From Bacteroidota bacterium (GTDB lineage: Bacteria > Bacteroidota > Ignavibacteria > Kapaibacteriales > Kapaibacteriaceae): a stretch of DNA of 64,000 bases. Position 1 is the stretch's first letter, and each line of letters begins with the position of its first letter. Under the pieces are notes generated by a model. That model was given only the letters and a program-made list of their open reading frames with translations, was not told the origin of the DNA and ran no database searches. The stretch is taken from NCBI GenBank assembly GCA_018266735.1, contig JAFDZT010000004.1, positions 887,728-951,727 of the forward strand, given 5' to 3'. Shown here one piece after another: positions 1 through 64,000 of the stretch. The position numbers and the translations under genes were made by a program.

Positions 1-1786
1 GGCGCTGCCGTTCCGGAGCGATCGACGTCAAGACCGTATCGAGGGGGAAACGTTTCACCGACCCCTCTTCAAGACCAAGAAATAGATAGCCACCTTCCAC
101 ACAGATCGACGAGATGGTCCCAATGGGATCAAGCGGGTGGTTGACCCATGTTGCTCCACCATCGGTCGACGAACAGAACCCATTGAAGGTTGGTGCTGCG
201 AACAGGACGTTGCCCGAACGAACAATTGATCTCAAATTCGGAATATAGACGCGGGCCCAGATCTCTCCATCGTTCGTGGATCGATAGAGACCTCTGCTTG
301 TTGCCGCAAGCACGGTGTCACCGAAGGCAAGTACGAACCAAACGTCATCGTCTGCCGTGGTACCGATGTTCAAACGTTTCCAATGTTGCCCGCTATCTCT
401 ACTTTGATACACTCCGCCATACGTGTTGCGATACGAGGTGATCGTTGCAGCATAGGCGCTCGTTTCGTTGCCCGACATTGAGTACACGTAGGCATCGGGA
501 AGTCCGCTATCCGCGCCGCCCCATGTTCGACCTTGGTCGGTTGACCTTGCTGTCCGTCGATCCTGACTGAAATACAAATCGGTGTTCACACACCAGACTC
601 CGGATATGCAACAGTTTCCCGGCCAGTCTGAAGTGTTCGCGAAAGAACTGCCTGCATCGGTGCTCACCCACACATGAGCATCGTTCGATAGGCCAAGTAT
701 CACAACACTGTCTCGCGTGTCGACCCCGAAAATTGATTGGTCTGGCAGCATGTTCTTCCACGTTTCGCCATGATCGGTCGAAGTATGGAGACCATTGTAG
801 TCGGATGTAGCAAATATTTTGCCGTGACTTGCCGACATGCGGTAGACATTGACCGCCGCTATGGCTTTCGGTATCTCTTTCCATGACTTGCCACCATCGA
901 CAGATCTGTACACCCCTTCTTTGTACGGACTCACAAGAATGGCATTTGCAGTTGCGACGATCGCAGAACCATACGCTCGGCCGGGTGCGATCACAAGCTG
1001 CCTCCACGTTGAGTCGGTTCGAGAACGAGTATGCGTTCCGTATCCATCATACCCTGTCGCATAGAACGTTCCATTCGCGTCAACCGTAAGTGAAGCAACA
1101 TCATTGAGTCCGAGTGGGGTCCACGTCGCCCCAACATCGGTTGACCGAAACACCCCTCCACCCATGGCTGCGTACAACCCGTGATTCGTTTTCACAAACT
1201 CATTCGTCCGGCTACTGTTTGAAGGACGAATGGACTTCCACGTCGTTCCCCCATCCGTTGTGCGCTCAATGCTCGTTGAACTCCCGAGGAGCAACACAGA
1301 GTCCTGCTGAAAGAAGATCTGTCCGAACTGTGTGCTCGTACCCTTCACATTCTCCCATGTTCGCCCGCTGTCTGCAGATCGAAGCACGCTGCCGAGGTAG
1401 GAAGCCGCATATAGCCACCCCCTGTGATCGATCACGTCGTTGACATTGTACGGTCGCGGAGATGACGTTGTGAGAGAGTCCCACGTTGTGCCGCTATCGT
1501 TGGAGATGAAGAGTCCGTGCGCCGTTGCCGCAAAGAGTCGACCATAGATCTCACGAATGTTGTGCACGTCGTGCAGTTTCCACGGGGAGTCCAGGCGTGA
1601 CCAGGTTTGTCCCTCGTCCTTCGATGCAAAGGCACCCCCTCCGGTACAGGCGATCACCCTTGATCCCAACGTCACGAAACGAAACACCATTCCTCCATAC
1701 GGTCCATCCAATGCCCTAAGTCCTTGTCCGTAAAGGACAAGCAGAAGCAGCACGGTTAAACGATGACAAGGTTGTTGCATTTTCAT
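1..1786 (-). CDS. BNR/Asp-box repeat beta-propeller protein with signal peptide (partial; C-terminus runs off the window)
   Basis: Hand translation of the reverse strand from ATG 1786-1784 gives MKMQQPCHRLTVLLLLVLYGQG... The frame appears open to position 1; it is absent from the ORF track because no stop falls in the window, and no other track ORF uses this frame. Repeated S-x-D-x-G-x-T-W boxes: TDGGTTW, STDVGATW, SVDGGKSW, STDHGETW, STDQGRTW, STDGGATW. Confidence 0.75.
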   Translation of the reverse strand, partial: MKMQQPCHRLTVLLLLVLYGQGLRALDGPYGGMVFRFVTLGSRVIACTGGGAFASKDEGQTWSRLDSPWKLHDVHNIREIYGRLFAATAHGLFISNDSGTTWDSLTTSSPRPYNVNDVIDHRGWLYAASYLGSVLRSADSGRTWENVKGTSTQFGQIFFQQDSVLLLGSSTSIERTTDGGTTWKSIRPSNSSRTNEFVKTNHGLYAAMGGGVFRSTDVGATWTPLGLNDVASLTVDANGTFYATGYDGYGTHTRSRTDSTWRQLVIAPGRAYGSAIVATANAILVSPYKEGVYRSVDGGKSWKEIPKAIAAVNVYRMSASHGKIFATSDYNGLHTSTDHGETWKNMLPDQSIFGVDTRDSVVILGLSNDAHVWVSTDAGSSFANTSDWPGNCCISGVWCVNTDLYFSQDRRTARSTDQGRTWGGADSGLPDAYVYSMSGNETSAYAATITSYRNTYGGVYQSRDSGQHWKRLNIGTTADDDVWFVLAFGDTVLAATSRGLYRSTNDGEIWARVYIPNLRSIVRSGNVLFAAPTFNGFCSSTDGGATWVNHPLDPIGTISSICVEGGYLFLGLEEGSVKRFPLDTVLTSIAPERQR

Positions 1787-1855
1787 CTTGGTTTTGCCCA
1801 ACAGTTGTACGATATTTGTATCGATGCCTATCCCGTACAACGAAAGAGGTTCGAT

Positions 1856-2074
1856 ATGCAAACGCAGGCGCTGACGATCTCCCCCAAGTATCAGGTGGTG
1901 ATCCCGCAGGAAGTTCGGGAAAAATTCGGTTTGCTGCCCGGACAGCTAGTGCGGTGGATCATTCACGACGGAATGCTGGTGCTCGTACCCGTGCTTTCCA
2001 TCGATGACCTGCGTGGGTATTTGAAAGACCACGATATTCGCTTGATCCGCGACAAAGAGAAGTTCGAAGCATGA
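1856..2074 (+). CDS. vapB: AbrB/SpoVT-type antitoxin (VapB-like)
   Basis: 72-aa ORF from ATG 1856, preceded by AAAGAGG at 1843-1849, inside track ORF 1763..2074. MQTQALTISPKYQVVIPQEVREKFGL resembles the swapped-hairpin AbrB N-terminus. Its stop overlaps the PIN gene start (ATGA). Confidence 0.8.
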   Translation: MQTQALTISPKYQVVIPQEVREKFGLLPGQLVRWIIHDGMLVLVPVLSIDDLRGYLKDHDIRLIRDKEKFEA

Positions 2075-2463
2075 AGACCGACCCTATCGTTCTGGACTCC
2101 TCTGCCTGGATCGAATACGTGCTGAACGGTCCGCACGCAGAAGAGTATGCCCGTGTACTGAAGAGCAAGACCACGGAAGTGATCGTGCCTTCGGTATGCA
2201 TCTTCGAAGTGTATCGGTCCATTGAACGCATCGTGGGCATGCGTGAAGCACTGGCCGTGACGATGAGCATGCAGGCCTTCATGATCGACGAACTATCGTC
2301 TGACCGAGCACGGCAGGCCGCAGCCATCAGCAGAGCGCATGTTCTGTCGACGGCCGATGCCATCATCTATGCCACAGCGCAAGCCTATGGCGCAACGCTG
2401 TACACACAAGACCCGGACTTCATGAAGCTCGACGGCGTGAAGTACTTCAAACACCGACGCTAA
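2071..2463 (+). CDS. vapC: PIN-domain ribonuclease toxin (VapC-like)
   Basis: 130 aa. N-terminal VLDSSAWIEY carries an acidic residue, and the C-terminal STADAIIYATA...TQDPDF is typical of a PIN domain. 4-bp overlap with the upstream antitoxin. Confidence 0.85.
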   Translation: MKTDPIVLDSSAWIEYVLNGPHAEEYARVLKSKTTEVIVPSVCIFEVYRSIERIVGMREALAVTMSMQAFMIDELSSDRARQAAAISRAHVLSTADAIIYATAQAYGATLYTQDPDFMKLDGVKYFKHRR

Positions 2464-2502
2464 CGCAACAACACAACATCCACTCTCCATTCGAGAACAA
2501 CA

Positions 2503-4749
2503 ATGGCAACGCAAGACCTCGACATGATCCGGAAGTCCTACGCGGCACTTCCGTCCAAGATCTCGGCCGCACGCACTATGCTCGGCAAGCCGCTCACACT
2601 TACGGAGAAGATCCTTTACTCGCATATGGCCGAGATGCCATCGACGGCCCATGCACGCGGCAAGGCCTACGTGGACTTCCATCCGGACCGCGTGGCCATG
2701 CAGGACGCCACAGCACAGATGGCCCTGTTGCAATTCATGAGCGCCGGCATTCCGCAAGTTGCTGTGCCGAGCACCGTGCACTGCGATCACCTGATCCGCG
2801 CCGAGCACGGCGCCACGTCCGATCTCGAGAAGTCGCTCGTCGAGAACAAGGAGGTCTTCGACTTCCTTGCCTCCGTGTCCCGTAAATACGGCATCGGGTT
2901 CTGGAAGCCCGGCGCCGGCATCATTCACCAAGTGGTGCTCGAGAACTATGCATTCCCGGGCGGCATGATGATCGGCACGGATTCACATACACCAAATGCC
3001 GGCGGACTTGGAATGGTGGCCATTGGTGTTGGTGGTGCCGACGCCGTCGACGTGATGGCCGGCATGCCATGGGAACTGCAAATGCCGAAGATCATCGGCG
3101 TGAAGCTCACGGGCAAGATGTCGGGCTGGACCTCGCCAAAGGATGTGATCCTCAAGTTGGCAGGGATCTTGACGGTGAAGGGCGGCACAGGAGCCATCGT
3201 GGAATACTTCGGCGACGGCACTGCATCCTTCAGCGCAACCGGCAAGGCCACGATCTGCAACATGGGCGCAGAGATCGGCGCTACCACATCCGTTTTCCCG
3301 TATGACGATGGCATGGATCGCTACCTGCGCGCAACGGATCGCAACGATGTTGCCGATCTCGCCAAGACCGTGCGCGAACACCTTGTTGCCGATGCAGAAG
3401 TAGAAGCATCACCGGAGTCGTACTACGATCAGGTGATCCATATCGATCTCAACACGCTTGAACCACACATCAACGGACCGTTCACACCCGATCGCGCTAT
3501 GGAGCTTTCTGAGTTCGTCAAGGCCGTGAAGGAGAACAACTGGCCCGCTGAATTGCGCGTTGCTCTGATCGGTTCGTGCACGAACTCGTCGTACGAAGAC
3601 ATGTCGCGCGTTGCCGATATCGCAGCCTTTGCATCGTCGCACGGACTCAAGGCGAAGAGCGAATTCACCATCACACCGGGCTCGGAGCAGGTTCGTGCAA
3701 CGATCCAACGTGATGGTTTCTTGCAGAAGATGGAAGACATCGGAGGCACCGTGTTGGCCAATGCCTGCGGTCCATGCATCGGTCAGTGGAAACGTCACGA
3801 CGTGCAAGCCGGCGATCGTAACTCCATCATCACCTCCTTCAATCGCAACTTCACCGGTCGCAACGACGGCATCAAGGAAACACATGCCTTTGTTGCCTCG
3901 CCTGAAACCGTTGCCGCCTTTGCCCTTGCCGGTAACCTCACCGTCAACTTCATGAAGGAACCGATCGACGGCGTCATGCTCGAAGCACCTGCCGGAAAGG
4001 AACTTCCGAATGGTGGCTTTGTACCGGACCCCGACGGATTCGTCAAACCCGCCGAAGATGGCTCTACCGTGAGCGTGCTCATCGCCGACGATAGCAACCG
4101 TCTGCAAGCGCTGGCACCATTTGCCGCACCGAAGGCAGAAGAGTACGTCAACATGCCCGTCCTCCTCAAGGCCAAGGGCAAGTGCACCACCGATCACATC
4201 TCGATGGCAGGTCCGTGGCTTCGCTTCCGCGGCCATCTCGACAACATCTCGAACAACATGTTCATCGGCGCGATCAACTACGTGAACGACACGGCCAATG
4301 CCGTCAAGAACATCTTCACGGGTGAGTATGCAGAGGTTCCTGCCACGGCGCGTGATTACAAGGCACGCGGCATCTTCTGGGTGGTCGTTGGCGATGAGAA
4401 CTATGGCGAAGGTTCTTCGCGTGAGCACGCAGCCATGGAACCTCGCTTCCTTGGCGGCAAGGCCATCATCACGAAGAGCTTTGCACGGATCCACGAGACC
4501 AACCTCAAGAAGCAAGGCATGTTGCCACTCACGTTCGTCAACGCGGCCGACTACGACGTGATCCGCGAAGGAGATCGCATCACGCTCGACATCAATGCAC
4601 TTGCCGTGGGTGCGAACCTTACGGCCGTCGTGAACCACGAAGACGGCACGACGGACAGCATCGAACTCAAGCACACGATGAACGACCAGCAGATCGGCTG
4701 GTTCCATGCCGGTTCGGCTCTGAACCTCATCGCTGCGAAGTCGAAGTAA
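2503..4749 (+). CDS. acnA: Aconitate hydratase (about 750-aa mitochondrial-type aconitase)
   Basis: 748 aa with aconitase motifs [44 protein letters not shown] and a swivel-domain C-terminus. Confidence 0.95.
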
Positions 4750-4768
4750 GATCGCCGTTCGAGAACAC

Positions 4769-4806
4769 AACGCCCCGTCATGCAGTGCTTGGCGGGGCGT
4801 TCTTGC
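4769..4806 (+). terminator. Possible intrinsic terminator after aconitase
   Basis: Stem AACGCCCCG (4769-4777) pairs with CGGGGCGTT (4793-4801). The loop is about 15 nt and the tail is weakly T-rich (TCTTG). Confidence 0.4.
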
Positions 4807-4895
4807 AGCAGTAGAGTTGCAGTACACGCGTGATGTACTCCGTCGATATTTTGCAACCTCGACCGATGACACCATAACCGATCACTATCGAATGA

Positions 4896-5729
4896 ATGAA
4901 CATGATGTTCTTGTTGCAGCTCCTTGGCGCACTTGCCATCGCATCGATGATCACTTCTTGTTCCACCTATTCGGAACCGGAACCACCGATCCAACTGTGT
5001 GACGTTCGCGCGTATCAACCCTATGCCGTCGGCTCCTATTGGATCTACGAGACATCAGTGCAGCCCGGAGGCCGCATCACGATCGACTCCATGGTCGTAA
5101 CGGACACGTCGTCGACCGGAACTGCGACGTCGTTCACGTTGCGATACTTCGTGGACGGATCCCTGGTGAACGAGTTCACGTCCGGTTTTGCGAAGTATGG
5201 CAGTCCAAACGAATACCTCGTTGAACAACTCCCAAGCAGGTTCAACGACCTACGAACCCCCACCACCCTTCGCGAATGGGGATTCCAAGGTCCGGTACTG
5301 TATTGCGGCATGTCGCTTGGACCTGTGAGCATCTATGCACAGCTCGATTCGATCTCTGTTGTAGATACGCTCGGCAACATGATTCGCGCTGGTCTTCAAT
5401 ACCACATCGTGAGCGACGGCTCGCACACAACGGCCACGATGTCACAGCTCAGCATCTCTTCGCCAACACCAACGATCGATGGGTCCACAGGCATTCGACG
5501 CGTAGACATGACCACTGCAGATACGGTGATGATCCAAGAACCCTCATACGCGACCTTTCCAAATGGAAAGCGGTACTATACCTCATCAACGCGTATGAAT
5601 CGCACCTATGCCTATGGGGTGGGAATGCTCCTCGAGAGCATAACGCAAGAGATCGGCGTGCCCACGTCCACGACACCAACGATGAAGGGCAGCACCCGCC
5701 GTCTTCTTCGTTATGGACGGGTGAAGTAG
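4896..5729 (+). CDS. Hypothetical lipoprotein
   Basis: 277 aa. Signal peptide with lipobox: MNMMFLLQLLGALAIASMITSCS. I recognise no domain. Confidence 0.6.
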   Translation: MNMMFLLQLLGALAIASMITSCSTYSEPEPPIQLCDVRAYQPYAVGSYWIYETSVQPGGRITIDSMVVTDTSSTGTATSFTLRYFVDGSLVNEFTSGFAKYGSPNEYLVEQLPSRFNDLRTPTTLREWGFQGPVLYCGMSLGPVSIYAQLDSISVVDTLGNMIRAGLQYHIVSDGSHTTATMSQLSISSPTPTIDGSTGIRRVDMTTADTVMIQEPSYATFPNGKRYYTSSTRMNRTYAYGVGMLLESITQEIGVPTSTTPTMKGSTRRLLRYGRVK

Positions 5730-5739
5730 GCTCGAACGC

Positions 5740-6750
5740 TCACCACTTCATCGAGATGGAGATGGCAGGCATGATGTACGATCTGATGGTCCAGTCCATT
5801 CTTGGCTGCGCTGTAACAGTGTAGCGCAGTCCTGCCCGCAACGTGGCCTGACCGACGTCGACGACCCCAATGAGCACCTCAGCATTAGCGATCGGGCCCA
5901 CGTCGGTCGCACCGAGCGCGATCGATCCGCGAACAGGAGTGTTTGCAAACGGAAGTGTTGCGATCGGCGCCTGTATGCCCACAGAGAAGAACGGCCGCTG
6001 TGCCGATGCCGTCGTGTCTCGTATCACTCCATTGTCAACCACGCGCTGATCATAGGCCGACGACATCATGCCGAGTTCGACAAAGGGTACATAGGCAGAC
6101 CCCACATCGAGAGCGAGTCGTGCCGAAACGATCGAGGGCGTTGCGACCACATCAGAGATGCAACGGATGGGAGCCGCCGGATCCGGACGGTACAAGAACA
6201 GCTGTGACCGCATCACCGACCCATCTGCTTCCAACGGTTGCACGTTCGGTACGGCATCTTCCTGCATTCGCACTTCATCCACCAGTATGGTCGTCTCTTC
6301 TGCCTCCACAACGGCGATCGCCGCCGCGCGCTGGCGTGATCGCGGCCCTTCCTCATGTGGGCCAACCGTTGGTGCAGGAGCAACACCGGGAGCTGGAGCT
6401 GGAGCTGGAGCTGGAGATGACGAGATCGGCACCATCACGTCGTTCTCCACGGATGCAACCGATACAAAGAGCAGCGCTATCGATGCCACGAGCCCATGCA
6501 AGAGCATGCGTTCCGCGGATCTTCCTGCGGCATAGCGCGCAACGTGTCCCATGACCAATGCTTTTGTGGATCCCGACGGAGCGAGTGCATATGCATCGTC
6601 CAGGATCGCAACGTGAAGTGCTGTTTCCTCGCGCAGATACTCTGCGAGAAGGGGGTCGCTCCCAACATCATGCATGAAGGCCGCCTCTTCATCAGCGGTC
6701 ATTTGACCGTCGATGTATCGATGCGTGAGGATGATGAAGCTCTCCTTCAC
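5740..6750 (-). CDS. Putative anti-sigma factor with (PA)n linker and beta-rich C-terminal domain
   Basis: 336 aa with a 4-bp overlap with the upstream ECF sigma gene. The N-terminus HRYIDGQMTADEEAAFMHDV is like an anti-sigma N-domain. One TM segment (LLHGLVASIALLFVSVASV), then PAPAPAPAPG, and a C-terminus ending ...ISISMKW. Confidence 0.65.
   Translation of the reverse strand: MKESFIILTHRYIDGQMTADEEAAFMHDVGSDPLLAEYLREETALHVAILDDAYALAPSGSTKALVMGHVARYAAGRSAERMLLHGLVASIALLFVSVASVENDVMVPISSSPAPAPAPAPGVAPAPTVGPHEEGPRSRQRAAAIAVVEAEETTILVDEVRMQEDAVPNVQPLEADGSVMRSQLFLYRPDPAAPIRCISDVVATPSIVSARLALDVGSAYVPFVELGMMSSAYDQRVVDNGVIRDTTASAQRPFFSVGIQAPIATLPFANTPVRGSIALGATDVGPIANAEVLIGVVDVGQATLRAGLRYTVTAQPRMDWTIRSYIMPAISISMKW
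6389..6416. repeat. In-frame hexanucleotide repeat (GGAGCT, about 4.5 units) encoding the (PA)n linker
   Basis: GGAGCTGGAGCTGGAGCTGGAGCTGGAG read directly. It lies inside the anti-sigma CDS on the opposite strand. Confidence 0.9.
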
Positions 6751-7307
6751 GACCGCACCTCTCCCACGACCACTCGCAAAAGAACCTTGAGGAGCGTCTT
6801 TGCCCTGAACACCCGCATTCGAACCGTTCCGGCGGTCTCGTTGGTGACCGATGCGATCTCGTCGTACGAAAGCCCATCATAGTACCGCAACACAAAAGCC
6901 TCACGTGCCGGATCCGGCAATCGATGTAGTGCCAGAGCAATGTGCGATCGAAGATCTTCAGCGTGGAGCGCTTCGTGAGGGTCAACGACCAACGAGTCCT
7001 CTTCAATGGACGTTGTCTGCTTCGAATTGCGAACAACGTTCATCACACGCTGACGTGCGATCATCAGGCAGAAGGGAATGGGGTCGACAAGTACGTTCCC
7101 CTTTCGTAGATGTGTGTGGACCCGAATGAATGTCTCTTGTGTGATGTCGTCCGAGATGTCTGCACACGACGTCATCCGCATAGCGTATACGAAGACATGC
7201 CGAGAGACGGCATCATAGAACTCACCAAACGCCGCATCACGCAGGTGTGGTGTATTCAGCCGCCGAAGCAACTCGATATCGAATGATGACGATGACACGT
7301 GTTCCAT
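6747..7307 (-). CDS. ECF-type RNA polymerase sigma-70 factor
   Basis: 186 aa. Region 2 (DITQETFIRVHTHL) and region 4 HTH (FVLRYYDGLSYDEIASVTNETAGTVRMRVFRAKTLL). Confidence 0.9.
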   Translation of the reverse strand: MEHVSSSSFDIELLRRLNTPHLRDAAFGEFYDAVSRHVFVYAMRMTSCADISDDITQETFIRVHTHLRKGNVLVDPIPFCLMIARQRVMNVVRNSKQTTSIEEDSLVVDPHEALHAEDLRSHIALALHRLPDPAREAFVLRYYDGLSYDEIASVTNETAGTVRMRVFRAKTLLKVLLRVVVGEVRS

Positions 7308-7440
7308 GGTCCGTAGTGCCTACACCCTTGACCCGCAAGAACGTCACGCTGGTCAGCTCGAATTCTGCTGACGTGTGACAAAGATCATCGTTCGGGGTGT
7401 GATCGGGACAGGCCTCTTCACCAACATAGTGCCGAATGGC

Positions 7441-10107
7441 ATGACAAAACAACATCCCTATCGTTTCCCCACCATAATGGTCATGATGACCGTCCTCTGT
7501 TGCAGCATCAACGTGCTTCAGGCACAGGAGCAGATGCGTGTGCAATGGTCGACATTCCTTGGTGGATCAGGACGTGACGAAGCGCGCGACCTCTGTGTTG
7601 ACGACAGCGACAATGTCTATGTCTGCGGCGTCTTCGCAAGTACGGATTTTCCATCGCCTCGTGGCAATGGATCGTCCGATGCCAGCGGACCCGGATATGT
7701 TGCCAGACTGGATGCCAATGGACGACTTCGGTGGATGCAGTGGATCGCCGGTGTTGAACCGCATGAAGTGTGCGTGTCGAGCGATGGGTTCCTTGTCGTC
7801 GCGGCGAGCGCAACCGTAGGTTCGAACACACTTGCCGGTCCGCAACCCGGTGCAGTCGGCTCCAAGAATGCAGCCATTGTTGCATTCAGCACCGCGGGCG
7901 AAAGGCTTGGCTCCTACGTCCTTGGAGGCGTCGGTGAAGACATTGCAACGTCTGTCGACATTGCACGAGAGATGATCTTCATTGGTGGCATCACATCATC
8001 TACCGACTTTCCCGTATCGGCCAACGCATCGCAACGCACCTATGGCGGTGACGGGTCAACGGGGCAAGGGATCGGTGATGGATTCGTCGCCAAGGTACGG
8101 ATCAGGGTGGCAGGGCCGAGTGCAACATTGTCTCCACTCGTCGTGAGCTATCTCGGCGGGAGATACCTGGACGAGATCCTGTGTTTGCGCGTGAACAATT
8201 CTCTTGGTGGACTCTACGTGGCCGGTCGAACGCGTAGCGACAACCTCCCGGGCCAAGTGAACATTCAGCAACGTGTTGGAACAGAGTTCGATGACGACGG
8301 TTTCGTCTGTCGGCTCGACACATTCTCTCTGTTCCCCCAGTGGACGATGTACTGTGGCGGACAAGGCAACGACGTCATCTATTCGATCCAACCGTACGTC
8401 GTGATCAGAGAACCATCCGGTAATGTGAGTGTGGACGTACGTGCATGTGGTCTGTTCAATGGAGGCGACGTTGTCTATCCAGGGCAGCCTTCCTACCCTA
8501 GCTTGACCTATCGTGGAGGAACACGCTTTGGAGGGGACGCGTTCGGATTCGTGATCTCGAACTTCTTCAACCTTGTGACCAGTGTGAGCGGTCTGCAAAC
8601 TACCCTTGATGACTGGGCAGTTGCAATGCCGCGAAACAACGGTGGATCGCAAGGACCCCTTCTCTTCTCCAACGGTGAGATCGGACCGTTCGGTCCGAGT
8701 GTTGGTATCAACGCCTATATCTGGAACAATGCCATCCCAACGACGGCCCCGACCGTTGTTACGGAGTTCGAAGCGCCAGGAGACGAAGCGGTGCTTGACG
8801 ATGAGAACACTCGATTTGGTTTTGGAGGACGTGCCGTTGGTCGCAATGGCGAGTACATCTGCGGCACAACATCCAGCGCCAGCATTCCCGGCACGGACGG
8901 CTCGGCGTTCGTCCCACAGACCTCGTCTGGTGGCGGACTGGACGGCTACATCGTAAAGATCGGATGTTCACTTCGTCAGTCGGTGTTGCGAGCGTCGAAC
9001 AAGTTCCTCTGCAGTAGTTCGGATAGTTCTGTCCTGTCGCTCGATGGTGACGTTACCAATGTGACCTGGAGCGACGGTACGAGCGGACAATCGACGACCG
9101 TGCGATCACCCGGCCTGTATCGCGTTCGATACTCTGTGCTCTATGGCTGCAATGAGTATGAAGACTCCATTCTGATATCGGCCGGTCGCCTCCCATCAGC
9201 TGTCCTCGAGCCAACACAAGACCGAACCCTTTGCGCCGGCGACTCGCTCACGGTACGCCTTGCGAACAAGGTCGACGTTGACTCCATTGCCTGGAATGGC
9301 GGAACGATGGGGACGACCGATACTCTCGTTGTCAAGAGACCGGGCACCTATGTTGCCACTCTTCGGTCCGCTGATGGCTGCACCATGCAAACGAACACCG
9401 TCACGGTGCGAGAATACTCCCTGCCGCCTTCCACGACCCTCCTGTTGGACATTGTAGGGGGAGAGGCACATCCGACCGGTGCAACCGTACGTGCGATCCT
9501 TCGCATCTCGACATCACCTTCGCTTCCGATCGAGGACTATCCGATCGCATGGACGGCTGTGGTATCGGTCGATGCCACGGTGCTCTTCCCTCGTGCACCA
9601 CTGCCGATCGGAGTTGTGAGCGGTTCTGTGCGCACCATGCGTGTGAGCGGCTTACGCGCATCATCGAGTGATACACTCGGCGTGCTGACGTTCACGGCTG
9701 CGCTTGGTGAAACAGACACATCCGTGATCCGCGTTGACAGCGTTGAGTTCACGGCATGCGGTGAACGTACGGGGCCGACACAGACAACAATGGTCGTATC
9801 GAACATCTGCAATGCAGATTCAACGAAGCGTTTCGTATCGACACGTCAGGTGCGTCTTGCAGTGCAGATCGCACCCAATCCTTCCACCGGTGGCAATGCA
9901 ACGATCTCCGTGTTCTCCGAAGACCGTTCTGCAACAACGATCCAGTTGTTTGACCTTCTCGGCGTGGCCGTAGCGACCGCTCCTGCGATCCCGGCGCAAC
10001 AGCATCTGGAGCTGTGCATTCCATCCGATCTTCCTACAGGAACCTATGTTGTTGTTGTTCGGTGCGGTGAGCAGATGACAACACGCATGCTTGAGGTGTT
10101 GAAATGA
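7441..10107 (+). CDS. Large secreted protein, SBBP-like beta-propeller repeats with a T9SS-type C-terminal sorting domain
   Basis: Track ORF 7375..10107 starts at GTG. ATG 7441 gives a signal peptide: MTKQHPYRFPTIMVMMTVLCCSINVLQAQ. GGSGRDEARDLCVDDSDNVYVCG-type repeats. The C-terminus APNPSTGGNATISVF...LFDLLGVAV...GTYVVVVRCG...MLEVLK resembles a Por/T9SS CTD. Confidence 0.8.
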   Translation: MTKQHPYRFPTIMVMMTVLCCSINVLQAQEQMRVQWSTFLGGSGRDEARDLCVDDSDNVYVCGVFASTDFPSPRGNGSSDASGPGYVARLDANGRLRWMQWIAGVEPHEVCVSSDGFLVVAASATVGSNTLAGPQPGAVGSKNAAIVAFSTAGERLGSYVLGGVGEDIATSVDIAREMIFIGGITSSTDFPVSANASQRTYGGDGSTGQGIGDGFVAKVRIRVAGPSATLSPLVVSYLGGRYLDEILCLRVNNSLGGLYVAGRTRSDNLPGQVNIQQRVGTEFDDDGFVCRLDTFSLFPQWTMYCGGQGNDVIYSIQPYVVIREPSGNVSVDVRACGLFNGGDVVYPGQPSYPSLTYRGGTRFGGDAFGFVISNFFNLVTSVSGLQTTLDDWAVAMPRNNGGSQGPLLFSNGEIGPFGPSVGINAYIWNNAIPTTAPTVVTEFEAPGDEAVLDDENTRFGFGGRAVGRNGEYICGTTSSASIPGTDGSAFVPQTSSGGGLDGYIVKIGCSLRQSVLRASNKFLCSSSDSSVLSLDGDVTNVTWSDGTSGQSTTVRSPGLYRVRYSVLYGCNEYEDSILISAGRLPSAVLEPTQDRTLCAGDSLTVRLANKVDVDSIAWNGGTMGTTDTLVVKRPGTYVATLRSADGCTMQTNTVTVREYSLPPSTTLLLDIVGGEAHPTGATVRAILRISTSPSLPIEDYPIAWTAVVSVDATVLFPRAPLPIGVVSGSVRTMRVSGLRASSSDTLGVLTFTAALGETDTSVIRVDSVEFTACGERTGPTQTTMVVSNICNADSTKRFVSTRQVRLAVQIAPNPSTGGNATISVFSEDRSATTIQLFDLLGVAVATAPAIPAQQHLELCIPSDLPTGTYVVVVRCGEQMTTRMLEVLK

Positions 10108-12026
10108 TCCGCCTCTTGATCGCACTTGTTGTTCTCGCCGTACAACCGTCTCTTGCTCAGACGATCATCGATGCGGGCATTGCCGCTGGCGTGAATGCTG
10201 CACGCACCGAGTTCTCACAGTTGCCCGGATTCCCTTCCTGCTGTCCGCTCTACGACGGCGGCACCGGTCTTGCGCTTGGACTCAATGCCGGTGTAGAGGT
10301 CGACATTGGCAGATCGTGGTACGTGGGATCTCGCATCGGTGTGTGGTCGCGTGATCACACGTTGGCGATGGATGAGTATGCCAACGTGATCGTTGGTGAT
10401 GTTCTCACGACGGCCACGATCACGCATACTATCGATGTGCAACTGACGGAGATCCTTGGTGAGTTCCGGTTGGGTAAACGCCTTGGTCGATTTCTGTTGT
10501 CAACCGGGGTCGGCGTTGGCTCCATGGGTCGCTCGTCACTCTCCGCAGAAGAACGTCTTGTTGATCCAAACGGAGCAACATTCACAGACACACAAACCAA
10601 TGTCCGCAACCAACGACGCGGCGAGATCCCCGATCAACGATCTGTTGGCATCTATGCGTTGTTGTCGGCAGGTCTCGACGTCCCGCTGTCAGCGCATTCC
10701 CCATGGAGCCTCTCTCCCGAGGTCGGCATGCAGATCGGCCTTCGGTCGATCACAACGGCAGTACCGTGGGATCTCTTGATACCTTCATTCCGCCTATCGG
10801 TGCGATACGCGTTCAACAAAACACCCGTCGAGACCCCCGATTCGGCTGCGTTCGTGTTCACCCCAACACAACGTCAGTCCGAGCTTCTCGACGCACCACA
10901 GAACATCGTGGGCGTCTCGCTCGATGTTGATGTGCGCAAGAAGATCACGATCGAGGAGACGGAACGAGAGCGCTTCATTCCGATCCTTCCTTTTCTCTTT
11001 TTCGAACGCAACGGCGACACGCTCCCTGCGAGGTATCATCGTCGTGCGTCATCGGATCCTGCTACGGTGGACGAGTCGTCAACGGACTTTCATCATCGCC
11101 TGATCACGGTGCTCGCTGAACGGCTCATGCAAGAGCCAAGTGCAACGATCGTGCTCACCGGAACATTATGCAATGGAGAGACGGACGTCGACCTTGCACG
11201 TCGACGTGCAGAACATGTTCGCATGGTCCTTGTCCAGAACTACGGCATCAACAAGCAGCGCATCATTGTCTCGACCCGACGCGAAGCCTCGCAACCAACC
11301 ATCGGCTCCGGCGACGAATCCTTCTACGCCGATGAGGAGAACCGTCGTGTGGAAGTGACAACGGCATCGCCCTCGTTATTGCTTCCGTATGCCGTTCGCG
11401 ATACGCTCCTCTCCATGTCTCCGCCCGTGATGCGCATCGCAGCCACAACGCCGGACAATGCGCTGCTGGAGGAATGGTCCGTGAACGTCGGCACGACCAC
11501 GGTGGGATCGTCCGATGGACCACTACGTCGAACGCTCACCTATGCTCCGTCTCAGAGCGATCTTCGAACCCTCGTAACAACTGATTCGACATCGGTGATC
11601 ATCTCCGGCAGTCATCATGGCTCATTCGTTGCCGACAGTGTGCGACTCGACGTCGCTCCGATCAGACTCTTCGAGAAACGTCGTCGCATTGAGAACGACA
11701 GTATCGTCGAAGACTTCGAGTTGATCGTCTTTCCGTTCAACAGCGCCGAGATCACCGACATGCATGAGCGCGTCCTCGCTCTTGTTCGCGAACGCATCGG
11801 CGCGCAAGCGCGGGTCGTCGTCCTCGGGACCACCGACATCCTCGGTTCCGCGTCCGCGAACATGACATTGAGCACGGAGCGTGCTCGCGCGGTCGCAACA
11901 CAGCTGCGCGGCAATGTGACCTATAACGGATCCGGAGAGCCCTCGGCGGATGTCGAGCAGAACCTCCCCGAGCAACGAATGCTCCGTCGCTCTGTTCGAA
12001 TTCGCGCCTACGTTCCGATCAGGTAA
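10104..12026 (+). CDS. Outer-membrane protein with N-terminal beta-barrel-like region and two OmpA-like C-terminal domains
   Basis: 640 aa. Signal peptide MIRLLIALVVLAVQPSLAQ. OmpA-like segments (DLARRRAEHVRMVLVQNYGI...ENRRVEV; LSTERARAVATQLRG...RRSVRIRAY). Start overlaps the upstream stop (ATGA). Confidence 0.7.
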   Translation: MIRLLIALVVLAVQPSLAQTIIDAGIAAGVNAARTEFSQLPGFPSCCPLYDGGTGLALGLNAGVEVDIGRSWYVGSRIGVWSRDHTLAMDEYANVIVGDVLTTATITHTIDVQLTEILGEFRLGKRLGRFLLSTGVGVGSMGRSSLSAEERLVDPNGATFTDTQTNVRNQRRGEIPDQRSVGIYALLSAGLDVPLSAHSPWSLSPEVGMQIGLRSITTAVPWDLLIPSFRLSVRYAFNKTPVETPDSAAFVFTPTQRQSELLDAPQNIVGVSLDVDVRKKITIEETERERFIPILPFLFFERNGDTLPARYHRRASSDPATVDESSTDFHHRLITVLAERLMQEPSATIVLTGTLCNGETDVDLARRRAEHVRMVLVQNYGINKQRIIVSTRREASQPTIGSGDESFYADEENRRVEVTTASPSLLLPYAVRDTLLSMSPPVMRIAATTPDNALLEEWSVNVGTTTVGSSDGPLRRTLTYAPSQSDLRTLVTTDSTSVIISGSHHGSFVADSVRLDVAPIRLFEKRRRIENDSIVEDFELIVFPFNSAEITDMHERVLALVRERIGAQARVVVLGTTDILGSASANMTLSTERARAVATQLRGNVTYNGSGEPSADVEQNLPEQRMLRRSVRIRAYVPIR

Positions 12027-12028
12027 GG

Positions 12029-12748
12029 CTATATGTGAAAGAGGACGGCGAAGGACAATGTCAACCTCGTTGGAGGGAGGTCGCTCGTGATGATGTTGTA
12101 GCTGGGTCCAAACTGACCGAATTCATACCCGGCCATGAACACCGATGTGAAGTCGTGCTGCAGCCGTAGCTCACTACGGATCTTCAAACCCTCTGCCAAC
12201 GTGAGATCAAGAGCGGCCATGGCCGTTGCTCCGATGATAGGGTCATCATCGAAGGACGTGGTGCCCGACGTTGTGACCTGTGCGCTCTTCCCGGCATCGC
12301 TACCTTCGACGACCGTGACCACGCCATTCACGTCGTTGGTGGTAGAGTAGCGAAATCCAAGGTGTGGCCCAATGCCGAACATGGTGGAGACCTTGGGGTT
12401 GTAGACCCTCCTCGAGGTGACGAGAAGAGGCAGATCCAGCATCGTTGCGACCGTCCGTGCACTGCCGACAAACGTCCCTAGTTGGCCCAGTACCATCATT
12501 GGCACATTCACGTTCTGGGTCAACGACGATGTTCGAAATCCCGGGTCGAACTGCAGTCCGATCTTCGCATTGAACGAGCCCCCGGCCGTCAGGCCATAGG
12601 CATACCCAAGACCATTGCTTGAACTTTCCACCGGTCCGGTCTGGTGTCCTTTCTGAAGTACCACGCCGGCTCCACCGCGCACGCCAACGTAGCCACTTGT
12701 ACACCCGATCACAGACCCCACAAGCAAAGCACTCACGGCCAGTCGCAT
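12029..12748 (-). CDS. Putative outer-membrane beta-barrel lipoprotein
   Basis: Track ORF 12029..12787. ATG 12748 gives MRLAVSALLVGSVIGCTSG (lipobox). The sequence has an alternating Gly/aromatic beta-strand-like composition. Confidence 0.55.
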   Translation of the reverse strand: MRLAVSALLVGSVIGCTSGYVGVRGGAGVVLQKGHQTGPVESSSNGLGYAYGLTAGGSFNAKIGLQFDPGFRTSSLTQNVNVPMMVLGQLGTFVGSARTVATMLDLPLLVTSRRVYNPKVSTMFGIGPHLGFRYSTTNDVNGVVTVVEGSDAGKSAQVTTSGTTSFDDDPIIGATAMAALDLTLAEGLKIRSELRLQHDFTSVFMAGYEFGQFGPSYNIITSDLPPTRLTLSFAVLFHI

Positions 12749-12848
12749 GAACGCTCTGCTGCACCCTCCTGCGCAACCCTGCCTCATCGTATCGATCTCT
12801 TGTATTCGTTCAACAACTATCGTTCAGATCGAGAAAATACGCGTAAAC

Positions 12849-14054
12849 ATGACATCTGTCATTGCGCCCACCCGCCCATTTGATGAGATTACGGCGTACC
12901 AATCAGGAGTAGTCGATATGAATGCCACGATGAATCCCCTCGTTAGCCAACTCCTCGGTGTTGACTCCAAGCCCTGCCTGAGCCTCTATTTGACCACACA
13001 CCGAACACAGCCCGAACGCCGCGACGACCCCACGCATTTCCGCGTCCTCGTGCGCACGCTGGCCGATTCGCTCGAAAGCGCCTACACGCCGGCACAAGTG
13101 TCCTCGATCATGGAGCCGTTCAACGCACTGGCAAAGGATGAGACGTTCTGGAATCAACGCAAAGAAGGGATCGCCCTTTTTCGTACGCCGGACACGTTCG
13201 TCGCCCAGCATCTCGACCGTCCGGTCCCCGATCTCGCCATTGTGGCCAATTCATTCCATCTGAAACCACTGTTACGATTACTCCAAACCACGGATCGGTA
13301 TCATGTGCTGACGCTCACGAGCGAGCGCGTTCGGTTGTATGTGGGCGACCGCGACGGGTTGAGCGAAGTGGACCTCGGGCCGAACGTGCCGCTCACGATC
13401 GACGACGTGTTGGGTCGCGAACTCGGCGAACGCCACTTCACGCGCTCGAACGCAGGCAACACACCTCGGTCCGTTCCCCACTCCACGATCCACGATGAAG
13501 AGGAACTCGACCTCGAACGCTTCTTCCGCATCATCGATCGGTCCATCATGCTTCACGCCTCGCAGCCTTCTGGCCTTCCCGTCATCCTTGTGGGATTGCC
13601 CGAGCAGGTGAGCACATTCATGCGCGTGCGGCACAACCCCAACGTGTTGCTGGAATCCGTGGGCACGTATCCCGAGAGCTTGGGCATGAAGGAACTCGTC
13701 GAGCGTTCATGGTCCATCATGGAACCCTACGTGCAACGTCATAGCAAGGCCTTGATCGAGAACTACCACGAGCATGCGGCCCATGCGCGTGGCATGGAAC
13801 GCATCGATGAGATCGCATCGGCGGCCTTCGCCGGTCGGGTCGACACGCTCATGGTCGAAGCGAACAGACAAGTACCCGGTTCACTCGACCATGCACATGA
13901 ACGCGTGGTGTTCGACGACATCGCACAGCCGGACATTAACGACGTGCTCGACGAACTGGCCATGCTCGTGCTGCGGAAAGGTGGCAAGGTGCTCGTGTTG
14001 CCAACAGAGCACATGCCCACCACGTCGGCCGCTGCGGCCATTCTTCGTTATTGA
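12849..14054 (+). CDS. eRF1/Pelota-like protein (bacterial archaeo-eukaryotic release factor, baeRF-type)
   Basis: Track ORF 12747..14054. The ATG at 12849 (or 12918) avoids overlap with the convergent gene. The N-terminal pattern PCLSLYLTTHRTQPERRDDPTHFRVLVRTL matches my memory of baeRF3-like proteins (P-V-S-x-Y-x-P-T-H-R...). No search was run. Confidence 0.5.
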   Translation: MTSVIAPTRPFDEITAYQSGVVDMNATMNPLVSQLLGVDSKPCLSLYLTTHRTQPERRDDPTHFRVLVRTLADSLESAYTPAQVSSIMEPFNALAKDETFWNQRKEGIALFRTPDTFVAQHLDRPVPDLAIVANSFHLKPLLRLLQTTDRYHVLTLTSERVRLYVGDRDGLSEVDLGPNVPLTIDDVLGRELGERHFTRSNAGNTPRSVPHSTIHDEEELDLERFFRIIDRSIMLHASQPSGLPVILVGLPEQVSTFMRVRHNPNVLLESVGTYPESLGMKELVERSWSIMEPYVQRHSKALIENYHEHAAHARGMERIDEIASAAFAGRVDTLMVEANRQVPGSLDHAHERVVFDDIAQPDINDVLDELAMLVLRKGGKVLVLPTEHMPTTSAAAAILRY

Positions 14055-14090
14055 ACACCTTCTGTTTCACACTTTCATAGAGGTTTCGTC

Positions 14091-14570
14091 ATGAGATCGG
14101 TCTTCGTGATCCTCGCCCTATGCATCGTTGCGCTGAGCGGCTGCTCATCGAGCGATAGCAACACCAACCCTTCGACACCGACCTATTACCTGACCGCAAA
14201 GATCGATGGCACTGCGTTCGAATCGACCTCCGGCGTCGCCGTTGGCGTGTTCACCCGCGGATCGCTCACGGTATCGGGCAGCGCCATGGTGAACGGTACA
14301 CAACGACAGATAAGTCTCGTATTCGGCGGTGCTGCCGCCGGCAAAACGTATAACATGGCCGACGATGGAGAGAGCGGCGCAACACTCATGATGAGCGCAA
14401 CCATCGGCGACTCCTACTTTGCCGGCAATGGCGTCGGCACCGGCTCGATCACCATCACTTCCATGTCGGGCGGTGAAGCCGCCGGTACCTTCTCCTTCGT
14501 CTGCAGCAATGGCACGTCGACAAAGAGCGTGACGGATGGGAAGTTCAGGGTGAAGTACACTACTATTTGA
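14091..14570 (+). CDS. Hypothetical lipoprotein
   Basis: 159 aa. Lipobox: MRSVFVILALCIVALSGCSS. The stop is immediately followed by a heptamer array. Confidence 0.6.
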   Translation: MRSVFVILALCIVALSGCSSSDSNTNPSTPTYYLTAKIDGTAFESTSGVAVGVFTRGSLTVSGSAMVNGTQRQISLVFGGAAAGKTYNMADDGESGATLMMSATIGDSYFAGNGVGTGSITITSMSGGEAAGTFSFVCSNGTSTKSVTDGKFRVKYTTI

Positions 14571-14622
14571 GTTACGAGTTACAAGTTACAAGTGACAAGT
14601 GACAAGTGACGAGTGACGAGTG
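14571..14622 (+). repeat. Heptamer tandem array GT[G/T]AC[A/G]A, about 7.4 units
   Basis: gttacga gttacaa gttacaa gtgacaa gtgacaa gtgacga gtgacga gtg read directly. It fills the gap between two convergent stops. Confidence 0.95.
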
Positions 14623-14624
14623 CC

Positions 14625-15008
14625 TCACGTACGCTTTCGGAGCTTCCGCTCCACTGTACGGACGGAGGCACTCGTCATATAGATGATGTCGTTCGTGAGC
14701 GCTCTGCAAATGTCGAGTTGATGCCTCGATTCAGAAGAGAGTTCTCCATCGAGAAGATCGAGCCAGTACAGCGTCTCTGACGCTTCCTTCCGAGCGATCT
14801 TGAGCTTGTGAATGAAATCGCTGGTACTCTCTGCATACCACGCCTCTCGGTAGTTCGCTCCAACCGATGCTCCCGAACGCATGAGTTGACGGAGAAGGTC
14901 GCGGTCTGCATCTACCCTCCAGACGTCATGAACGAATGCACGGATATGTACAGCCAACTGCTGCGTCTTGGCGTAGAGCGGTGAACTCTGTGGGTCTCGC
15001 TTCGTCAT
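14625..15008 (-). CDS. Four-helix-bundle protein (23S rRNA intervening-sequence protein / bAvd-like family)
   Basis: Track ORF 14625..15044. ATG 15008 gives MTKRDPQ... LRQLMRSGASVGANYREAWYAESTSDFIHKLKIARKEASETLYWLDLL is the typical signature of this family. Confidence 0.85.
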   Translation of the reverse strand: MTKRDPQSSPLYAKTQQLAVHIRAFVHDVWRVDADRDLLRQLMRSGASVGANYREAWYAESTSDFIHKLKIARKEASETLYWLDLLDGELSSESRHQLDICRALTNDIIYMTSASVRTVERKLRKRT

Positions 15009-15041
15009 ACCCCTGTAGTACCCACATATCCCATTCTGTGA

Positions 15042-15105
15042 CACTCGTCACTTGTCACTTGTCACTCGTAACTCAACTCGTCACTCGTAACTCGTAACTC
15101 GTAAC
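15042..15105 (-). repeat. Heptamer array, reverse-complement orientation, about 9 units
   Basis: cactcgt cacttgt cacttgt cactcgt aactcaa ctcgtca ctcgtaa ctcgtaa ctcgtaa read directly. Inverted relative to 14571-14622. Confidence 0.95.
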
Positions 15106-15116
15106 TAAATTCGTCT

Positions 15117-17123
15117 ATGCTTCACGTCGAACTCTCCCTCCAAGCCGAAGAGGCGATACGCAGATCCGATCGGTCGCTCCTGCTGGCGGCGATCAAGGGG
15201 GCAGAGCGTGCAGTAGAGCAACTTCCCAACGAGCATGGTGCTGCATTGCGTGCCAGCGTGGCCTTTTGGCGCGGCTATGAACACTACCTTGCCGCCAAGT
15301 TCCATGATGCATTGCGGCATCTCGAACAGGCAAGTGCGCTCCTCGAAGCATCAGAGCAGCTCGTGCTTCAAGCGCGGGCCATCACATGCATGGGTGCCTG
15401 CCATCAGTTCATGGGCAGCTTCGACGCGGCTGCCGCGTATATGCGTCAGGCCTTGGCCATGCACGAGCGTGCGAACAACAAGCGTGGCATCGCTACGAAT
15501 ACGGGGAACCTTGGCAATCTGCTCGTTGTGGCCGGACAGTATGAAGAGGCACTTCAGTGCTTCACATCGGCCTTGAGCGTCCACCAAGAGATCGAAGACC
15601 GCGATGGCGTTGCCCGCACCCTCGGCAACATCGGCAACCTCTACAAGGAGACGGAGAACTATACCGAGGCCATGCGCTATTATGAAGAGGCACTGGCCCT
15701 CTATCATGAACTCGAAGATCCTGCAGGGATCGGAAGGGTGGTAGGGAGCATCGGCGGCACATACCTTGCGCTAGGAAAGTACCCCGAGTCGCTCGAGGCC
15801 TATCAGAAGGCCTTGACGCAGTTCGAGGAACTGGGTGATCGACGTCGCATCGCTCGCACCACCACGAACATTGGCATCATCTATAAACAGTTGCACGACT
15901 ACCACACCTGTCAGCAACTCTTTGCCGAAGCGTTGGACATGTTCGAGAAGATCGCCGATCAAGAGGCCATCGCTCACGTGTCCGGCAACATCGGTGAATG
16001 CTATCTCGAACAGAACGAGTACGACGAAGCCTACACCTGGCTCACACGCGCCATTGAACAAACACGGCGTGTTGGGAACCGTCGCGATGAGTCGCACTTC
16101 GTGGCAAACGTGATCGAGGTCTGTTTGAAGCTCGGTCGCATCGACGAAGCACGAACGCTGCTTGAAGAGAACGAACATCTCACAACCGACATCCCAACCA
16201 TCCGCGTGAGCTTCCTGCAATGGCACGCTGCCCTTGCCGCCCTTGATGGCAACAAGTACCATCAACACGAATTGCTCGAACAAGCGCTGGAGATCGCCGA
16301 TCGGTATCTACTGAGCGCGAAGCAGATGGACCTGCATCGTGCGCTCCGCGATCTCTATCGCGAGCGTGGTGATCTACAGGCCTACATCCGGCACGACGAT
16401 CACTACGAGAAGCTCCTCATCGCCATGCAGGGGGAGATGCAGCAGCGCCGACTTGCCGTTGCCATGGTCGAGCGAAAGATCTCGCAAGAGCGTCGCGAGT
16501 CGGAACGTCAGCGCGCCCTGCTCCACAACACGTTGCCTGCGCATATCGCAGAGCGACTGCTCAAGGACGAATCCACGGTGGCAGATCTGCATGAGAACGT
16601 GGGCATCCTCTTTCTCGATATCGTGGCCTTCACGTCGGTGGCATCCGACATGGAGCCTCGCCACCTTGTCGACCTTCTCAATGGGGTGTTCTCGATCTGC
16701 GACGATATCGCACAGCAGTACGCTCTTACGAAGATCAAGACCATTGGCGATGCCTACTTGGCCGTGAGCGGCCTGTCCGACGCATCACAACACCACGTGA
16801 GCAGCCTTGCCCATGCGGCTGTCGATATCCAGCGTCGACTGCAGAGACAGGACCTTGTGGTCCGTATCGGCCTTCACTGCGGTCCGGTGATCGCCGGCGT
16901 GATCGGCAAGGAGCGCCTGCAGTACGACATTTGGGGCGATGCCGTGAATGTGGCCGCCCGAATGGAGCAGACGTGCGAACCGGGACGCATTCAGTGCAGT
17001 GAGGCAATGGCCGAGCAGTTGCTGCATGCGGATGCCGGATCAGCACTCAACGTGCAACTCCGCGGTGAAATGGAGATCAAGGGCAAGGGCCGGATGCGCA
17101 CATACTGGCTCGAAATGGCCTAG
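15117..17123 (+). CDS. TPR-repeat protein with C-terminal class III adenylate/guanylate cyclase domain (paralog 1)
   Basis: 668 aa. TPR-like GNLGNLL/GNIGNLY repeats and a coiled coil (ERRESERQRALLHNTLPAHIAERL). Cyclase motifs FLDIVAFTS, KIKTIGDAYLAVSG, GLHCGPVIAGVIG, YDIWGDAVNVAARME. Confidence 0.9.
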   Translation: MLHVELSLQAEEAIRRSDRSLLLAAIKGAERAVEQLPNEHGAALRASVAFWRGYEHYLAAKFHDALRHLEQASALLEASEQLVLQARAITCMGACHQFMGSFDAAAAYMRQALAMHERANNKRGIATNTGNLGNLLVVAGQYEEALQCFTSALSVHQEIEDRDGVARTLGNIGNLYKETENYTEAMRYYEEALALYHELEDPAGIGRVVGSIGGTYLALGKYPESLEAYQKALTQFEELGDRRRIARTTTNIGIIYKQLHDYHTCQQLFAEALDMFEKIADQEAIAHVSGNIGECYLEQNEYDEAYTWLTRAIEQTRRVGNRRDESHFVANVIEVCLKLGRIDEARTLLEENEHLTTDIPTIRVSFLQWHAALAALDGNKYHQHELLEQALEIADRYLLSAKQMDLHRALRDLYRERGDLQAYIRHDDHYEKLLIAMQGEMQQRRLAVAMVERKISQERRESERQRALLHNTLPAHIAERLLKDESTVADLHENVGILFLDIVAFTSVASDMEPRHLVDLLNGVFSICDDIAQQYALTKIKTIGDAYLAVSGLSDASQHHVSSLAHAAVDIQRRLQRQDLVVRIGLHCGPVIAGVIGKERLQYDIWGDAVNVAARMEQTCEPGRIQCSEAMAEQLLHADAGSALNVQLRGEMEIKGKGRMRTYWLEMA

Positions 17124-17184
17124 AGGATGGCTATGTTCGTAGCTCGTGACACTGACGTCGAACGTATGACGAGGACAGAGACCT

Positions 17185-17655
17185 ATGTCGCAACGCCCAC
17201 TCGAAGAAGACATCAAGAAATGGCACCGTTGGTTCGGTGTGGAGTTCAATAATGAAGCCTGGCGACTGACAGAGTTGCCGTCGCGCACACCGGAGCAAAC
17301 AGAGTCGATGCTCCACCACGCCCATGCAGCGGCCCTGCATTGGTCCACCATCGGCACGGCCGACAATACCGCAAAGGCTTGGGCACTGCTTGCGCAAGCA
17401 CATGCCCTTGCAGGCAATGGCGCCATCGCAACGATGTATGCACAGCAGAACTTCGATCATCTCGCAAAGCGCGAAGCGGCGGACTGGGAGCTGGCCTTTG
17501 CCCACATCATCGTAGCGAATGCCGCACATGCATCCGGAGATCATGCACGGCATGCCGCCTACTATGCCTCTGCCGAAGCACTTGGCAATGCCATCGCCGA
17601 TCCCGAGGATAAAGCGATCTTCCTCCAAACCTTTACCACGGCACCACGTCCATGA
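17185..17655 (+). CDS. Hypothetical helical protein
   Basis: 156 aa with good coding appearance. 4-bp overlap (ATGA) with the downstream MbnP-like gene. I recognise no domain. Confidence 0.6.
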   Translation: MSQRPLEEDIKKWHRWFGVEFNNEAWRLTELPSRTPEQTESMLHHAHAAALHWSTIGTADNTAKAWALLAQAHALAGNGAIATMYAQQNFDHLAKREAADWELAFAHIIVANAAHASGDHARHAAYYASAEALGNAIADPEDKAIFLQTFTTAPRP

Positions 17656-18575
17656 TCACCTTCATCCGTTCCGTTCTTGTCCTTCTCACGATCGCCATTG
17701 CTGCCTCGGCACAAGAGAATCAAGTGTCGTTCACGATCCAAGGTCGGATGGGCGACGCGCCCTTCGTCATCAACACGATGTATCGTACGCTTGCCGACGA
17801 TCTCTACCTCAAGCCCACGTCGTTGCGATACTATCTCTCGCAGATCTCTATCACCCACGATGGTGGCAAGGTGACGCCGTTTCCGAGTCTGTACATCCTT
17901 GTCGACCATTCCGCACCAACGTCGTATCAACTCGGTACGCATCCGATCACGCGTGTGGAGTCCATCACGTTCCATATCGGCGTCGATTCGGCACGCAACC
18001 ATCTCGACCCTGCCACCTATGCGCCCTATCATCCGCTTTCCCCGCAGGATCCGAGCATGCATTGGGGTTGGACGTCGGGCTACAAGTTCATGGCCTACAA
18101 CCTGCTCACCGGCGCCGACACGGCGGCGATGAAGTACGTCACAGAGATCCATGCCCTTGGCGATGCCAACTATCATCGCATCACCGTTGATGTTCCCGTC
18201 GACGCACGCAATGGCAAGGTCTCCATCGATGTGATCGCCAACCTGGCCGAGCTTCTTCGCGGCATCAACGTGAGCAAGAGCCTCTTCGAGCATTCCGATG
18301 AAGGTCCGGCCAAGCTGATGCTGGAGAATGCCGCCCAGCGCGTCTTCTCGGCAGCAACGACCACGTCGGTGTCTGACGCTTCGTTCTCCGAAGATGCATG
18401 GAAGGAGCAAGGCGGCATGGTATCGATCTACGACATGCAGGGCGGACTCATACGTGCAAGCAGTGATGGCGTGCCGTCGATCTTCAATGGTCTGCGCGCC
18501 GGAGTCTACGTCGTGGTCCGTTCAATGGTCGGTCGCACACCGCATCACACCTTGTATCTCCATGATGGTGAGTGA
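17652..18575 (+). CDS. MbnP-like periplasmic (copper-binding family) protein
   Basis: 307 aa. Signal peptide MITFIRSVLVLLTIAIAASAQ. SLRYYLSQISITHDGG, FHIGVDSARNHLDP and MHWGWTSGYKFMAY match my memory of the MbnP family. It is followed by a translationally coupled di-heme peroxidase. Confidence 0.65.
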   Translation: MITFIRSVLVLLTIAIAASAQENQVSFTIQGRMGDAPFVINTMYRTLADDLYLKPTSLRYYLSQISITHDGGKVTPFPSLYILVDHSAPTSYQLGTHPITRVESITFHIGVDSARNHLDPATYAPYHPLSPQDPSMHWGWTSGYKFMAYNLLTGADTAAMKYVTEIHALGDANYHRITVDVPVDARNGKVSIDVIANLAELLRGINVSKSLFEHSDEGPAKLMLENAAQRVFSAATTTSVSDASFSEDAWKEQGGMVSIYDMQGGLIRASSDGVPSIFNGLRAGVYVVVRSMVGRTPHHTLYLHDGE

Positions 18576-19536
18576 TCGATCTCGCTCTGCATGCCTTGCC
18601 GTACTGATCATCAGTGCATGCTGTCTTGTGCAGTGCACCACCACGACCGGCCCCGCACCCGTTGCACCACTCTACGTTGTGCCGAACGGATTTCCGGAGC
18701 CGGTCTTTCCTGCCGACAATCTGCCGAGCGCTGAGCGCATCGCCCTCGGAAAAGCACTCTTCATGAGCACGGCCTTGTCGCGCACGAACACCATTGCATG
18801 TGCAAGCTGTCATCTCGAGCAGTATGCCTTTGCCGACACTGCAACGGTCTCCGTTGGCGTGGAAGGCCGGCGCGGCACACGCAACGCACCTTCGCTCTTC
18901 AACGTGGCCTATCATCCGTACTACATGCGCGAGGGTGGCGTGCCCACGCTTGAGATGCAAGTGCAGGTGCCCATTGCAGAGCACAACGAGTTCGACTTCA
19001 ACATTCTGCAGGTGCAGGCCCGACTTACCGCCGACACGTCCATCGTCAACGCTGCAATGCGTGCCTATGGGCGACCGCCGGATCCATTCGTGATCACGCG
19101 CGCCATTGCCTGTTTTGAGCGCACGTTGCTCAGTGGTTCGTCGCGCGCAGACCGACAGGATCTCACGAGTGCGGAGCAACGCGGACGAGTGCTCTTCGAG
19201 AGCACGCGCACGAATTGCACGTCATGTCATGGCGGCTTCAACTACACTACGTATGCCTTCGAGAACAACGGCCTTGCTTCGGTCTATGCAGATAGCGGAC
19301 GCTATCGCCTGACACGATCAACCGCCGATATCGCGCGGTTCAAGGTTCCGTCGCTCCGTCATGTTGGTGTGACCGCACCGTACATGCACGACGGATCGTT
19401 GCGCACGTTGCGAGATGTGCTCGACCACTACAACAGCGGCGGTCATCTGCACCCGCAGAAGAGTCCGCTCATCCGTCCACTTGGACTCACGCGTCAAGAA
19501 CTCGACGACCTCGAAGCCTATCTTCGCGCACTCTAG
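18562..19536 (+). CDS. Di-heme cytochrome c peroxidase family protein (MbnH/MauG/CCP-like)
   Basis: Track ORF 18328..19536. ATG 18562 gives the lipoprotein signal MMVSDRSRSACLAVLIISACC and overlaps the upstream stop by 14 nt. Two CxxCH motifs (CASCH, CTSCH) and the conserved PSLRHVGVTAPYMHDGS. Confidence 0.9.
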   Translation: MMVSDRSRSACLAVLIISACCLVQCTTTTGPAPVAPLYVVPNGFPEPVFPADNLPSAERIALGKALFMSTALSRTNTIACASCHLEQYAFADTATVSVGVEGRRGTRNAPSLFNVAYHPYYMREGGVPTLEMQVQVPIAEHNEFDFNILQVQARLTADTSIVNAAMRAYGRPPDPFVITRAIACFERTLLSGSSRADRQDLTSAEQRGRVLFESTRTNCTSCHGGFNYTTYAFENNGLASVYADSGRYRLTRSTADIARFKVPSLRHVGVTAPYMHDGSLRTLRDVLDHYNSGGHLHPQKSPLIRPLGLTRQELDDLEAYLRAL

Positions 19537-19545
19537 AACTGGACC

Positions 19546-21582
19546 ATGGCAACCACGCTTGACGATCTCCTGCATCGTGCCGATCATGCTGCGAACACGC
19601 ACGACATCGATCTGCTGCGCACACTGGTCAACGAGGCGCGCGCCATCCAACCATCACTTGCCAATGTTGACGCTGTACGCGTTGACGCGGAGTGCGCAAG
19701 GTGGGAAGGAATTCGATCTGCCATCATGGGAGATCTCCCTGCCGCCCTCGCATCCTTTGAGCAAGCCCTTTCGCATTTCATGGCCATCGAGCACGAGAGC
19801 GGCATCTCTCGCGCTATGGGCAACATTGCCCTTATCCACTCCGATATGGGTGACTATTCCACAGCGCTTACGTGGTATCACCGTGCATTGGAGCGAAGCG
19901 AGCAACAAGGAGACGAGGCCACGATGGCCATCGTGCTCGGCAATATTGGCGTCACGCATTCAAGATCGGGAGCTCAGAACGAGGCGCTCACGTGGTATCA
20001 CCGTTCGCTTGAGATCCATCAACGTCGCGGAGATGCCGCCAGCGCTGCGCGACTCATGGGGAATATCGGCGTCATCTACGGTCGTATCGCCGACTTCACC
20101 GCCGCCTTGCAATGGTTGTTCGAAGCTCTTGCCACGCATGAGTCGATGGGCAACCGCCGAAACTCGGCCATCGTCATGGGGAGCATCGGACATGTGTACA
20201 CGGTGATGGGCGACTATGCTACGTCGATCGACTGGTACATGAAGGCGTTGGTGATCGAAGAAGAGATGGGAAACACGCACGGCATTGCTGTAACGACAGG
20301 GAACATCGGTTCGGTCTACGGCGATGTTGGTGATGCGCGCGAAGCACTCGTCTGGCTCCGTCGCGCCCACGAAATGCACGTGACCAGTGGCAACAAGCAC
20401 AGTGCCGCTCATGCGCGCGGGAACATCGCCGAGGCACTCATCGAGTTGGGCGAACTCGATGCCGCGGATCGGGAGTTGCGCGATGTCATCACGATCTCCG
20501 ATGAACTGGGACAGCGCAGTTTGAATGTGCGTGCGCGAAACACGCTCGCACGACTCCTCTTACGTCGCTCGTCGATCGACGAGGCTCGCATGCTGATCGA
20601 TGGTATCTCGCACCTCGTGTGGGAAGAGCCGCTTCCCTCGATCGCTGCACACCAGAACCGTAGTACGCTTGCCTCGATCGATGGCGATGTGACACTGGCG
20701 GAACGTGAGCTTGTGCGAGCACTGGAGATCGCCCGGCAGCATGGGATCCGGCGCGAAGAAGCACTGATCCACAAGGCCTTGCGAGACCTCTGCCGCCGTC
20801 AGTCACGACTTGCCGAGAGCATCGAGCATGCCGATGCTTTCGAAGCGATCAACGATGAACTCCTTGGAGAGCAACAACGACGTCGCGTCGACCTCCTCGT
20901 CGTCGAACACACCATGGCCAATGAACGTCAGCGCGCCGAGCGTCAGCGCGCTCTCCTGTACAACCTCCTTCCGGAGTCCATCGCCCATCGCATCCTGAAC
21001 GGCGAGACCGATGTGGCCGACGACTTCGATGATGCCGGCGTGCTCTTCATCGATGTGGCGAACTTCACTCGCACCGCACATGGGAAGCGCACGTCGGAGG
21101 TGCTCACCATGTTGAACGACCTCTTCACACGATTCGACACCATCGCCGAAGAACACGGCATCACAAAGGTGAAGACCATTGGTGACGCATGGCTCGGTGT
21201 GTCCAATGCCCCCACCACCCTACCGCAGCATCATCATGCCCTTGCGCTTGCAGCGTGCTCCATGCTTGCATCGAGTCGATCCGTTGGCGTCGACGTACGC
21301 CTCGGTCTTCACTCCGGTCCCATCTCTGCCGGCGTGATCGGTACATCCCGTCGCACATGGGATGTATGGGGCGATACGGTGAACGTGGCATCGCGCATGG
21401 AATCGACGAGTGACGTTGGTCGCATTCATGTAAGCGACGCCTTCGCCCATGCCTTGGCCAACGACCTGCGCACACAACCGACGTCGACATCGCTTCGCAT
21501 CGTTTCACGGGGCGAGGTGCAGGTGAAAGGGAAAGGCACGATGACAACGCACTGGCTTGAACACATCAAGGAGGCAGGGTGA
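19546..21582 (+). CDS. TPR-repeat protein with class III adenylate/guanylate cyclase domain (paralog 2)
   Basis: 678 aa with the same architecture as paralog 1: GNIALIH/GNIGVTH TPR repeats, ERQRAERQRALLYNLLPESIAHRI, FIDVANFT, KVKTIGDAWLGVS, GLHSGPISAGVIG, WDVWGDTVNVASRME. Confidence 0.9.
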   Translation: MATTLDDLLHRADHAANTHDIDLLRTLVNEARAIQPSLANVDAVRVDAECARWEGIRSAIMGDLPAALASFEQALSHFMAIEHESGISRAMGNIALIHSDMGDYSTALTWYHRALERSEQQGDEATMAIVLGNIGVTHSRSGAQNEALTWYHRSLEIHQRRGDAASAARLMGNIGVIYGRIADFTAALQWLFEALATHESMGNRRNSAIVMGSIGHVYTVMGDYATSIDWYMKALVIEEEMGNTHGIAVTTGNIGSVYGDVGDAREALVWLRRAHEMHVTSGNKHSAAHARGNIAEALIELGELDAADRELRDVITISDELGQRSLNVRARNTLARLLLRRSSIDEARMLIDGISHLVWEEPLPSIAAHQNRSTLASIDGDVTLAERELVRALEIARQHGIRREEALIHKALRDLCRRQSRLAESIEHADAFEAINDELLGEQQRRRVDLLVVEHTMANERQRAERQRALLYNLLPESIAHRILNGETDVADDFDDAGVLFIDVANFTRTAHGKRTSEVLTMLNDLFTRFDTIAEEHGITKVKTIGDAWLGVSNAPTTLPQHHHALALAACSMLASSRSVGVDVRLGLHSGPISAGVIGTSRRTWDVWGDTVNVASRMESTSDVGRIHVSDAFAHALANDLRTQPTSTSLRIVSRGEVQVKGKGTMTTHWLEHIKEAG

Positions 21583-21842
21583 CAACGGCACAACGGTCAA
21601 CGGGCAGACCTCTCTAGGCCCCACGAACAGGCGTGTATGAGGACAAGCTCTTCTCTACCGTCTACGTTGGAAGTGCACTGCTCTTCCTGAGAATGTATCG
21701 GCTCCAATGTCTTCATCTTCGGCGCCGGAGTGCACCGTCTCTTCGTGCTCGTCTTTCCCGCATGGGTGCTGCTGGTGGGCGTGGCGATCTTGATCACGAT
21801 CCTGCGGATACTGGAAGTTGGGAAGGAAATGGAAGAGTAATG

Positions 21843-21891
21843 CAGAATACAGAATACAGAATTCAATGTCAGAATCTGAGAATACAGAATC
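21843..21891 (+). repeat. Second heptamer family, CAGAATA-like, about 7 imperfect units
   Basis: cagaata cagaata cagaatt caatgt cagaatc tgagaata cagaatc read directly. Confidence 0.85.
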
Positions 21892-21902
21892 TCACGAAGT
21901 GC

Positions 21903-21934
21903 CACTCGTCACTTGTCACTTGTCACTTGTCACT
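21903..21934 (-). repeat. Heptamer array (rc orientation), about 4.5 units
   Basis: cactcgt cacttgt cacttgt cacttgt cact read directly. Confidence 0.95.
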
Positions 21935-21969
21935 AAAAATGGCGGTCCACCTTTCAGCGAACCGCCATT
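21934..21969 (-). terminator. Intrinsic terminator for the minus-strand NmrA-like gene
   Basis: On the minus strand, AATGGCGGT (loop of 14 nt) ACCGCCATT is followed by TTTTT. The 9-bp stem pairs 21938-21946 with 21961-21969. Confidence 0.7.
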
Positions 21970-21979
21970 CTCATAATCT

Positions 21980-22073
21980 CACGCAGTGTCCCACGCAGTG
22001 TCCCACTCCGTGTCCCACGAAGTGTCCCACGCAGTGTCCCACGCAGTGTCCCACATAGTGTCCCACGCAGTGT
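21980..22073. repeat. 12-bp tandem repeat (CACGCAGTGTCC-like), about 8 units, in the 3' UTR of the NmrA-like gene
   Basis: Read directly. The units differ only in the 3-nt stretch following the CAC (GCA/TCC/GAA/ATA). The array abuts the stop codon at 22075-22077. Confidence 0.95.
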
Positions 22074-22074
22074 A

Positions 22075-23013
22075 TCAGACTGGGATGAGCGACTTGTTCT
22101 CTTCCAGCCACGATGCATAGCTCTGCAGTTCCGGATTCAGTGCACGCACGATGGAGAGATCGCGTGCGCCCACATAGTCGTCATTGAACTCGGCCTTGAA
22201 CTGGAACATGTTGCCCATGTCGTCGGCACCGGGGAACCCGAAGCTGCGGTAGACGGATGCAGGCACGGCATTGTAGACCACGTCTTCGCCCAGCGCCTTC
22301 GTCAACCCTGCCGCCATTTCATTCCCTGTGAGGTGCTCACCGGCAATGCTGATCGTCTTACCGATGGTGGATGGATCCTTGAAGATGGCGAAGGCCACCT
22401 TGCCGATATCCTTGACGGCGATGCCGGGCAACTTCTTGTCGGCCATGGGCATGGTAAGTGCCAGCTTGCCATCGGCGCCACGTGCAGGACCAGCGCCGAA
22501 GTAGATGAAGTTCTCCCAATAGAAGGCCGTGTTGAGGATCGTGCGTGGCAACCCGTCGAAGTACGCATTTGCCTCACCCTTGGCATCGAAGTGCGGCACC
22601 TTGTACTCGCCTTGCAGCGTTGGCATGCGATCGTCGGACAGCGGGATCCACTTGCGTGTGTCTTCGAGCGACGACCAGATGATGTGCTTCACACCGGCCG
22701 TGCGAGCCGCATTGGCCATGTTCTTTGCTGTTTCCTTCTCCTTTGCTGGCGAGAAGTGATCCCAGAAGAACGTCACGAAGAACGCACCATACGCTCCCTG
22801 AAGAGCTGCAGCGATGCTGGCCTCGTCGTTCACATCGGCGGCCACCACTTCGGCGCCCGCTGCTGCAAGGGCCTTGGCCTTGTCGGAATTCACATCACGC
22901 GTGATGGCACGCGCTGCATACTCCCCCGACGTGTCGGCAAGAATGGCTCGAACAAGGGCGCCGCCTTGGGCACCGGTTGCGCCAACAACGGCGATGATCT
23001 TTTTGTCGGACAT
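22075..23013 (-). CDS. NmrA-family NAD(P)-binding protein
   Basis: Track ORF 22075..23082. ATG 23013, preceded by AGGAG, gives MSDKKIIAVVGATGAQGGALVRAIL (Rossmann GxxGxxG). The remainder is NmrA-like. Confidence 0.85.
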   Translation of the reverse strand: MSDKKIIAVVGATGAQGGALVRAILADTSGEYAARAITRDVNSDKAKALAAAGAEVVAADVNDEASIAAALQGAYGAFFVTFFWDHFSPAKEKETAKNMANAARTAGVKHIIWSSLEDTRKWIPLSDDRMPTLQGEYKVPHFDAKGEANAYFDGLPRTILNTAFYWENFIYFGAGPARGADGKLALTMPMADKKLPGIAVKDIGKVAFAIFKDPSTIGKTISIAGEHLTGNEMAAGLTKALGEDVVYNAVPASVYRSFGFPGADDMGNMFQFKAEFNDDYVGARDLSIVRALNPELQSYASWLEENKSLIPV

Positions 23014-23061
23014 GGAAAGCTCCTGTTTGTATATGTGTTGTAACACAAACATAGGGAGGAA

Positions 23062-23099
23062 GTGACAAGTGACAAGTGACAAGTGACGAGTGACGAGTG
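23062..23099 (+). repeat. Heptamer array, about 5.4 units
   Basis: gtgacaa x3, gtgacga x2, gtg read directly. It lies in the divergent region between the NmrA-like gene and cyclase paralog 3. Confidence 0.95.
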
Positions 23100-23154
23100 G
23101 TGGTCAGCCTGAAAGTGCGCAAATTGCTGGGGGTAGGCCGGGTGGTCCGGCGCG

Positions 23155-25059
23155 ATGAACAGGAGCTTCAACAACACGGAGAAGGGCGTGCTCGAGGTCA
23201 CTTCCATAGAACAGGCAACCGAGATGGGTGCACAGGCCATCAGGGTGCAGGACGTGCCGACCATTCTTGCCTTGGCCGCTTGGCTGGCAGAGCATGGCGA
23301 GGCGCGCGGGAAGCTGCTGGCCTTGTACTACGAGGGGGTGGCGGCGTTGTACGTTGGTGACCTTTCGACGGCCATTCCTCGGTTGAACGAAACACATGCG
23401 ATCGCCGCCGAGACCAACGATCTGCCCATGATGTCGAACGTGCAAACGGCACTTGGCAACATCAGTATGATGCAGGGCGACTATGCCATGGCGCTCGACC
23501 ACTTCGGAAGATCCATCGAACTGAACATCGTCCGAGGCAACAAGGAAGGCGTGGCACTTGCACACCGACAGCGCGGCGGCGTCCTCATGTTCTCGGGGAA
23601 GTGGTCCGACGCTCTTGAGGAACTCACCCGTGCGCTCGACATCTATGAAGAGCTGGGCGATCAGATCCTTGTCGGACAAACACTGAACAGTCTTGGCACG
23701 CTCTACGCCCATGCTGGCGATATCACATCATCCATCGAACATCATTTCCGAGCATTGCGAGCGCTGGAAGAAGGCAACAGTCCAAACGATGCGGCCTTCA
23801 CCTACGGTCAGCTCGGCAACACCTATGCGATGCACGGAGAGGTGGAGCGTGCTGTGGAGCACTTCAAGCACGCACTACAGTACTACGAAGAAGCAGGCAA
23901 CAAGCGGGACTGTGTTGGACTGTATGGCAACATCGGTCTCACGTTCCTGAACAACGGTCGTGCCGAAGAGGCCGAGCCGTACCTGCTTCGAAGCAGTACC
24001 ATGGCACGCGAGTTGGGCGCGATGCATGAGTGCGCTTTCTTCACGGAGGCCTATGGGCAGGCGCTCCTTGCATTGGAGCGCGTGGAGGATTGCAAAGCAC
24101 TTCTCGACCGAGAGCAGGACATGTTATCGCGCTTCGGTGATGTATCGCTTCTTACCGAAGTACTGCGCGCCAAGCTTCTTCTTCATGATGGCGACATGAC
24201 AGCGGCACGCACGATGTTGGAGCAGACGCTGCAGCGCATGCAGACCGCATCGTTGGCACAGCATCGACTCATGGTGCATGAACAACTGCAGGCCATTGCA
24301 AAGCAGCAGGCCGACTTTGAATCCTACCTCACGCACGATGCCGCCATCAAGGCCATTCGCGAAGAACGCGAGGGCAAGGAGACCACGCAGAAGATCGCCT
24401 TCCAGGAGAAGCAGCGAGAGATGGAACGTGTTGAACGCGAGCATCAAAAGCACTTGACCGTCTTGCACAGTGCGCTGCCCAAGCACATTGCAGATAGGGT
24501 GGCAAGGGGCGAGGTGGTACAGGATCACTTTGAACGGGCGACGGTGCTGTTCGCCGATCTGGTGGGCTTCACGACCATGTCGTCTGCGCTCGATGCAGAG
24601 CAAGTGGTGGCCATGCTGGACAAGATCTTCGGTCGATGCGACGACGTAGTGGCCCAACACGGACTCTTCAAGATCAAGACCATCGGCGATTCATACATGG
24701 CCGTTTCGTTCGCCGATGCAGTCGCCGCTGCGCGCGCTGCGGTGGGCATCATGGAGGCCATCACCACCTCGGCACCGGAACTCCAATGTCGCATCGGCCT
24801 TCACTGCGGTCCCGTCGTCGCCGGCATCATCGGCTCCGAGCGCATGCAGTATGATGTGTGGGGCGACACCGTCAACGTGGCCTCGCGCATGGAAAGCTCC
24901 GGTCAACCCGGACGCATCCACATCTCCGACGTCATGGCCGACGAACTCCGCCGGTGCACCAAGGATGTTGACCTTGAGCCACGCGGCGAGATCAACGTCA
25001 AGGGCAAGGGCACGATGTCAACCTATTGGCTCGAGCGCATCGCCTCTTCAGAGCCATGA
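23155..25059 (+). CDS. TPR-repeat protein with class III adenylate/guanylate cyclase domain (paralog 3)
   Basis: 634 aa. TPR-like repeats, a coiled coil (EKQREMERVEREHQKHLTVLHSALPKHIADRV), FADLVGFTT, KIKTIGDSYMAVS, GLHCGPVVAGIIG, YDVWGDTVNVASRME. Confidence 0.9.
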   Translation: MNRSFNNTEKGVLEVTSIEQATEMGAQAIRVQDVPTILALAAWLAEHGEARGKLLALYYEGVAALYVGDLSTAIPRLNETHAIAAETNDLPMMSNVQTALGNISMMQGDYAMALDHFGRSIELNIVRGNKEGVALAHRQRGGVLMFSGKWSDALEELTRALDIYEELGDQILVGQTLNSLGTLYAHAGDITSSIEHHFRALRALEEGNSPNDAAFTYGQLGNTYAMHGEVERAVEHFKHALQYYEEAGNKRDCVGLYGNIGLTFLNNGRAEEAEPYLLRSSTMARELGAMHECAFFTEAYGQALLALERVEDCKALLDREQDMLSRFGDVSLLTEVLRAKLLLHDGDMTAARTMLEQTLQRMQTASLAQHRLMVHEQLQAIAKQQADFESYLTHDAAIKAIREEREGKETTQKIAFQEKQREMERVEREHQKHLTVLHSALPKHIADRVARGEVVQDHFERATVLFADLVGFTTMSSALDAEQVVAMLDKIFGRCDDVVAQHGLFKIKTIGDSYMAVSFADAVAAARAAVGIMEAITTSAPELQCRIGLHCGPVVAGIIGSERMQYDVWGDTVNVASRMESSGQPGRIHISDVMADELRRCTKDVDLEPRGEINVKGKGTMSTYWLERIASSEP

Positions 25060-25072
25060 AATCGTAGCTGGT

Positions 25073-25135
25073 TTGTCACTCGTCACTTGTCACTGGTAAC
25101 TCAACTCGTCACTGGTCACTTGTAACTCGTCACTT
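25073..25135 (-). repeat. Heptamer array (rc orientation), about 9 imperfect units
   Basis: ttgtcac tcgtcac ttgtcac tggtaac tcaactc gtcactg gtcactt gtaactc gtcactt read directly. It contains the stop codon (25130-25132) of the minus-strand membrane-protein gene. Confidence 0.95.
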
Positions 25136-26005
25136 AGACCTAAAGCTTTCTGCCATCGTCGCTTCACTAAATCCTTCCGGCACTTCTCCCGTCGTCGCAT
25201 AGCGATACAGTCCTGCAAGGAAGATCTGACTCAGCGTGCTTTGCACGATGCCCACACAAACGAGAGCCGCAAAGCCGATCGCAAAGAGCGTGAGCGTGAA
25301 CGCCAGGGAGTCGGCAGCCTGTGCGAAGTAGATGGCGATCACCGTTGCGAACACCACGAGCACGAATCCAACGAACCCTACCACCCCGAGGGCCATGTTC
25401 CCTACCAGCCCTTCGCCCCATGTCTTCTTCAGGAGTTGCACCGAGCTCTTCACGGCATCCTTCGGACCCAGACCTTGGGCGGCAACGATCGGCACAACGA
25501 AATACGTGGCGATGGCCCATGCGGCACCGATGAGTTTGATCACGATCCGACCGACCACGCCCAATCGCTGCTCGATCATGGAAAGGACAGCGCCCACGAA
25601 AGCAGCAACGGCCGACCATGCAAGGATCTGCGGGAGCCGCGCATTCGCCATCCGGAATCCATCGGCAACTGTTGGGTCCTGCCCTTCAAAGCGCATCAGC
25701 GCACACGACACCAGCGCCGTCCCGAAGTACGTCGTCAACGCATACTCCACATAGTACACGCCGAACACCATCACTGCCGTCAGCGCCGTGGCCGCCACGT
25801 CCATCGTCCCATCGCGGAACGTCCCATCAAAGGCCAGATACGCCATCTCCTGCAACGAAGGGATCAGGAAGGAGGCAAGGAGGACCGTGGCCAGCACGGC
25901 AATGGCACCCACGCCATTCAACACCGGAAACACCATCATCTCCGGATCTGCCTTCAACACATTCCAGCTCTCACGAGCGATCGCAAAGCCACGTTTGATC
26001 TTCAT
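25130..26005 (-). CDS. Multi-pass membrane protein (DUF6159-like)
   Basis: 291 aa. The N-terminus MKIKRGFAIARESWNVLKADPEMMVFPVLNG is followed by about 6 hydrophobic helices. Confidence 0.7.
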   Translation of the reverse strand: MKIKRGFAIARESWNVLKADPEMMVFPVLNGVGAIAVLATVLLASFLIPSLQEMAYLAFDGTFRDGTMDVAATALTAVMVFGVYYVEYALTTYFGTALVSCALMRFEGQDPTVADGFRMANARLPQILAWSAVAAFVGAVLSMIEQRLGVVGRIVIKLIGAAWAIATYFVVPIVAAQGLGPKDAVKSSVQLLKKTWGEGLVGNMALGVVGFVGFVLVVFATVIAIYFAQAADSLAFTLTLFAIGFAALVCVGIVQSTLSQIFLAGLYRYATTGEVPEGFSEATMAESFRSK

Positions 26006-26076
26006 AGGGGAGTCACTATGTGAATTGTTTTGATGAAATTAGTTGATTGAGGGTTACGAACGAATCGCAAAGACGA

Positions 26077-28098
26077 ATGAACCTACAGCCGGCTTTTCAT
26101 TCGGCGCCAATAGACGCATTTCTTAGATCAGAAGTTGCGACTATTATCGGCGGCATCGTGGAAGGCGGTCGCCTTTCACAGACACCCGAGCAACTTGGCG
26201 CGTGGCAGGAGGAAATCCGTATTCTGCAGCATGCGTTGAAACCGTACGCTGGAGCTGGAAGAATCTACTTTGAACTTTCTATTCCACGCCTCGGAAAAAG
26301 GATCGACGTCTTATGTGTCATCAAGCACGTCATCTTCATACTTGAGTTTAAAGTCGGACAGGACTTTGATTCTGCTGCAGAAGAACAAGTGCAGGACTAT
26401 GCACTCGACCTAAAGAACTTCCATTACACGTCTCACGACGTCCCAATCGCGCCAATCCTCATCGCGACTGAGTCAGACTCCAATCGGACTGCGCCAGAGC
26501 TACTCCTCGGCCCTGATAAGATCTTCAAGCCGATTTTGATTCATCAAGACAAGTTAACAGAGACGATTGAACGAATCTTGAGTCAAGTGTCTGGTTCTGA
26601 TATCGACGCGCGAGAATGGGAGTCTGGCTACTACCATCCGACTCCAACTATCGTTCAGGCTGCAACTGCACTCTATCGTGGACACGAAATTGCAGAGATC
26701 TCGAGAAGTGATGCTGGCGCCCAGAATCTGCTGCGGACGTCACAGACGGTTGACGATGTGATACACCGTGCGAGAAAGGAGAGCTTCAAAGCGATTTGCT
26801 TCGTCACTGGTGTACCGGGGGCAGGGAAAACGCTCGTTGGTCTTGACATAGCTACTAAGCACAACGACCCTGAAAGCGAACTCCACTCCGTCTTTCTCTC
26901 AGGGAATGGGCCTCTGGTAAACGTGCTTTGCGAGGCATTAGCAAGAGATGCAGTAGATCGCTCAGAACCGAAGGAACGAAAAGGTAAAGGAAAGGGGAAG
27001 GGAAAGAGCAGAAGGGTTAAAACACTCACTGAAGCTAGACGCGAAGTCAAAGTGTTCATTCAGAATGTTCATCACTTCCGCGACGACTGTCTGAACGATG
27101 TCGAAAGGCCTCCGATTGAACACGTTGCCCTGTTTGATGAGGCCCAACGCGCTTGGAACAAAGAACAGACGATGAGGTTCATGAAGCGTCGAAAGGGAAA
27201 CAGCTCTTTCGATCAGAGTGAGCCAGAATTCCTCATTTCATGCATGGATCGACATAGTGATTGGGCTGTGATCGTGTGTCTCGTTGGAGGTGGTCAGGAG
27301 ATTAACACAGGAGAGGCTGGAATAGCCGCGTGGGTTGAGGCAGTTATCGATCGATTTCCGAATTGGCATGTGTTCATATCTCCTCAGTTGCGTGCGAAGG
27401 ACTACGCAACTGATAATGTACTTGAACGAGCTAGTGAGATTCTCAATCTGGAGTACAAGAGTGACTTGCATCTAAGTGTTCCGATGCGATCGTTCCGTTC
27501 AGAGGCTGTTTCGAGATTAGTACACTTCACTCTCGATATGGATGTGGAGGCAGCGAGGAAGGCAATTGATCAAACGAGAGAAACCTACCCCATCTATCTC
27601 ACACGTGATCTGGACAAGGCAAAGGAGTGGCTTCGTAACAAAGCTCGAGGAACAGAGCGGTATGGGATTGTCGTTTCTTCGCAAGCCGAGCGACTGCGTC
27701 CGCACGCAATCGACGTTACGTCTCCAATGGACCCAGTCCATTGGTTCCTAAATGGAAAGGAAGATGTACGATCGTCGTTCTACTTGGAAAGTGTTGCCAC
27801 TGAGTTTCACGTTCAAGGACTTGAGGTGGATTGGGCTTGCGTGACATGGGATGCCGATTTTCGAGCAATCAAGAACAAGTGGCAGCACTGGTCGTTCAAG
27901 GGTGACCGATGGGAGAAGATTGTAAAGGATGATCGCCGGAGATACCAGAAGAATGCATATCGTGTGCTCTTGACACGTGCTCGTCAAGGTATGGTAATTG
28001 TCGTACCTGAAGGCGACCGCAATGATCACACGCGTCCGCCGAGTTACTACGATGGCACGTATGATTACTTGCGTTCGATTGGCTTCGATGACTTGTAA
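26077..28098 (+). CDS. PD-(D/E)xK nuclease-like N-domain fused to a DUF2075 P-loop (SF1-like, Schlafen-C-terminal-type) helicase
   Basis: Track ORF 26047 (TTG)..28098; ATG at 26077. N-terminal E...GKRIDVLCV...ILEFK (D/ExK pattern). Walker A GVPGAGKT, Walker B LFDEAQRAW, VCLVGGGQEIN, C-terminal YRVLLTRARQGMVIVVP. Codon usage is visibly more AT-rich than the neighbours. Confidence 0.8.
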   Translation: MNLQPAFHSAPIDAFLRSEVATIIGGIVEGGRLSQTPEQLGAWQEEIRILQHALKPYAGAGRIYFELSIPRLGKRIDVLCVIKHVIFILEFKVGQDFDSAAEEQVQDYALDLKNFHYTSHDVPIAPILIATESDSNRTAPELLLGPDKIFKPILIHQDKLTETIERILSQVSGSDIDAREWESGYYHPTPTIVQAATALYRGHEIAEISRSDAGAQNLLRTSQTVDDVIHRARKESFKAICFVTGVPGAGKTLVGLDIATKHNDPESELHSVFLSGNGPLVNVLCEALARDAVDRSEPKERKGKGKGKGKSRRVKTLTEARREVKVFIQNVHHFRDDCLNDVERPPIEHVALFDEAQRAWNKEQTMRFMKRRKGNSSFDQSEPEFLISCMDRHSDWAVIVCLVGGGQEINTGEAGIAAWVEAVIDRFPNWHVFISPQLRAKDYATDNVLERASEILNLEYKSDLHLSVPMRSFRSEAVSRLVHFTLDMDVEAARKAIDQTRETYPIYLTRDLDKAKEWLRNKARGTERYGIVVSSQAERLRPHAIDVTSPMDPVHWFLNGKEDVRSSFYLESVATEFHVQGLEVDWACVTWDADFRAIKNKWQHWSFKGDRWEKIVKDDRRRYQKNAYRVLLTRARQGMVIVVPEGDRNDHTRPPSYYDGTYDYLRSIGFDDL

Positions 28099-28144
28099 CA
28101 ACGTCCTGTTCGATTGTCGAACAGCTTATTCATCAGCACGATCT

Positions 28145-28366
28145 CTAAACGCACTGGTCACGTATTTCTCGGATAATGACCTCATACAGCCTTGCGATAG
28201 CAAACGCCTCACGTGCTGAACTGCATTCCTCAAGGCAGACCTCCTCTTCGATTCGATCTTCTGACCATGCATGTCCAGTACGTGTCCATGACTCCCGGAG
28301 GTAGGCAAGTGCCGTGAGGAGATTGTCGGCGTATTCTTTGGGCAGGTGAAGGGTGAAGAATTGCAT
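28145..28366 (-). CDS. Small hypothetical protein (73 aa), convergent with the DUF2075 gene
   Basis: ATG-initiated ORF with helical-looking sequence MQFFTLHLPKEYADNLLTALAYLRESW... No recognised domain and a weak RBS. Confidence 0.35.
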   Translation of the reverse strand: MQFFTLHLPKEYADNLLTALAYLRESWTRTGHAWSEDRIEEEVCLEECSSAREAFAIARLYEVIIREIRDQCV

Positions 28367-28483
28367 GTGGCAAGTTCACCGGAAACCGGACGATGTACCG
28401 GACAGAACCTATCCGGTTGTTACGCATGCGTAACATACCCTCCCCTTGCAACCTTTCCGCCCTGCCTGGCGTTGTGCGGCTTC

Positions 28484-28723
28484 ATGAAGCAACTCTCTCC
28501 GACGATCAATCGCATTGGCTACGTGCTGTTCACGTTGATCGGCATTGTGAAGCCGATCGTAAGCCATGATCTTTCTGAAGCAACGACGTTGGGGATCGCG
28601 CTGATCTTCGATCCGTTCGATCCGACGGTGCCGTTTGGGCAGCGGCCGTGGTGGCAGCAGGCGTTGTTGTATACGCAGATGACCGTAACGCTGGTGGCTG
28701 TTGGGGCGTTGCTGTTCAAATAG
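28484..28723 (+). CDS. Small putative membrane protein
   Basis: ATG 28484 within track ORF 28346..28723. It has two hydrophobic segments (IGYVLFTLIGIV; MTVTLVAVGALLF). Confidence 0.35.
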   Translation: MKQLSPTINRIGYVLFTLIGIVKPIVSHDLSEATTLGIALIFDPFDPTVPFGQRPWWQQALLYTQMTVTLVAVGALLFK

Positions 28724-28866
28724 GCGTCGCATCAATCATGCATCTGCGCAGCAGGTGATGGCGGCGTGAAGATACTGTGTAAGTAGTACTCGGTTGAGTT
28801 GCTGCGTGCGCGAAACAAAAAGGCGACCCCAAAACTCTCGTCAAGGGCCGCCCTTCTACACGATAC

Positions 28867-28929
28867 TTGTCACTTGTCACTACTTACTCTACTCGTCACT
28901 TGTCACTTGTCACTTGTCACTTGTCACTT
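28867..28929 (-). repeat. Heptamer array (rc orientation), about 9 units with one degenerate stretch
   Basis: ttgtcac ttgtcac tacttactctac tcgtcac ttgtcac ttgtcac ttgtcac ttgtcac tt read directly. It contains the stop codon (28924-28926) of the minus-strand lipoprotein gene. Confidence 0.95.
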
Positions 28930-29700
28930 TCTTACGAGGTTCTCCATCCTCACCTCCGTCTCCTTCGTCGACGGATCATAGTTCACCGTGTACTTCGACG
29001 GATAGAACTTGCCGCTCACCGGATAGGCCGATGGCATCTTCACGGTCTGTGCTGCGTTCGATGGCTTCGACTTCAGATAGGCCAGTGTGATCATGGGCTC
29101 GAGGAAGACCATCTTGCCGGCCGATGTGCCGTAGATGAACGTGCGGTCGAAGGCTTCGCCACGGAATTCATGCGAGGTGCTGTCGACCCAGTGACGTCCC
29201 ATCATGGGCACCGATGTTGGGTCCGGACTCCAGTAGTCGGGTGCGATGTACTTCGCGTCGACCGGTGCCATGTCCACACCACCTGGGATCGCCGCTTGCT
29301 GTGCTTCGCTGATCATGTAGAAGTGCACGTCAAAGTGCGGAGCGCCATACAGCACGGCCGGTTCATGTCCGTTCGGATTCCAGTCCAGCGAGATGTGATC
29401 GATGTTCGTCCCTGCTGCTTGCGGTGGCATCGGAAGCGTGACGGCAAGAGCATGGTCGTGACCTTCACCGTGATCGTCCGCCGTTGGCAGGTTCTCAAGC
29501 GCACCGTCGGAGAGCGTCACACCGTACGATGTCGGATCGCCGGCATCGTTCAACCGCACCCATGGTGTGGCCGTTCCGTTTCCAAGTGGTTTGGCAGGGC
29601 CTTTGAAGAGGCCGGACTTGGAAGCCGGACCGGTGGTGTTGTCGTTACACGCCGAGAGGATCAGCGTAAGGGCGGAAAGGGCAATGGCAAGGTTCTTCAT
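28924..29700 (-). CDS. Hypothetical lipoprotein with His-rich segment
   Basis: 258 aa. Lipobox MKNLAIALSALTLILSACN. Contains DDHGEGHDHALAV and HISLDWNPNGHEP...HFDVHFY. Confidence 0.65.
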   Translation of the reverse strand: MKNLAIALSALTLILSACNDNTTGPASKSGLFKGPAKPLGNGTATPWVRLNDAGDPTSYGVTLSDGALENLPTADDHGEGHDHALAVTLPMPPQAAGTNIDHISLDWNPNGHEPAVLYGAPHFDVHFYMISEAQQAAIPGGVDMAPVDAKYIAPDYWSPDPTSVPMMGRHWVDSTSHEFRGEAFDRTFIYGTSAGKMVFLEPMITLAYLKSKPSNAAQTVKMPSAYPVSGKFYPSKYTVNYDPSTKETEVRMENLVRK

Positions 29701-29795
29701 GGGAGTTCCTGTTCGAGGTTAGAATTCGCGGAGCATGAATCCATGCGATCCGCTCGTGGAAGAATTGGTTGTTGTTGATATGGCGATCTCGTCGA

Positions 29796-30329
29796 TCATT
29801 TCGGCAGAACAACGTCGAAGTTGATGTACGGTGGTTGTGGTGCGATATGCGGAGGCAGATACGAAGGCATGTTCTCTCCCTTCGGTCCAAGGTCCTTCAC
29901 AAAAGCATAGATGGCGGCAAGGTCCTGACGCTTCATGTTGTGCAGGGCCCACCATGGCATGGGTGGCGCACCCTGCAACGTTTGCGCGTTCTTGATCCAA
30001 TCTTCTTCTGTCATGCTGTTGATGAAGGTGCGCAGGTTGATGGGATACGATGTGCCCCATGGACCCTTGAACCCTACCGGACTTCCGACGAGCCATTCCT
30101 GGACGGGAAGCTTTCCGGCCGACTCGTTGAACCCGGGCGTGTGACAGTCATTACAACCGCCCATGAGAATGAGGTACCGTCCTTGTTCAATGGCGGCGGC
30201 CTTGGCCGACGGCGCCTTTGCCGTTGGTGTCTTGGTGGTGCGTTCGGCAGCCGATGCTCGGTCGAGCGAGGCGGCCAACAGGACCACGGTCGCAATGCTT
30301 GCCGTGGCCAGGATGAGTGTTTTCGACAT
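29796..30329 (-). CDS. Mono-heme c-type cytochrome
   Basis: Track ORF 29796..30380. ATG 30329 gives the signal MSKTLILATASIATVVLLAASL. A single CxxCH motif (GGCNDCHTPG). Confidence 0.75.
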   Translation of the reverse strand: MSKTLILATASIATVVLLAASLDRASAAERTTKTPTAKAPSAKAAAIEQGRYLILMGGCNDCHTPGFNESAGKLPVQEWLVGSPVGFKGPWGTSYPINLRTFINSMTEEDWIKNAQTLQGAPPMPWWALHNMKRQDLAAIYAFVKDLGPKGENMPSYLPPHIAPQPPYINFDVVLPK

Positions 30330-30412
30330 ATGATCCTTTCGGGAGTGTTTCGTGATGCGAACTTCACGCTGTGGCCGCAAAAAGGATCTGCCAAGAGTTC
30401 GTAATTTCTCCT

Positions 30413-31945
30413 ATGTCTAACGTACCACGCACCGATCTACATGCTCTGATACAAAGCCTTTCGCGGACGGAGAAGCGCTACGTCAAAACGTATTTACTTC
30501 GTCACCGCGATACGGCCGATAATCAAAGCGTGCAACTCTTCGACGCCGTCGAGACCCAAGTGGAGTATGATGAAGCGGCCATTCGCAAGCGCCATGCCGC
30601 CAAGGGATTCGTGAAGCGGTTGCCCGAGGCCAAGCGAGAGCTCTATCATCTGATCCTGCGGGCCATGCGGGAGTATCGCAACGAATCCACGGCCCAGCAT
30701 AAGATCATGGCCGCCCTGCAGGACATGCAGTTCCTGCGGGAGCACAACCTTCCGAAGCTGGCTGAGGCCCGGCTTGCCGATGCCGAGCATTGGATCGAGC
30801 GCACCGAGGACAATGCCTTTCGGTTGATCGCCTTGCGACATCGGCAGCGGCTCGATCGCGTGAACTATGGACCGATCACGACAAAGAACCTTGAGGACTA
30901 TGCGAGTCGACTCGAGGCAACAGCGGCGCAGATCAAGGAAGACGTCGACATGATGGTCCTCGCCCTCGAATCATCCGCTGCGGTGCTCGAAGCAGGCCAT
31001 GCATTCGGTCGTGCCGGGGCCGTCTCCCACGATGCCCTTCGCAAGAAGATCGCCCACGCCGAGGCGCATCCGCCCAAGAGCATTCGTGCCTACGTGGACG
31101 TGCTTGAGATCGTCGCAGAGTTCGCCTACTATTACGAGGGCGACAAGGAGCGGGCACGCAAGGCCGACGAGCAGTTGCTTGCATTGTACAGCACGCATCC
31201 CATGTATGAGGACCGACGCGTGCTCGAACGCACATCGCACATCTATGCCATGCTGCAGCGCACCATCGGTGCGGGCGATTTCGCCGGAGCACAAGAACTA
31301 CTTCATCGCTTGCGCACGGAGTTCGAGCAGGCCGCACCGAAGAAGGGCACGAGTCTGTGGCGACAGATCCTCTTGCGCATCGTCAGCTCCGAGCTCCTCG
31401 TTCACCTTGCCGCCGGCACCCTCGAGGAACCATCGGCACGACTTCGTGAGCTCACGGCCGAGGTCGAAGCACTCGAGAAGATCCGTCCCACCGTGTTTGG
31501 CCTCATCTCCTTCTTCAACCTTGCCATCATTGCCTTCTTCACAGGAAAGAATCGTGACGCCACGCGATTGCTCCACCGAACGATGGAGTACGGGACGGAC
31601 CGACGGAAGGACGTCTATATGGGGGCGAGGATGATGTTGTTGCTCATCCATGCGGAGCAGGAGCACTGGACGTTGGTGGCCAGTATGACGCGTTCCATCA
31701 AGCGATCACTACCGCAGTTCGGCAAGGCCAGCGTGGACGAGACGGCATTGCTCTCCTGCATGACGCGCTTGGCGGAGTTCCCCACGCCACGCAAGCGCAT
31801 GCAGATCTTGCGCGAGACCAAGGCAGAGCTGGACCGTGCGAGGGCCACCGTGAAAGGTCAACTCCGCACGGACATGTATGCCTTTGATGCTTGGCTTCGG
31901 CATCACATCGAAAAACGCCCATTGTTGCATACGTTGCGGGAATAA
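30413..31945 (+). CDS. Conserved-looking hypothetical all-helical (TPR-like) protein
   Basis: Track ORF 30371..31945. ATG 30413 gives MSNVPRTDLHALIQSLSRTEKRYVKTYL. 510 aa with helical repeat character and no catalytic motif that I recognise. Confidence 0.6.
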   Translation: MSNVPRTDLHALIQSLSRTEKRYVKTYLLRHRDTADNQSVQLFDAVETQVEYDEAAIRKRHAAKGFVKRLPEAKRELYHLILRAMREYRNESTAQHKIMAALQDMQFLREHNLPKLAEARLADAEHWIERTEDNAFRLIALRHRQRLDRVNYGPITTKNLEDYASRLEATAAQIKEDVDMMVLALESSAAVLEAGHAFGRAGAVSHDALRKKIAHAEAHPPKSIRAYVDVLEIVAEFAYYYEGDKERARKADEQLLALYSTHPMYEDRRVLERTSHIYAMLQRTIGAGDFAGAQELLHRLRTEFEQAAPKKGTSLWRQILLRIVSSELLVHLAAGTLEEPSARLRELTAEVEALEKIRPTVFGLISFFNLAIIAFFTGKNRDATRLLHRTMEYGTDRRKDVYMGARMMLLLIHAEQEHWTLVASMTRSIKRSLPQFGKASVDETALLSCMTRLAEFPTPRKRMQILRETKAELDRARATVKGQLRTDMYAFDAWLRHHIEKRPLLHTLRE

Positions 31946-31947
31946 CA

Positions 31948-32009
31948 TCCCTCCCGGCATCTGCCCGGCATCTGCCCGGCATCTGCCGGGCAGCTGCCGG
32001 GAAGGAGGG
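31948..32009 (+). terminator. GC-rich hairpin built from an 11-bp repeat (CCCGGCATCTG x3) and its imperfect inverted copy; probable terminator
   Basis: tccctcccggcatctgcccggcatctgcccggcatctgccgggcagctgccgggaaggaggg read directly. The arms CCCTCCCGGCA... and ...TGCCGGGAAGGAGGG can pair. It starts 3 nt after the stop at 31945. Confidence 0.55.
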
Positions 32010-32061
32010 TGGGTAACGTTTTCTCGACATCGTACTTGGTTGTGCATTCAGCTACACAACC

Positions 32062-33723
32062 ATGGAGGTTCACATGTTTCGGTTTCTTCTCCTCATCGGG
32101 CTCCTTTGCAGTATCTCGCTGCATGCCCAACAACAGATCATGGTAACGCCGAATCCGGTGATCTTCCAGGACGTGGCCGTTGGGAAGTCCGCAGACACCG
32201 TGTTGACGATGGTCAACTATTCAACAAGGGACCTTACGGTCCGCATGTATTTCACCGGACCGGATGCAGTCGACTTCGAACTCACACAAGGCCCATCCGT
32301 CCAGATCAAGGCCGGACAAGGCTATGTCCAAGTGCCTGTCCGCTTCACACCGTCCCACGGCGATACGAGCTATGCACAGCTCATGCTCTCCACAGACTCC
32401 AGCATCACCACGCAGCCTGTGAATTTGTACGGCGTGAGCACGCCAACATTCCCCGGCGGATTGCAAGTACTTCCCAAGCAAGTGCAGTTCCGGAATGTGA
32501 TCGTGGGTAGAAGTGTCGATGCGATCTTCACCGTCAACAGTTCCACCGTGATCACAATGCCGATCATGCTCACGTTCTCCACTCCAACGTCCTCACCGTT
32601 CTCCATCGTCTCCCCAACCTCGCCCGTCGAGATCACCTCAAAGGGAAGCGTCAACTGCGTGATCCGATTCTCACCAACGGCTGAAGGCAGGTTCGCGAGC
32701 GTGATCAACGTGATGGCCAATGGCGCTGTGATCTCCGTTCCTATTGAGGGCACTGCCGAGCCATCGCAACTCAGCATCACGTGGGAAGAAGGAGACTTCG
32801 TTGCCGATACGATCGGTGCGTCCGTGTCGCGAACCATCATCGTGACGAACAACGGTAGTGATGACTCGCTCGTGTCCGTCTTCACATCTCGCGGCTACAC
32901 GTTCAAGGCAGAGCCGGAAGAACTCTACCTCATGAGTGGACAATCCGGTACGTCGGTGATCACGTTCACGCCAACAGATATGGACACGACGACAGAGGGA
33001 CTCGAAGTGGTTCGCAGTGGGATGAGCGAGTACAGCCTCCAGCTCATCGGCTATGTTCGCTCCAAGCCAAGCGTGCGTGTTCGTGTTGGCGATGTGAGCG
33101 GCAAGCCCGGCGAATCCGCACCATGCGTGATCACCTTGCTCACCGACATTCCCGACAAGACCATGAGCGCAACGATGACGTTGTCCTTCAACGCCTCTGT
33201 ACTCGTTCCGAACTTCACCTTGCTCACCGATGGAACAGCGAACGGCATCCGCACCGTGAGCACACGCGTTGGTGTCCCCTCCACGCGCAAGAGCGGCGAT
33301 GTCCTTGCCTCCTTGCCATTCACGATCGCCCTTGGCGATGCGACCACGTCGCCGATCCAATTGAAAGGTATCGTATGGCGCGGCGTGGACGACATCGAGA
33401 TCCCGATGAACACAACGGCCGAAGATGCGACCACGACGGTCGATGATGATCGTGAAGTGAACGCCAACACTGGCGGCATGAAGCTGTCGCTCGCACCGAA
33501 CCCCATGACGACGTCGGCAACAGCAACGGTGTACGGCGCACAAGGTGCACTGGTCGTTGAACTCTTCAGCACCACCGGTGTTCGCGTGTACTCCACGTCG
33601 CTCACCGCCTCGGCCGATGGCACCACCGTGCTCTTCGATCGCAGTTCGCTCTCGCAAGGACTGTATATCTTGCGCGTAAGCAACGGCGCGTCCACTCTTG
33701 TTCGGAGACTTGTTGTAGAATGA
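32062..33723 (+). CDS. Secreted Ig-like/choice-of-anchor-D-like repeat protein with a T9SS-type C-terminal sorting domain
   Basis: 553 aa. Signal peptide MEVHMFRFLLLIGLLCSISLHAQ. Repeated 'F..V.VG.S.D..' modules. C-terminus LAPNPMTTSATATVYG...VELFSTTGVRVYS...GLYILRVSNG...RRLVVE. Confidence 0.75.
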   Translation: MEVHMFRFLLLIGLLCSISLHAQQQIMVTPNPVIFQDVAVGKSADTVLTMVNYSTRDLTVRMYFTGPDAVDFELTQGPSVQIKAGQGYVQVPVRFTPSHGDTSYAQLMLSTDSSITTQPVNLYGVSTPTFPGGLQVLPKQVQFRNVIVGRSVDAIFTVNSSTVITMPIMLTFSTPTSSPFSIVSPTSPVEITSKGSVNCVIRFSPTAEGRFASVINVMANGAVISVPIEGTAEPSQLSITWEEGDFVADTIGASVSRTIIVTNNGSDDSLVSVFTSRGYTFKAEPEELYLMSGQSGTSVITFTPTDMDTTTEGLEVVRSGMSEYSLQLIGYVRSKPSVRVRVGDVSGKPGESAPCVITLLTDIPDKTMSATMTLSFNASVLVPNFTLLTDGTANGIRTVSTRVGVPSTRKSGDVLASLPFTIALGDATTSPIQLKGIVWRGVDDIEIPMNTTAEDATTTVDDDREVNANTGGMKLSLAPNPMTTSATATVYGAQGALVVELFSTTGVRVYSTSLTASADGTTVLFDRSSLSQGLYILRVSNGASTLVRRLVVE

Positions 33724-33727
33724 CCCT

Positions 33728-35374
33728 TTGATCGCACGTCATATCACGTTCGTCGTGTTGATCGTGAGTGGCGTCTTCAGTGCAACTGCGCAACGAGCAT
33801 GGATCGTTGCTCCGCAAGTTGGCGCCACCTTCGCATCCGCATCGTTTCAACAGCTCGGTCCGCTCGTTCTTCCAGAACGGGCGACCGGGCTTTCGTCGTC
33901 TACATCATGGATGGCCGGCATGCGTGGCGCCATGCGCCTTCCGCTCTTCTCGCGCTTCTCCCTCGTTCCCAGCGTCGGCATCTCATACTCAAACGCCGCA
34001 GTCGTCACAACAGAGCCAACGACCTTTGCCATCTACGGCAACCTTGTTCCCGGCACATTTGAGCACACGTACACATTCTCGACCATGGCCGTGGAAGGTG
34101 GCATGGAGGCACGGTACACCTTGTTCCCGTTCCTGGATGTAGCGGCCGGCGTAGGATCGTTCATCACCACCTCGATGTACGGCACACACGACATGACCAT
34201 CACCGATCCCGCGGGAGTAACGTTCACCGATGGTTCATCAACACAACGTCGTGCCGAAGGCGCTATCCCTGAACGCAACACCTTCGTGCCGTTCGCGACG
34301 GCATCGCTTATCGTTCCGGTGAAGGTCAGCAAATGGAACGTCGACGTGGAAGCAGGCTATCGCACCACGCTCACGTCGATGGTGAGCACAGCAACGCTCA
34401 CCACACAACAGGTCTTTGCACGCATTGGCGTGCGCTTCGATCTCGCATCGATCGACGAGGCCGAGTCGCCGTACGAAACGCTTCGCATGCCGACCACCAC
34501 GCCCGTGCTCGAGCCAACAACAACGCCCGCGCCTGTGCTGCCGACGCTGCGCACCGTGCCGACCACGGACATTCCTCCTTCCCTCCCTCCATTGGCCGTT
34601 GTCGCACCATCACGTCCGGCGCCGTCTGTGCTCGCTCTCTGCAATGTGGCGTTCCGACAATCGAACGGACGTGTGTCTGAGCGTGGCGTGGTGCGCATGG
34701 AGCGCACACTCATGCAGACCATCGATCACGGTCCGAACGATGCGGCCATCTCGCGCATCGATACGATCCTTCGTGCCGATCCTCCTATCGTGTTGCTCCG
34801 TCCGCTCGTCTCCACCGACGACAGCGTTGCGCGTTGGTCGTTGCGCATCGTTGTGTCCGACACACTCCTCTTCGAACGCGACGGCCTTGGCGCACCTCCG
34901 CGCGAGATCGAATGGGACTGCGCCACCATCTCGCGATCGCTCTTCGAACTGCTCATTCGCGATAGTGCTGTTGTACATGTGGATGCGGTTGGGAAACAAG
35001 GCGGCAAGGCCGTTTCGGCACCAACGACCATTCGTCTTGTCGAAGGTCGACGCATGGCATCACTCGACACGTCGCGCATCAACGTCACCATCTGGGGCTA
35101 CAACGTCAACGCCGTCGACCTTCCCGAGTGGGCACGCACCACCATTCGATCGTTGCGTCGTGCCGCACGCACGGCCACGTCGGTCTCCATCTATGGCAGT
35201 GCCGATGGAGATGGCGAACGCAACGTCAATCAGCGCATCGCCGAGCAACGTGCACAAAAGGCCGCAACCGCACTCGGTCAGCCCAACGCTCGCATCGATA
35301 TCGATCCCATCCCTTCGGCGCAGGCGGTGAGGAATGAGAGGGATAGGAGGATAAGGATCGTGTTGAGGAAGTAA
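33728..35374 (+). CDS. Outer-membrane protein, N-terminal beta-barrel-like region plus C-terminal OmpA-like domain
   Basis: 548 aa. Signal peptide MIARHITFVVLIVSGVFSATAQ. Pro/Thr-rich linker. C-terminus VSIYGSADGDGERNVNQRIAEQRAQKAATALG...RRIRIVLRK. Same architecture as 10104..12026. Confidence 0.7.
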   Translation: MIARHITFVVLIVSGVFSATAQRAWIVAPQVGATFASASFQQLGPLVLPERATGLSSSTSWMAGMRGAMRLPLFSRFSLVPSVGISYSNAAVVTTEPTTFAIYGNLVPGTFEHTYTFSTMAVEGGMEARYTLFPFLDVAAGVGSFITTSMYGTHDMTITDPAGVTFTDGSSTQRRAEGAIPERNTFVPFATASLIVPVKVSKWNVDVEAGYRTTLTSMVSTATLTTQQVFARIGVRFDLASIDEAESPYETLRMPTTTPVLEPTTTPAPVLPTLRTVPTTDIPPSLPPLAVVAPSRPAPSVLALCNVAFRQSNGRVSERGVVRMERTLMQTIDHGPNDAAISRIDTILRADPPIVLLRPLVSTDDSVARWSLRIVVSDTLLFERDGLGAPPREIEWDCATISRSLFELLIRDSAVVHVDAVGKQGGKAVSAPTTIRLVEGRRMASLDTSRINVTIWGYNVNAVDLPEWARTTIRSLRRAARTATSVSIYGSADGDGERNVNQRIAEQRAQKAATALGQPNARIDIDPIPSAQAVRNERDRRIRIVLRK

Positions 35375-35493
35375 AAGAGAAGTAAAAGAGAAGTGAAAGA
35401 GAATGAAAGAGAATGAAAGAGAAGTGAAAGAGAAGTAAACAAGAAGTGAAAGAGAAGTGAAAGACAAGTAAACAAGAAGTAAAGGAGAAGTAG
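35368..35493 (+). repeat. 11-bp tandem array (GAAGTGAAAGA-like), about 11 units
   Basis: gaagtaaaaga gaagtaaaaga gaagtgaaaga gaatgaaaga ... read directly. The first unit contains the stop codon of 33728..35374. Confidence 0.95.
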
Positions 35494-35627
35494 ATCTGGT
35501 TCAATTGCAGAATGCGTTCGAACAGGACAATTCGAGATCGCTGATTCGTCCCTCGCTCTTCGCAGATGCGGCCGTGCGTCTCCTCGCAATTCGGCGACTC
35601 GACCGCCATTTTGCAACAGAGCAAGGT

Positions 35628-35708
35628 CTACTTCTCTTTTACTTCTTGTTTACTTCTTGTTTACTTCTTTCTTACTTCTTTCTTACTTCTCTTTTACTTC
35701 TCTTTCAC
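35628..35708 (-). repeat. Same 11-bp array in reverse-complement orientation, about 7 units
   Basis: ctacttctctttt acttcttgttt acttcttgttt acttctttctt acttctttctt acttctctttt acttctctttcac read directly. It contains the stop codon (35694-35696) of the minus-strand anti-sigma gene. Confidence 0.95.
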
Positions 35709-36311
35709 CACTTCACTCGCTCTCTTCAGATCTCTCTCCAACTGACGTCGCTCTTCCGGATCGGTGGTGCGTGAAAGGCGCTCGAGAAGGTCCTTGCGGT
35801 GTTGCTCAAGGGCGGAGCGTTCGATGCGAGATTCGATGGTACTGGTGGTGATGCGACGTGGCGATGTGGGCACGGAGCGCACCCCCTCACGAATGCGCTG
35901 TGCGGGTTGCTCTACGGAAGGTTGATCGAAGACGGCCGGTTGTTCGAGAACGACAGGAGTGCGCGGGATGGACTCCAGCACGTGTTCTGGTGTGAACAGC
36001 GATGCAGTGAGATTGAGCAGTGTTGCGAGGACAACGACCCCGCCGCCCCACTTCCCTGCCGCGCCAACCGAAGCCGTCGGTGCAGAGAAGAACGTTGCGT
36101 GCAACGAAGCGCGTTGCGCTTGTAGTGCGGCCATCACCGTGTCCGACGGATACTCGATGCATTGCGCAAGCAACGGAGACTGCGCATGGATGCGCTGCAG
36201 CTCGTTGCGGAGCTCGGCGTCGATGGGCAATGGAGATGCGTCGGCGGATCCGTCGAGCGGACCGTCGTCGATCATATCCATCAACAGTTCTTCGATGCGT
36301 TCCATGGTCAA
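35694..36311 (-). CDS. Putative anti-sigma factor
   Basis: 205 aa. 4-bp overlap with the upstream ECF sigma gene and one central TM segment (GGGVVVLATLLNLTASLF). Confidence 0.55.
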   Translation of the reverse strand: MTMERIEELLMDMIDDGPLDGSADASPLPIDAELRNELQRIHAQSPLLAQCIEYPSDTVMAALQAQRASLHATFFSAPTASVGAAGKWGGGVVVLATLLNLTASLFTPEHVLESIPRTPVVLEQPAVFDQPSVEQPAQRIREGVRSVPTSPRRITTSTIESRIERSALEQHRKDLLERLSRTTDPEERRQLERDLKRASEVVKEK

Positions 36312-36841
36312 TCCTCGAATTGCGGACGGAGTACGGCCGCAAGTGTGCGTCGTGCGCGGAACACTCGAACCTTGGCCGCAGATACAGAGATGCCAAGGAG
36401 GTTCGAGATGTCGTTGTACGACAGATCATCAAAGTAGCGAAGGCGAATGATGGTGCGATCGTCGTCCGGCAAGGCATCGACAGCGGCGCGGATCAAATGA
36501 AGATCCACTTCTGACAGGCCTTGCTCATCCGCAACGGCGGCATCGGTGTCTTCGAGCGGCGACGTGCGTTGCTCGATGCGCTTCTCGCGCAAGCAGGCAT
36601 GTCGCGCAATGGAGAAGATCCATGCATCGAAGTTCTGTCCGTTGAACGTTGCACGCGAGGCATACACCGACGTGAACACTTGCTGCACCATGTCGACCGC
36701 CTTGGCTTCGTTCCGCAAGATCGTTCGCGCATAGGCGAACAACTTGGTCGCATACCGTTCATACAACACGTCGAACGCATCGTGATGTCCGTTGCATACC
36801 TTCCGGAAGAGCTCTTCGTTGGTGATCTCCATGGCCTTCAT
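36308..36841 (-). CDS. ECF-type RNA polymerase sigma-70 factor
   Basis: 177 aa. Region 2 (MVQQVFTSVY...FDAWIFSIARH) and region 4 (IIRLRYFDDLSYNDISNLLGISVSAAKVRVFRARRTL). Confidence 0.9.
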   Translation of the reverse strand: MKAMEITNEELFRKVCNGHHDAFDVLYERYATKLFAYARTILRNEAKAVDMVQQVFTSVYASRATFNGQNFDAWIFSIARHACLREKRIEQRTSPLEDTDAAVADEQGLSEVDLHLIRAAVDALPDDDRTIIRLRYFDDLSYNDISNLLGISVSAAKVRVFRARRTLAAVLRPQFED

Positions 36842-36924
36842 AGCTGCAACCTAGTCGAATTCACGCGAAAGGTTACGGCGACCTTCCGTGTAACCTTTCG
36901 ACCTGTATCGGGATTTGATTGGTC

Positions 36925-37869
36925 ATGCGCACAACCCTGAGCCTTGTCTTCGCCCTTTCCACCCTCCTTGTCCTCCCCTCTTGTGTGGATGAGCGTGGCA
37001 ACCCCATCAATCCGTCGAACCCGACACCGCCGTCGACCGCCTTGAGCGTGGTGCCGGACTCGATCGGACTCGAGGTAGGGATGACCTATCAGTTCACCGC
37101 AAAGAACATCGAGGCCGTGAACGTGGCGTGGGCCATGGAATCCGGTCCGGGATCGATCTCGGAGACCGGCCAATACACCGCACCCACCTCGTTGAAGTCC
37201 GCCTCGGCACGCGCGCGCATCCTGGCCATGGACAAACGCGACTCGACGAAGCGTGCCTGGGGGATCATCGACCTGCGTGACCCGAACTTTGCACCGCCTG
37301 TCGACACAAACGTCTGCTTCACGCGCGACATCATGCCGCTCATCCGCAGCAACTGCTCCATGGCGGGATGTCACGACGGTACGGACGACGAGGCCCGCAG
37401 TCTGCTGAACTACACAGAGGTCAAGACCTACGTCCGCAATGGCTCGAATGGCCTGCCTTCCGCCTCGCGGAGCAAGCTCTACACCGTGCTCCTCCCGGGT
37501 GCCGAAGAGCCGATGCCGCGGGATCGCGATCCGCTGTCGGCCGCGCAGATCGCCCTGATCAAGAAGTGGATCGACCAGGGTGCCAAGAACACGGACTGTG
37601 CCGAGACCACCTGCGATACGTCGGCGGTGACGTATGCCGACATCGACAAGATCATGACGACGAACTGCACCGGCGGATGCCATAGTGGCGCACGTCCGAG
37701 CGGCAACATCGACCTGACCACCGAGGCCGGCACAAGCGCCCAGGTCCTGAACGGCAAGCTCATCCCCTCCATCGAGCAGCGCACGGGCGCGATCTGGATG
37801 CCCGAAGGCGGCAAGCTCACCGATTGCGACGTGGCCCGCATCCGTACATGGGCCCGTACCGTGAAGTAA
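36925..37869 (+). CDS. Lipoprotein with Ig-like (BIG2-like) domain and two Cys-x(3-4)-Cys-His modules
   Basis: Track ORF 36919 (TTG)..37869. ATG 36925 gives MRTTLSLVFALSTLLVLPSC. Two similar modules: DIMPLIRSNCSMAGCHDG and DIDKIMTTNCTGGCHSG. Confidence 0.7.
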   Translation: MRTTLSLVFALSTLLVLPSCVDERGNPINPSNPTPPSTALSVVPDSIGLEVGMTYQFTAKNIEAVNVAWAMESGPGSISETGQYTAPTSLKSASARARILAMDKRDSTKRAWGIIDLRDPNFAPPVDTNVCFTRDIMPLIRSNCSMAGCHDGTDDEARSLLNYTEVKTYVRNGSNGLPSASRSKLYTVLLPGAEEPMPRDRDPLSAAQIALIKKWIDQGAKNTDCAETTCDTSAVTYADIDKIMTTNCTGGCHSGARPSGNIDLTTEAGTSAQVLNGKLIPSIEQRTGAIWMPEGGKLTDCDVARIRTWARTVK

Positions 37870-38013
37870 GGGAAACCTCGCCTAACTGCTTTCAATTCAT
37901 GAGCTTCCGTTCATGATACAATACTCGGTCCGGTTTGGCTTCTACGCCTCTCCTTGGCTATATTTGCCTTAGCAGAACCAGGAAGTTGACCACGATCATT
38001 TCGAAGGAGGAGC

Positions 38014-40491
38014 ATGGCGACACGTCATCCACGTCGCATCATGAGGGCGTTGGCATTTGCCATCGTACCCGTTATGGCGATGATGACGTCGGCACCACTG
38101 CTCTTGGCACAACAGACCCCTCCTTCCTCCCCCGCCACCCAACCAACCACCGTTGCACCTGCCAAGAAGGCGCCCGTCTTTCCGGACGAGTTCTGGGATC
38201 TGGACGAGGGCACGGCCGGACAGGCCCAGCTGGACAACGGTGTTGCCGAACAGCTTGAACGGGCGCGTCAGCGCTACCTGAAGGCCCTGCTCCTGATCGA
38301 ACAGAAGGACACGCTCGCTGCGGCCCGTCAGTTCGAGTCGGCCATCGTCTCGCTCAACGAACTGGCCAGCTACCCCAAGATCGAAGACAATCAGGACTTC
38401 ACGGACCTGGCGCAATCGGTGATCGAGGACTACGAGGCCTACGTCTCCAGTATTGACGACCTCGACGAGAACTCATCCGCCTTCATCCTGCGTGAGAAGC
38501 TCTTCGAAGAGGTGGAGACCTATTCACGCGCAAGCAAGACCGAACCCAAGAAGACCGTGGAAGAGACCACGGCCGAGACAGCAGCGCTGCCGGTGACGAC
38601 CATTCCGCTCGTGATGAACGAGTCCGTCGAGAAGAGCGTGCGCTTCCTTGCCGAGAACAAGGGGCGCAAGTTCATGAAGCGCTGGATCGAACGCAGCGGC
38701 AAGTGGTTCTCGATGATGAAGCGCATTGCCAAGGAAGAGGACATGCCGGAGGAGATCATCTTCCTCTCGATGATGGAATCGGGCCTCGATCCGAACGCCT
38801 TCTCACTGGCCAAGGCCGTGGGTCTGTGGCAGTTCATGCAGGCCACCGGACAGGAATACGGTCTCACCGTGAATTTCTGGATCGACGAACGTCGCGACCC
38901 CGAGAAGTCCACCCGCGCTGCCATGCGATTCCTCAAGGACCTGTATCGCGAGTTTGGCGACTGGCATCTTGCCTTGGCCGCCTATAACCGCGGCGCCGGC
39001 GGCGTACGCCAATCGATGCGGAAAACGGGCAGCACGAATCCGTCGTACTGGGAAACGCGCGACTACCTGCCACGCGAAACACGCAACTACGTTCCGCTCT
39101 ACATCGCCACCACACTCATCAACCTGCAGCGCGAGAAGTATGGCTTCACGGATGATTCACTGTCGTTCCATCCTGAGTACGCCTACGACATCTACATGGT
39201 GAAGGAGCCCACGAACATCGCCGCCCTGGCCAAGTGCGCCGGCATGACGGTGGACTCCATTCGCAAGCTCAATCCCGAACTCGTGAAGCCATGCACGCCG
39301 CCAAGTGTGGACGTGTACGCCTTCAAGATCCCGAAGGGAACGCTGCAAACGTTCGCGACGAACTTTGAGTCGCTCACCGACGACGAGAAACGTCCATGGA
39401 TGACGCATACCGTTGCCCGCGGCGAGACCCTTGCCTCGATCGCCAAGCGCTACGGTGTGGCCGCATCCGACGTGGCCAGTGTGAACCAGCTCACCGGCTA
39501 TAAGAGCAAGCTCAAGCGCGGCATGTCGCTCCGCATTCCGATGACGAGCCTCGGAGCCGCACCACAGCTTGCCATGAGCGAGCCCGCTTCCACATCGACG
39601 GCCTCCAACGACGTGATCGGCAATGCTACACCAGAGAGCATGTCACCCCGCCGCCATACCCAGCCTTCTCCCTCTGTTGCCACGACCACTCCTGAGGCAG
39701 CAGGGACAACAGCAACGGTGGAAGGGTCGAAGGGTCGCACAACGGTCAAGCATACCGTGCAGAACGGCGAGAATCTCTACAGCATCGCACGTCGCTATGG
39801 AGTGCGGCTCACAGACCTTCGCAACTGGAACAACATCTCGTACGACAGAGAGAACATCCGCATTGGCGACACGCTCGTGGTGGCCATCACGGACGAGGCA
39901 ACGCGCAGTGTGGCCGCTTCAGATGTCGAGAAGATCCGCGTCACCCGCGTGATCTCGCACACCGTTGCACGTGGAGAGACATTGGCCGGGATCGCCTCGT
40001 TGTACAACACCACCACCGACCGCCTTCGCGCCTTGAACAAGGTGCCACGCAATGGTGCACTGAAGTCCGGCAAGCCCATTCGCGTCGAGACATCGCTTTC
40101 CAAGACCGAGCTGGCCGCCATTGCCCGCACGGCCCCAACCGGCAAGCCCCGCATCCACAGCGTTCGCAAGGGCGAGAACCTGAGCGGTATTGCGGCCACG
40201 TATGGCGTGGACGAGGAACAACTCCGTCGTTGGAACAACGATGTGCTCGAGGGCACAACGGTCTTTGCCGGCACCAAGCTCCGCATCTACGGTGCTCAGC
40301 CCACCGACAAGGGAAGTGCCGCCCCATCGACCGAAGGCAAGCGTCCACCCAAGACCTATGTGGTACGTCGCGGCGACACCTTGAGCGAGATCGCCGACAA
40401 GTTCGGTGTAAGTGTCAGCTCGCTCATGAAGAAGAACCGGAACCTTTCGGAGCGCACCATCCGGGCCGGTCAGACCATCCGTTTGCAGTAA
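38014..40491 (+). CDS. mltD: Membrane-bound lytic murein transglycosylase D-like protein (SLT domain plus multiple LysM domains)
   Basis: 825 aa. SLT catalytic region (SMMESGLDPNAFSLAKAVGLWQFMQATG). At least four LysM repeats (HTVARGETLASIAKRYGV..., HTVQNGENLYSIARRYGV..., etc.). Confidence 0.9.
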   Translation: MATRHPRRIMRALAFAIVPVMAMMTSAPLLLAQQTPPSSPATQPTTVAPAKKAPVFPDEFWDLDEGTAGQAQLDNGVAEQLERARQRYLKALLLIEQKDTLAAARQFESAIVSLNELASYPKIEDNQDFTDLAQSVIEDYEAYVSSIDDLDENSSAFILREKLFEEVETYSRASKTEPKKTVEETTAETAALPVTTIPLVMNESVEKSVRFLAENKGRKFMKRWIERSGKWFSMMKRIAKEEDMPEEIIFLSMMESGLDPNAFSLAKAVGLWQFMQATGQEYGLTVNFWIDERRDPEKSTRAAMRFLKDLYREFGDWHLALAAYNRGAGGVRQSMRKTGSTNPSYWETRDYLPRETRNYVPLYIATTLINLQREKYGFTDDSLSFHPEYAYDIYMVKEPTNIAALAKCAGMTVDSIRKLNPELVKPCTPPSVDVYAFKIPKGTLQTFATNFESLTDDEKRPWMTHTVARGETLASIAKRYGVAASDVASVNQLTGYKSKLKRGMSLRIPMTSLGAAPQLAMSEPASTSTASNDVIGNATPESMSPRRHTQPSPSVATTTPEAAGTTATVEGSKGRTTVKHTVQNGENLYSIARRYGVRLTDLRNWNNISYDRENIRIGDTLVVAITDEATRSVAASDVEKIRVTRVISHTVARGETLAGIASLYNTTTDRLRALNKVPRNGALKSGKPIRVETSLSKTELAAIARTAPTGKPRIHSVRKGENLSGIAATYGVDEEQLRRWNNDVLEGTTVFAGTKLRIYGAQPTDKGSAAPSTEGKRPPKTYVVRRGDTLSEIADKFGVSVSSLMKKNRNLSERTIRAGQTIRLQ

Positions 40492-40546
40492 GTCTGCACC
40501 CTTCCTTTTCGTAGTTTTGTGGGCTTGTTTTCATAGCCCGAGCTTC

Positions 40547-41524
40547 ATGCACGCCATCATACCCGTGGCAGGGATGGGCACACGCCTACGCCCCCACACC
40601 TATACATTGCCCAAGGTTCTCGTCAACGTTGCGGGAAAGCCGATCCTTGGTCACATCCTCGATGCTCTCATGCTGCAAGGCGTTACGGGAGCAACGATCA
40701 TTACCGGGTATAAGGGTGACCTGGTGGAAGAGTATGTGCGCAACAACTATTCGTTGCCATGCACCTTCGTTGAGCAGAGTGAGCTCCTTGGCCTTGGACA
40801 TGCGATCTGGATCGCACGCGAGACCATCACGGAAGAGCCGGTGCTCATCATCCTTGGCGACACGGTCTTCGACGTCGACCTCTCCGTTCTCGATGCTGCA
40901 TCCTTGTCGTCGCTTGGCGTCAAACACGTCGACGATCCCCGTCGATTCGGCGTAGTGATCTCCGACGGTCCATTCGTCACACGCCTTGTCGAGAAGCCCG
41001 AGACCGCCGTCTCGCACATGGCCTTGGTGGGACTGTACTACATCAAGAATCCACTCTTACTGAAAGAGTGTCTGCAGTACCTCATCGACAACGATCTCCG
41101 CACCAAGAACGAATATCAACTCACCGATGCATTGCAACTCATGGTGGATCGCGGCGAGCGCTTCACCACGTTTCCCGTGGATGGTTGGCATGACTGCGGG
41201 AAACCCGAGACATTGCTCGAGACCAATCGATTCCTGCTCACCAAGGGCTCTACCCGCGAAGCTCCGAAGGGATGCGTTGTGGTACCACCCGTGCACATCG
41301 ATCCAACGGCCATCGTGGAACACAGTGTGATCGGTCCGTACGCATCCGTGTCGCGTGGCGCCGTTGTGCGTAACAGCATCATTCGCGACAGCATCATCAG
41401 CGATGGTGCCATTGTGAGCGACGTGGCCTTGGAGCAAAGCATCATTGGCGAGAACGCCGAGGTCTACGGTCAATTCGTGTCCATCAATATCGGCGACGCC
41501 TCCGTGGTTCGCCTCAGTCGATAA
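40547..41524 (+). CDS. Sugar-phosphate nucleotidyltransferase with C-terminal left-handed beta-helix
   Basis: Track ORF 40517..41524. ATG 40547 gives [25 protein letters not shown] (the G-x-G-T-R-L motif). Hexapeptide-repeat-like C-terminus. Confidence 0.85.
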
Positions 41525-41567
41525 CCTCCATCGCAACTCCATTCATTTCTCATTGCCTCTAGCACCT

Positions 41568-42704
41568 ATGTCTCACACGTTCACCTCAGAGTCGGTAAGC
41601 GAAGGCCATCCCGACAAGATCTGCGATCAAGTTTCCGATGCCGTCCTTGACGAAGTGTTGGCCCACGACCCTACAGGTCGTGTTGCCTGCGAGTGTTTCG
41701 CTACCACCGGTCTGATCGTTGTTGGTGGTGAGATCACCACTACACACTACATCGACCTGCCACAACTGGTACGCGAAGTGATCAAGGATATCGGCTACAC
41801 GAAGGCCGAGTACCGCTTCGATAGCGAGTCGTGCGCCGTTGTGAACGTGATCAACCGTCAATCGCCCGACATCGCACAAGGTGTGGACACGGGCGGCGCC
41901 GGCGATCAAGGCATGATGTTCGGCTACGCAAGCACGGAAACGGACGAGTACATGCCGGCCACCATCTACTACTCGCACAAGCTGGTGAAACGCCTGGCCG
42001 ACATTCGCAAGAGCTCGTCGCATCTGATGCCCTACCTGCGTCCGGATGCCAAGGCACAAGTATCGATCGTCTATGCCGACAACGGCGACATCGTCCGCGT
42101 CGACACCGTTGTGGTCTCCACGCAGCACGATCCCGTCAACCAAATGCAACTCCGCGAAGACGTGATGGAGCATGTGATCAAGGCCGTGATCCCCGAGAAC
42201 CTCATCACGCCGGAGACCAAGTATCACATCAACCCGACCGGAAAGTTCGAGATCGGCGGACCGCACGGAGACACCGGTCTCACGGGTCGCAAGATCATCG
42301 TCGACACCTATGGCGGACGTGCTCCGCATGGTGGCGGGGCCTTCTCGGGCAAGGATCCCACGAAGGTGGACCGTTCCGCTGCCTATGCAGCACGCCACCT
42401 TGCTAAGAACATCGTGGCCGCCGGCGTGGCGCGCGAGTGCACCATCCAGCTGTCGTATGCCATTGGCGTTGTTGACCCTGTGTCGATCAACGTGAACACG
42501 CACGGCACATCTACGGTCGACTCGGCACTCATCGAGCAGTTCATCTCCAAGCACATCGACCTTTCTCCAAAGGGCATCATCGACCGTCTCAAACTCCGTC
42601 AGCCGATCTATCGTGCATCGGCCGCCTACGGACATTTTGGACGTCATGAGTTCCCGTGGGAACATCTTGACCTCGTTGAGACGTTCTCTTCCCAATTCGC
42701 CTGA
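41568..42704 (+). CDS. metK: S-adenosylmethionine synthase
   Basis: ATG 41568 within track ORF 41445..42704. [59 protein letters not shown]. Confidence 0.97.
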
Positions 42705-42729
42705 TCTCGAACAACTTCACAGGACAACA

Positions 42730-44151
42730 ATGTCGAACGCAACAAAGACAAAGAAGATCGCGCCCGGTACGGCCAAGAAGGTGACCGCCTCGAAGAACGG
42801 CACCAATGGCAAGCTCGCGCCGAAGCGCGTGGTCAAGGGCGAGATCGCCTACAAGGAGCACCATTATGCTGTGCGTGACCTCGGACTGGCCGAATGGGGC
42901 CGGAAGGAGATCATGCTCGCCGAGGCGGAAATGCCCGGCCTGATGGCACTTCGTGCAGAGTACAAGGGCAAGAAGCCACTCAAGGGCGCTCGCATCGCCG
43001 GCTGCTTGCACATGACGATCCAAACGGCCGTGCTCATCGAGACGCTCATCGATCTCGGTGCCGACGTCACCTGGTCGAGCTGCAACATTTTCTCCACGCA
43101 AGACCATGCTGCCGCTGCCATTGCAAAGGCCGGCATCGAGGTCTATGCATGGAAGGGGATGAACGAAGAGGAGTTCGACTGGTGCATCGAGCAAACGCTG
43201 TTCTTCGGAAAGGACCGCAAGCCACTCAACATGATCCTCGACGATGGTGGTGACCTTACCAACATGGTCCTCGATCGGTATCCGCACCTCGCCGCCGACA
43301 TTCGCGGCTTGAGCGAAGAGACCACCACAGGCGTTCACCGCTTGTATGAGCGTATGAAGGCCGGCACCTTGCCCCTTCCCGCCATCAACGTGAACGATTC
43401 TGTGACGAAGAGCAAGTTCGACAACAAGTATGGCTGCAAGGAATCCCTCGTTGATGCGATCCGTCGCGCAACCGATGTGATGATGGCAGGCAAGGTGGCC
43501 GTGGTGGCAGGGTATGGCGACGTGGGCAAGGGCTCGGCAGCATCGCTGCGTGGATCCGGCGTGCGCGTGATCGTCACGGAGATCGATCCGATCTGCGCTC
43601 TGCAAGCCGCAATGGACGGATTCGAAGTGAAGCAGATGATCGATGCCGTGAAGGAAGCCGACATCGTGGTGACGGCAACCGGCAACTGCGACATCATTTC
43701 CGAGAAGCACTTCAAGGCCATGAAGGACAAGGCCATCGTCTGCAACATCGGTCACTTCGATAACGAGATCGACATGGCATGGCTCAACAAGAACCATGGT
43801 AAGTCGCGCGTGGAGATCAAGCCGCAAGTGGACATGTACACGATCGGCAAGAAGGACATCATCGTCCTCGCCGAAGGCCGCCTGGTGAACCTTGGCTGCG
43901 CTATGGGTCACCCATCGTTCGTGATGTCCAACTCGTTCACGAACCAAGTGCTCGCACAACTCGAACTGTGGAAGCACACGGACCGCTACGAGAACCAGGT
44001 CTACGTACTGCCCAAGCATCTCGATGAAAAGGTCGCACGCCTGCACTTGAAGAAGATCGGTGTCGAGCTCGACGTGCTGAACAAGAAGCAGGCCGACTAC
44101 ATCGGTGTTTCGACCAGCGGACCGTACAAGCCAGACTATTACCGGTATTGA
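42730..44151 (+). CDS. ahcY: Adenosylhomocysteinase
   Basis: ATG 42730 within track ORF 42613..44151. [48 protein letters not shown]-terminal KPDYYRY. Confidence 0.97.
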
Positions 44152-44162
44152 TCGCAAATGAA

Positions 44163-44197
44163 AGTGGCAGCCTCTGGAAGAGGCTGCCACTTCTTTT
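44163..44197 (+). terminator. Intrinsic terminator after ahcY
   Basis: AGTGGCAGCCTCT gga AGAGGCTGCCACT followed by TCTTTT. 13-bp perfect stem. Confidence 0.85.
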
Positions 44198-44427
44198 AAC
44201 CGGAATGCTTAGTTCCGCTATGAATCAAGTTGACATAACCTGGTTCATACGAATGGACTCGCCAACCATTTAACTGAAGTTGAGCGATGCAATCCGTGTT
44301 GCAAATAGGAATTAGTATAAACATTGTTTTTCCTAATTTCGTTGCAAGTTACTCCCGATTAGACGGGCAGTTTTCGCTGGGTGCGGAAGCTCTTGATTTC
44401 CTCCTCGGTGAGTGATGTAATGTTCAA

Positions 44428-44462
44428 TGAGTCGCATTTGCAGATGCGACTCATTTTTTTTT
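44428..44462 (+). terminator. Terminator-like hairpin plus T9 run in the AT-rich island (no plus-strand gene upstream)
   Basis: TGAGTCGCAT ttgcag ATGCGACTCA followed by TTTTTTTTT. The T run also encodes the KKK C-terminus of the minus-strand ORF 44451..45245. Confidence 0.45.
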
Positions 44463-45245
44463 ACTTAGACTTGACACAATTCCCTTGGCGGACTCAAGTA
44501 ACAGAATCAGCTTGGTCTCATCGTCACTATCAATCTCGGCGGGAATCTCGATCGTAAACACCTGACCATTTTGCAAAGGCAAGGTTAAACTCATTCCAGT
44601 TTTTCTAGGACTCGCCAAAGAGTCAACGATCTTGTTGTCAAGCACGGTACTACCTTCATCTGTCTCGTACGCAATATCAGAATGCGATTGCGCAACTGAA
44701 CCATCTCTATGACTCTTCGAATTGACAAGTAGCTCAGCATGTTCACCTTTCTGCACCAATAGACCGCACAGGTGAGCTGCATCCAGAAACAACTTCATCC
44801 ATAGACGCGAGGTTTCGTGATCAACTTCAAGTATCCGTTCGATGCGATTCTGAAAGAACTTCATATTTACATCGCCACCCACATGCGCGTCGTAAATCAT
44901 CTTCAGCGGCTCGCAAGACAGCATAATCTCTTTCAATGCTCGATCTCGATCCTGTTCTGAAGCAGGCTTGAGAGCCTCAATAGAGAGTCTAGACAAACGG
45001 AATCCATCGTCCGCGGCCTCAAGAAACCTCAGAACAACCAAAGCCCGTATATGACGAGCTAACTGGCTGCTGTTAACAGACACATCTAGAACATTAGCTA
45101 GCTCTGATCTCGAAATCAGAGATCGAGTTGCACCAAGAGCCTCGATGGCTCGTAGGGCGTCCCTCATGGAGAGTGACAGTGGAGCAAATCCCCTCCGAAC
45201 TCTTCCAGGTGTAATGGCTGATTTTGACTCAGCTGATGATTCCAT
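44451..45245 (-). CDS. Hypothetical protein, possible winged-helix N-domain, AT-rich codon usage
   Basis: Track ORF 44451..45386. ATG 45245, preceded by AGGAAA, gives MESSAESKS... The segment SRSELANVLDVSVNSSQLARHIRALVVLRFLE is wHTH-like. No other domain recognised. Confidence 0.5.
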   Translation of the reverse strand: MESSAESKSAITPGRVRRGFAPLSLSMRDALRAIEALGATRSLISRSELANVLDVSVNSSQLARHIRALVVLRFLEAADDGFRLSRLSIEALKPASEQDRDRALKEIMLSCEPLKMIYDAHVGGDVNMKFFQNRIERILEVDHETSRLWMKLFLDAAHLCGLLVQKGEHAELLVNSKSHRDGSVAQSHSDIAYETDEGSTVLDNKIVDSLASPRKTGMSLTLPLQNGQVFTIEIPAEIDSDDETKLILLLESAKGIVSSLSKKK

Positions 45246-46139
45246 GGTATTTCCTGGTTCAGCAGACACGTACATCTCCTCAATCAAAACAGTAAACACT
45301 CGATAGACAACCAACACTTTGCAATTTAGGGGGTCATGTGACCAAAGCAAGGGGCTATCGTCCGTGTGGAAAACTTTCTCCTTCACCGGTATGCGTATCT
45401 GGACGTTGTTTGGAAGGAGTTATTGTGCATTATTTTAAACGACTTACCGCTTTCTTTGCGCTTTTTTCCAAATTTTGTGAAATGGTTTATCTTAGTTTCG
45501 CCTACATAATGACTCCGACGATCTATATGCGGCGAGAAGTCGCCCCAAGCTTGCGTACACCGCAGATCCATTTCGATTTACTGGGCAAAATGGTGTCTAA
45601 AGCGCTAGTCCTCAACCGCAACACATTCAAACCAGAGTCACTTTCCATGGATTCATTTCGAGAAGCTCCCATCGAGAAAACAGTGCCCTCGCAAAATGTA
45701 GATGCAGCCTTTCAAACTCAGCACCGTGATACTGATCATCAAGGTACACAAAGGTCCAACCTAACATTGCGGTATCGCAGGTCATTTTTTTCCAGTTTTC
45801 AGCCTAGATCGCCGAGAGAAGGACATCCATTCTGATAAGATGCGGCGACTTCTATCAGGAACGCCCAAATGAACACTCGCTTCGATTAAGTGAACGGGAA
45901 GAACATTCTTACTACATACTAGCAGTTTGATCAAGTCATAGACTAGTTCAGAAACCATGGACCTGACATCGGACGCTCAAACTCTACCCGATGTTATCCT
46001 ATATCTTGTGAACAGAAATTTCGTGCATTGGGTTATGCACGGCGTGTTTTTTTCCTTGATCGGATGGGAACTCTTTCCGTCTGAGTTATGGTTAACACGT
46101 ATGTTGAACGATTCAACCTCGGTTGACGAACTCAACCCA

Positions 46140-46175
46140 ACCTCGAGAGGGTGCAGACTCTCGAGGTCTTTTTGT
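46140..46175 (+). terminator. Intrinsic terminator at the right edge of the AT-rich island (possibly bidirectional)
   Basis: ACCTCGAGA (10-nt loop) TCTCGAGGT followed by CTTTTTGTTTG. It lies 5 nt downstream of the minus-strand gene ending at 46181. Confidence 0.6.
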
Positions 46176-46180
46176 TTGTG

Positions 46181-46981
46181 CTACTTGTGCTCCACATCGC
46201 CGCGCGGCAGGAAGTCGAAGGTGTTCGACGTCCGATCGAACAGCATGTACCACTGCGACGTGATGATGCCATGCTTGTGCCAGGCAGCATTCTTCGTGTA
46301 GAGCAGCAAGGCGCAGATGTCCGTTGCCGTTGGCAGCGGATCGCCCGTATCGGCATGCTTATGCCACGTGAGATCCGGATCGGTCGAGAGCGTGTCTTGA
46401 TGCAAGAGATCGATGGGAATGAAGCTTTGATGCAGCTTCTTCCGCTCTACAAGTTGCAACGCAGGAGAATAGCGCAAGAGATAGTCGTTGCCGATGGGCA
46501 TCACCACACCTTGCTCGATGGTCGTCATCACATAGACGCGACGGGACGTATCGTCGATGATGGGGATGAGGTTGAAGTGCGTGTTGCGATAGTGCTTGAA
46601 GAAGTGTGTGGTGTCGAAGGCCACATCACGCAATGCACGGATGCGAAGATCGATGAGCGCTTGCTCTCGTGGTTGTGCTTTGCGCGTGATGTTGTCGACG
46701 AGCATCGACCCTTCGTCGAACTCTCTGTTCATGACGAAGACCGACATCACCTTGGATGAGTCGTACCGACTGTAGGTGATCACGCGAAGATTCTCTCCGT
46801 CGGCAAACGCTACATAGCCGCCAACACTATCGCGACGTGCGCCTTGATTCACGATCATCCGATCCGTTGCTCGCCACCCTGCCGCCTCGAGTCGATACAA
46901 GAGCTTGCCTTCGTCGATCACGCGTTGATGGTCGGGAGTAACGATGCGCAAAAGAAGAGCGATGGTAAGTGCGGTGAGCAC
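46181..46981 (-). CDS. Hypothetical protein (tandem paralog A)
   Basis: 266 aa with a GTG start. Shares DSVGGYVAF..GE...VITY and ..ERKKLHQSFIPID blocks with the upstream gene. Confidence 0.6.
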   Translation of the reverse strand: MLTALTIALLLRIVTPDHQRVIDEGKLLYRLEAAGWRATDRMIVNQGARRDSVGGYVAFADGENLRVITYSRYDSSKVMSVFVMNREFDEGSMLVDNITRKAQPREQALIDLRIRALRDVAFDTTHFFKHYRNTHFNLIPIIDDTSRRVYVMTTIEQGVVMPIGNDYLLRYSPALQLVERKKLHQSFIPIDLLHQDTLSTDPDLTWHKHADTGDPLPTATDICALLLYTKNAAWHKHGIITSQWYMLFDRTSNTFDFLPRGDVEHK

Positions 46982-46982
46982 G

Positions 46983-47795
46983 CTACTTCACGTCCTTCTT
47001 GAAGAAGCGAAAGTTCTTCTCGGGCGTGTTCCACACACAGTTCCATGTAGGAGTGAGAACGGCGTGCTGTTGCCAGGGCACATGTCCGGCCGTGACGATG
47101 AGCGTGCACACATCCGTCTCTGTTGGGAGGTCGGATGAGAGGATGGAATGCGAGTGGTGGGTGACGACGGTGTCGGGACGAGAGCCGGCACTTTTGGGCG
47201 ACGACTCGATGGGCATCAGTGTCTGATGCAGTTTCTCGCGCTTGATAAGTGCATTCGTCGAGTCGAACGTAAGGCGATAGTCGTTGCCGAAGATGGTGAA
47301 CTGTTCGCGCGTGGACACGGTGCGGATGTAGACCACGCGCATCGCACTGTCGATCAACGGAATGTGATGCAGCACGGTGAACTTGTAGGCCGAATAGAAA
47401 TTCGTCGAGTCGGACACGATGGCTTTGAGGGAGGCGCGGCGCAAGGCGATGAGTTCTTGCTCTCGTGCGGTGGCGGCGCGTTGGTGCGTATCCACGCGCA
47501 TAGATCCAAAGTCGACGTTCTTATCGAACGAATACGTGTGATAGATCAGCGACGGGTCCGAGTTGGCGTAATAGATCGACGTGACACGTTCGCCCGACAG
47601 ATAGGCCACATGTCCACCCACGCTGTCCTTCCGCGGATCGAGGGAGCTACGGAAGAAGTCGCTCGACATGGCCGAGGCAAGCTCAAGCTTGGCAAGCAAC
47701 TCGCCTCGCTGGAGAACTCGATCATACCCGTCCGGTTCCATTTGTGCCGAGAGCCGACAACAGAACAAGATGGTCAGTATTGAGAAGTATCTCAT
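46983..47795 (-). CDS. Hypothetical secreted protein (tandem paralog B)
   Basis: Track ORF 46983..47909. ATG 47795 gives the signal MRYFSILTILFCCRLSAQ. DSVGGHVAYLSGERVTSIYY and IKREKLHQTLMPIE are parallel to paralog A. Confidence 0.65.
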   Translation of the reverse strand: MRYFSILTILFCCRLSAQMEPDGYDRVLQRGELLAKLELASAMSSDFFRSSLDPRKDSVGGHVAYLSGERVTSIYYANSDPSLIYHTYSFDKNVDFGSMRVDTHQRAATAREQELIALRRASLKAIVSDSTNFYSAYKFTVLHHIPLIDSAMRVVYIRTVSTREQFTIFGNDYRLTFDSTNALIKREKLHQTLMPIESSPKSAGSRPDTVVTHHSHSILSSDLPTETDVCTLIVTAGHVPWQQHAVLTPTWNCVWNTPEKNFRFFKKDVK

Positions 47796-47824
47796 GATCT
47801 TCGAAAATACTGACCATACAGCAG

Positions 47825-49171
47825 TTACTCTAGCAGTGCGGTTGAAAAGAGGACATCGGTTGTCGTTCCGATGACAACCAAGAGCGGCCCACGCGGAAGA
47901 TCGGCGCAATCGAGAGGGTATGTGCCCCCCTGACGCAAGGGAGATTCAACCGAACGAAGCACTCTCCCGATCGCGTCATAGACGGTGATCCAACGAACAT
48001 CGAACAATTGGGGTACACCTACTTCGAGGAGTCCATTGTCACGGATCGTAAGCACGACCGGGTACGGTTGTGAATTGTTCGTTTGCGCGGGCACCGTTGT
48101 GGTAGACCCGTTGCGCGTGTATTTCCACACAAGCAACCCGGAGGCATATCCGATGGAGTCTCCGAAGAACTGGAACCGATTAAGTGCCTGAAACAGTGGC
48201 CCGCCAACGCCGGTCCAGGTCATCCCGCCATCTGTCGTTTCTCTTGACGAGAACCCCCGCCCTCCGATCCAACCTAATGTTGGTGTCACAAATCCGATCG
48301 CCTGCATCGAGTGCGTTTTCGTCACGTCTGAAAAGTCCACCTTGTGCTCTTTCCAAGTCCGTCCATCATCATCTGATCTGATCATCATGTCGGTTGGGGT
48401 TGAGCTGATCATTTGGATCGACCCTACGATGATCGTGTCCGCGATTCGATGAAACTTCCAGAGTTGCGTTCCAGCGACGGAACAACGGTAGGTCTGCGTC
48501 CACGTTCGACCACTGTCTTCACTGCGATACACGACGGCAAATCCTTCCTTTACGTCTCCTTCGGCACCACCACCGATCACTCCAATTGAAGGCGTACGGA
48601 AGCTGACGTCGACCAGCGAAGAGACGGTCGCCGGTGCGGCCGTCGTTGTGTATGTTTTGCCTCCATCATGCGTGGACGTGATGTGTGGACCACGAAAGAT
48701 CTTTGAAGAGAACGGACCAACACAGTACATGGTTGTCCCCGTGACGGCATCAAGGCCGCACACGCCTCGAACGAGAGTCGTGTCAAGATCGGACGCCTGC
48801 ATCCAGTGGTCGCCTCCGTCCGTCGTTCGCCAGATCGGGTTCACTTCTCCAAGAACCCCGCACCATCCTATCTTGCTTGTTGCAAAGTCCATCGACCGGA
48901 ATTCGCGCGACACACCGTTTGGCCACGTTTCGTTGACGAGGTATGCGGATCGTAGTTCGGTCCATGATTGCCCGCCATCATACGTTCTGTACATACCACC
49001 CCTGGTGCCTGCGATCCACCCCGTATCCGGATGCACGAACGACATTGCGTCCCATCGCTCTTGCGCATATGGGCTATTCTGGATCAGTGACCATGTTCCA
49101 TGTTGGGCATGCACGATCTGTGAAAGGGAACACAGTACCATGATCACGACCATGCAGTGCATTGGGCGCAT
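47825..49171 (-). CDS. BNR/Asp-box (Ycf48/sortilin-like) beta-propeller protein with T9SS-type C-terminal domain
   Basis: 448 aa with a signal peptide. Asp-boxes YDGGQSW, TDGGDHW, HDGGKTY, EDSGRTW, DDDGRTW, TDGGMTW. The C-terminal ~80 aa are beta-rich and sorting-domain-like. Confidence 0.8.
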   Translation of the reverse strand: MRPMHCMVVIMVLCSLSQIVHAQHGTWSLIQNSPYAQERWDAMSFVHPDTGWIAGTRGGMYRTYDGGQSWTELRSAYLVNETWPNGVSREFRSMDFATSKIGWCGVLGEVNPIWRTTDGGDHWMQASDLDTTLVRGVCGLDAVTGTTMYCVGPFSSKIFRGPHITSTHDGGKTYTTTAAPATVSSLVDVSFRTPSIGVIGGGAEGDVKEGFAVVYRSEDSGRTWTQTYRCSVAGTQLWKFHRIADTIIVGSIQMISSTPTDMMIRSDDDGRTWKEHKVDFSDVTKTHSMQAIGFVTPTLGWIGGRGFSSRETTDGGMTWTGVGGPLFQALNRFQFFGDSIGYASGLLVWKYTRNGSTTTVPAQTNNSQPYPVVLTIRDNGLLEVGVPQLFDVRWITVYDAIGRVLRSVESPLRQGGTYPLDCADLPRGPLLVVIGTTTDVLFSTALLE

Positions 49172-49248
49172 ATGTTTGCCTCCGAATGATGTGACTTCCT
49201 AGAACTAGTTGTTACGCGATCGTTGGTTACAGAAGAGAGGAACAACGA

Positions 49249-51153
49249 TCACGGTACGATCAACCTCACGTAGCGCTCGTGAGCGCCGGAGCGAAGATGC
49301 AGGAACCACTGTCCGGCGGGCAAGGCGTATATGTCGAATGGTTGTTCAACGGCACAGCCTTGCAGGTCGTAGACGGCCACGAGTGATTCGGCTGTTCCGA
49401 TGACGAGATCGTCAACACTGCTCGTCGCATCGATACGAAACGATCGAAAGCTCATGGACGGTGTGGGTCCGAAGCCTGGGGCATTTGCCACCACATACCA
49501 CCAATAGGTCTTCCCTACTGTAAGTGTCTTCGACGTTACTGTGCCCGTGAGTCCGTGAACGTTCTGCGCCACGCTATCATCGAATGCCCCATCATAGGTG
49601 CCTCGTGTCGTCAACATGAGGTCGTAGGTTTGCGTGCGATCATCACCGCTCCATGTGAACACCATGAGTGTTCCAGTCGAGACGATGCCGTTGTCCGGCG
49701 TGATCAATACGGGGCGATCAAGGAGTGGAGGCGGCGGGGCAGCGGGTGTTCGAGTGACGGCCTCTTCGGACCATCCACTGGAATCAGCGGCACTGTAACT
49801 CCGTACGCGGCCATAGACATCGTGTCCTTGTGGTAGGGTGATCTGTGGCGAGGATGCATTGGACACGATCGTGTCAAGTAGCATTGCGTCTTGTCGATCG
49901 AAGATGGCATGGTCGAATCCCAACAGGTCCTTCGAAGGTTTCGATGCGATCTGCACGTGGTAACGCACGTCCGTCGATTCGGAGGTCCACTCGAGCACAT
50001 GCTTGTCCCCCATTGGTGTGAAGGACGCCGTCGGAGCGAGTAGTTCACGCTTGCCGGTGTAGTAGATCACGTCATCGAGGAGGATTGCCACGGCATGACC
50101 GCCTTGCGTCCATCGAATGGCAGCAGCATTGGACTTCGACGTACCGAATGGAAAGCGTGCACTCTCCCAAACACGCTTCACGTTGTCGCGATGCATCACA
50201 CGATCTCGACCAAGTGCAAGGATGTTGCCTTTGGCATCCACGGCCACGCCAACGAACTCGCCACCGTCCACTATGGAATCAAGCAATGTTCTCCACTTGG
50301 TTCCGCCGTCCTCCGTTACTTTCACGAAGGCCTTCTGTTGATGTCCCTCACCGGTAGCAACACCACCAACGGCAACGGCAACGTTGGGCATCATCCACTG
50401 CACATCTGACGTACCGTTTGGAAGTGCAACGTCAGCGAATGTCGCACCGCCGTCGGTAGACAAGATCATCTGCTCTGAGTTCCAGAGGTAGACCGAGTCT
50501 GCTCCCTTGCTTCGCATCCCGGTTGGGGTGAAACCGAAATCGTTGAACGGCGTGGCCGTCCACGATGCTCCTGCATCGGTCGTACGATACAATCGTGCGA
50601 TCGTCGTATCCGCTTGGTCACCCGAGAACAGGTAGCCCACAGTTCGGTGATCCATGGAAAGATGGGAGTAGAACCACGATGCGAGTGGCATGGCGCCGAT
50701 CGTCACGTTCGCCCACGTCGCCCCTCCATCCGTGCTACGCTCAAGATGCGGTATGAGCGTTCCATAGATCGGGCTACCGTCGGGGTCGTTCTTCGGTCGA
50801 CGGACGACCACCACGACGATCGTATCCTTCGATGGTCTGGCGACAGCTTGAAAGTACTGTTCCTTCCACCAGCCTTCGAGAGGCTTGAAGGTAACGGGGT
50901 CTACGTTGTAGCACCGTGCATATCGAACGTTTCGCCATGTGGCACCACCGTCGTCGGTGCATTGAACGATGTTCGTCGAATCGAACCCCAGGTTTGAGGA
51001 GATCACGGCACCGTACCGGCTGTCCGGGATGCTCACAACACCGGTCAAATGTTGTGGCGTATAGGTACCGCTATGCACGTCGATCCATTGCGGGACGGTG
51101 CGTTGCGCATGCGCCGTGATGGCGACAAGAGTGAAAACGAGTAGATACTTCAT
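49249..51153 (-). CDS. BNR/Asp-box beta-propeller protein with FN3-like region and T9SS-type C-terminal domain
   Basis: Track ORF 49249..51189. ATG 51153 gives MKYLLVFTLVAITAHAQ. Asp-boxes TDDGGATW, STDGGATW, TTDAGASW, STDGGATF, TEDGGTKW. C-terminus VAVYDLQGCAV...GQWFLHLRSG...VRLIVP. Confidence 0.8.
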   Translation of the reverse strand: MKYLLVFTLVAITAHAQRTVPQWIDVHSGTYTPQHLTGVVSIPDSRYGAVISSNLGFDSTNIVQCTDDGGATWRNVRYARCYNVDPVTFKPLEGWWKEQYFQAVARPSKDTIVVVVVRRPKNDPDGSPIYGTLIPHLERSTDGGATWANVTIGAMPLASWFYSHLSMDHRTVGYLFSGDQADTTIARLYRTTDAGASWTATPFNDFGFTPTGMRSKGADSVYLWNSEQMILSTDGGATFADVALPNGTSDVQWMMPNVAVAVGGVATGEGHQQKAFVKVTEDGGTKWRTLLDSIVDGGEFVGVAVDAKGNILALGRDRVMHRDNVKRVWESARFPFGTSKSNAAAIRWTQGGHAVAILLDDVIYYTGKRELLAPTASFTPMGDKHVLEWTSESTDVRYHVQIASKPSKDLLGFDHAIFDRQDAMLLDTIVSNASSPQITLPQGHDVYGRVRSYSAADSSGWSEEAVTRTPAAPPPPLLDRPVLITPDNGIVSTGTLMVFTWSGDDRTQTYDLMLTTRGTYDGAFDDSVAQNVHGLTGTVTSKTLTVGKTYWWYVVANAPGFGPTPSMSFRSFRIDATSSVDDLVIGTAESLVAVYDLQGCAVEQPFDIYALPAGQWFLHLRSGAHERYVRLIVP

Positions 51154-51213
51154 GAGGGACTCCGTGTATGCGATGAATCTAGTCATCACGTCGGAGGCCG
51201 TTACTGCACGCTG

Positions 51214-52557
51214 TTACTGCATGATTACTGCACGAACAACTGCGTCAAGTTCACGCGTTGAGCGAAGCCCTAACTTCTTCGTGACGCGAAATCGGATCGA
51301 TTCGATGGTGCGCACCGAGAGGTTCATGATCTGCGCAACCTCTTTCGTCCCCGATCCCGCTGCGAAAAGTGCACAGGCCATGCATTCACTCTCGCCAAGT
51401 GACGGAAAGGCCGCACGGATCTGTCCCATTTGTGCCGTGCGTTTGCTCGATGAAGGATCAAAGGCAATGATCTTGCGCTCTTCGGCAACGAGCATTTCGT
51501 TCAGCGCCGTTGCACCCTTCAACAATTCGTAGGCAGCCGACGTATTCCCGAGCAACGCCTCGATGCGCGAGTGTGCGTGCAGATACTCGGCAGCTTGTCT
51601 CGGCTGCGCTGATTCCAGCTTGGAGGATCCAGCTTCGATCCATTGTCGTGCAAGGTCAACATGGTCCAACGCCGCAAGAAGCATGGCCATCGTTCGGATC
51701 TCCATCAGCGATGCATTCGCTGCAGCTGAAGGATCCGTCGAACCGAGCACGGAAACAAGCACATCAAGGGCACGCTCGAGCTCTCCATTCTGCTCGAGTG
51801 CGCATGCGATGTTTCCGTCGATCGCTCGTAGATGATCCCGATGAACGTTAGGGTCTCGTTCCCGTGCTTCATAGAGAACCTCGATCGCCTGATCGTTCTT
51901 CCCGGAGCCCAGCAACGCCGTGGCCATACAGATGCGTGTTGTGACCATGCCCGTTCGATCCGCCGCCGTGTCGAACAAGATGCGAGCACGATCAAAGGCC
52001 TCGAATGCCTCTTCAAAGCGGTGCATCTTCAGTAATGCACTCCCCATACACTCATTCACGGATCCAAGCAGAACGGGGTTTCCCGATGACCGATAGATCT
52101 CTTCACAATCTGTGAAATACTCGAATGCGATCCGGAACTCTCCTCTGCATGCATGCAACAGTCCCAGTGCATTCAGTGTGTGGCCAACCTGCAGTGAGCC
52201 ACCCCCGAGCGTTCGATACAACGCCAGCGCACGCTCCAAATGCTGCTGCGACGACGTCGGATCGATGTAAGTGAGCACCACTCCCATTGAATACTGCACA
52301 CGTGCAACAAGTGCCGGATCCTTTACCGATTCCACAGCAGCAAGCGCTTGTTCTGCATGTGCTCGGGCTTGAGGCATTTCGTTCTGAGCGCGATAGCGGT
52401 CAGAGAGATCCAAGTGGGCCCTCACGATGATGTCGTGATACTGACCTCGCTCAGCCTGCTCCAAGATCTGAAGCAGTTCTCGAATGGCTCGTGCAGGATC
52501 CTTCTGACGAATGTCGGCAACAGATCGAAGAGCGATCTCGAGTTCGTGTCGGCGCAT
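51214..52557 (-). CDS. TPR-repeat transcriptional regulator with C-terminal LuxR-type HTH
   Basis: 447 aa. C-terminus ECMACALFAAGSGTKEVAQIMNLSVRTIESIRFRVTKKLGL (LuxR/GerE HTH). The N-terminal ~380 aa are TPR-like helices. Confidence 0.85.
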   Translation of the reverse strand: MRRHELEIALRSVADIRQKDPARAIRELLQILEQAERGQYHDIIVRAHLDLSDRYRAQNEMPQARAHAEQALAAVESVKDPALVARVQYSMGVVLTYIDPTSSQQHLERALALYRTLGGGSLQVGHTLNALGLLHACRGEFRIAFEYFTDCEEIYRSSGNPVLLGSVNECMGSALLKMHRFEEAFEAFDRARILFDTAADRTGMVTTRICMATALLGSGKNDQAIEVLYEARERDPNVHRDHLRAIDGNIACALEQNGELERALDVLVSVLGSTDPSAAANASLMEIRTMAMLLAALDHVDLARQWIEAGSSKLESAQPRQAAEYLHAHSRIEALLGNTSAAYELLKGATALNEMLVAEERKIIAFDPSSSKRTAQMGQIRAAFPSLGESECMACALFAAGSGTKEVAQIMNLSVRTIESIRFRVTKKLGLRSTRELDAVVRAVIMQ

Positions 52558-52574
52558 GATCGTATGCGTGCGTA

Positions 52575-57232
<4,658 letters not shown>

Positions 57233-57236
57233 TGTG

Positions 57237-57300
57237 TCTCACTTGTCACTTGTCACTCGTCACTCGTCACTCGTCACTCGTCACTTGTCACTTGTCACTT
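57237..57300 (-). repeat. Heptamer array (rc orientation), about 9 units, filling the whole recF-DUF721 intergenic gap
   Basis: tctcac ttgtcac ttgtcac tcgtcac x4 ttgtcac ttgtcac tt read directly. The recF stop codon (57281-57283) and its last 5 codons (VTSDK) lie inside the array. Confidence 0.95.
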
Positions 57301-58378
57301 CGATCATCGTTCCTACCGGAACCAGCTTCTTCATCTCAGCGCCTTCGGTGGTGGTCACGAAGCATTGCATGCGCATGGCCAACACCGTCTGCATCACATG
57401 TTCGCAGCGCGACCGATCGAGTTCGCTGAACACATCGTCCAGCAGCACCACCGGTCGTTCCTGTGTGCGCTCGAACAACAACGCGCATTCGGCGATCTTC
57501 AACGACACCAAGAGCGACTTATGCTGTCCTTGCGAGGCCGTCTCGCGAACAACACCCTTGTTGATCATGAAGGCCACTTCGTCTTTTTGCGGACCGAACA
57601 ACGTCAGTCCACGTTGGATCTCCCGCGACGCCACCTTCTCATAGGCATTGCGAAGTTGTTCCTCGACATTCGCCGACGCGTCGCTCACGCCATCGGCCTC
57701 GTACCGAACGTCGATGACCTCTTCACCACCCGACACAGCATCGTAGGCTTCGCGAATGCGTGGTGCAAGATCGTCGAGCACATCCTTCCGTCGGCGGATC
57801 ACTTCCGCACTGCACGTCAGGAATCCATCGGTCCACGCATCCAGCCCTTCCACCTTGCCGCCATGGTGCGCGGCCTCTGCCAACATCGAATTTCGTTGCT
57901 TCAGGAGTCGACGGTGCTCATACAACAGCTCCGTCACCCGCTTGCTGGACTGTGCCATCAGTCCGTCGACAAAGGCTCGCCGGTCTGCGGGACCGCCCAT
58001 CGTGATGCTCTTATGATCCGGCGACAGTGCCACGATGGGCAATTCGCCGATCAGGTCTTTCGGAGTACAATGTTGCGCGAACGTTGTCTCGATCTTTTTC
58101 CTGACCCCCTCGCGGATCGTAACGCTCACGTGATACGGAACATGCAGATCGCGTTCGCATCGTACGCTCACCGAACACTGATCTTGGCCATGCTGGATCA
58201 GGGCCGCATCGGGGACGGGAACGAAGCTCTTGCCAACGGCACACACGCTGATCGCTTCCAAGAACGACGTTTTACCAACACCATTCTTGCCGGAAAGGAT
58301 CGTTACATCGGGTGCGCACTCAAGGTCGGCAGACGTGTGACTGCGAAATGCACGAAGCTGAACGGATCGGATGATCAT
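57281..58378 (-). CDS. recF: DNA replication and repair protein RecF
   Basis: 365 aa. Walker A GKNGVGKTSFLEA, SQGQHKSLLVSLKIAE, and Walker B VVLLDDVFSELD. Confidence 0.95.
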   Translation of the reverse strand: MIIRSVQLRAFRSHTSADLECAPDVTILSGKNGVGKTSFLEAISVCAVGKSFVPVPDAALIQHGQDQCSVSVRCERDLHVPYHVSVTIREGVRKKIETTFAQHCTPKDLIGELPIVALSPDHKSITMGGPADRRAFVDGLMAQSSKRVTELLYEHRRLLKQRNSMLAEAAHHGGKVEGLDAWTDGFLTCSAEVIRRRKDVLDDLAPRIREAYDAVSGGEEVIDVRYEADGVSDASANVEEQLRNAYEKVASREIQRGLTLFGPQKDEVAFMINKGVVRETASQGQHKSLLVSLKIAECALLFERTQERPVVLLDDVFSELDRSRCEHVMQTVLAMRMQCFVTTTEGAEMKKLVPVGTMIEVTSDK

Positions 58379-58394
58379 CGCACGTTGGCGGAGA

Positions 58395-59510
58395 TCAGAT
58401 CTTCACCGGCATCACCAACATCAGCAGCGAGTCGTTGTCGGCTCCCGGCTTGATGAGGACGGCTCTGATCGGCGTCGAGAACGTCATCTGCACGTTCAGG
58501 TCCGGATCGTCATCCGCAGTGATGTTCTTGATCGCTTCTTCGAGGAATCGGTAATTGAAGCCCACCTCGAACGTGTCGTGCGAGAATTCGCAAGGGATCG
58601 TCTCTGTTCCTTTTCCGCCGGAATCCTCATCCTCGGAGTGGACGGCCAGCACGCGCTCGCTCATGCGGAAGCGCACGTGACGGGTGTTCGTGTTCGCGAA
58701 CAGCGAGACGCGCTTGATGGCGCTCAGCACTTCGCGTTGGTTCACGACCAGCGTCTTGTCGTTGTCCGACGGGATCACGTTCTGATAGGGAGGATACTTC
58801 TCGTCGATCACGCGGGTGGTGATCGTTTGCGAGGAGATCGTGAAGCGAGCATGCGTGCGGCTCACTTCCATCGACACTTCACTGTCGACCTTCTTGAGCA
58901 GGTCCACGGCGCGTGCGGGAATGATCACATCGAGCTCGTCCGGGAAGCGGTCTTCACCGCGGATGATCACGCGCGACAGGCGGAATCCGTCCGTGGCAAC
59001 GGCCGTGACCATGTTGGAGGCGAACTGGAAGAACACGCCTGTCATCGACGGACGGTACTCTTCCGTGCTCACAGCGAACACGGTCTTGTTCGCGATGCGC
59101 TGCATCTCCTCTTTCGAGAAGTCCGCCTTGGTCGATTCAGGGAAAGGAGGAATGGCGGGGAACTCATTCGCATCGAGTCCCTTCATTTCGTACGTCCCCG
59201 TAGGCGTCCGCACAGAGATGAGGGCCGAGTCCTCGTTGGCCGACACTTCCACGGAACCGGCATTGCCGAGTTCCTTGATCAGGTCGTTGAATTGACGTGC
59301 AGGGACAAGAACTTCCCCATCCTGTTCTCCGGCGACCGGGATCGTCAACGAGATCGTGATCTCTTGATCGGTCGCATGGAACGTGAGGTCTGTTCCCGCC
59401 AGGACCACGTGAACGTGCTCCAGGACAGGGATCGTGGACTTCGCGGGAATGGCTGGAAGGATCTTCTGCAGCGCCTTTTGGAGCTCAGGCAGTGCTACGG
59501 TGAATTTCAT
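58395..59510 (-). CDS. dnaN: DNA polymerase III beta sliding clamp
   Basis: ATG 59510 within track ORF 58395..59909 gives MKFTVALPELQKALQKILPAIPAKSTIPVLEHV. 371 aa with typical three-domain clamp length and sequence. Confidence 0.95.
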   Translation of the reverse strand: MKFTVALPELQKALQKILPAIPAKSTIPVLEHVHVVLAGTDLTFHATDQEITISLTIPVAGEQDGEVLVPARQFNDLIKELGNAGSVEVSANEDSALISVRTPTGTYEMKGLDANEFPAIPPFPESTKADFSKEEMQRIANKTVFAVSTEEYRPSMTGVFFQFASNMVTAVATDGFRLSRVIIRGEDRFPDELDVIIPARAVDLLKKVDSEVSMEVSRTHARFTISSQTITTRVIDEKYPPYQNVIPSDNDKTLVVNQREVLSAIKRVSLFANTNTRHVRFRMSERVLAVHSEDEDSGGKGTETIPCEFSHDTFEVGFNYRFLEEAIKNITADDDPDLNVQMTFSTPIRAVLIKPGADNDSLLMLVMPVKI

Positions 59511-59561
59511 GCTTCGTTTCGCTAATTTGACCCGCGAAACTACGAAAAACAATGGTCCTAG

Positions 59562-60263
59562 ATGATCACTCCGTACGGCTACGACAATGCCTTTTTGATG
59601 CTCGGTGTGGGCGCATGTTTGGTACTCCTTGGTGTAAGCCTCGGCGGACCGATCGTGGCCGTGTTGCTCGGAACGCTCGGAGTGCTCCTGATCTGCTTCA
59701 CCCTGTGGTTCTTCCGCGATCCTGAGCGGCCCGTGGATCCCGAGGCGGCCCGCGACCATTCCGTGCTCGTGGCGCCGGCAGACGGTACCGTTATGGAGAT
59801 CGTGTCGCTCACGGCCGAGCAATGTGCGGCCAGCGACGACCTTCGCGGCCTCCCGCGCGGCATCGGCCACGTCCAGATCTCGATCTTCCTTTCCCCGCTC
59901 AACGTCCACGTGAACCGCTTCCCCATGTCGGGAGAGATCGTCGAGGCCCGCTACCTGCCCGGCAAGTATCTAATGGCCTTCGATCCGAAGTCGAGCACCG
60001 ACAACGAACGATCGATCTTCATCTGCAAGAATGCCTTCGGATCCGTGCTCTATAAGCAGATCACCGGATTCCTGGCCCGACGCATCGTGTACGACACCAA
60101 GCAGGGCGATGTGGCCACGGCGGGCGATCGGTTCGGCATGATGAAGTTCGGCTCGCGCATGGACATTGTTGTCCCCGACACGTCGGAGATCCTGGTCGTG
60201 AGCGGACAGAAAACGGTCGGGTGCGCCACGCTGATCGCTCGTTTGAAGGGTGCGCAGAACTGA
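59562..60263 (+). CDS. psd: Phosphatidylserine decarboxylase (short form)
   Basis: 233 aa. FRDPER..., the self-cleavage-site region MMKFGSRMDIVVP, and an N-terminal TM helix. Coupled (TGATG) to pssA. Confidence 0.9.
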   Translation: MITPYGYDNAFLMLGVGACLVLLGVSLGGPIVAVLLGTLGVLLICFTLWFFRDPERPVDPEAARDHSVLVAPADGTVMEIVSLTAEQCAASDDLRGLPRGIGHVQISIFLSPLNVHVNRFPMSGEIVEARYLPGKYLMAFDPKSSTDNERSIFICKNAFGSVLYKQITGFLARRIVYDTKQGDVATAGDRFGMMKFGSRMDIVVPDTSEILVVSGQKTVGCATLIARLKGAQN

Positions 60264-61033
60264 TGCGCGTCACCCGCTCCATCGTCCCCAACCTCTTCAC
60301 CCTTGCCAACCTCTTTTGTGGCTTCGCCGCCATCATTGCGGCCCTCGAGAACAGCATCGAACGTGCGGCCTTCCTGATCTTGCTCTCCGGCATCTTCGAT
60401 GCTCTGGATGGCGTGGTGGCGCGGCTCACACGGAGTGCGAGCGAGTTCGGTGTGGAGCTCGATTCATTGTGCGATGCCGTCTCATTCGGCGTTGCGCCCT
60501 CGGTGGTCCTCTACATGGCCTTCTTCCATGCGATGGGCAATTGGGGTCAGCTCCTTGCCTCCCTTCCCGCCCTTGCCGGTGTGCTCCGCCTTGCCCGCTT
60601 CAACGTGCAGCTCACGAGTCTGGAAGACAAGCAGTACTTCCGCGGCATGCCCATTCCGGCCGGCGCCTTTGCCATTCTCTCCTACGTGGTCTTCGTCCAC
60701 CCCTCCGATGCCATTGCGGCCGAGTGGAAGCCGATGGCCATCATCCTGGTGACCGCTCTCGTCTCCCTGGCCATGGTGAGCACGATCAAGTACGACAATC
60801 TGCCGCGCCCGACGCTGGGCGCCATCCGTCAACGCCCAATCATATTTGTCGTATTTTTGACCGGTGTCGTGGGCTCTCTGTTCTCGAAGGGCTTGCTGGT
60901 CTTCCCCTTCATGGCCTTGTACATGATCGGCGGTGCGATCCGTCAGGCGATCTCCCTGATGCGCGCGCGCAGAGACGACAACGAAGAGTCAGACACCGTA
61001 GAAGAACCCGATCCGGATCCCTTCGATCTTTAA
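60263..61033 (+). CDS. pssA: CDP-diacylglycerol--serine O-phosphatidyltransferase
   Basis: ATG 60263 within track ORF 60221..61033. CDP-alcohol phosphatidyltransferase motif DALDGVVARLTRSASEFGVELDSLCD. Multi-TM. Confidence 0.9.
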   Translation: MRVTRSIVPNLFTLANLFCGFAAIIAALENSIERAAFLILLSGIFDALDGVVARLTRSASEFGVELDSLCDAVSFGVAPSVVLYMAFFHAMGNWGQLLASLPALAGVLRLARFNVQLTSLEDKQYFRGMPIPAGAFAILSYVVFVHPSDAIAAEWKPMAIILVTALVSLAMVSTIKYDNLPRPTLGAIRQRPIIFVVFLTGVVGSLFSKGLLVFPFMALYMIGGAIRQAISLMRARRDDNEESDTVEEPDPDPFDL

Positions 61034-61049
61034 CCGTGTGAACATCCCC

Positions 61050-61325
61050 ATGAAGACCTATACGGCCCATGTGACCGTTTCCCTCCGCCGTGCCATTCTC
61101 GATGTCCAAGGCAAGACGGTCGAACGCGCACTGCACTCTCTGCACATGCCGGCACTGTCGAACGTGCGCATCGGCAAATACGTCGAGCTCACCGTTCAGG
61201 CGCCCGACGAGGACCGTGCACGGGAACTCGTGGATGATGCATGTAAGAAATTGCTTTCCAATCCGGTGATGGAAGACTATTCGTTCCGGTTGGAAGAGCG
61301 CGTTGCCAGCGGAGCAGTGGCATGA
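61050..61325 (+). CDS. purS: Phosphoribosylformylglycinamidine synthase subunit PurS
   Basis: ATG 61050 gives MKTYTAHVTVSLRRAILDVQGKTVERALHSL. About 91 aa, overlapping the purQ start. Confidence 0.9.
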   Translation: MKTYTAHVTVSLRRAILDVQGKTVERALHSLHMPALSNVRIGKYVELTVQAPDEDRARELVDDACKKLLSNPVMEDYSFRLEERVASGAVA

Positions 61326-62011
61326 ACATTGGAGTTGTGACCTTTCCGGGAAGTAACTGCAATGCGGACGCAGAGTTCGCCGCAGCGCTCGACGGATCGA
61401 CGGTGCATCGGCTGTGGCATAAGGACACGACGCTCCCGTCGGCCCTCGATGCCATCATCCTTCCCGGCGGCTTCAGTTATGGCGACTACCTCCGCACCGG
61501 CGCTATCGCTCGCTTCTCGCCCATCATGCAGGAAGTGATCGGCTTTGCCAACAAGGGCGGCATCGTGATGGGCATCTGCAACGGATTTCAGATCCTCACC
61601 GAATGCGGACTCTTGCCCGGCGCGTTGATCCGCAACGCCAATCTGAGCTTCGTCTGCAAGGACGTCTACCTTCGCGTCGAGAACGCCGAGACGAGCTTCA
61701 CGCGCAGCACCACGAAGAACAGTGTGCTCCGCATTCCCATTGCCCACGGAGAAGGCAGATACACCGCCCCTCCCGAGGTGATCGACGAACTTGAATCCGA
61801 TCAACGCGTGGTCTTCCGCTACGTGACCCCTGCCGGCGACGATGCTCCCGAAGCGAATCCGAACGGTAGCCTTCACAACATTGCGGGTATCTTGAACAAG
61901 GCAGGGAACGTGATGGGTCTGATGCCCCATCCCGAACGCGCTGCGGACCCGCTGAACGGATCGACAGACGGTCTGTCCGTATTCACCAGTATTGCACTTT
62001 CGCGGAGTTAA
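61322..62011 (+). CDS. purQ: Phosphoribosylformylglycinamidine synthase glutaminase subunit PurQ
   Basis: 229 aa. [35 protein letters not shown], and MGLMPHPER. Confidence 0.95.
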
Positions 62012-62013
62012 TC

Positions 62014-62184
62014 ATGCCAAGCCTAGGAATGCCCGAGCTGTTGCTGATCGCCTTGGTCATCGTTGTCTTGTTCGGCGCCAAGCGCATCCCCGATCTGATG
62101 AAGGGTCTTGGTTCCGGTATCAAGGAATTCAAGAAGGCGGCAAGTGGCGAGGATGAGAAGCCGACAGAAAAGAAGCCCGAGTGA
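62014..62184 (+). CDS. tatA: Twin-arginine translocase TatA/E-family protein
   Basis: 56-aa ORF below the track cutoff, hand translated: [56 protein letters not shown]. Confidence 0.9.
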
Positions 62185-62217
62185 TCGTGTTGATCGTTCC
62201 CCTTTTGCAGGTGTACC

Positions 62218-62487
62218 GTGTTTGACGTAGGCGGCGGCGAACTCCTGCTGATCCTTCTGGCCGTCCTCTTGCTCTTCGGACCAAAGAAGATCCCTGAAGT
62301 TGCCCAGATGGTGGGCAAAGGCATCAGGCAGTTTCGTAAAGCTCAAGAAGATCTCACCCAACAGATCCGCGACATCAGCGCAGAGACAGCGTCGATCGTC
62401 GAGGAGCCCGTGCGTGTGAAACCGGAATTGCGAAGTGAAGAAAGAAGAAAAGAAAGTGACGAGTTACAAGTGACGAGTGACGAGTGA
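62218..62487 (+). CDS. Second Tat-family protein with a TatB-like N-terminus
   Basis: 89 aa with a GTG start. MFDVGGGELLLILLAVLLLFGPKKIPEVAQMVGKGIRQFRKAQ. The last codons (LQVTSDE) and the stop are encoded by a heptamer array. Confidence 0.8.
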   Translation: MFDVGGGELLLILLAVLLLFGPKKIPEVAQMVGKGIRQFRKAQEDLTQQIRDISAETASIVEEPVRVKPELRSEERRKESDELQVTSDE

Positions 62488-62493
62488 CAAGTA
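62456..62493 (+). repeat. Heptamer array, about 5.4 units
   Basis: gtgacga gttacaa gtgacga gtgacga gtgacaa gta read directly. It spans the TatB-like stop and ends 5 nt before the gatA ATG. Confidence 0.95.
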
Positions 62494-62497
62494 CCCT

Positions 62498-63913
62498 ATG
62501 ACGTATCATCAAGACCGATTTGCGTTCAACGACGGAAGCACCACGGTACGTGAGAAGCTCGACGAGTTTCTTGCGCGTATCGAAGAGCGCTCTGCATTGA
62601 ATGCCTTCATCACGGTGGATGCCGACGGGGCACGCGCGCGCAGTGCGGAAAGTGATGAGCGGTTCACCACCGGCTTGATGCGTCCGTTGGAAGGGATGAC
62701 CATTGCCGTCAAGGACAACATCAGTGTGCGCGGCATGCGCATGACGTGTGCGTCGAAGATCCTCGAGAACTTCCGTCCCGTCTACGATGCCACGATCATC
62801 GAGCGACTGAACAATGCCGGTGCCGTGATCATCGGCAAGACGAACATGGATGAGTTCGCCATGGGCTCCTCCAATGAGACCTCTGCCTTCGGTCCGGTGC
62901 TCCACCCCATCGATCCCACGCTGGTTCCCGGTGGATCGAGTGGCGGCTCGGCCGTATCGGTCGCCGCCGGGCTCTGTCATGCCGCCCTTGGCAGCGACAC
63001 CGGCGGATCGATCCGTCAACCCGCGGCCTTCTGCGGCGTTGTCGGTTTCAAGCCCACCTACGGCACCGTGTCACGCTATGGCTTGACGGCCTTCGCATCA
63101 TCCCTCGACCAGATCGGAACGTTCACACGCACCGTGGAAGACACGGCGGCCGTGTTCGATGCGATCTGCGGACATGATCCGATGGACAGCACGTCGGCAC
63201 CGCGCACCTATCCCTCGAGCATTGCCGCCCTGACCGATCCCTTGCCGGATCCGTTGCGCATTGGCGTGTTGCCCGAGTCGGACCTTGAAGGTTGCGATCA
63301 CGATGTGATCCTTGCGTATCGCGCAACGATCGAACGCTTGCGAGCCTTGGGTGCAACGATCAACGAAGTCACGTTGCCGCACCGCGATGTGTGGATCCCA
63401 ACGTACTTCATCCTTGCAACGGCCGAAGCATCGTCCAACCTTGCTCGGTTCGATGGCGTCCGCTATGGTTATCGCGCCGAAGCAACAAGTGAAGATGTGA
63501 TGGTGGCGGCGCGTACACAAGGGTTTGGGACAGAAGTGAAGCGACGCATCATGCTGGGCACCTACGTGCTCTCCAGCGGCTATTACGATGCCTATTACAC
63601 GAAGGCGCAACAGGCACGGCGACTGATCAGCGAGGCGTATGCGTCGATCTTCGCGAGCCACCACGCCATGCTCATGCCCACCACACCCACCACGGCCTTC
63701 GAGCGTGGTGCCAAGAACAACGACCCTGTGGCGATGTGGCTCAGCGATCTCTTTACCGTAAGTGCGAACATCGCCGGCATCCCCGCCATCAGCATCCCTT
63801 CGGGCTCCGATGCAAAGGGACTCCCCATTGGCATGCAGCTCCAGGCCGGCATGTTCCAGGATGCGCTCCTGCTGCGGATCGCAGCGGCTGTTGAGGCAAG
63901 CTTCGCAGGGTAA
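62498..63913 (+). CDS. gatA: Glutamyl-tRNA(Gln) amidotransferase subunit A
   Basis: ATG 62498 within track ORF 62477..63913. Amidase signature GGSSGGSAVSVAAGLCHAALGSDTGGSIRQPAAFCGVVGFKPTYG. Confidence 0.95.
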   Translation: MTYHQDRFAFNDGSTTVREKLDEFLARIEERSALNAFITVDADGARARSAESDERFTTGLMRPLEGMTIAVKDNISVRGMRMTCASKILENFRPVYDATIIERLNNAGAVIIGKTNMDEFAMGSSNETSAFGPVLHPIDPTLVPGGSSGGSAVSVAAGLCHAALGSDTGGSIRQPAAFCGVVGFKPTYGTVSRYGLTAFASSLDQIGTFTRTVEDTAAVFDAICGHDPMDSTSAPRTYPSSIAALTDPLPDPLRIGVLPESDLEGCDHDVILAYRATIERLRALGATINEVTLPHRDVWIPTYFILATAEASSNLARFDGVRYGYRAEATSEDVMVAARTQGFGTEVKRRIMLGTYVLSSGYYDAYYTKAQQARRLISEAYASIFASHHAMLMPTTPTTAFERGAKNNDPVAMWLSDLFTVSANIAGIPAISIPSGSDAKGLPIGMQLQAGMFQDALLLRIAAAVEASFAG

Positions 63914-64000
63914 CACGACAATGATAGCGCGGTCGCACGTAGGAGAAGGGTCCCAGAACTCTGAGGAAGCCGGTGTTGGAATCCAACGAACACATTGAAC

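Follow-up and report, generated by a model that had tools for sequence, protein, structure and literature searches.

Tandem heptamer arrays in a Kapaibacterium genome: candidate arms of hairpin elements resembling 23S rRNA intervening sequences

We analyzed a 64-kb stretch of bacterial DNA (the window), the GyrB of which matched that of the Kapaibacterium MAG GCA_044224925.1 (Bacteroidota) at 99%. Tandem Repeats Finder recovered period-7 arrays at all eight positions given in the initial annotation, with 4.6 to 9.6 copies each (Table 1). The double-unit pattern GTKACRAGTKACRA had 38 matches in the window compared to 0.00 expected from 100 dinucleotide-preserving shuffles, and a looser search (at least 3 units, 1 mismatch per unit allowed) found no further (GTKACRA)n arrays there. 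Parsing of the eight arrays gave 52 units within 414 bp. Positions 1, 2, 4, 5, and 7 of the unit were invariant, position 3 was G in 42 units and T in 10, and position 6 was A in 27, G in 23, and C in 2, in agreement with the earlier statement that variation is largely confined to positions 3 and 6. The arrays lacked spacers and had a unit of 7 nt, and the earlier view that they are not CRISPR was also correct.

As had been described, all eight arrays lay between genes or overlapped only the final codons of a gene. Within 21 nt, each of the three frames of the GTGACRA strand met a TGA. Three genes, with ends at 25130, 28924, and 57281, took their stop codon from the TGA of the first or second array unit, and the gene ending at 62487 stopped at a TGA deeper inside array 8. 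The stop codon of the gene ending at 14570 lay directly at the edge of array 1.

Table 1. Repeat arrays and associated features in the window (MFE, minimum free energy)
Feature	Position	Strand	Description
Heptamer array 1	14571..14622	+	7 units; left (5') arm of hairpin cassette; Tandem Repeats Finder, MFE fold
Four-helix-bundle (4HB, "23S rRNA intervening-sequence protein") gene	14625..15008	-	127 aa; in hairpin loop; PF05635/TIGR02436
Heptamer array 2	15042..15105	-	~9 units with internal GTTGA interruption; right (3') arm of cassette
Composite element	21839..21934	-	(AATACAG)n-type heptamers and spacer, then array 3
Heptamer array 3	21903..21934	-	4.6 units, GTGACRA on - strand; part of composite 21839..21934
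12-mer array (CACGCAGTGTCC)	21980..22073	+	7.8 copies; beside array 3
Heptamer array 4	23062..23099	+	5.4 units; left arm of (+,-) pair around cyclase gene 23155-25059
Heptamer array 5	25073..25135	-	~9 units; right arm of cyclase-gene pair; gives TGA stop of DUF6159 gene 25130-26005
Heptamer array 6	28867..28929	-	~9 units, one degenerate stretch; solo; gives stop of TTHB210-like gene 28924-29700
11-mer inverted pair (GAAGTAAAAGA)	35368..35705	35368-35492 +, 35629-35705 -	136-nt loop; "empty" repeat-stem hairpin
Heptamer array 7	57237..57300	-	9 units; solo; holds recF stop, ends 4 nt before dciA start
Heptamer array 8	62456..62493	+	5.4 units; solo; holds TatA/B-family gene stop, ends ~3 nt before gatA ATG

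Arrays 1 and 2 enclosed the 4HB gene. Array 1 abutted the stop codon of gene 14091-14570 and ran to 2 nt before the stop codon of the 4HB gene on the opposite strand. Array 2 lay upstream of two genes, at 33 nt from the 4HB ATG and 11 nt from a cyclase gene at 15117. The gene scored 58.4 bits with Pfam PF05635 (E 9.7e-16; cut-off, 33.8) and 74.2 bits with TIGR02436 (cut-off, 24), and a profile of its homologues matched the pentameric PDB entries 2RLD and 2GSC. The two arrays paired with each other in the predicted MFE fold (dG -239.6 kcal/mol, z -8.7). The 4HB gene of the window is antisense to both neighbors, in which it differs from most cassettes. A Gemmataceae cassette had the identical heptamer and the identical architecture. 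The arms were kept at the orthologous site whether the ORF was intact, internally deleted, truncated, or absent, and this change may reflect either loss of the ORF or its insertion into an existing hairpin.

The cyclase gene was bracketed in the same way, and the predicted MFE structure of RNA 23040-25150 paired 23062-23099 with 25077-25133. Arrays 2 and 5 had a common layout of 4 units, GTTGA, and 4 units, implying the copying of whole arrays. The inverted pairs (arrays 1 and 2 around the small gene, arrays 4 and 5 around the cyclase gene) had been missed in the initial annotation, as had the ties to PF05635 four-helix-bundle genes and to rRNA intervening sequences. The arrays at 15042 and 23062 had been assigned to divergent promoter regions; they are better regarded as hairpin arms, the former the right arm of the 4HB cassette and the latter the left arm of the cyclase pair. 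The suggestion that arrays of opposite orientation pair with each other is in line with the minimum-energy structures predicted for these two pairs.

Other repeats accompanied the heptamers. The composite containing array 3 was present three times in relative L121, twice in frame within cyclase ORFs. The neighboring 12-mer family was shared with a Kapaibacterium MAG (L103) and also occurred in frame within a cyclase ORF of L121. The 11-mer pair at 35368-35705, which shows this architecture with a different unit, was predicted to fold into a stem of ~80 bp, the loop of which held no recognizable ORF and no 4HB remnant.

Beyond the window, 4HB genes across many phyla, including the cyanobacteria known for short tandemly repeated repetitive (STRR) heptamers, were flanked by inverted heptamer arrays outside rRNA. 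In a metagenomic sample drawn with one peptide pattern and with crude ORF calls, inverted flanks (score of 15 or more) were found at 49 of 71 4HB genes, whereas none of the 111 control ORFs from the same contigs had them (Mann-Whitney p 3.6e-21). The period was 7 or 14 in 31 of the 49 arms, and tandem repeats of these periods had a density of 3.5 per kb close to 4HB genes (within 250 bp) versus 0.11 per kb elsewhere (~30-fold). In a replication with viral_contigs, 8 of 13 scored 17 or more for inverted flanks. Heptamer arrays lay on both sides of the gene in 10/10 plasmid copies examined among the sequenced records of PLSDB (Nostoc punctiforme, N. flagelliforme, Dolichospermum, Planktothrix, Anabaena cylindrica, Gloeocapsa, Chlorohelix, Treponema, and Bernardetia), and none of 40 cassettes checked was within rRNA.

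The 4HB gene and its arrays occurred together in unrelated genomic contexts, and flanking genes were mostly unrelated among cassettes with the same unit. The median 4HB protein identity was 63% within cassettes of one unit group and 39% between groups. The GTGACRA unit also flanked 4HB proteins that were only 28% identical, indicating that it is not tied to one protein clade. Paired arrays almost always had the purine-rich arm first: 34 pairs at foreign loci were (+,-) and 1 was (-,+) within 1 kb, and G exceeded C in the 5' arm of 42/48 cassettes (p 1e-7).

Most arrays, however, had neither a partner nor a nearby 4HB gene. In the window, 6/8 did not flank the 4HB gene and 4 of those were solo, and a 4HB gene was present at only 2 of 120 foreign (GTGACRA)4 loci. 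The initial annotation had reported that 6 of 8 arrays lie behind the 3' end of a gene in sense orientation to it; this held in the window but not in other genomes, where solo arrays adjoining 3' ends were 36 sense and 28 antisense. Solo arrays there adjoined 3' ends more often than 5' ends (64 versus 38), and those upstream of starts were sense in 22 cases and antisense in 16.

The arrays varied among relatives. At the recF-dciA junction (array 7), relatives carried 3, 3, 6, and ~13 units, differing in steps of 7 nt, which bears out the earlier proposal of slipped-strand hypervariable loci. Some arrays were gained or lost between close relatives; array 8 was present in a 99% relative and absent in 96-98% relatives, which had a different segment at the site. 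The unit itself had drifted to GTGAGAA in L127. Orthologous arrays were found in five or more independent assemblies from NCBI, JGI, and Logan.

We favor, at a probability of roughly 55%, the interpretation that the arrays form one heptamer family and represent the arms, in place, orphaned, or copied, of hairpin elements akin to rRNA intervening sequences. A complete element would consist of (GTKACRA)n, a small 4HB/S23p-type gene, and (TYGTMAC)n, as at 14571-15105, and its two arms would pair into a ~50-bp duplex closing the whole ORF, as in those 23S rRNA intervening sequences that bear a gene of this family. The element of the window lies between protein-coding genes, and the arms may also bracket other genes (such as cyclase gene 23155-25059), enclose a noncoding loop, or stand alone. 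A transcript across an array pair would fold into long double-stranded RNA, in vivo spanning predicted loops of 0.4 to 2 kb. By analogy with rRNA intervening sequences, for which cutting by RNase III has been demonstrated, the stems are probably RNase III substrates, and cleavage would separate neighboring cistrons and define transcript ends. Solo arrays may be orphaned or copied arms, dispersed through recombination or duplication and altered in length by replication slippage, surviving where tolerated, that is, in intergenic DNA, at extreme 3' gene ends, or in a stop-free antisense orientation in frame. Since most arrays are unpaired and without a 4HB gene, the model extends to solo arrays only by inference. 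Neither an empty site nor a target-site duplication nor a mobility enzyme was found for the element, and thus "mobile" rests on the co-occurrence of gene and arrays in different contexts. Overall, the interpretation in the initial annotation is partly supported.

The arrays could instead be ordinary long simple-sequence repeats of the LSSR/STRR type, made and resized by replication slippage where noncoding DNA tolerates it, without function and without a causal connection to 4HB genes, which would merely tend to land in or near them. Copy number indeed shifts in whole 7-nt steps, the unit drifts, orientation relative to neighboring genes is nearly random, arrays far outnumber 4HB genes, and among the long SSRs of prokaryotes heptamers form the commonest class (Mrazek 2007, as cited in PMC4679880). 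However, slippage would be expected to yield many different units, whereas one unit with five invariant positions fills eight sites in 64 kb. The higher-order layout common to arrays 2 and 5, the 30-fold enrichment beside 4HB genes in inverted orientation, and the polarity bias of 34 to 1 also argue against this explanation, as does retention of the same unit at 52-74% protein identity, where neutral DNA would be scrambled. We therefore consider it unlikely, though deserving some weight. Slightly less credible is a role as putative cis-regulatory sites through which a nucleic-acid-binding factor with sequence specificity, possibly the 4HB protein itself (pentameric and Avd-like), would control how adjacent genes are translated or transcribed. 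Arrays 7 and 8, in sense orientation, stop 3-4 nt short of start codons, arrays 2 and 4 lie in 5' leaders, the five invariant positions are kept across phyla, and autoregulation would suit a 4HB gene with its own sites on either side. The PF05635 family has the DGR accessory protein Avd as a relative (PMC10053308), Nostoc reporter data suggest that heptamer repeats modulate expression via a partner (bioRxiv 10.1101/2022.06.06.494920), and similar proposals exist for the TAACTGA repeats of Beggiatoaceae and for Nostoc heptamer repeats upstream of recF/recO. The sense bias upstream of starts was nevertheless weak in the wider sample (22 to 16), at housekeeping junctions near-identical strains differ in the copy number and presence of arrays, the arrays outlast the decaying 4HB ORF, and the same unit accompanies 4HB proteins of 28% identity.

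It seems improbable that paired arrays serve at gene boundaries as intrinsic terminators acting in both directions or as transcriptional insulators. The (+,-) hairpins in Pyrinomonadaceae and Clostridia do have A-rich 5' and T-rich 3' flanks, and the excess of solo arrays at 3' ends (64 to 38) would fit. However, a simple terminator scan found no terminator at any window array, and beside array 3 a separate canonical hairpin with a T-run (21938-21975) does that job. With stems of 21-50 bp and loops reaching 2 kb, the pairs do not look like terminators, and solo arrays cannot self-fold. Short-read contigs often break within arrays (L123, L128, and L238 start or end in them), as an assembly artefact might produce; the independent assemblies with arrays at orthologous positions, together with the spacer-free 7-nt unit, leave practically no room for an artefact or a CRISPR-like array.

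Compared with known systems, the hairpin elements proposed here resemble REP/BIME, Correia/NEMIS, and MITEs in being short, dispersed, intergenic inverted repeats that range from gene-bearing to empty decayed forms. Some of these known elements (Correia) are RNase III substrates. In the window, however, the arms are tandem 7-nt arrays that can pair in any register, and the cargo is a 4HB protein rather than a transposase; no transposase, RAYT, or target-site duplication was identified. Classical STRR units are CCCCAGT, TTGGTCA, and CAACAGT, and the unit (GTKACRA) and lineage (Kapaibacterium, Bacteroidota) of the window are different. STRR heptamers/LSSR (Mrazek 2007) are likewise tandem heptanucleotides that are mostly intergenic, dispersed, and hypervariable. 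The earlier comparison with STRR was well founded, as heterocystous cyanobacteria have the same architecture, and 4HB genes of Nostoc, Dolichospermum, and Anabaena are flanked by heptamer arrays; we found no publication that connects STRR with either 4HB genes or a hairpin architecture.

The TAACTGA repeats of marine Beggiatoaceae, cyanobacteria, and Bacteroidetes (MacGregor 2015, PMC4679880) are also heptamers with forward-strand stop codons. Like the window arrays, they overlap the ends of upstream ORFs, sit just before starts, occur inside ORFs only in reverse, and show a patchy cross-phylum spread with 7-nt indels between relatives. The units differ, however; on the other strand the GTTACGA variant reads TAACTCG, which has only TAACT in common with them. 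A single inverted repeat was noted in the genome studied there, and the paper proposed a role in translation and described no link to 4HB genes (PMC4679880).

The 23S rRNA intervening sequences of the Leptospira, Coxiella burnetii, Brucella, and Xanthomonas type also carry a PF05635/TIGR02436 ORF in the loop of a long inverted-repeat stem. The window element differs in lying between protein-coding genes rather than in rRNA, in having stems that consist wholly of tandem heptamers, and in a repeat that also occurs solo and around other genes. The Coxiella intervening sequence has an S23p ORF, RNase III cuts its terminal stem of 28 bp, and tandem GACAGAT heptamers in the stem region vary in copy number between strains (PMC4990558). 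There the ORF is undergoing decay and the RNA element is retained (PMC4990558), and this combination of heptamers and a decaying ORF with a retained RNA element matches 14571-15105 and its orthologues.

The eight heptamer arrays that the initial annotation had reported in the window were all recovered with Tandem Repeats Finder, with a period of 7 and 4.6 to 9.6 copies. The double unit GTKACRAGTKACRA matched 38 times in the window compared to 0 times in 100 dinucleotide-preserving shuffles, and a looser search found no further arrays in the window. Parsing resolved 414 bp of array sequence into 52 units, all of which agreed at positions 1, 2, 4, 5 and 7, and the variation was confined, as had been described, to position 3 (G in 42 and T in 10) and position 6 (A in 27, G in 23 and C in 2). 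The arrays were all intergenic or overlapped only the last codons of genes, in agreement with the placement proposed earlier. They are indeed not CRISPR arrays, as the 7-nt units lie head to tail with no spacers, whereas CRISPRs have 23-50 bp repeats and unique spacers of similar length. Their tandem unit falls within 5-11 nt, and they are longer than expected by chance and mostly intergenic, like short tandemly repeated repetitive heptamers (STRR) and long simple-sequence repeats (LSSR). As 7 and 3 share no common factor, the GTGACAA strand offers a TGA stop in each of the three frames over 21 nt, and genes ending at arrays therefore use array TGAs: the first or second unit provides the stop for those ending at 25130, 28924 and 57281, and a TGA deeper inside the array provides it for the one ending at 62487. 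The opposite strand, TTGTCAC, is open in every frame and reads LVTCHLS.

Arrays 1 and 2 form an inverted pair, overlooked in the initial annotation, that encloses a gene for a four-helix-bundle (4HB, S23p-type) protein. This gene matched Pfam PF05635, the '23S rRNA intervening sequence protein' family, with 58.4 bits (cut-off 33.8) and the four-helix-bundle family TIGR02436 with 74.2 bits (cut-off 24). A homologue profile of the protein matched 2RLD (E 1.3e-37) and 2GSC, pentameric relatives with five chains each, and PADLOC gave no match for it. Folding of a 566-nt RNA paired the two arrays in both the MFE and centroid structures, giving a predicted stem of ~50 bp that closes the 4HB ORF (dG -239.6 kcal/mol, z -8.7). 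This cassette, i.e., the 4HB gene with its inverted array arms, sits between the gene of a 159-aa protein and a cyclase gene. Like the rRNA intervening sequences (IVSs) of the Leptospira/Coxiella type, it has a long (predicted) closing stem from terminal inverted repeats and an S23p/4HB ORF in the loop. Insertion in helix 9, 25 or 45 of 23S rRNA was not found, as Rfam gave 0 matches in the window, rRNA included. Arrays 4 and 5 showed the same polarity around a cyclase gene, and the MFE fold of a 2.1-kb RNA across this gene paired them over ~35 bp. Pairing over such distances may fail to occur in vivo. The other four of the eight arrays are solo, i.e., they have no opposite partner.

Further tandem repeats were observed in the window, including an inverted 11-mer pair and a purine-rich stretch related to it. 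The 12-mer array is common to a Kapaibacterium MAG (6072-6185 of locus L103; L-numbers denote loci from other genomes, metagenomes or plasmid records), and it also lies in frame within a cyclase ORF of a relative (L121 1388-3322), with SHSVSHPVSHEV as its translation. The array represents a second family of repeats that invades permissive protein loops. A gene between arrays 5 and 6 encodes a 683-aa Schlafen-group-3 helicase-domain protein with a full-length match to PDC-S41, a candidate defence family of PADLOC (E 3.5e-276). The gene lies in a low-GC island, so it was probably acquired horizontally.

Arrays, other repeats and genes in the window, with a plasmid cassette for comparison
Feature	Coordinates	Strand	Unit	Remarks
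Array 1	14571-14622	+	GTKACRA	paired with array 2
4HB gene	14625-15008	-		enclosed by arrays 1 and 2
Array 2	15042-15105	-	GTKACRA	paired with array 1
TPR-adenylate/guanylate cyclase genes	15117-25059			3 paralogues, interleaved with arrays
Composite array	21839-21934		(AATACAG)n...(ACTYGTC)n	
Array 3	21903-21934	-	GTKACRA	
12-mer array	21980-22073		CACGCAGTGTCC	7.8 copies
Array 4	23062-23099	+	GTKACRA	paired with array 5
Cyclase gene	23155-25059			enclosed by arrays 4 and 5
Array 5	25073-25135	-	GTKACRA	paired with array 4
Low-GC island	26001-28000			GC 0.49
Schlafen-group-3 gene	26047-28098			between arrays 5 and 6
Array 6	28867-28929	-	GTKACRA	
GC-rich 11-mer array	31953-31998		CCCGGCATCTG	4.2 copies, between two + strand ORFs; partly self-complementary (CCCGGCAGCTGCCGGG)
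11-mer inverted tandem pair	35368-35492 / 35629-35705	+ / -	GAAGTAAAAGA	predicted ~80-bp stem, 136-nt non-coding loop
Second low-GC stretch	44001-46000			GC 0.46
Array 7	57237-57300	-	GTKACRA	at recF stop
Purine-rich stretch	62430-62455		GTGAAGAAAGAAGAAAAGAAA	immediately before array 8
Array 8	62456-62493	+	GTKACRA	
Nostoc punctiforme pNPUN02 cassette	59135-59506 (plasmid)		(AATTCGC)4.5 - 4HB - (GCGAATT)4.5	

The GyrB encoded in the window shares 99% identity with its counterpart in Candidatus Kapaibacterium sp. MAG_AAO_H10.30 (GCA_044224925.1); the other named matches were Kapabacteria or Ignavibacteria, and Kapaibacterium belongs to Bacteroidota in the NCBI taxonomy. Exact-sequence look-ups of window proteins gave no match, and syntenic loci from relatives with 96-99% GyrB identity were reached through homologues in NCBI, JGI and Logan assemblies. 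Copy number, suspected earlier of being hypervariable, did vary: the recF-dciA array has 9 units in the window and 6, 3, 3 and ~13 in the relatives, with nearly identical flanks. It was found in every relative and had drifted to GTGAGAA in one. The tatB-gatA array was present in the window and the 99% relative and absent in the 96-98% relatives, where a different segment fills the site. Conversely, the junction of a CCP gene with a cyclase gene holds a 7-unit array in L121 and just a 10-bp spacer in the window. Independent assemblies show the arrays at the same orthologous positions, and the arrays are thus not assembly artefacts; short-read contigs often start or finish within them, which accounts for assembly breaks. 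In L121, the composite repeat of the window lies in frame, in its stop-free orientation, within two cyclase ORFs. This relative carries at least 4 of the paralogous cyclase genes interleaved with arrays, and the differences in gene number and junctions between relatives suggest that the arrays take part in rearranging the cyclase family.

At the orthologous sites of the window cassette, both arms were kept at all four loci while the loop content varied. The 4HB ORF was intact in the window, carried an internal deletion in L238 and was 5'-truncated in L121, and the loop of L233 was 226 nt of unrelated sequence. The constant arms indicate either that the arms outlast the ORF or that the ORF entered a pre-existing hairpin. 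No 4HB remnant was found in the loops of L233, the 11-mer hairpin or 21597-21905. Neither a target-site duplication nor a mobility enzyme was found, and the retention of both arms at all four loci left no empty site for comparison.

A search for (GTGACRA)4 in a set of species-representative genomes gave at least 120 stretches. Among the matches listed, Pyrinomonadaceae and Blastocatellia dominated, and Chloroflexia, Thermomicrobiales, Clostridia, Ignavibacteria/Kapaibacterium, Verrucomicrobiota, Planctomycetota and others were also represented. Opposite arrays within 1 kb of each other occurred among these matches as 34 pairs in the order + then -, compared to 1 in the reverse order. This polarity holds whichever strand is read, indicating that 5'-GTGACRA...loop...TYGTCAC-3' is a true rule of structure. 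Upstream flanks tend to be rich in A and downstream flanks in T, and many loops contain nested inverted arrays of other heptamers; several Pyrinomonadaceae loci (L028, L032, L035, L044 and L057) have nested CGTGAAT, GTGATGA, etc., and are hairpins within hairpins. ORFs in these foreign loci were called by a simple longest-ORF rule, and detection of 4HB genes required a profile, as single-sequence phmmer missed them. Only 2 of 120 listed loci had 4HB genes, both abutting arrays. The one from a Gemmataceae genome (L109) had exactly the architecture of the window cassette and folded alike, and the other, from Pyrinomonadaceae (L041), had a degenerate 3' arm. Inverted arrays also surrounded genes other than 4HB in Chloroflexia (L052) and Kapaibacterium (L091).

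The initial annotation had also noted that, in 6 of the 8 cases, the GTGACRA strand is the sense strand of the gene that an array follows. Solo arrays elsewhere (104 from other genomes, 26 from viral contigs and 12 from Kapaibacterium loci) showed only a weak bias of this kind, and the rule was rejected as a general one. The sole strong part of the orientation bias was inside ORFs, where 26 arrays were antisense and 2 sense, a trivial result of the array stop codons. The nearly random orientation of solo arrays weakens strand-specific mRNA models for them. Viral-contig arrays were mostly solo, with no 4HB gene, and were uninformative on a vector.

We then approached the association from the gene side. 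One conserved peptide pattern was used to sample 80 4HB genes from metagenome contigs, of which 71 could be scored by comparing the 200 bp upstream with the reverse complement of the 200 bp downstream. The median inverted score was 19, compared to a direct-repeat score of 9, and 49 of the 71 genes scored at least 15, whereas none of 111 control ORFs from those contigs did (p 3.6e-21). Among these 49, the arms of 31 had a period of 7 or 14. Tandem Repeats Finder placed 129 period-7/14 arrays within 250 bp of 4HB genes (37 kb, 3.5 per kb) and 23 elsewhere on the contigs (201 kb, 0.11 per kb), a ~30-fold contrast. On several contigs, the 4HB-flanking unit was repeated at further sites. The units vary by lineage (ATTTTGG, TTAGTGA, AAGCGGA, AGTGAAA, GATTTAC, AATTGCG and ACGAGTT), the last being GTTACGA in another register. 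None of 40 checked cassettes was in rRNA. The 4HB gene was co-oriented with its upstream neighbour in 54/63 cases and with its downstream neighbour in 47/62, with very short gaps; these genes are wedged inside operons. In the 49 cassettes (L129-L208), the 5' arm was rich in purines and poor in C (A 38, T 27, G 25 and C 10%; G exceeded C in 42/48, p 1e-7), and it may provide the loop ORF with a leader resembling a Shine-Dalgarno sequence. This 5'-arm polarity is common to 4HB cassettes and GTGACRA hairpins. In one locus (L130), 9 nt separate the 5' arm from a tRNA-Sec gene (1184-1278) that precedes it.

Similar results were obtained in viral contigs, where 8 of 13 genes scored at least 17. A tblastn search of 72,556 plasmids found 4HB matches mostly in Nostoc and other cyanobacteria, and all 10 plasmid copies examined had heptamer arrays on both sides. 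Cassettes with the same unit encoded 4HB proteins with a median identity of 63%, compared to 39% between unit groups, and their flanking genes were mostly unrelated, indicating that gene and arms travel together. Clade-specific recognition of units by 4HB proteins became less likely, as GTGACRA flanks 4HB proteins only 28% identical. Several cassettes were located in cyanobacterial and Chloroflexota defence or mobile-element operons (plasmid loci L254, L255, L259, L261 and L253): between cas2 and cas1 (Anabaena cylindrica), between DrmD and PglX (Planktothrix), between DUF1156 and Swt1-HEPN genes (Gloeocapsa and Chlorohelix), and adjoining XisH (Nostoc punctiforme). Arrays or cassettes also occur near recF in three unrelated lineages: array 7 in the window, a (TTAGTGA)15-4HB cassette just upstream of recF on a Bernardetia plasmid (L260), and (TTTTGAA)3 upstream of recF in Nostoc 7120 (preprint, bioRxiv 10.1101/2022.06.06.494920). 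This recurrence may be coincidence.

The best-supported interpretation is that the eight arrays are arms, whether paired, orphaned or copied, of an IVS-like hairpin family in which complete members carry a 4HB gene. It draws on the architecture of the hairpins, their generality, polarity and hypervariability, the relocation of the 4HB gene together with its arms, and the retention of the arms, all directly observed. By analogy with rRNA IVSs, the stems would be processed by RNase III; solo arrays would derive from paired ones, and arrays would survive only where insertion is tolerated. A point limiting this model is that arrays far outnumber 4HB genes. Pure slippage repeats are a rival explanation that shares the observed variation in copy number; arrays 2 and 5, however, have an identical layout of 4 units, GTTGA and 4 units, which implies that whole arrays were copied and not grown independently. 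The arrays could instead be regulatory sites to which a protein binds, the 4HB protein being one possibility. Heptamer repeats of Nostoc have modest regulatory effects and an unidentified partner according to the same preprint. A third rival is that the arrays are terminators; a scan for intrinsic terminators (a short GC-rich stem-loop and a T-run) found none coinciding with any array in 14000-30000.

To our knowledge, decades of cataloguing STRR, LSSR and TAACTGA repeats in bacteria have led to no consensus on where they come from or what they do, and we know of no function for the S23p/four-helix-bundle proteins of rRNA IVSs. Our data connect heptamer tandem repeats with these proteins. Most sampled 4HB genes lie outside rRNA in hairpins with inverted heptamer-array stems, usually between co-directional genes, which include those of defence operons (cas2|cas1, DrmD|PglX and DUF1156|HEPN). 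A testable model is that mRNAs contain intervening elements processed by RNase III and that the 4HB protein is a candidate partner of the repeats. More tentatively, 4HB genes and heptamer arrays may constitute a widespread, hitherto unrecognised class of selfish 'operon-intervening' hairpins, i.e., IVSs outside rRNA. The dispersed STRR-type arrays in cyanobacteria, Bacteroidota, Acidobacteriota, Chloroflexota and others would then stem from copied and orphaned arms of these elements, and the long-sought factor binding or propagating the repeats would be the pentameric, Avd-like 4HB protein. We would give this joint proposal a probability of roughly 0.3. Being hypervariable, the arrays are useful for annotation, for recognising assembly breakpoints and for strain typing.

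In the open-access and bioRxiv literature, we found no report of GTGACAA arrays and no description of 4HB genes outside rRNA embedded in heptamer-array hairpins; the only paper there on the repeat sequence or a 4HB-heptamer link concerned the Coxiella burnetii IVS. This 23S element has a 28-bp terminal stem that is cut by RNase III and whose loop contains an S23p ORF, now decaying, and its tandem GACAGAT varies in number among strains (PMC4990558). In contrast to rRNA IVSs, the window cassette lies between protein-coding genes. PF05635 is related to Avd, the accessory protein of diversity-generating retroelements (PMC10053308), and neither neighbour of the window 4HB gene encodes a reverse transcriptase. 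A MITE or TIR transposon would be expected to show a target-site duplication and an empty site in relatives; both arms are present at 4/4 orthologous loci of the cassette, and the 4HB gene and its arms occur together in unrelated contexts. The unit GTKACRA is not a canonical STRR unit, and the host is a Kapaibacterium as opposed to a heterocystous cyanobacterium. TAACTGA repeats overlap ORF ends, sit upstream of starts and are reversed inside ORFs, and strains differ in them by 7-nt indels (MacGregor 2015, PMC4679880); the window unit differs from theirs, but the positional behaviour is alike.
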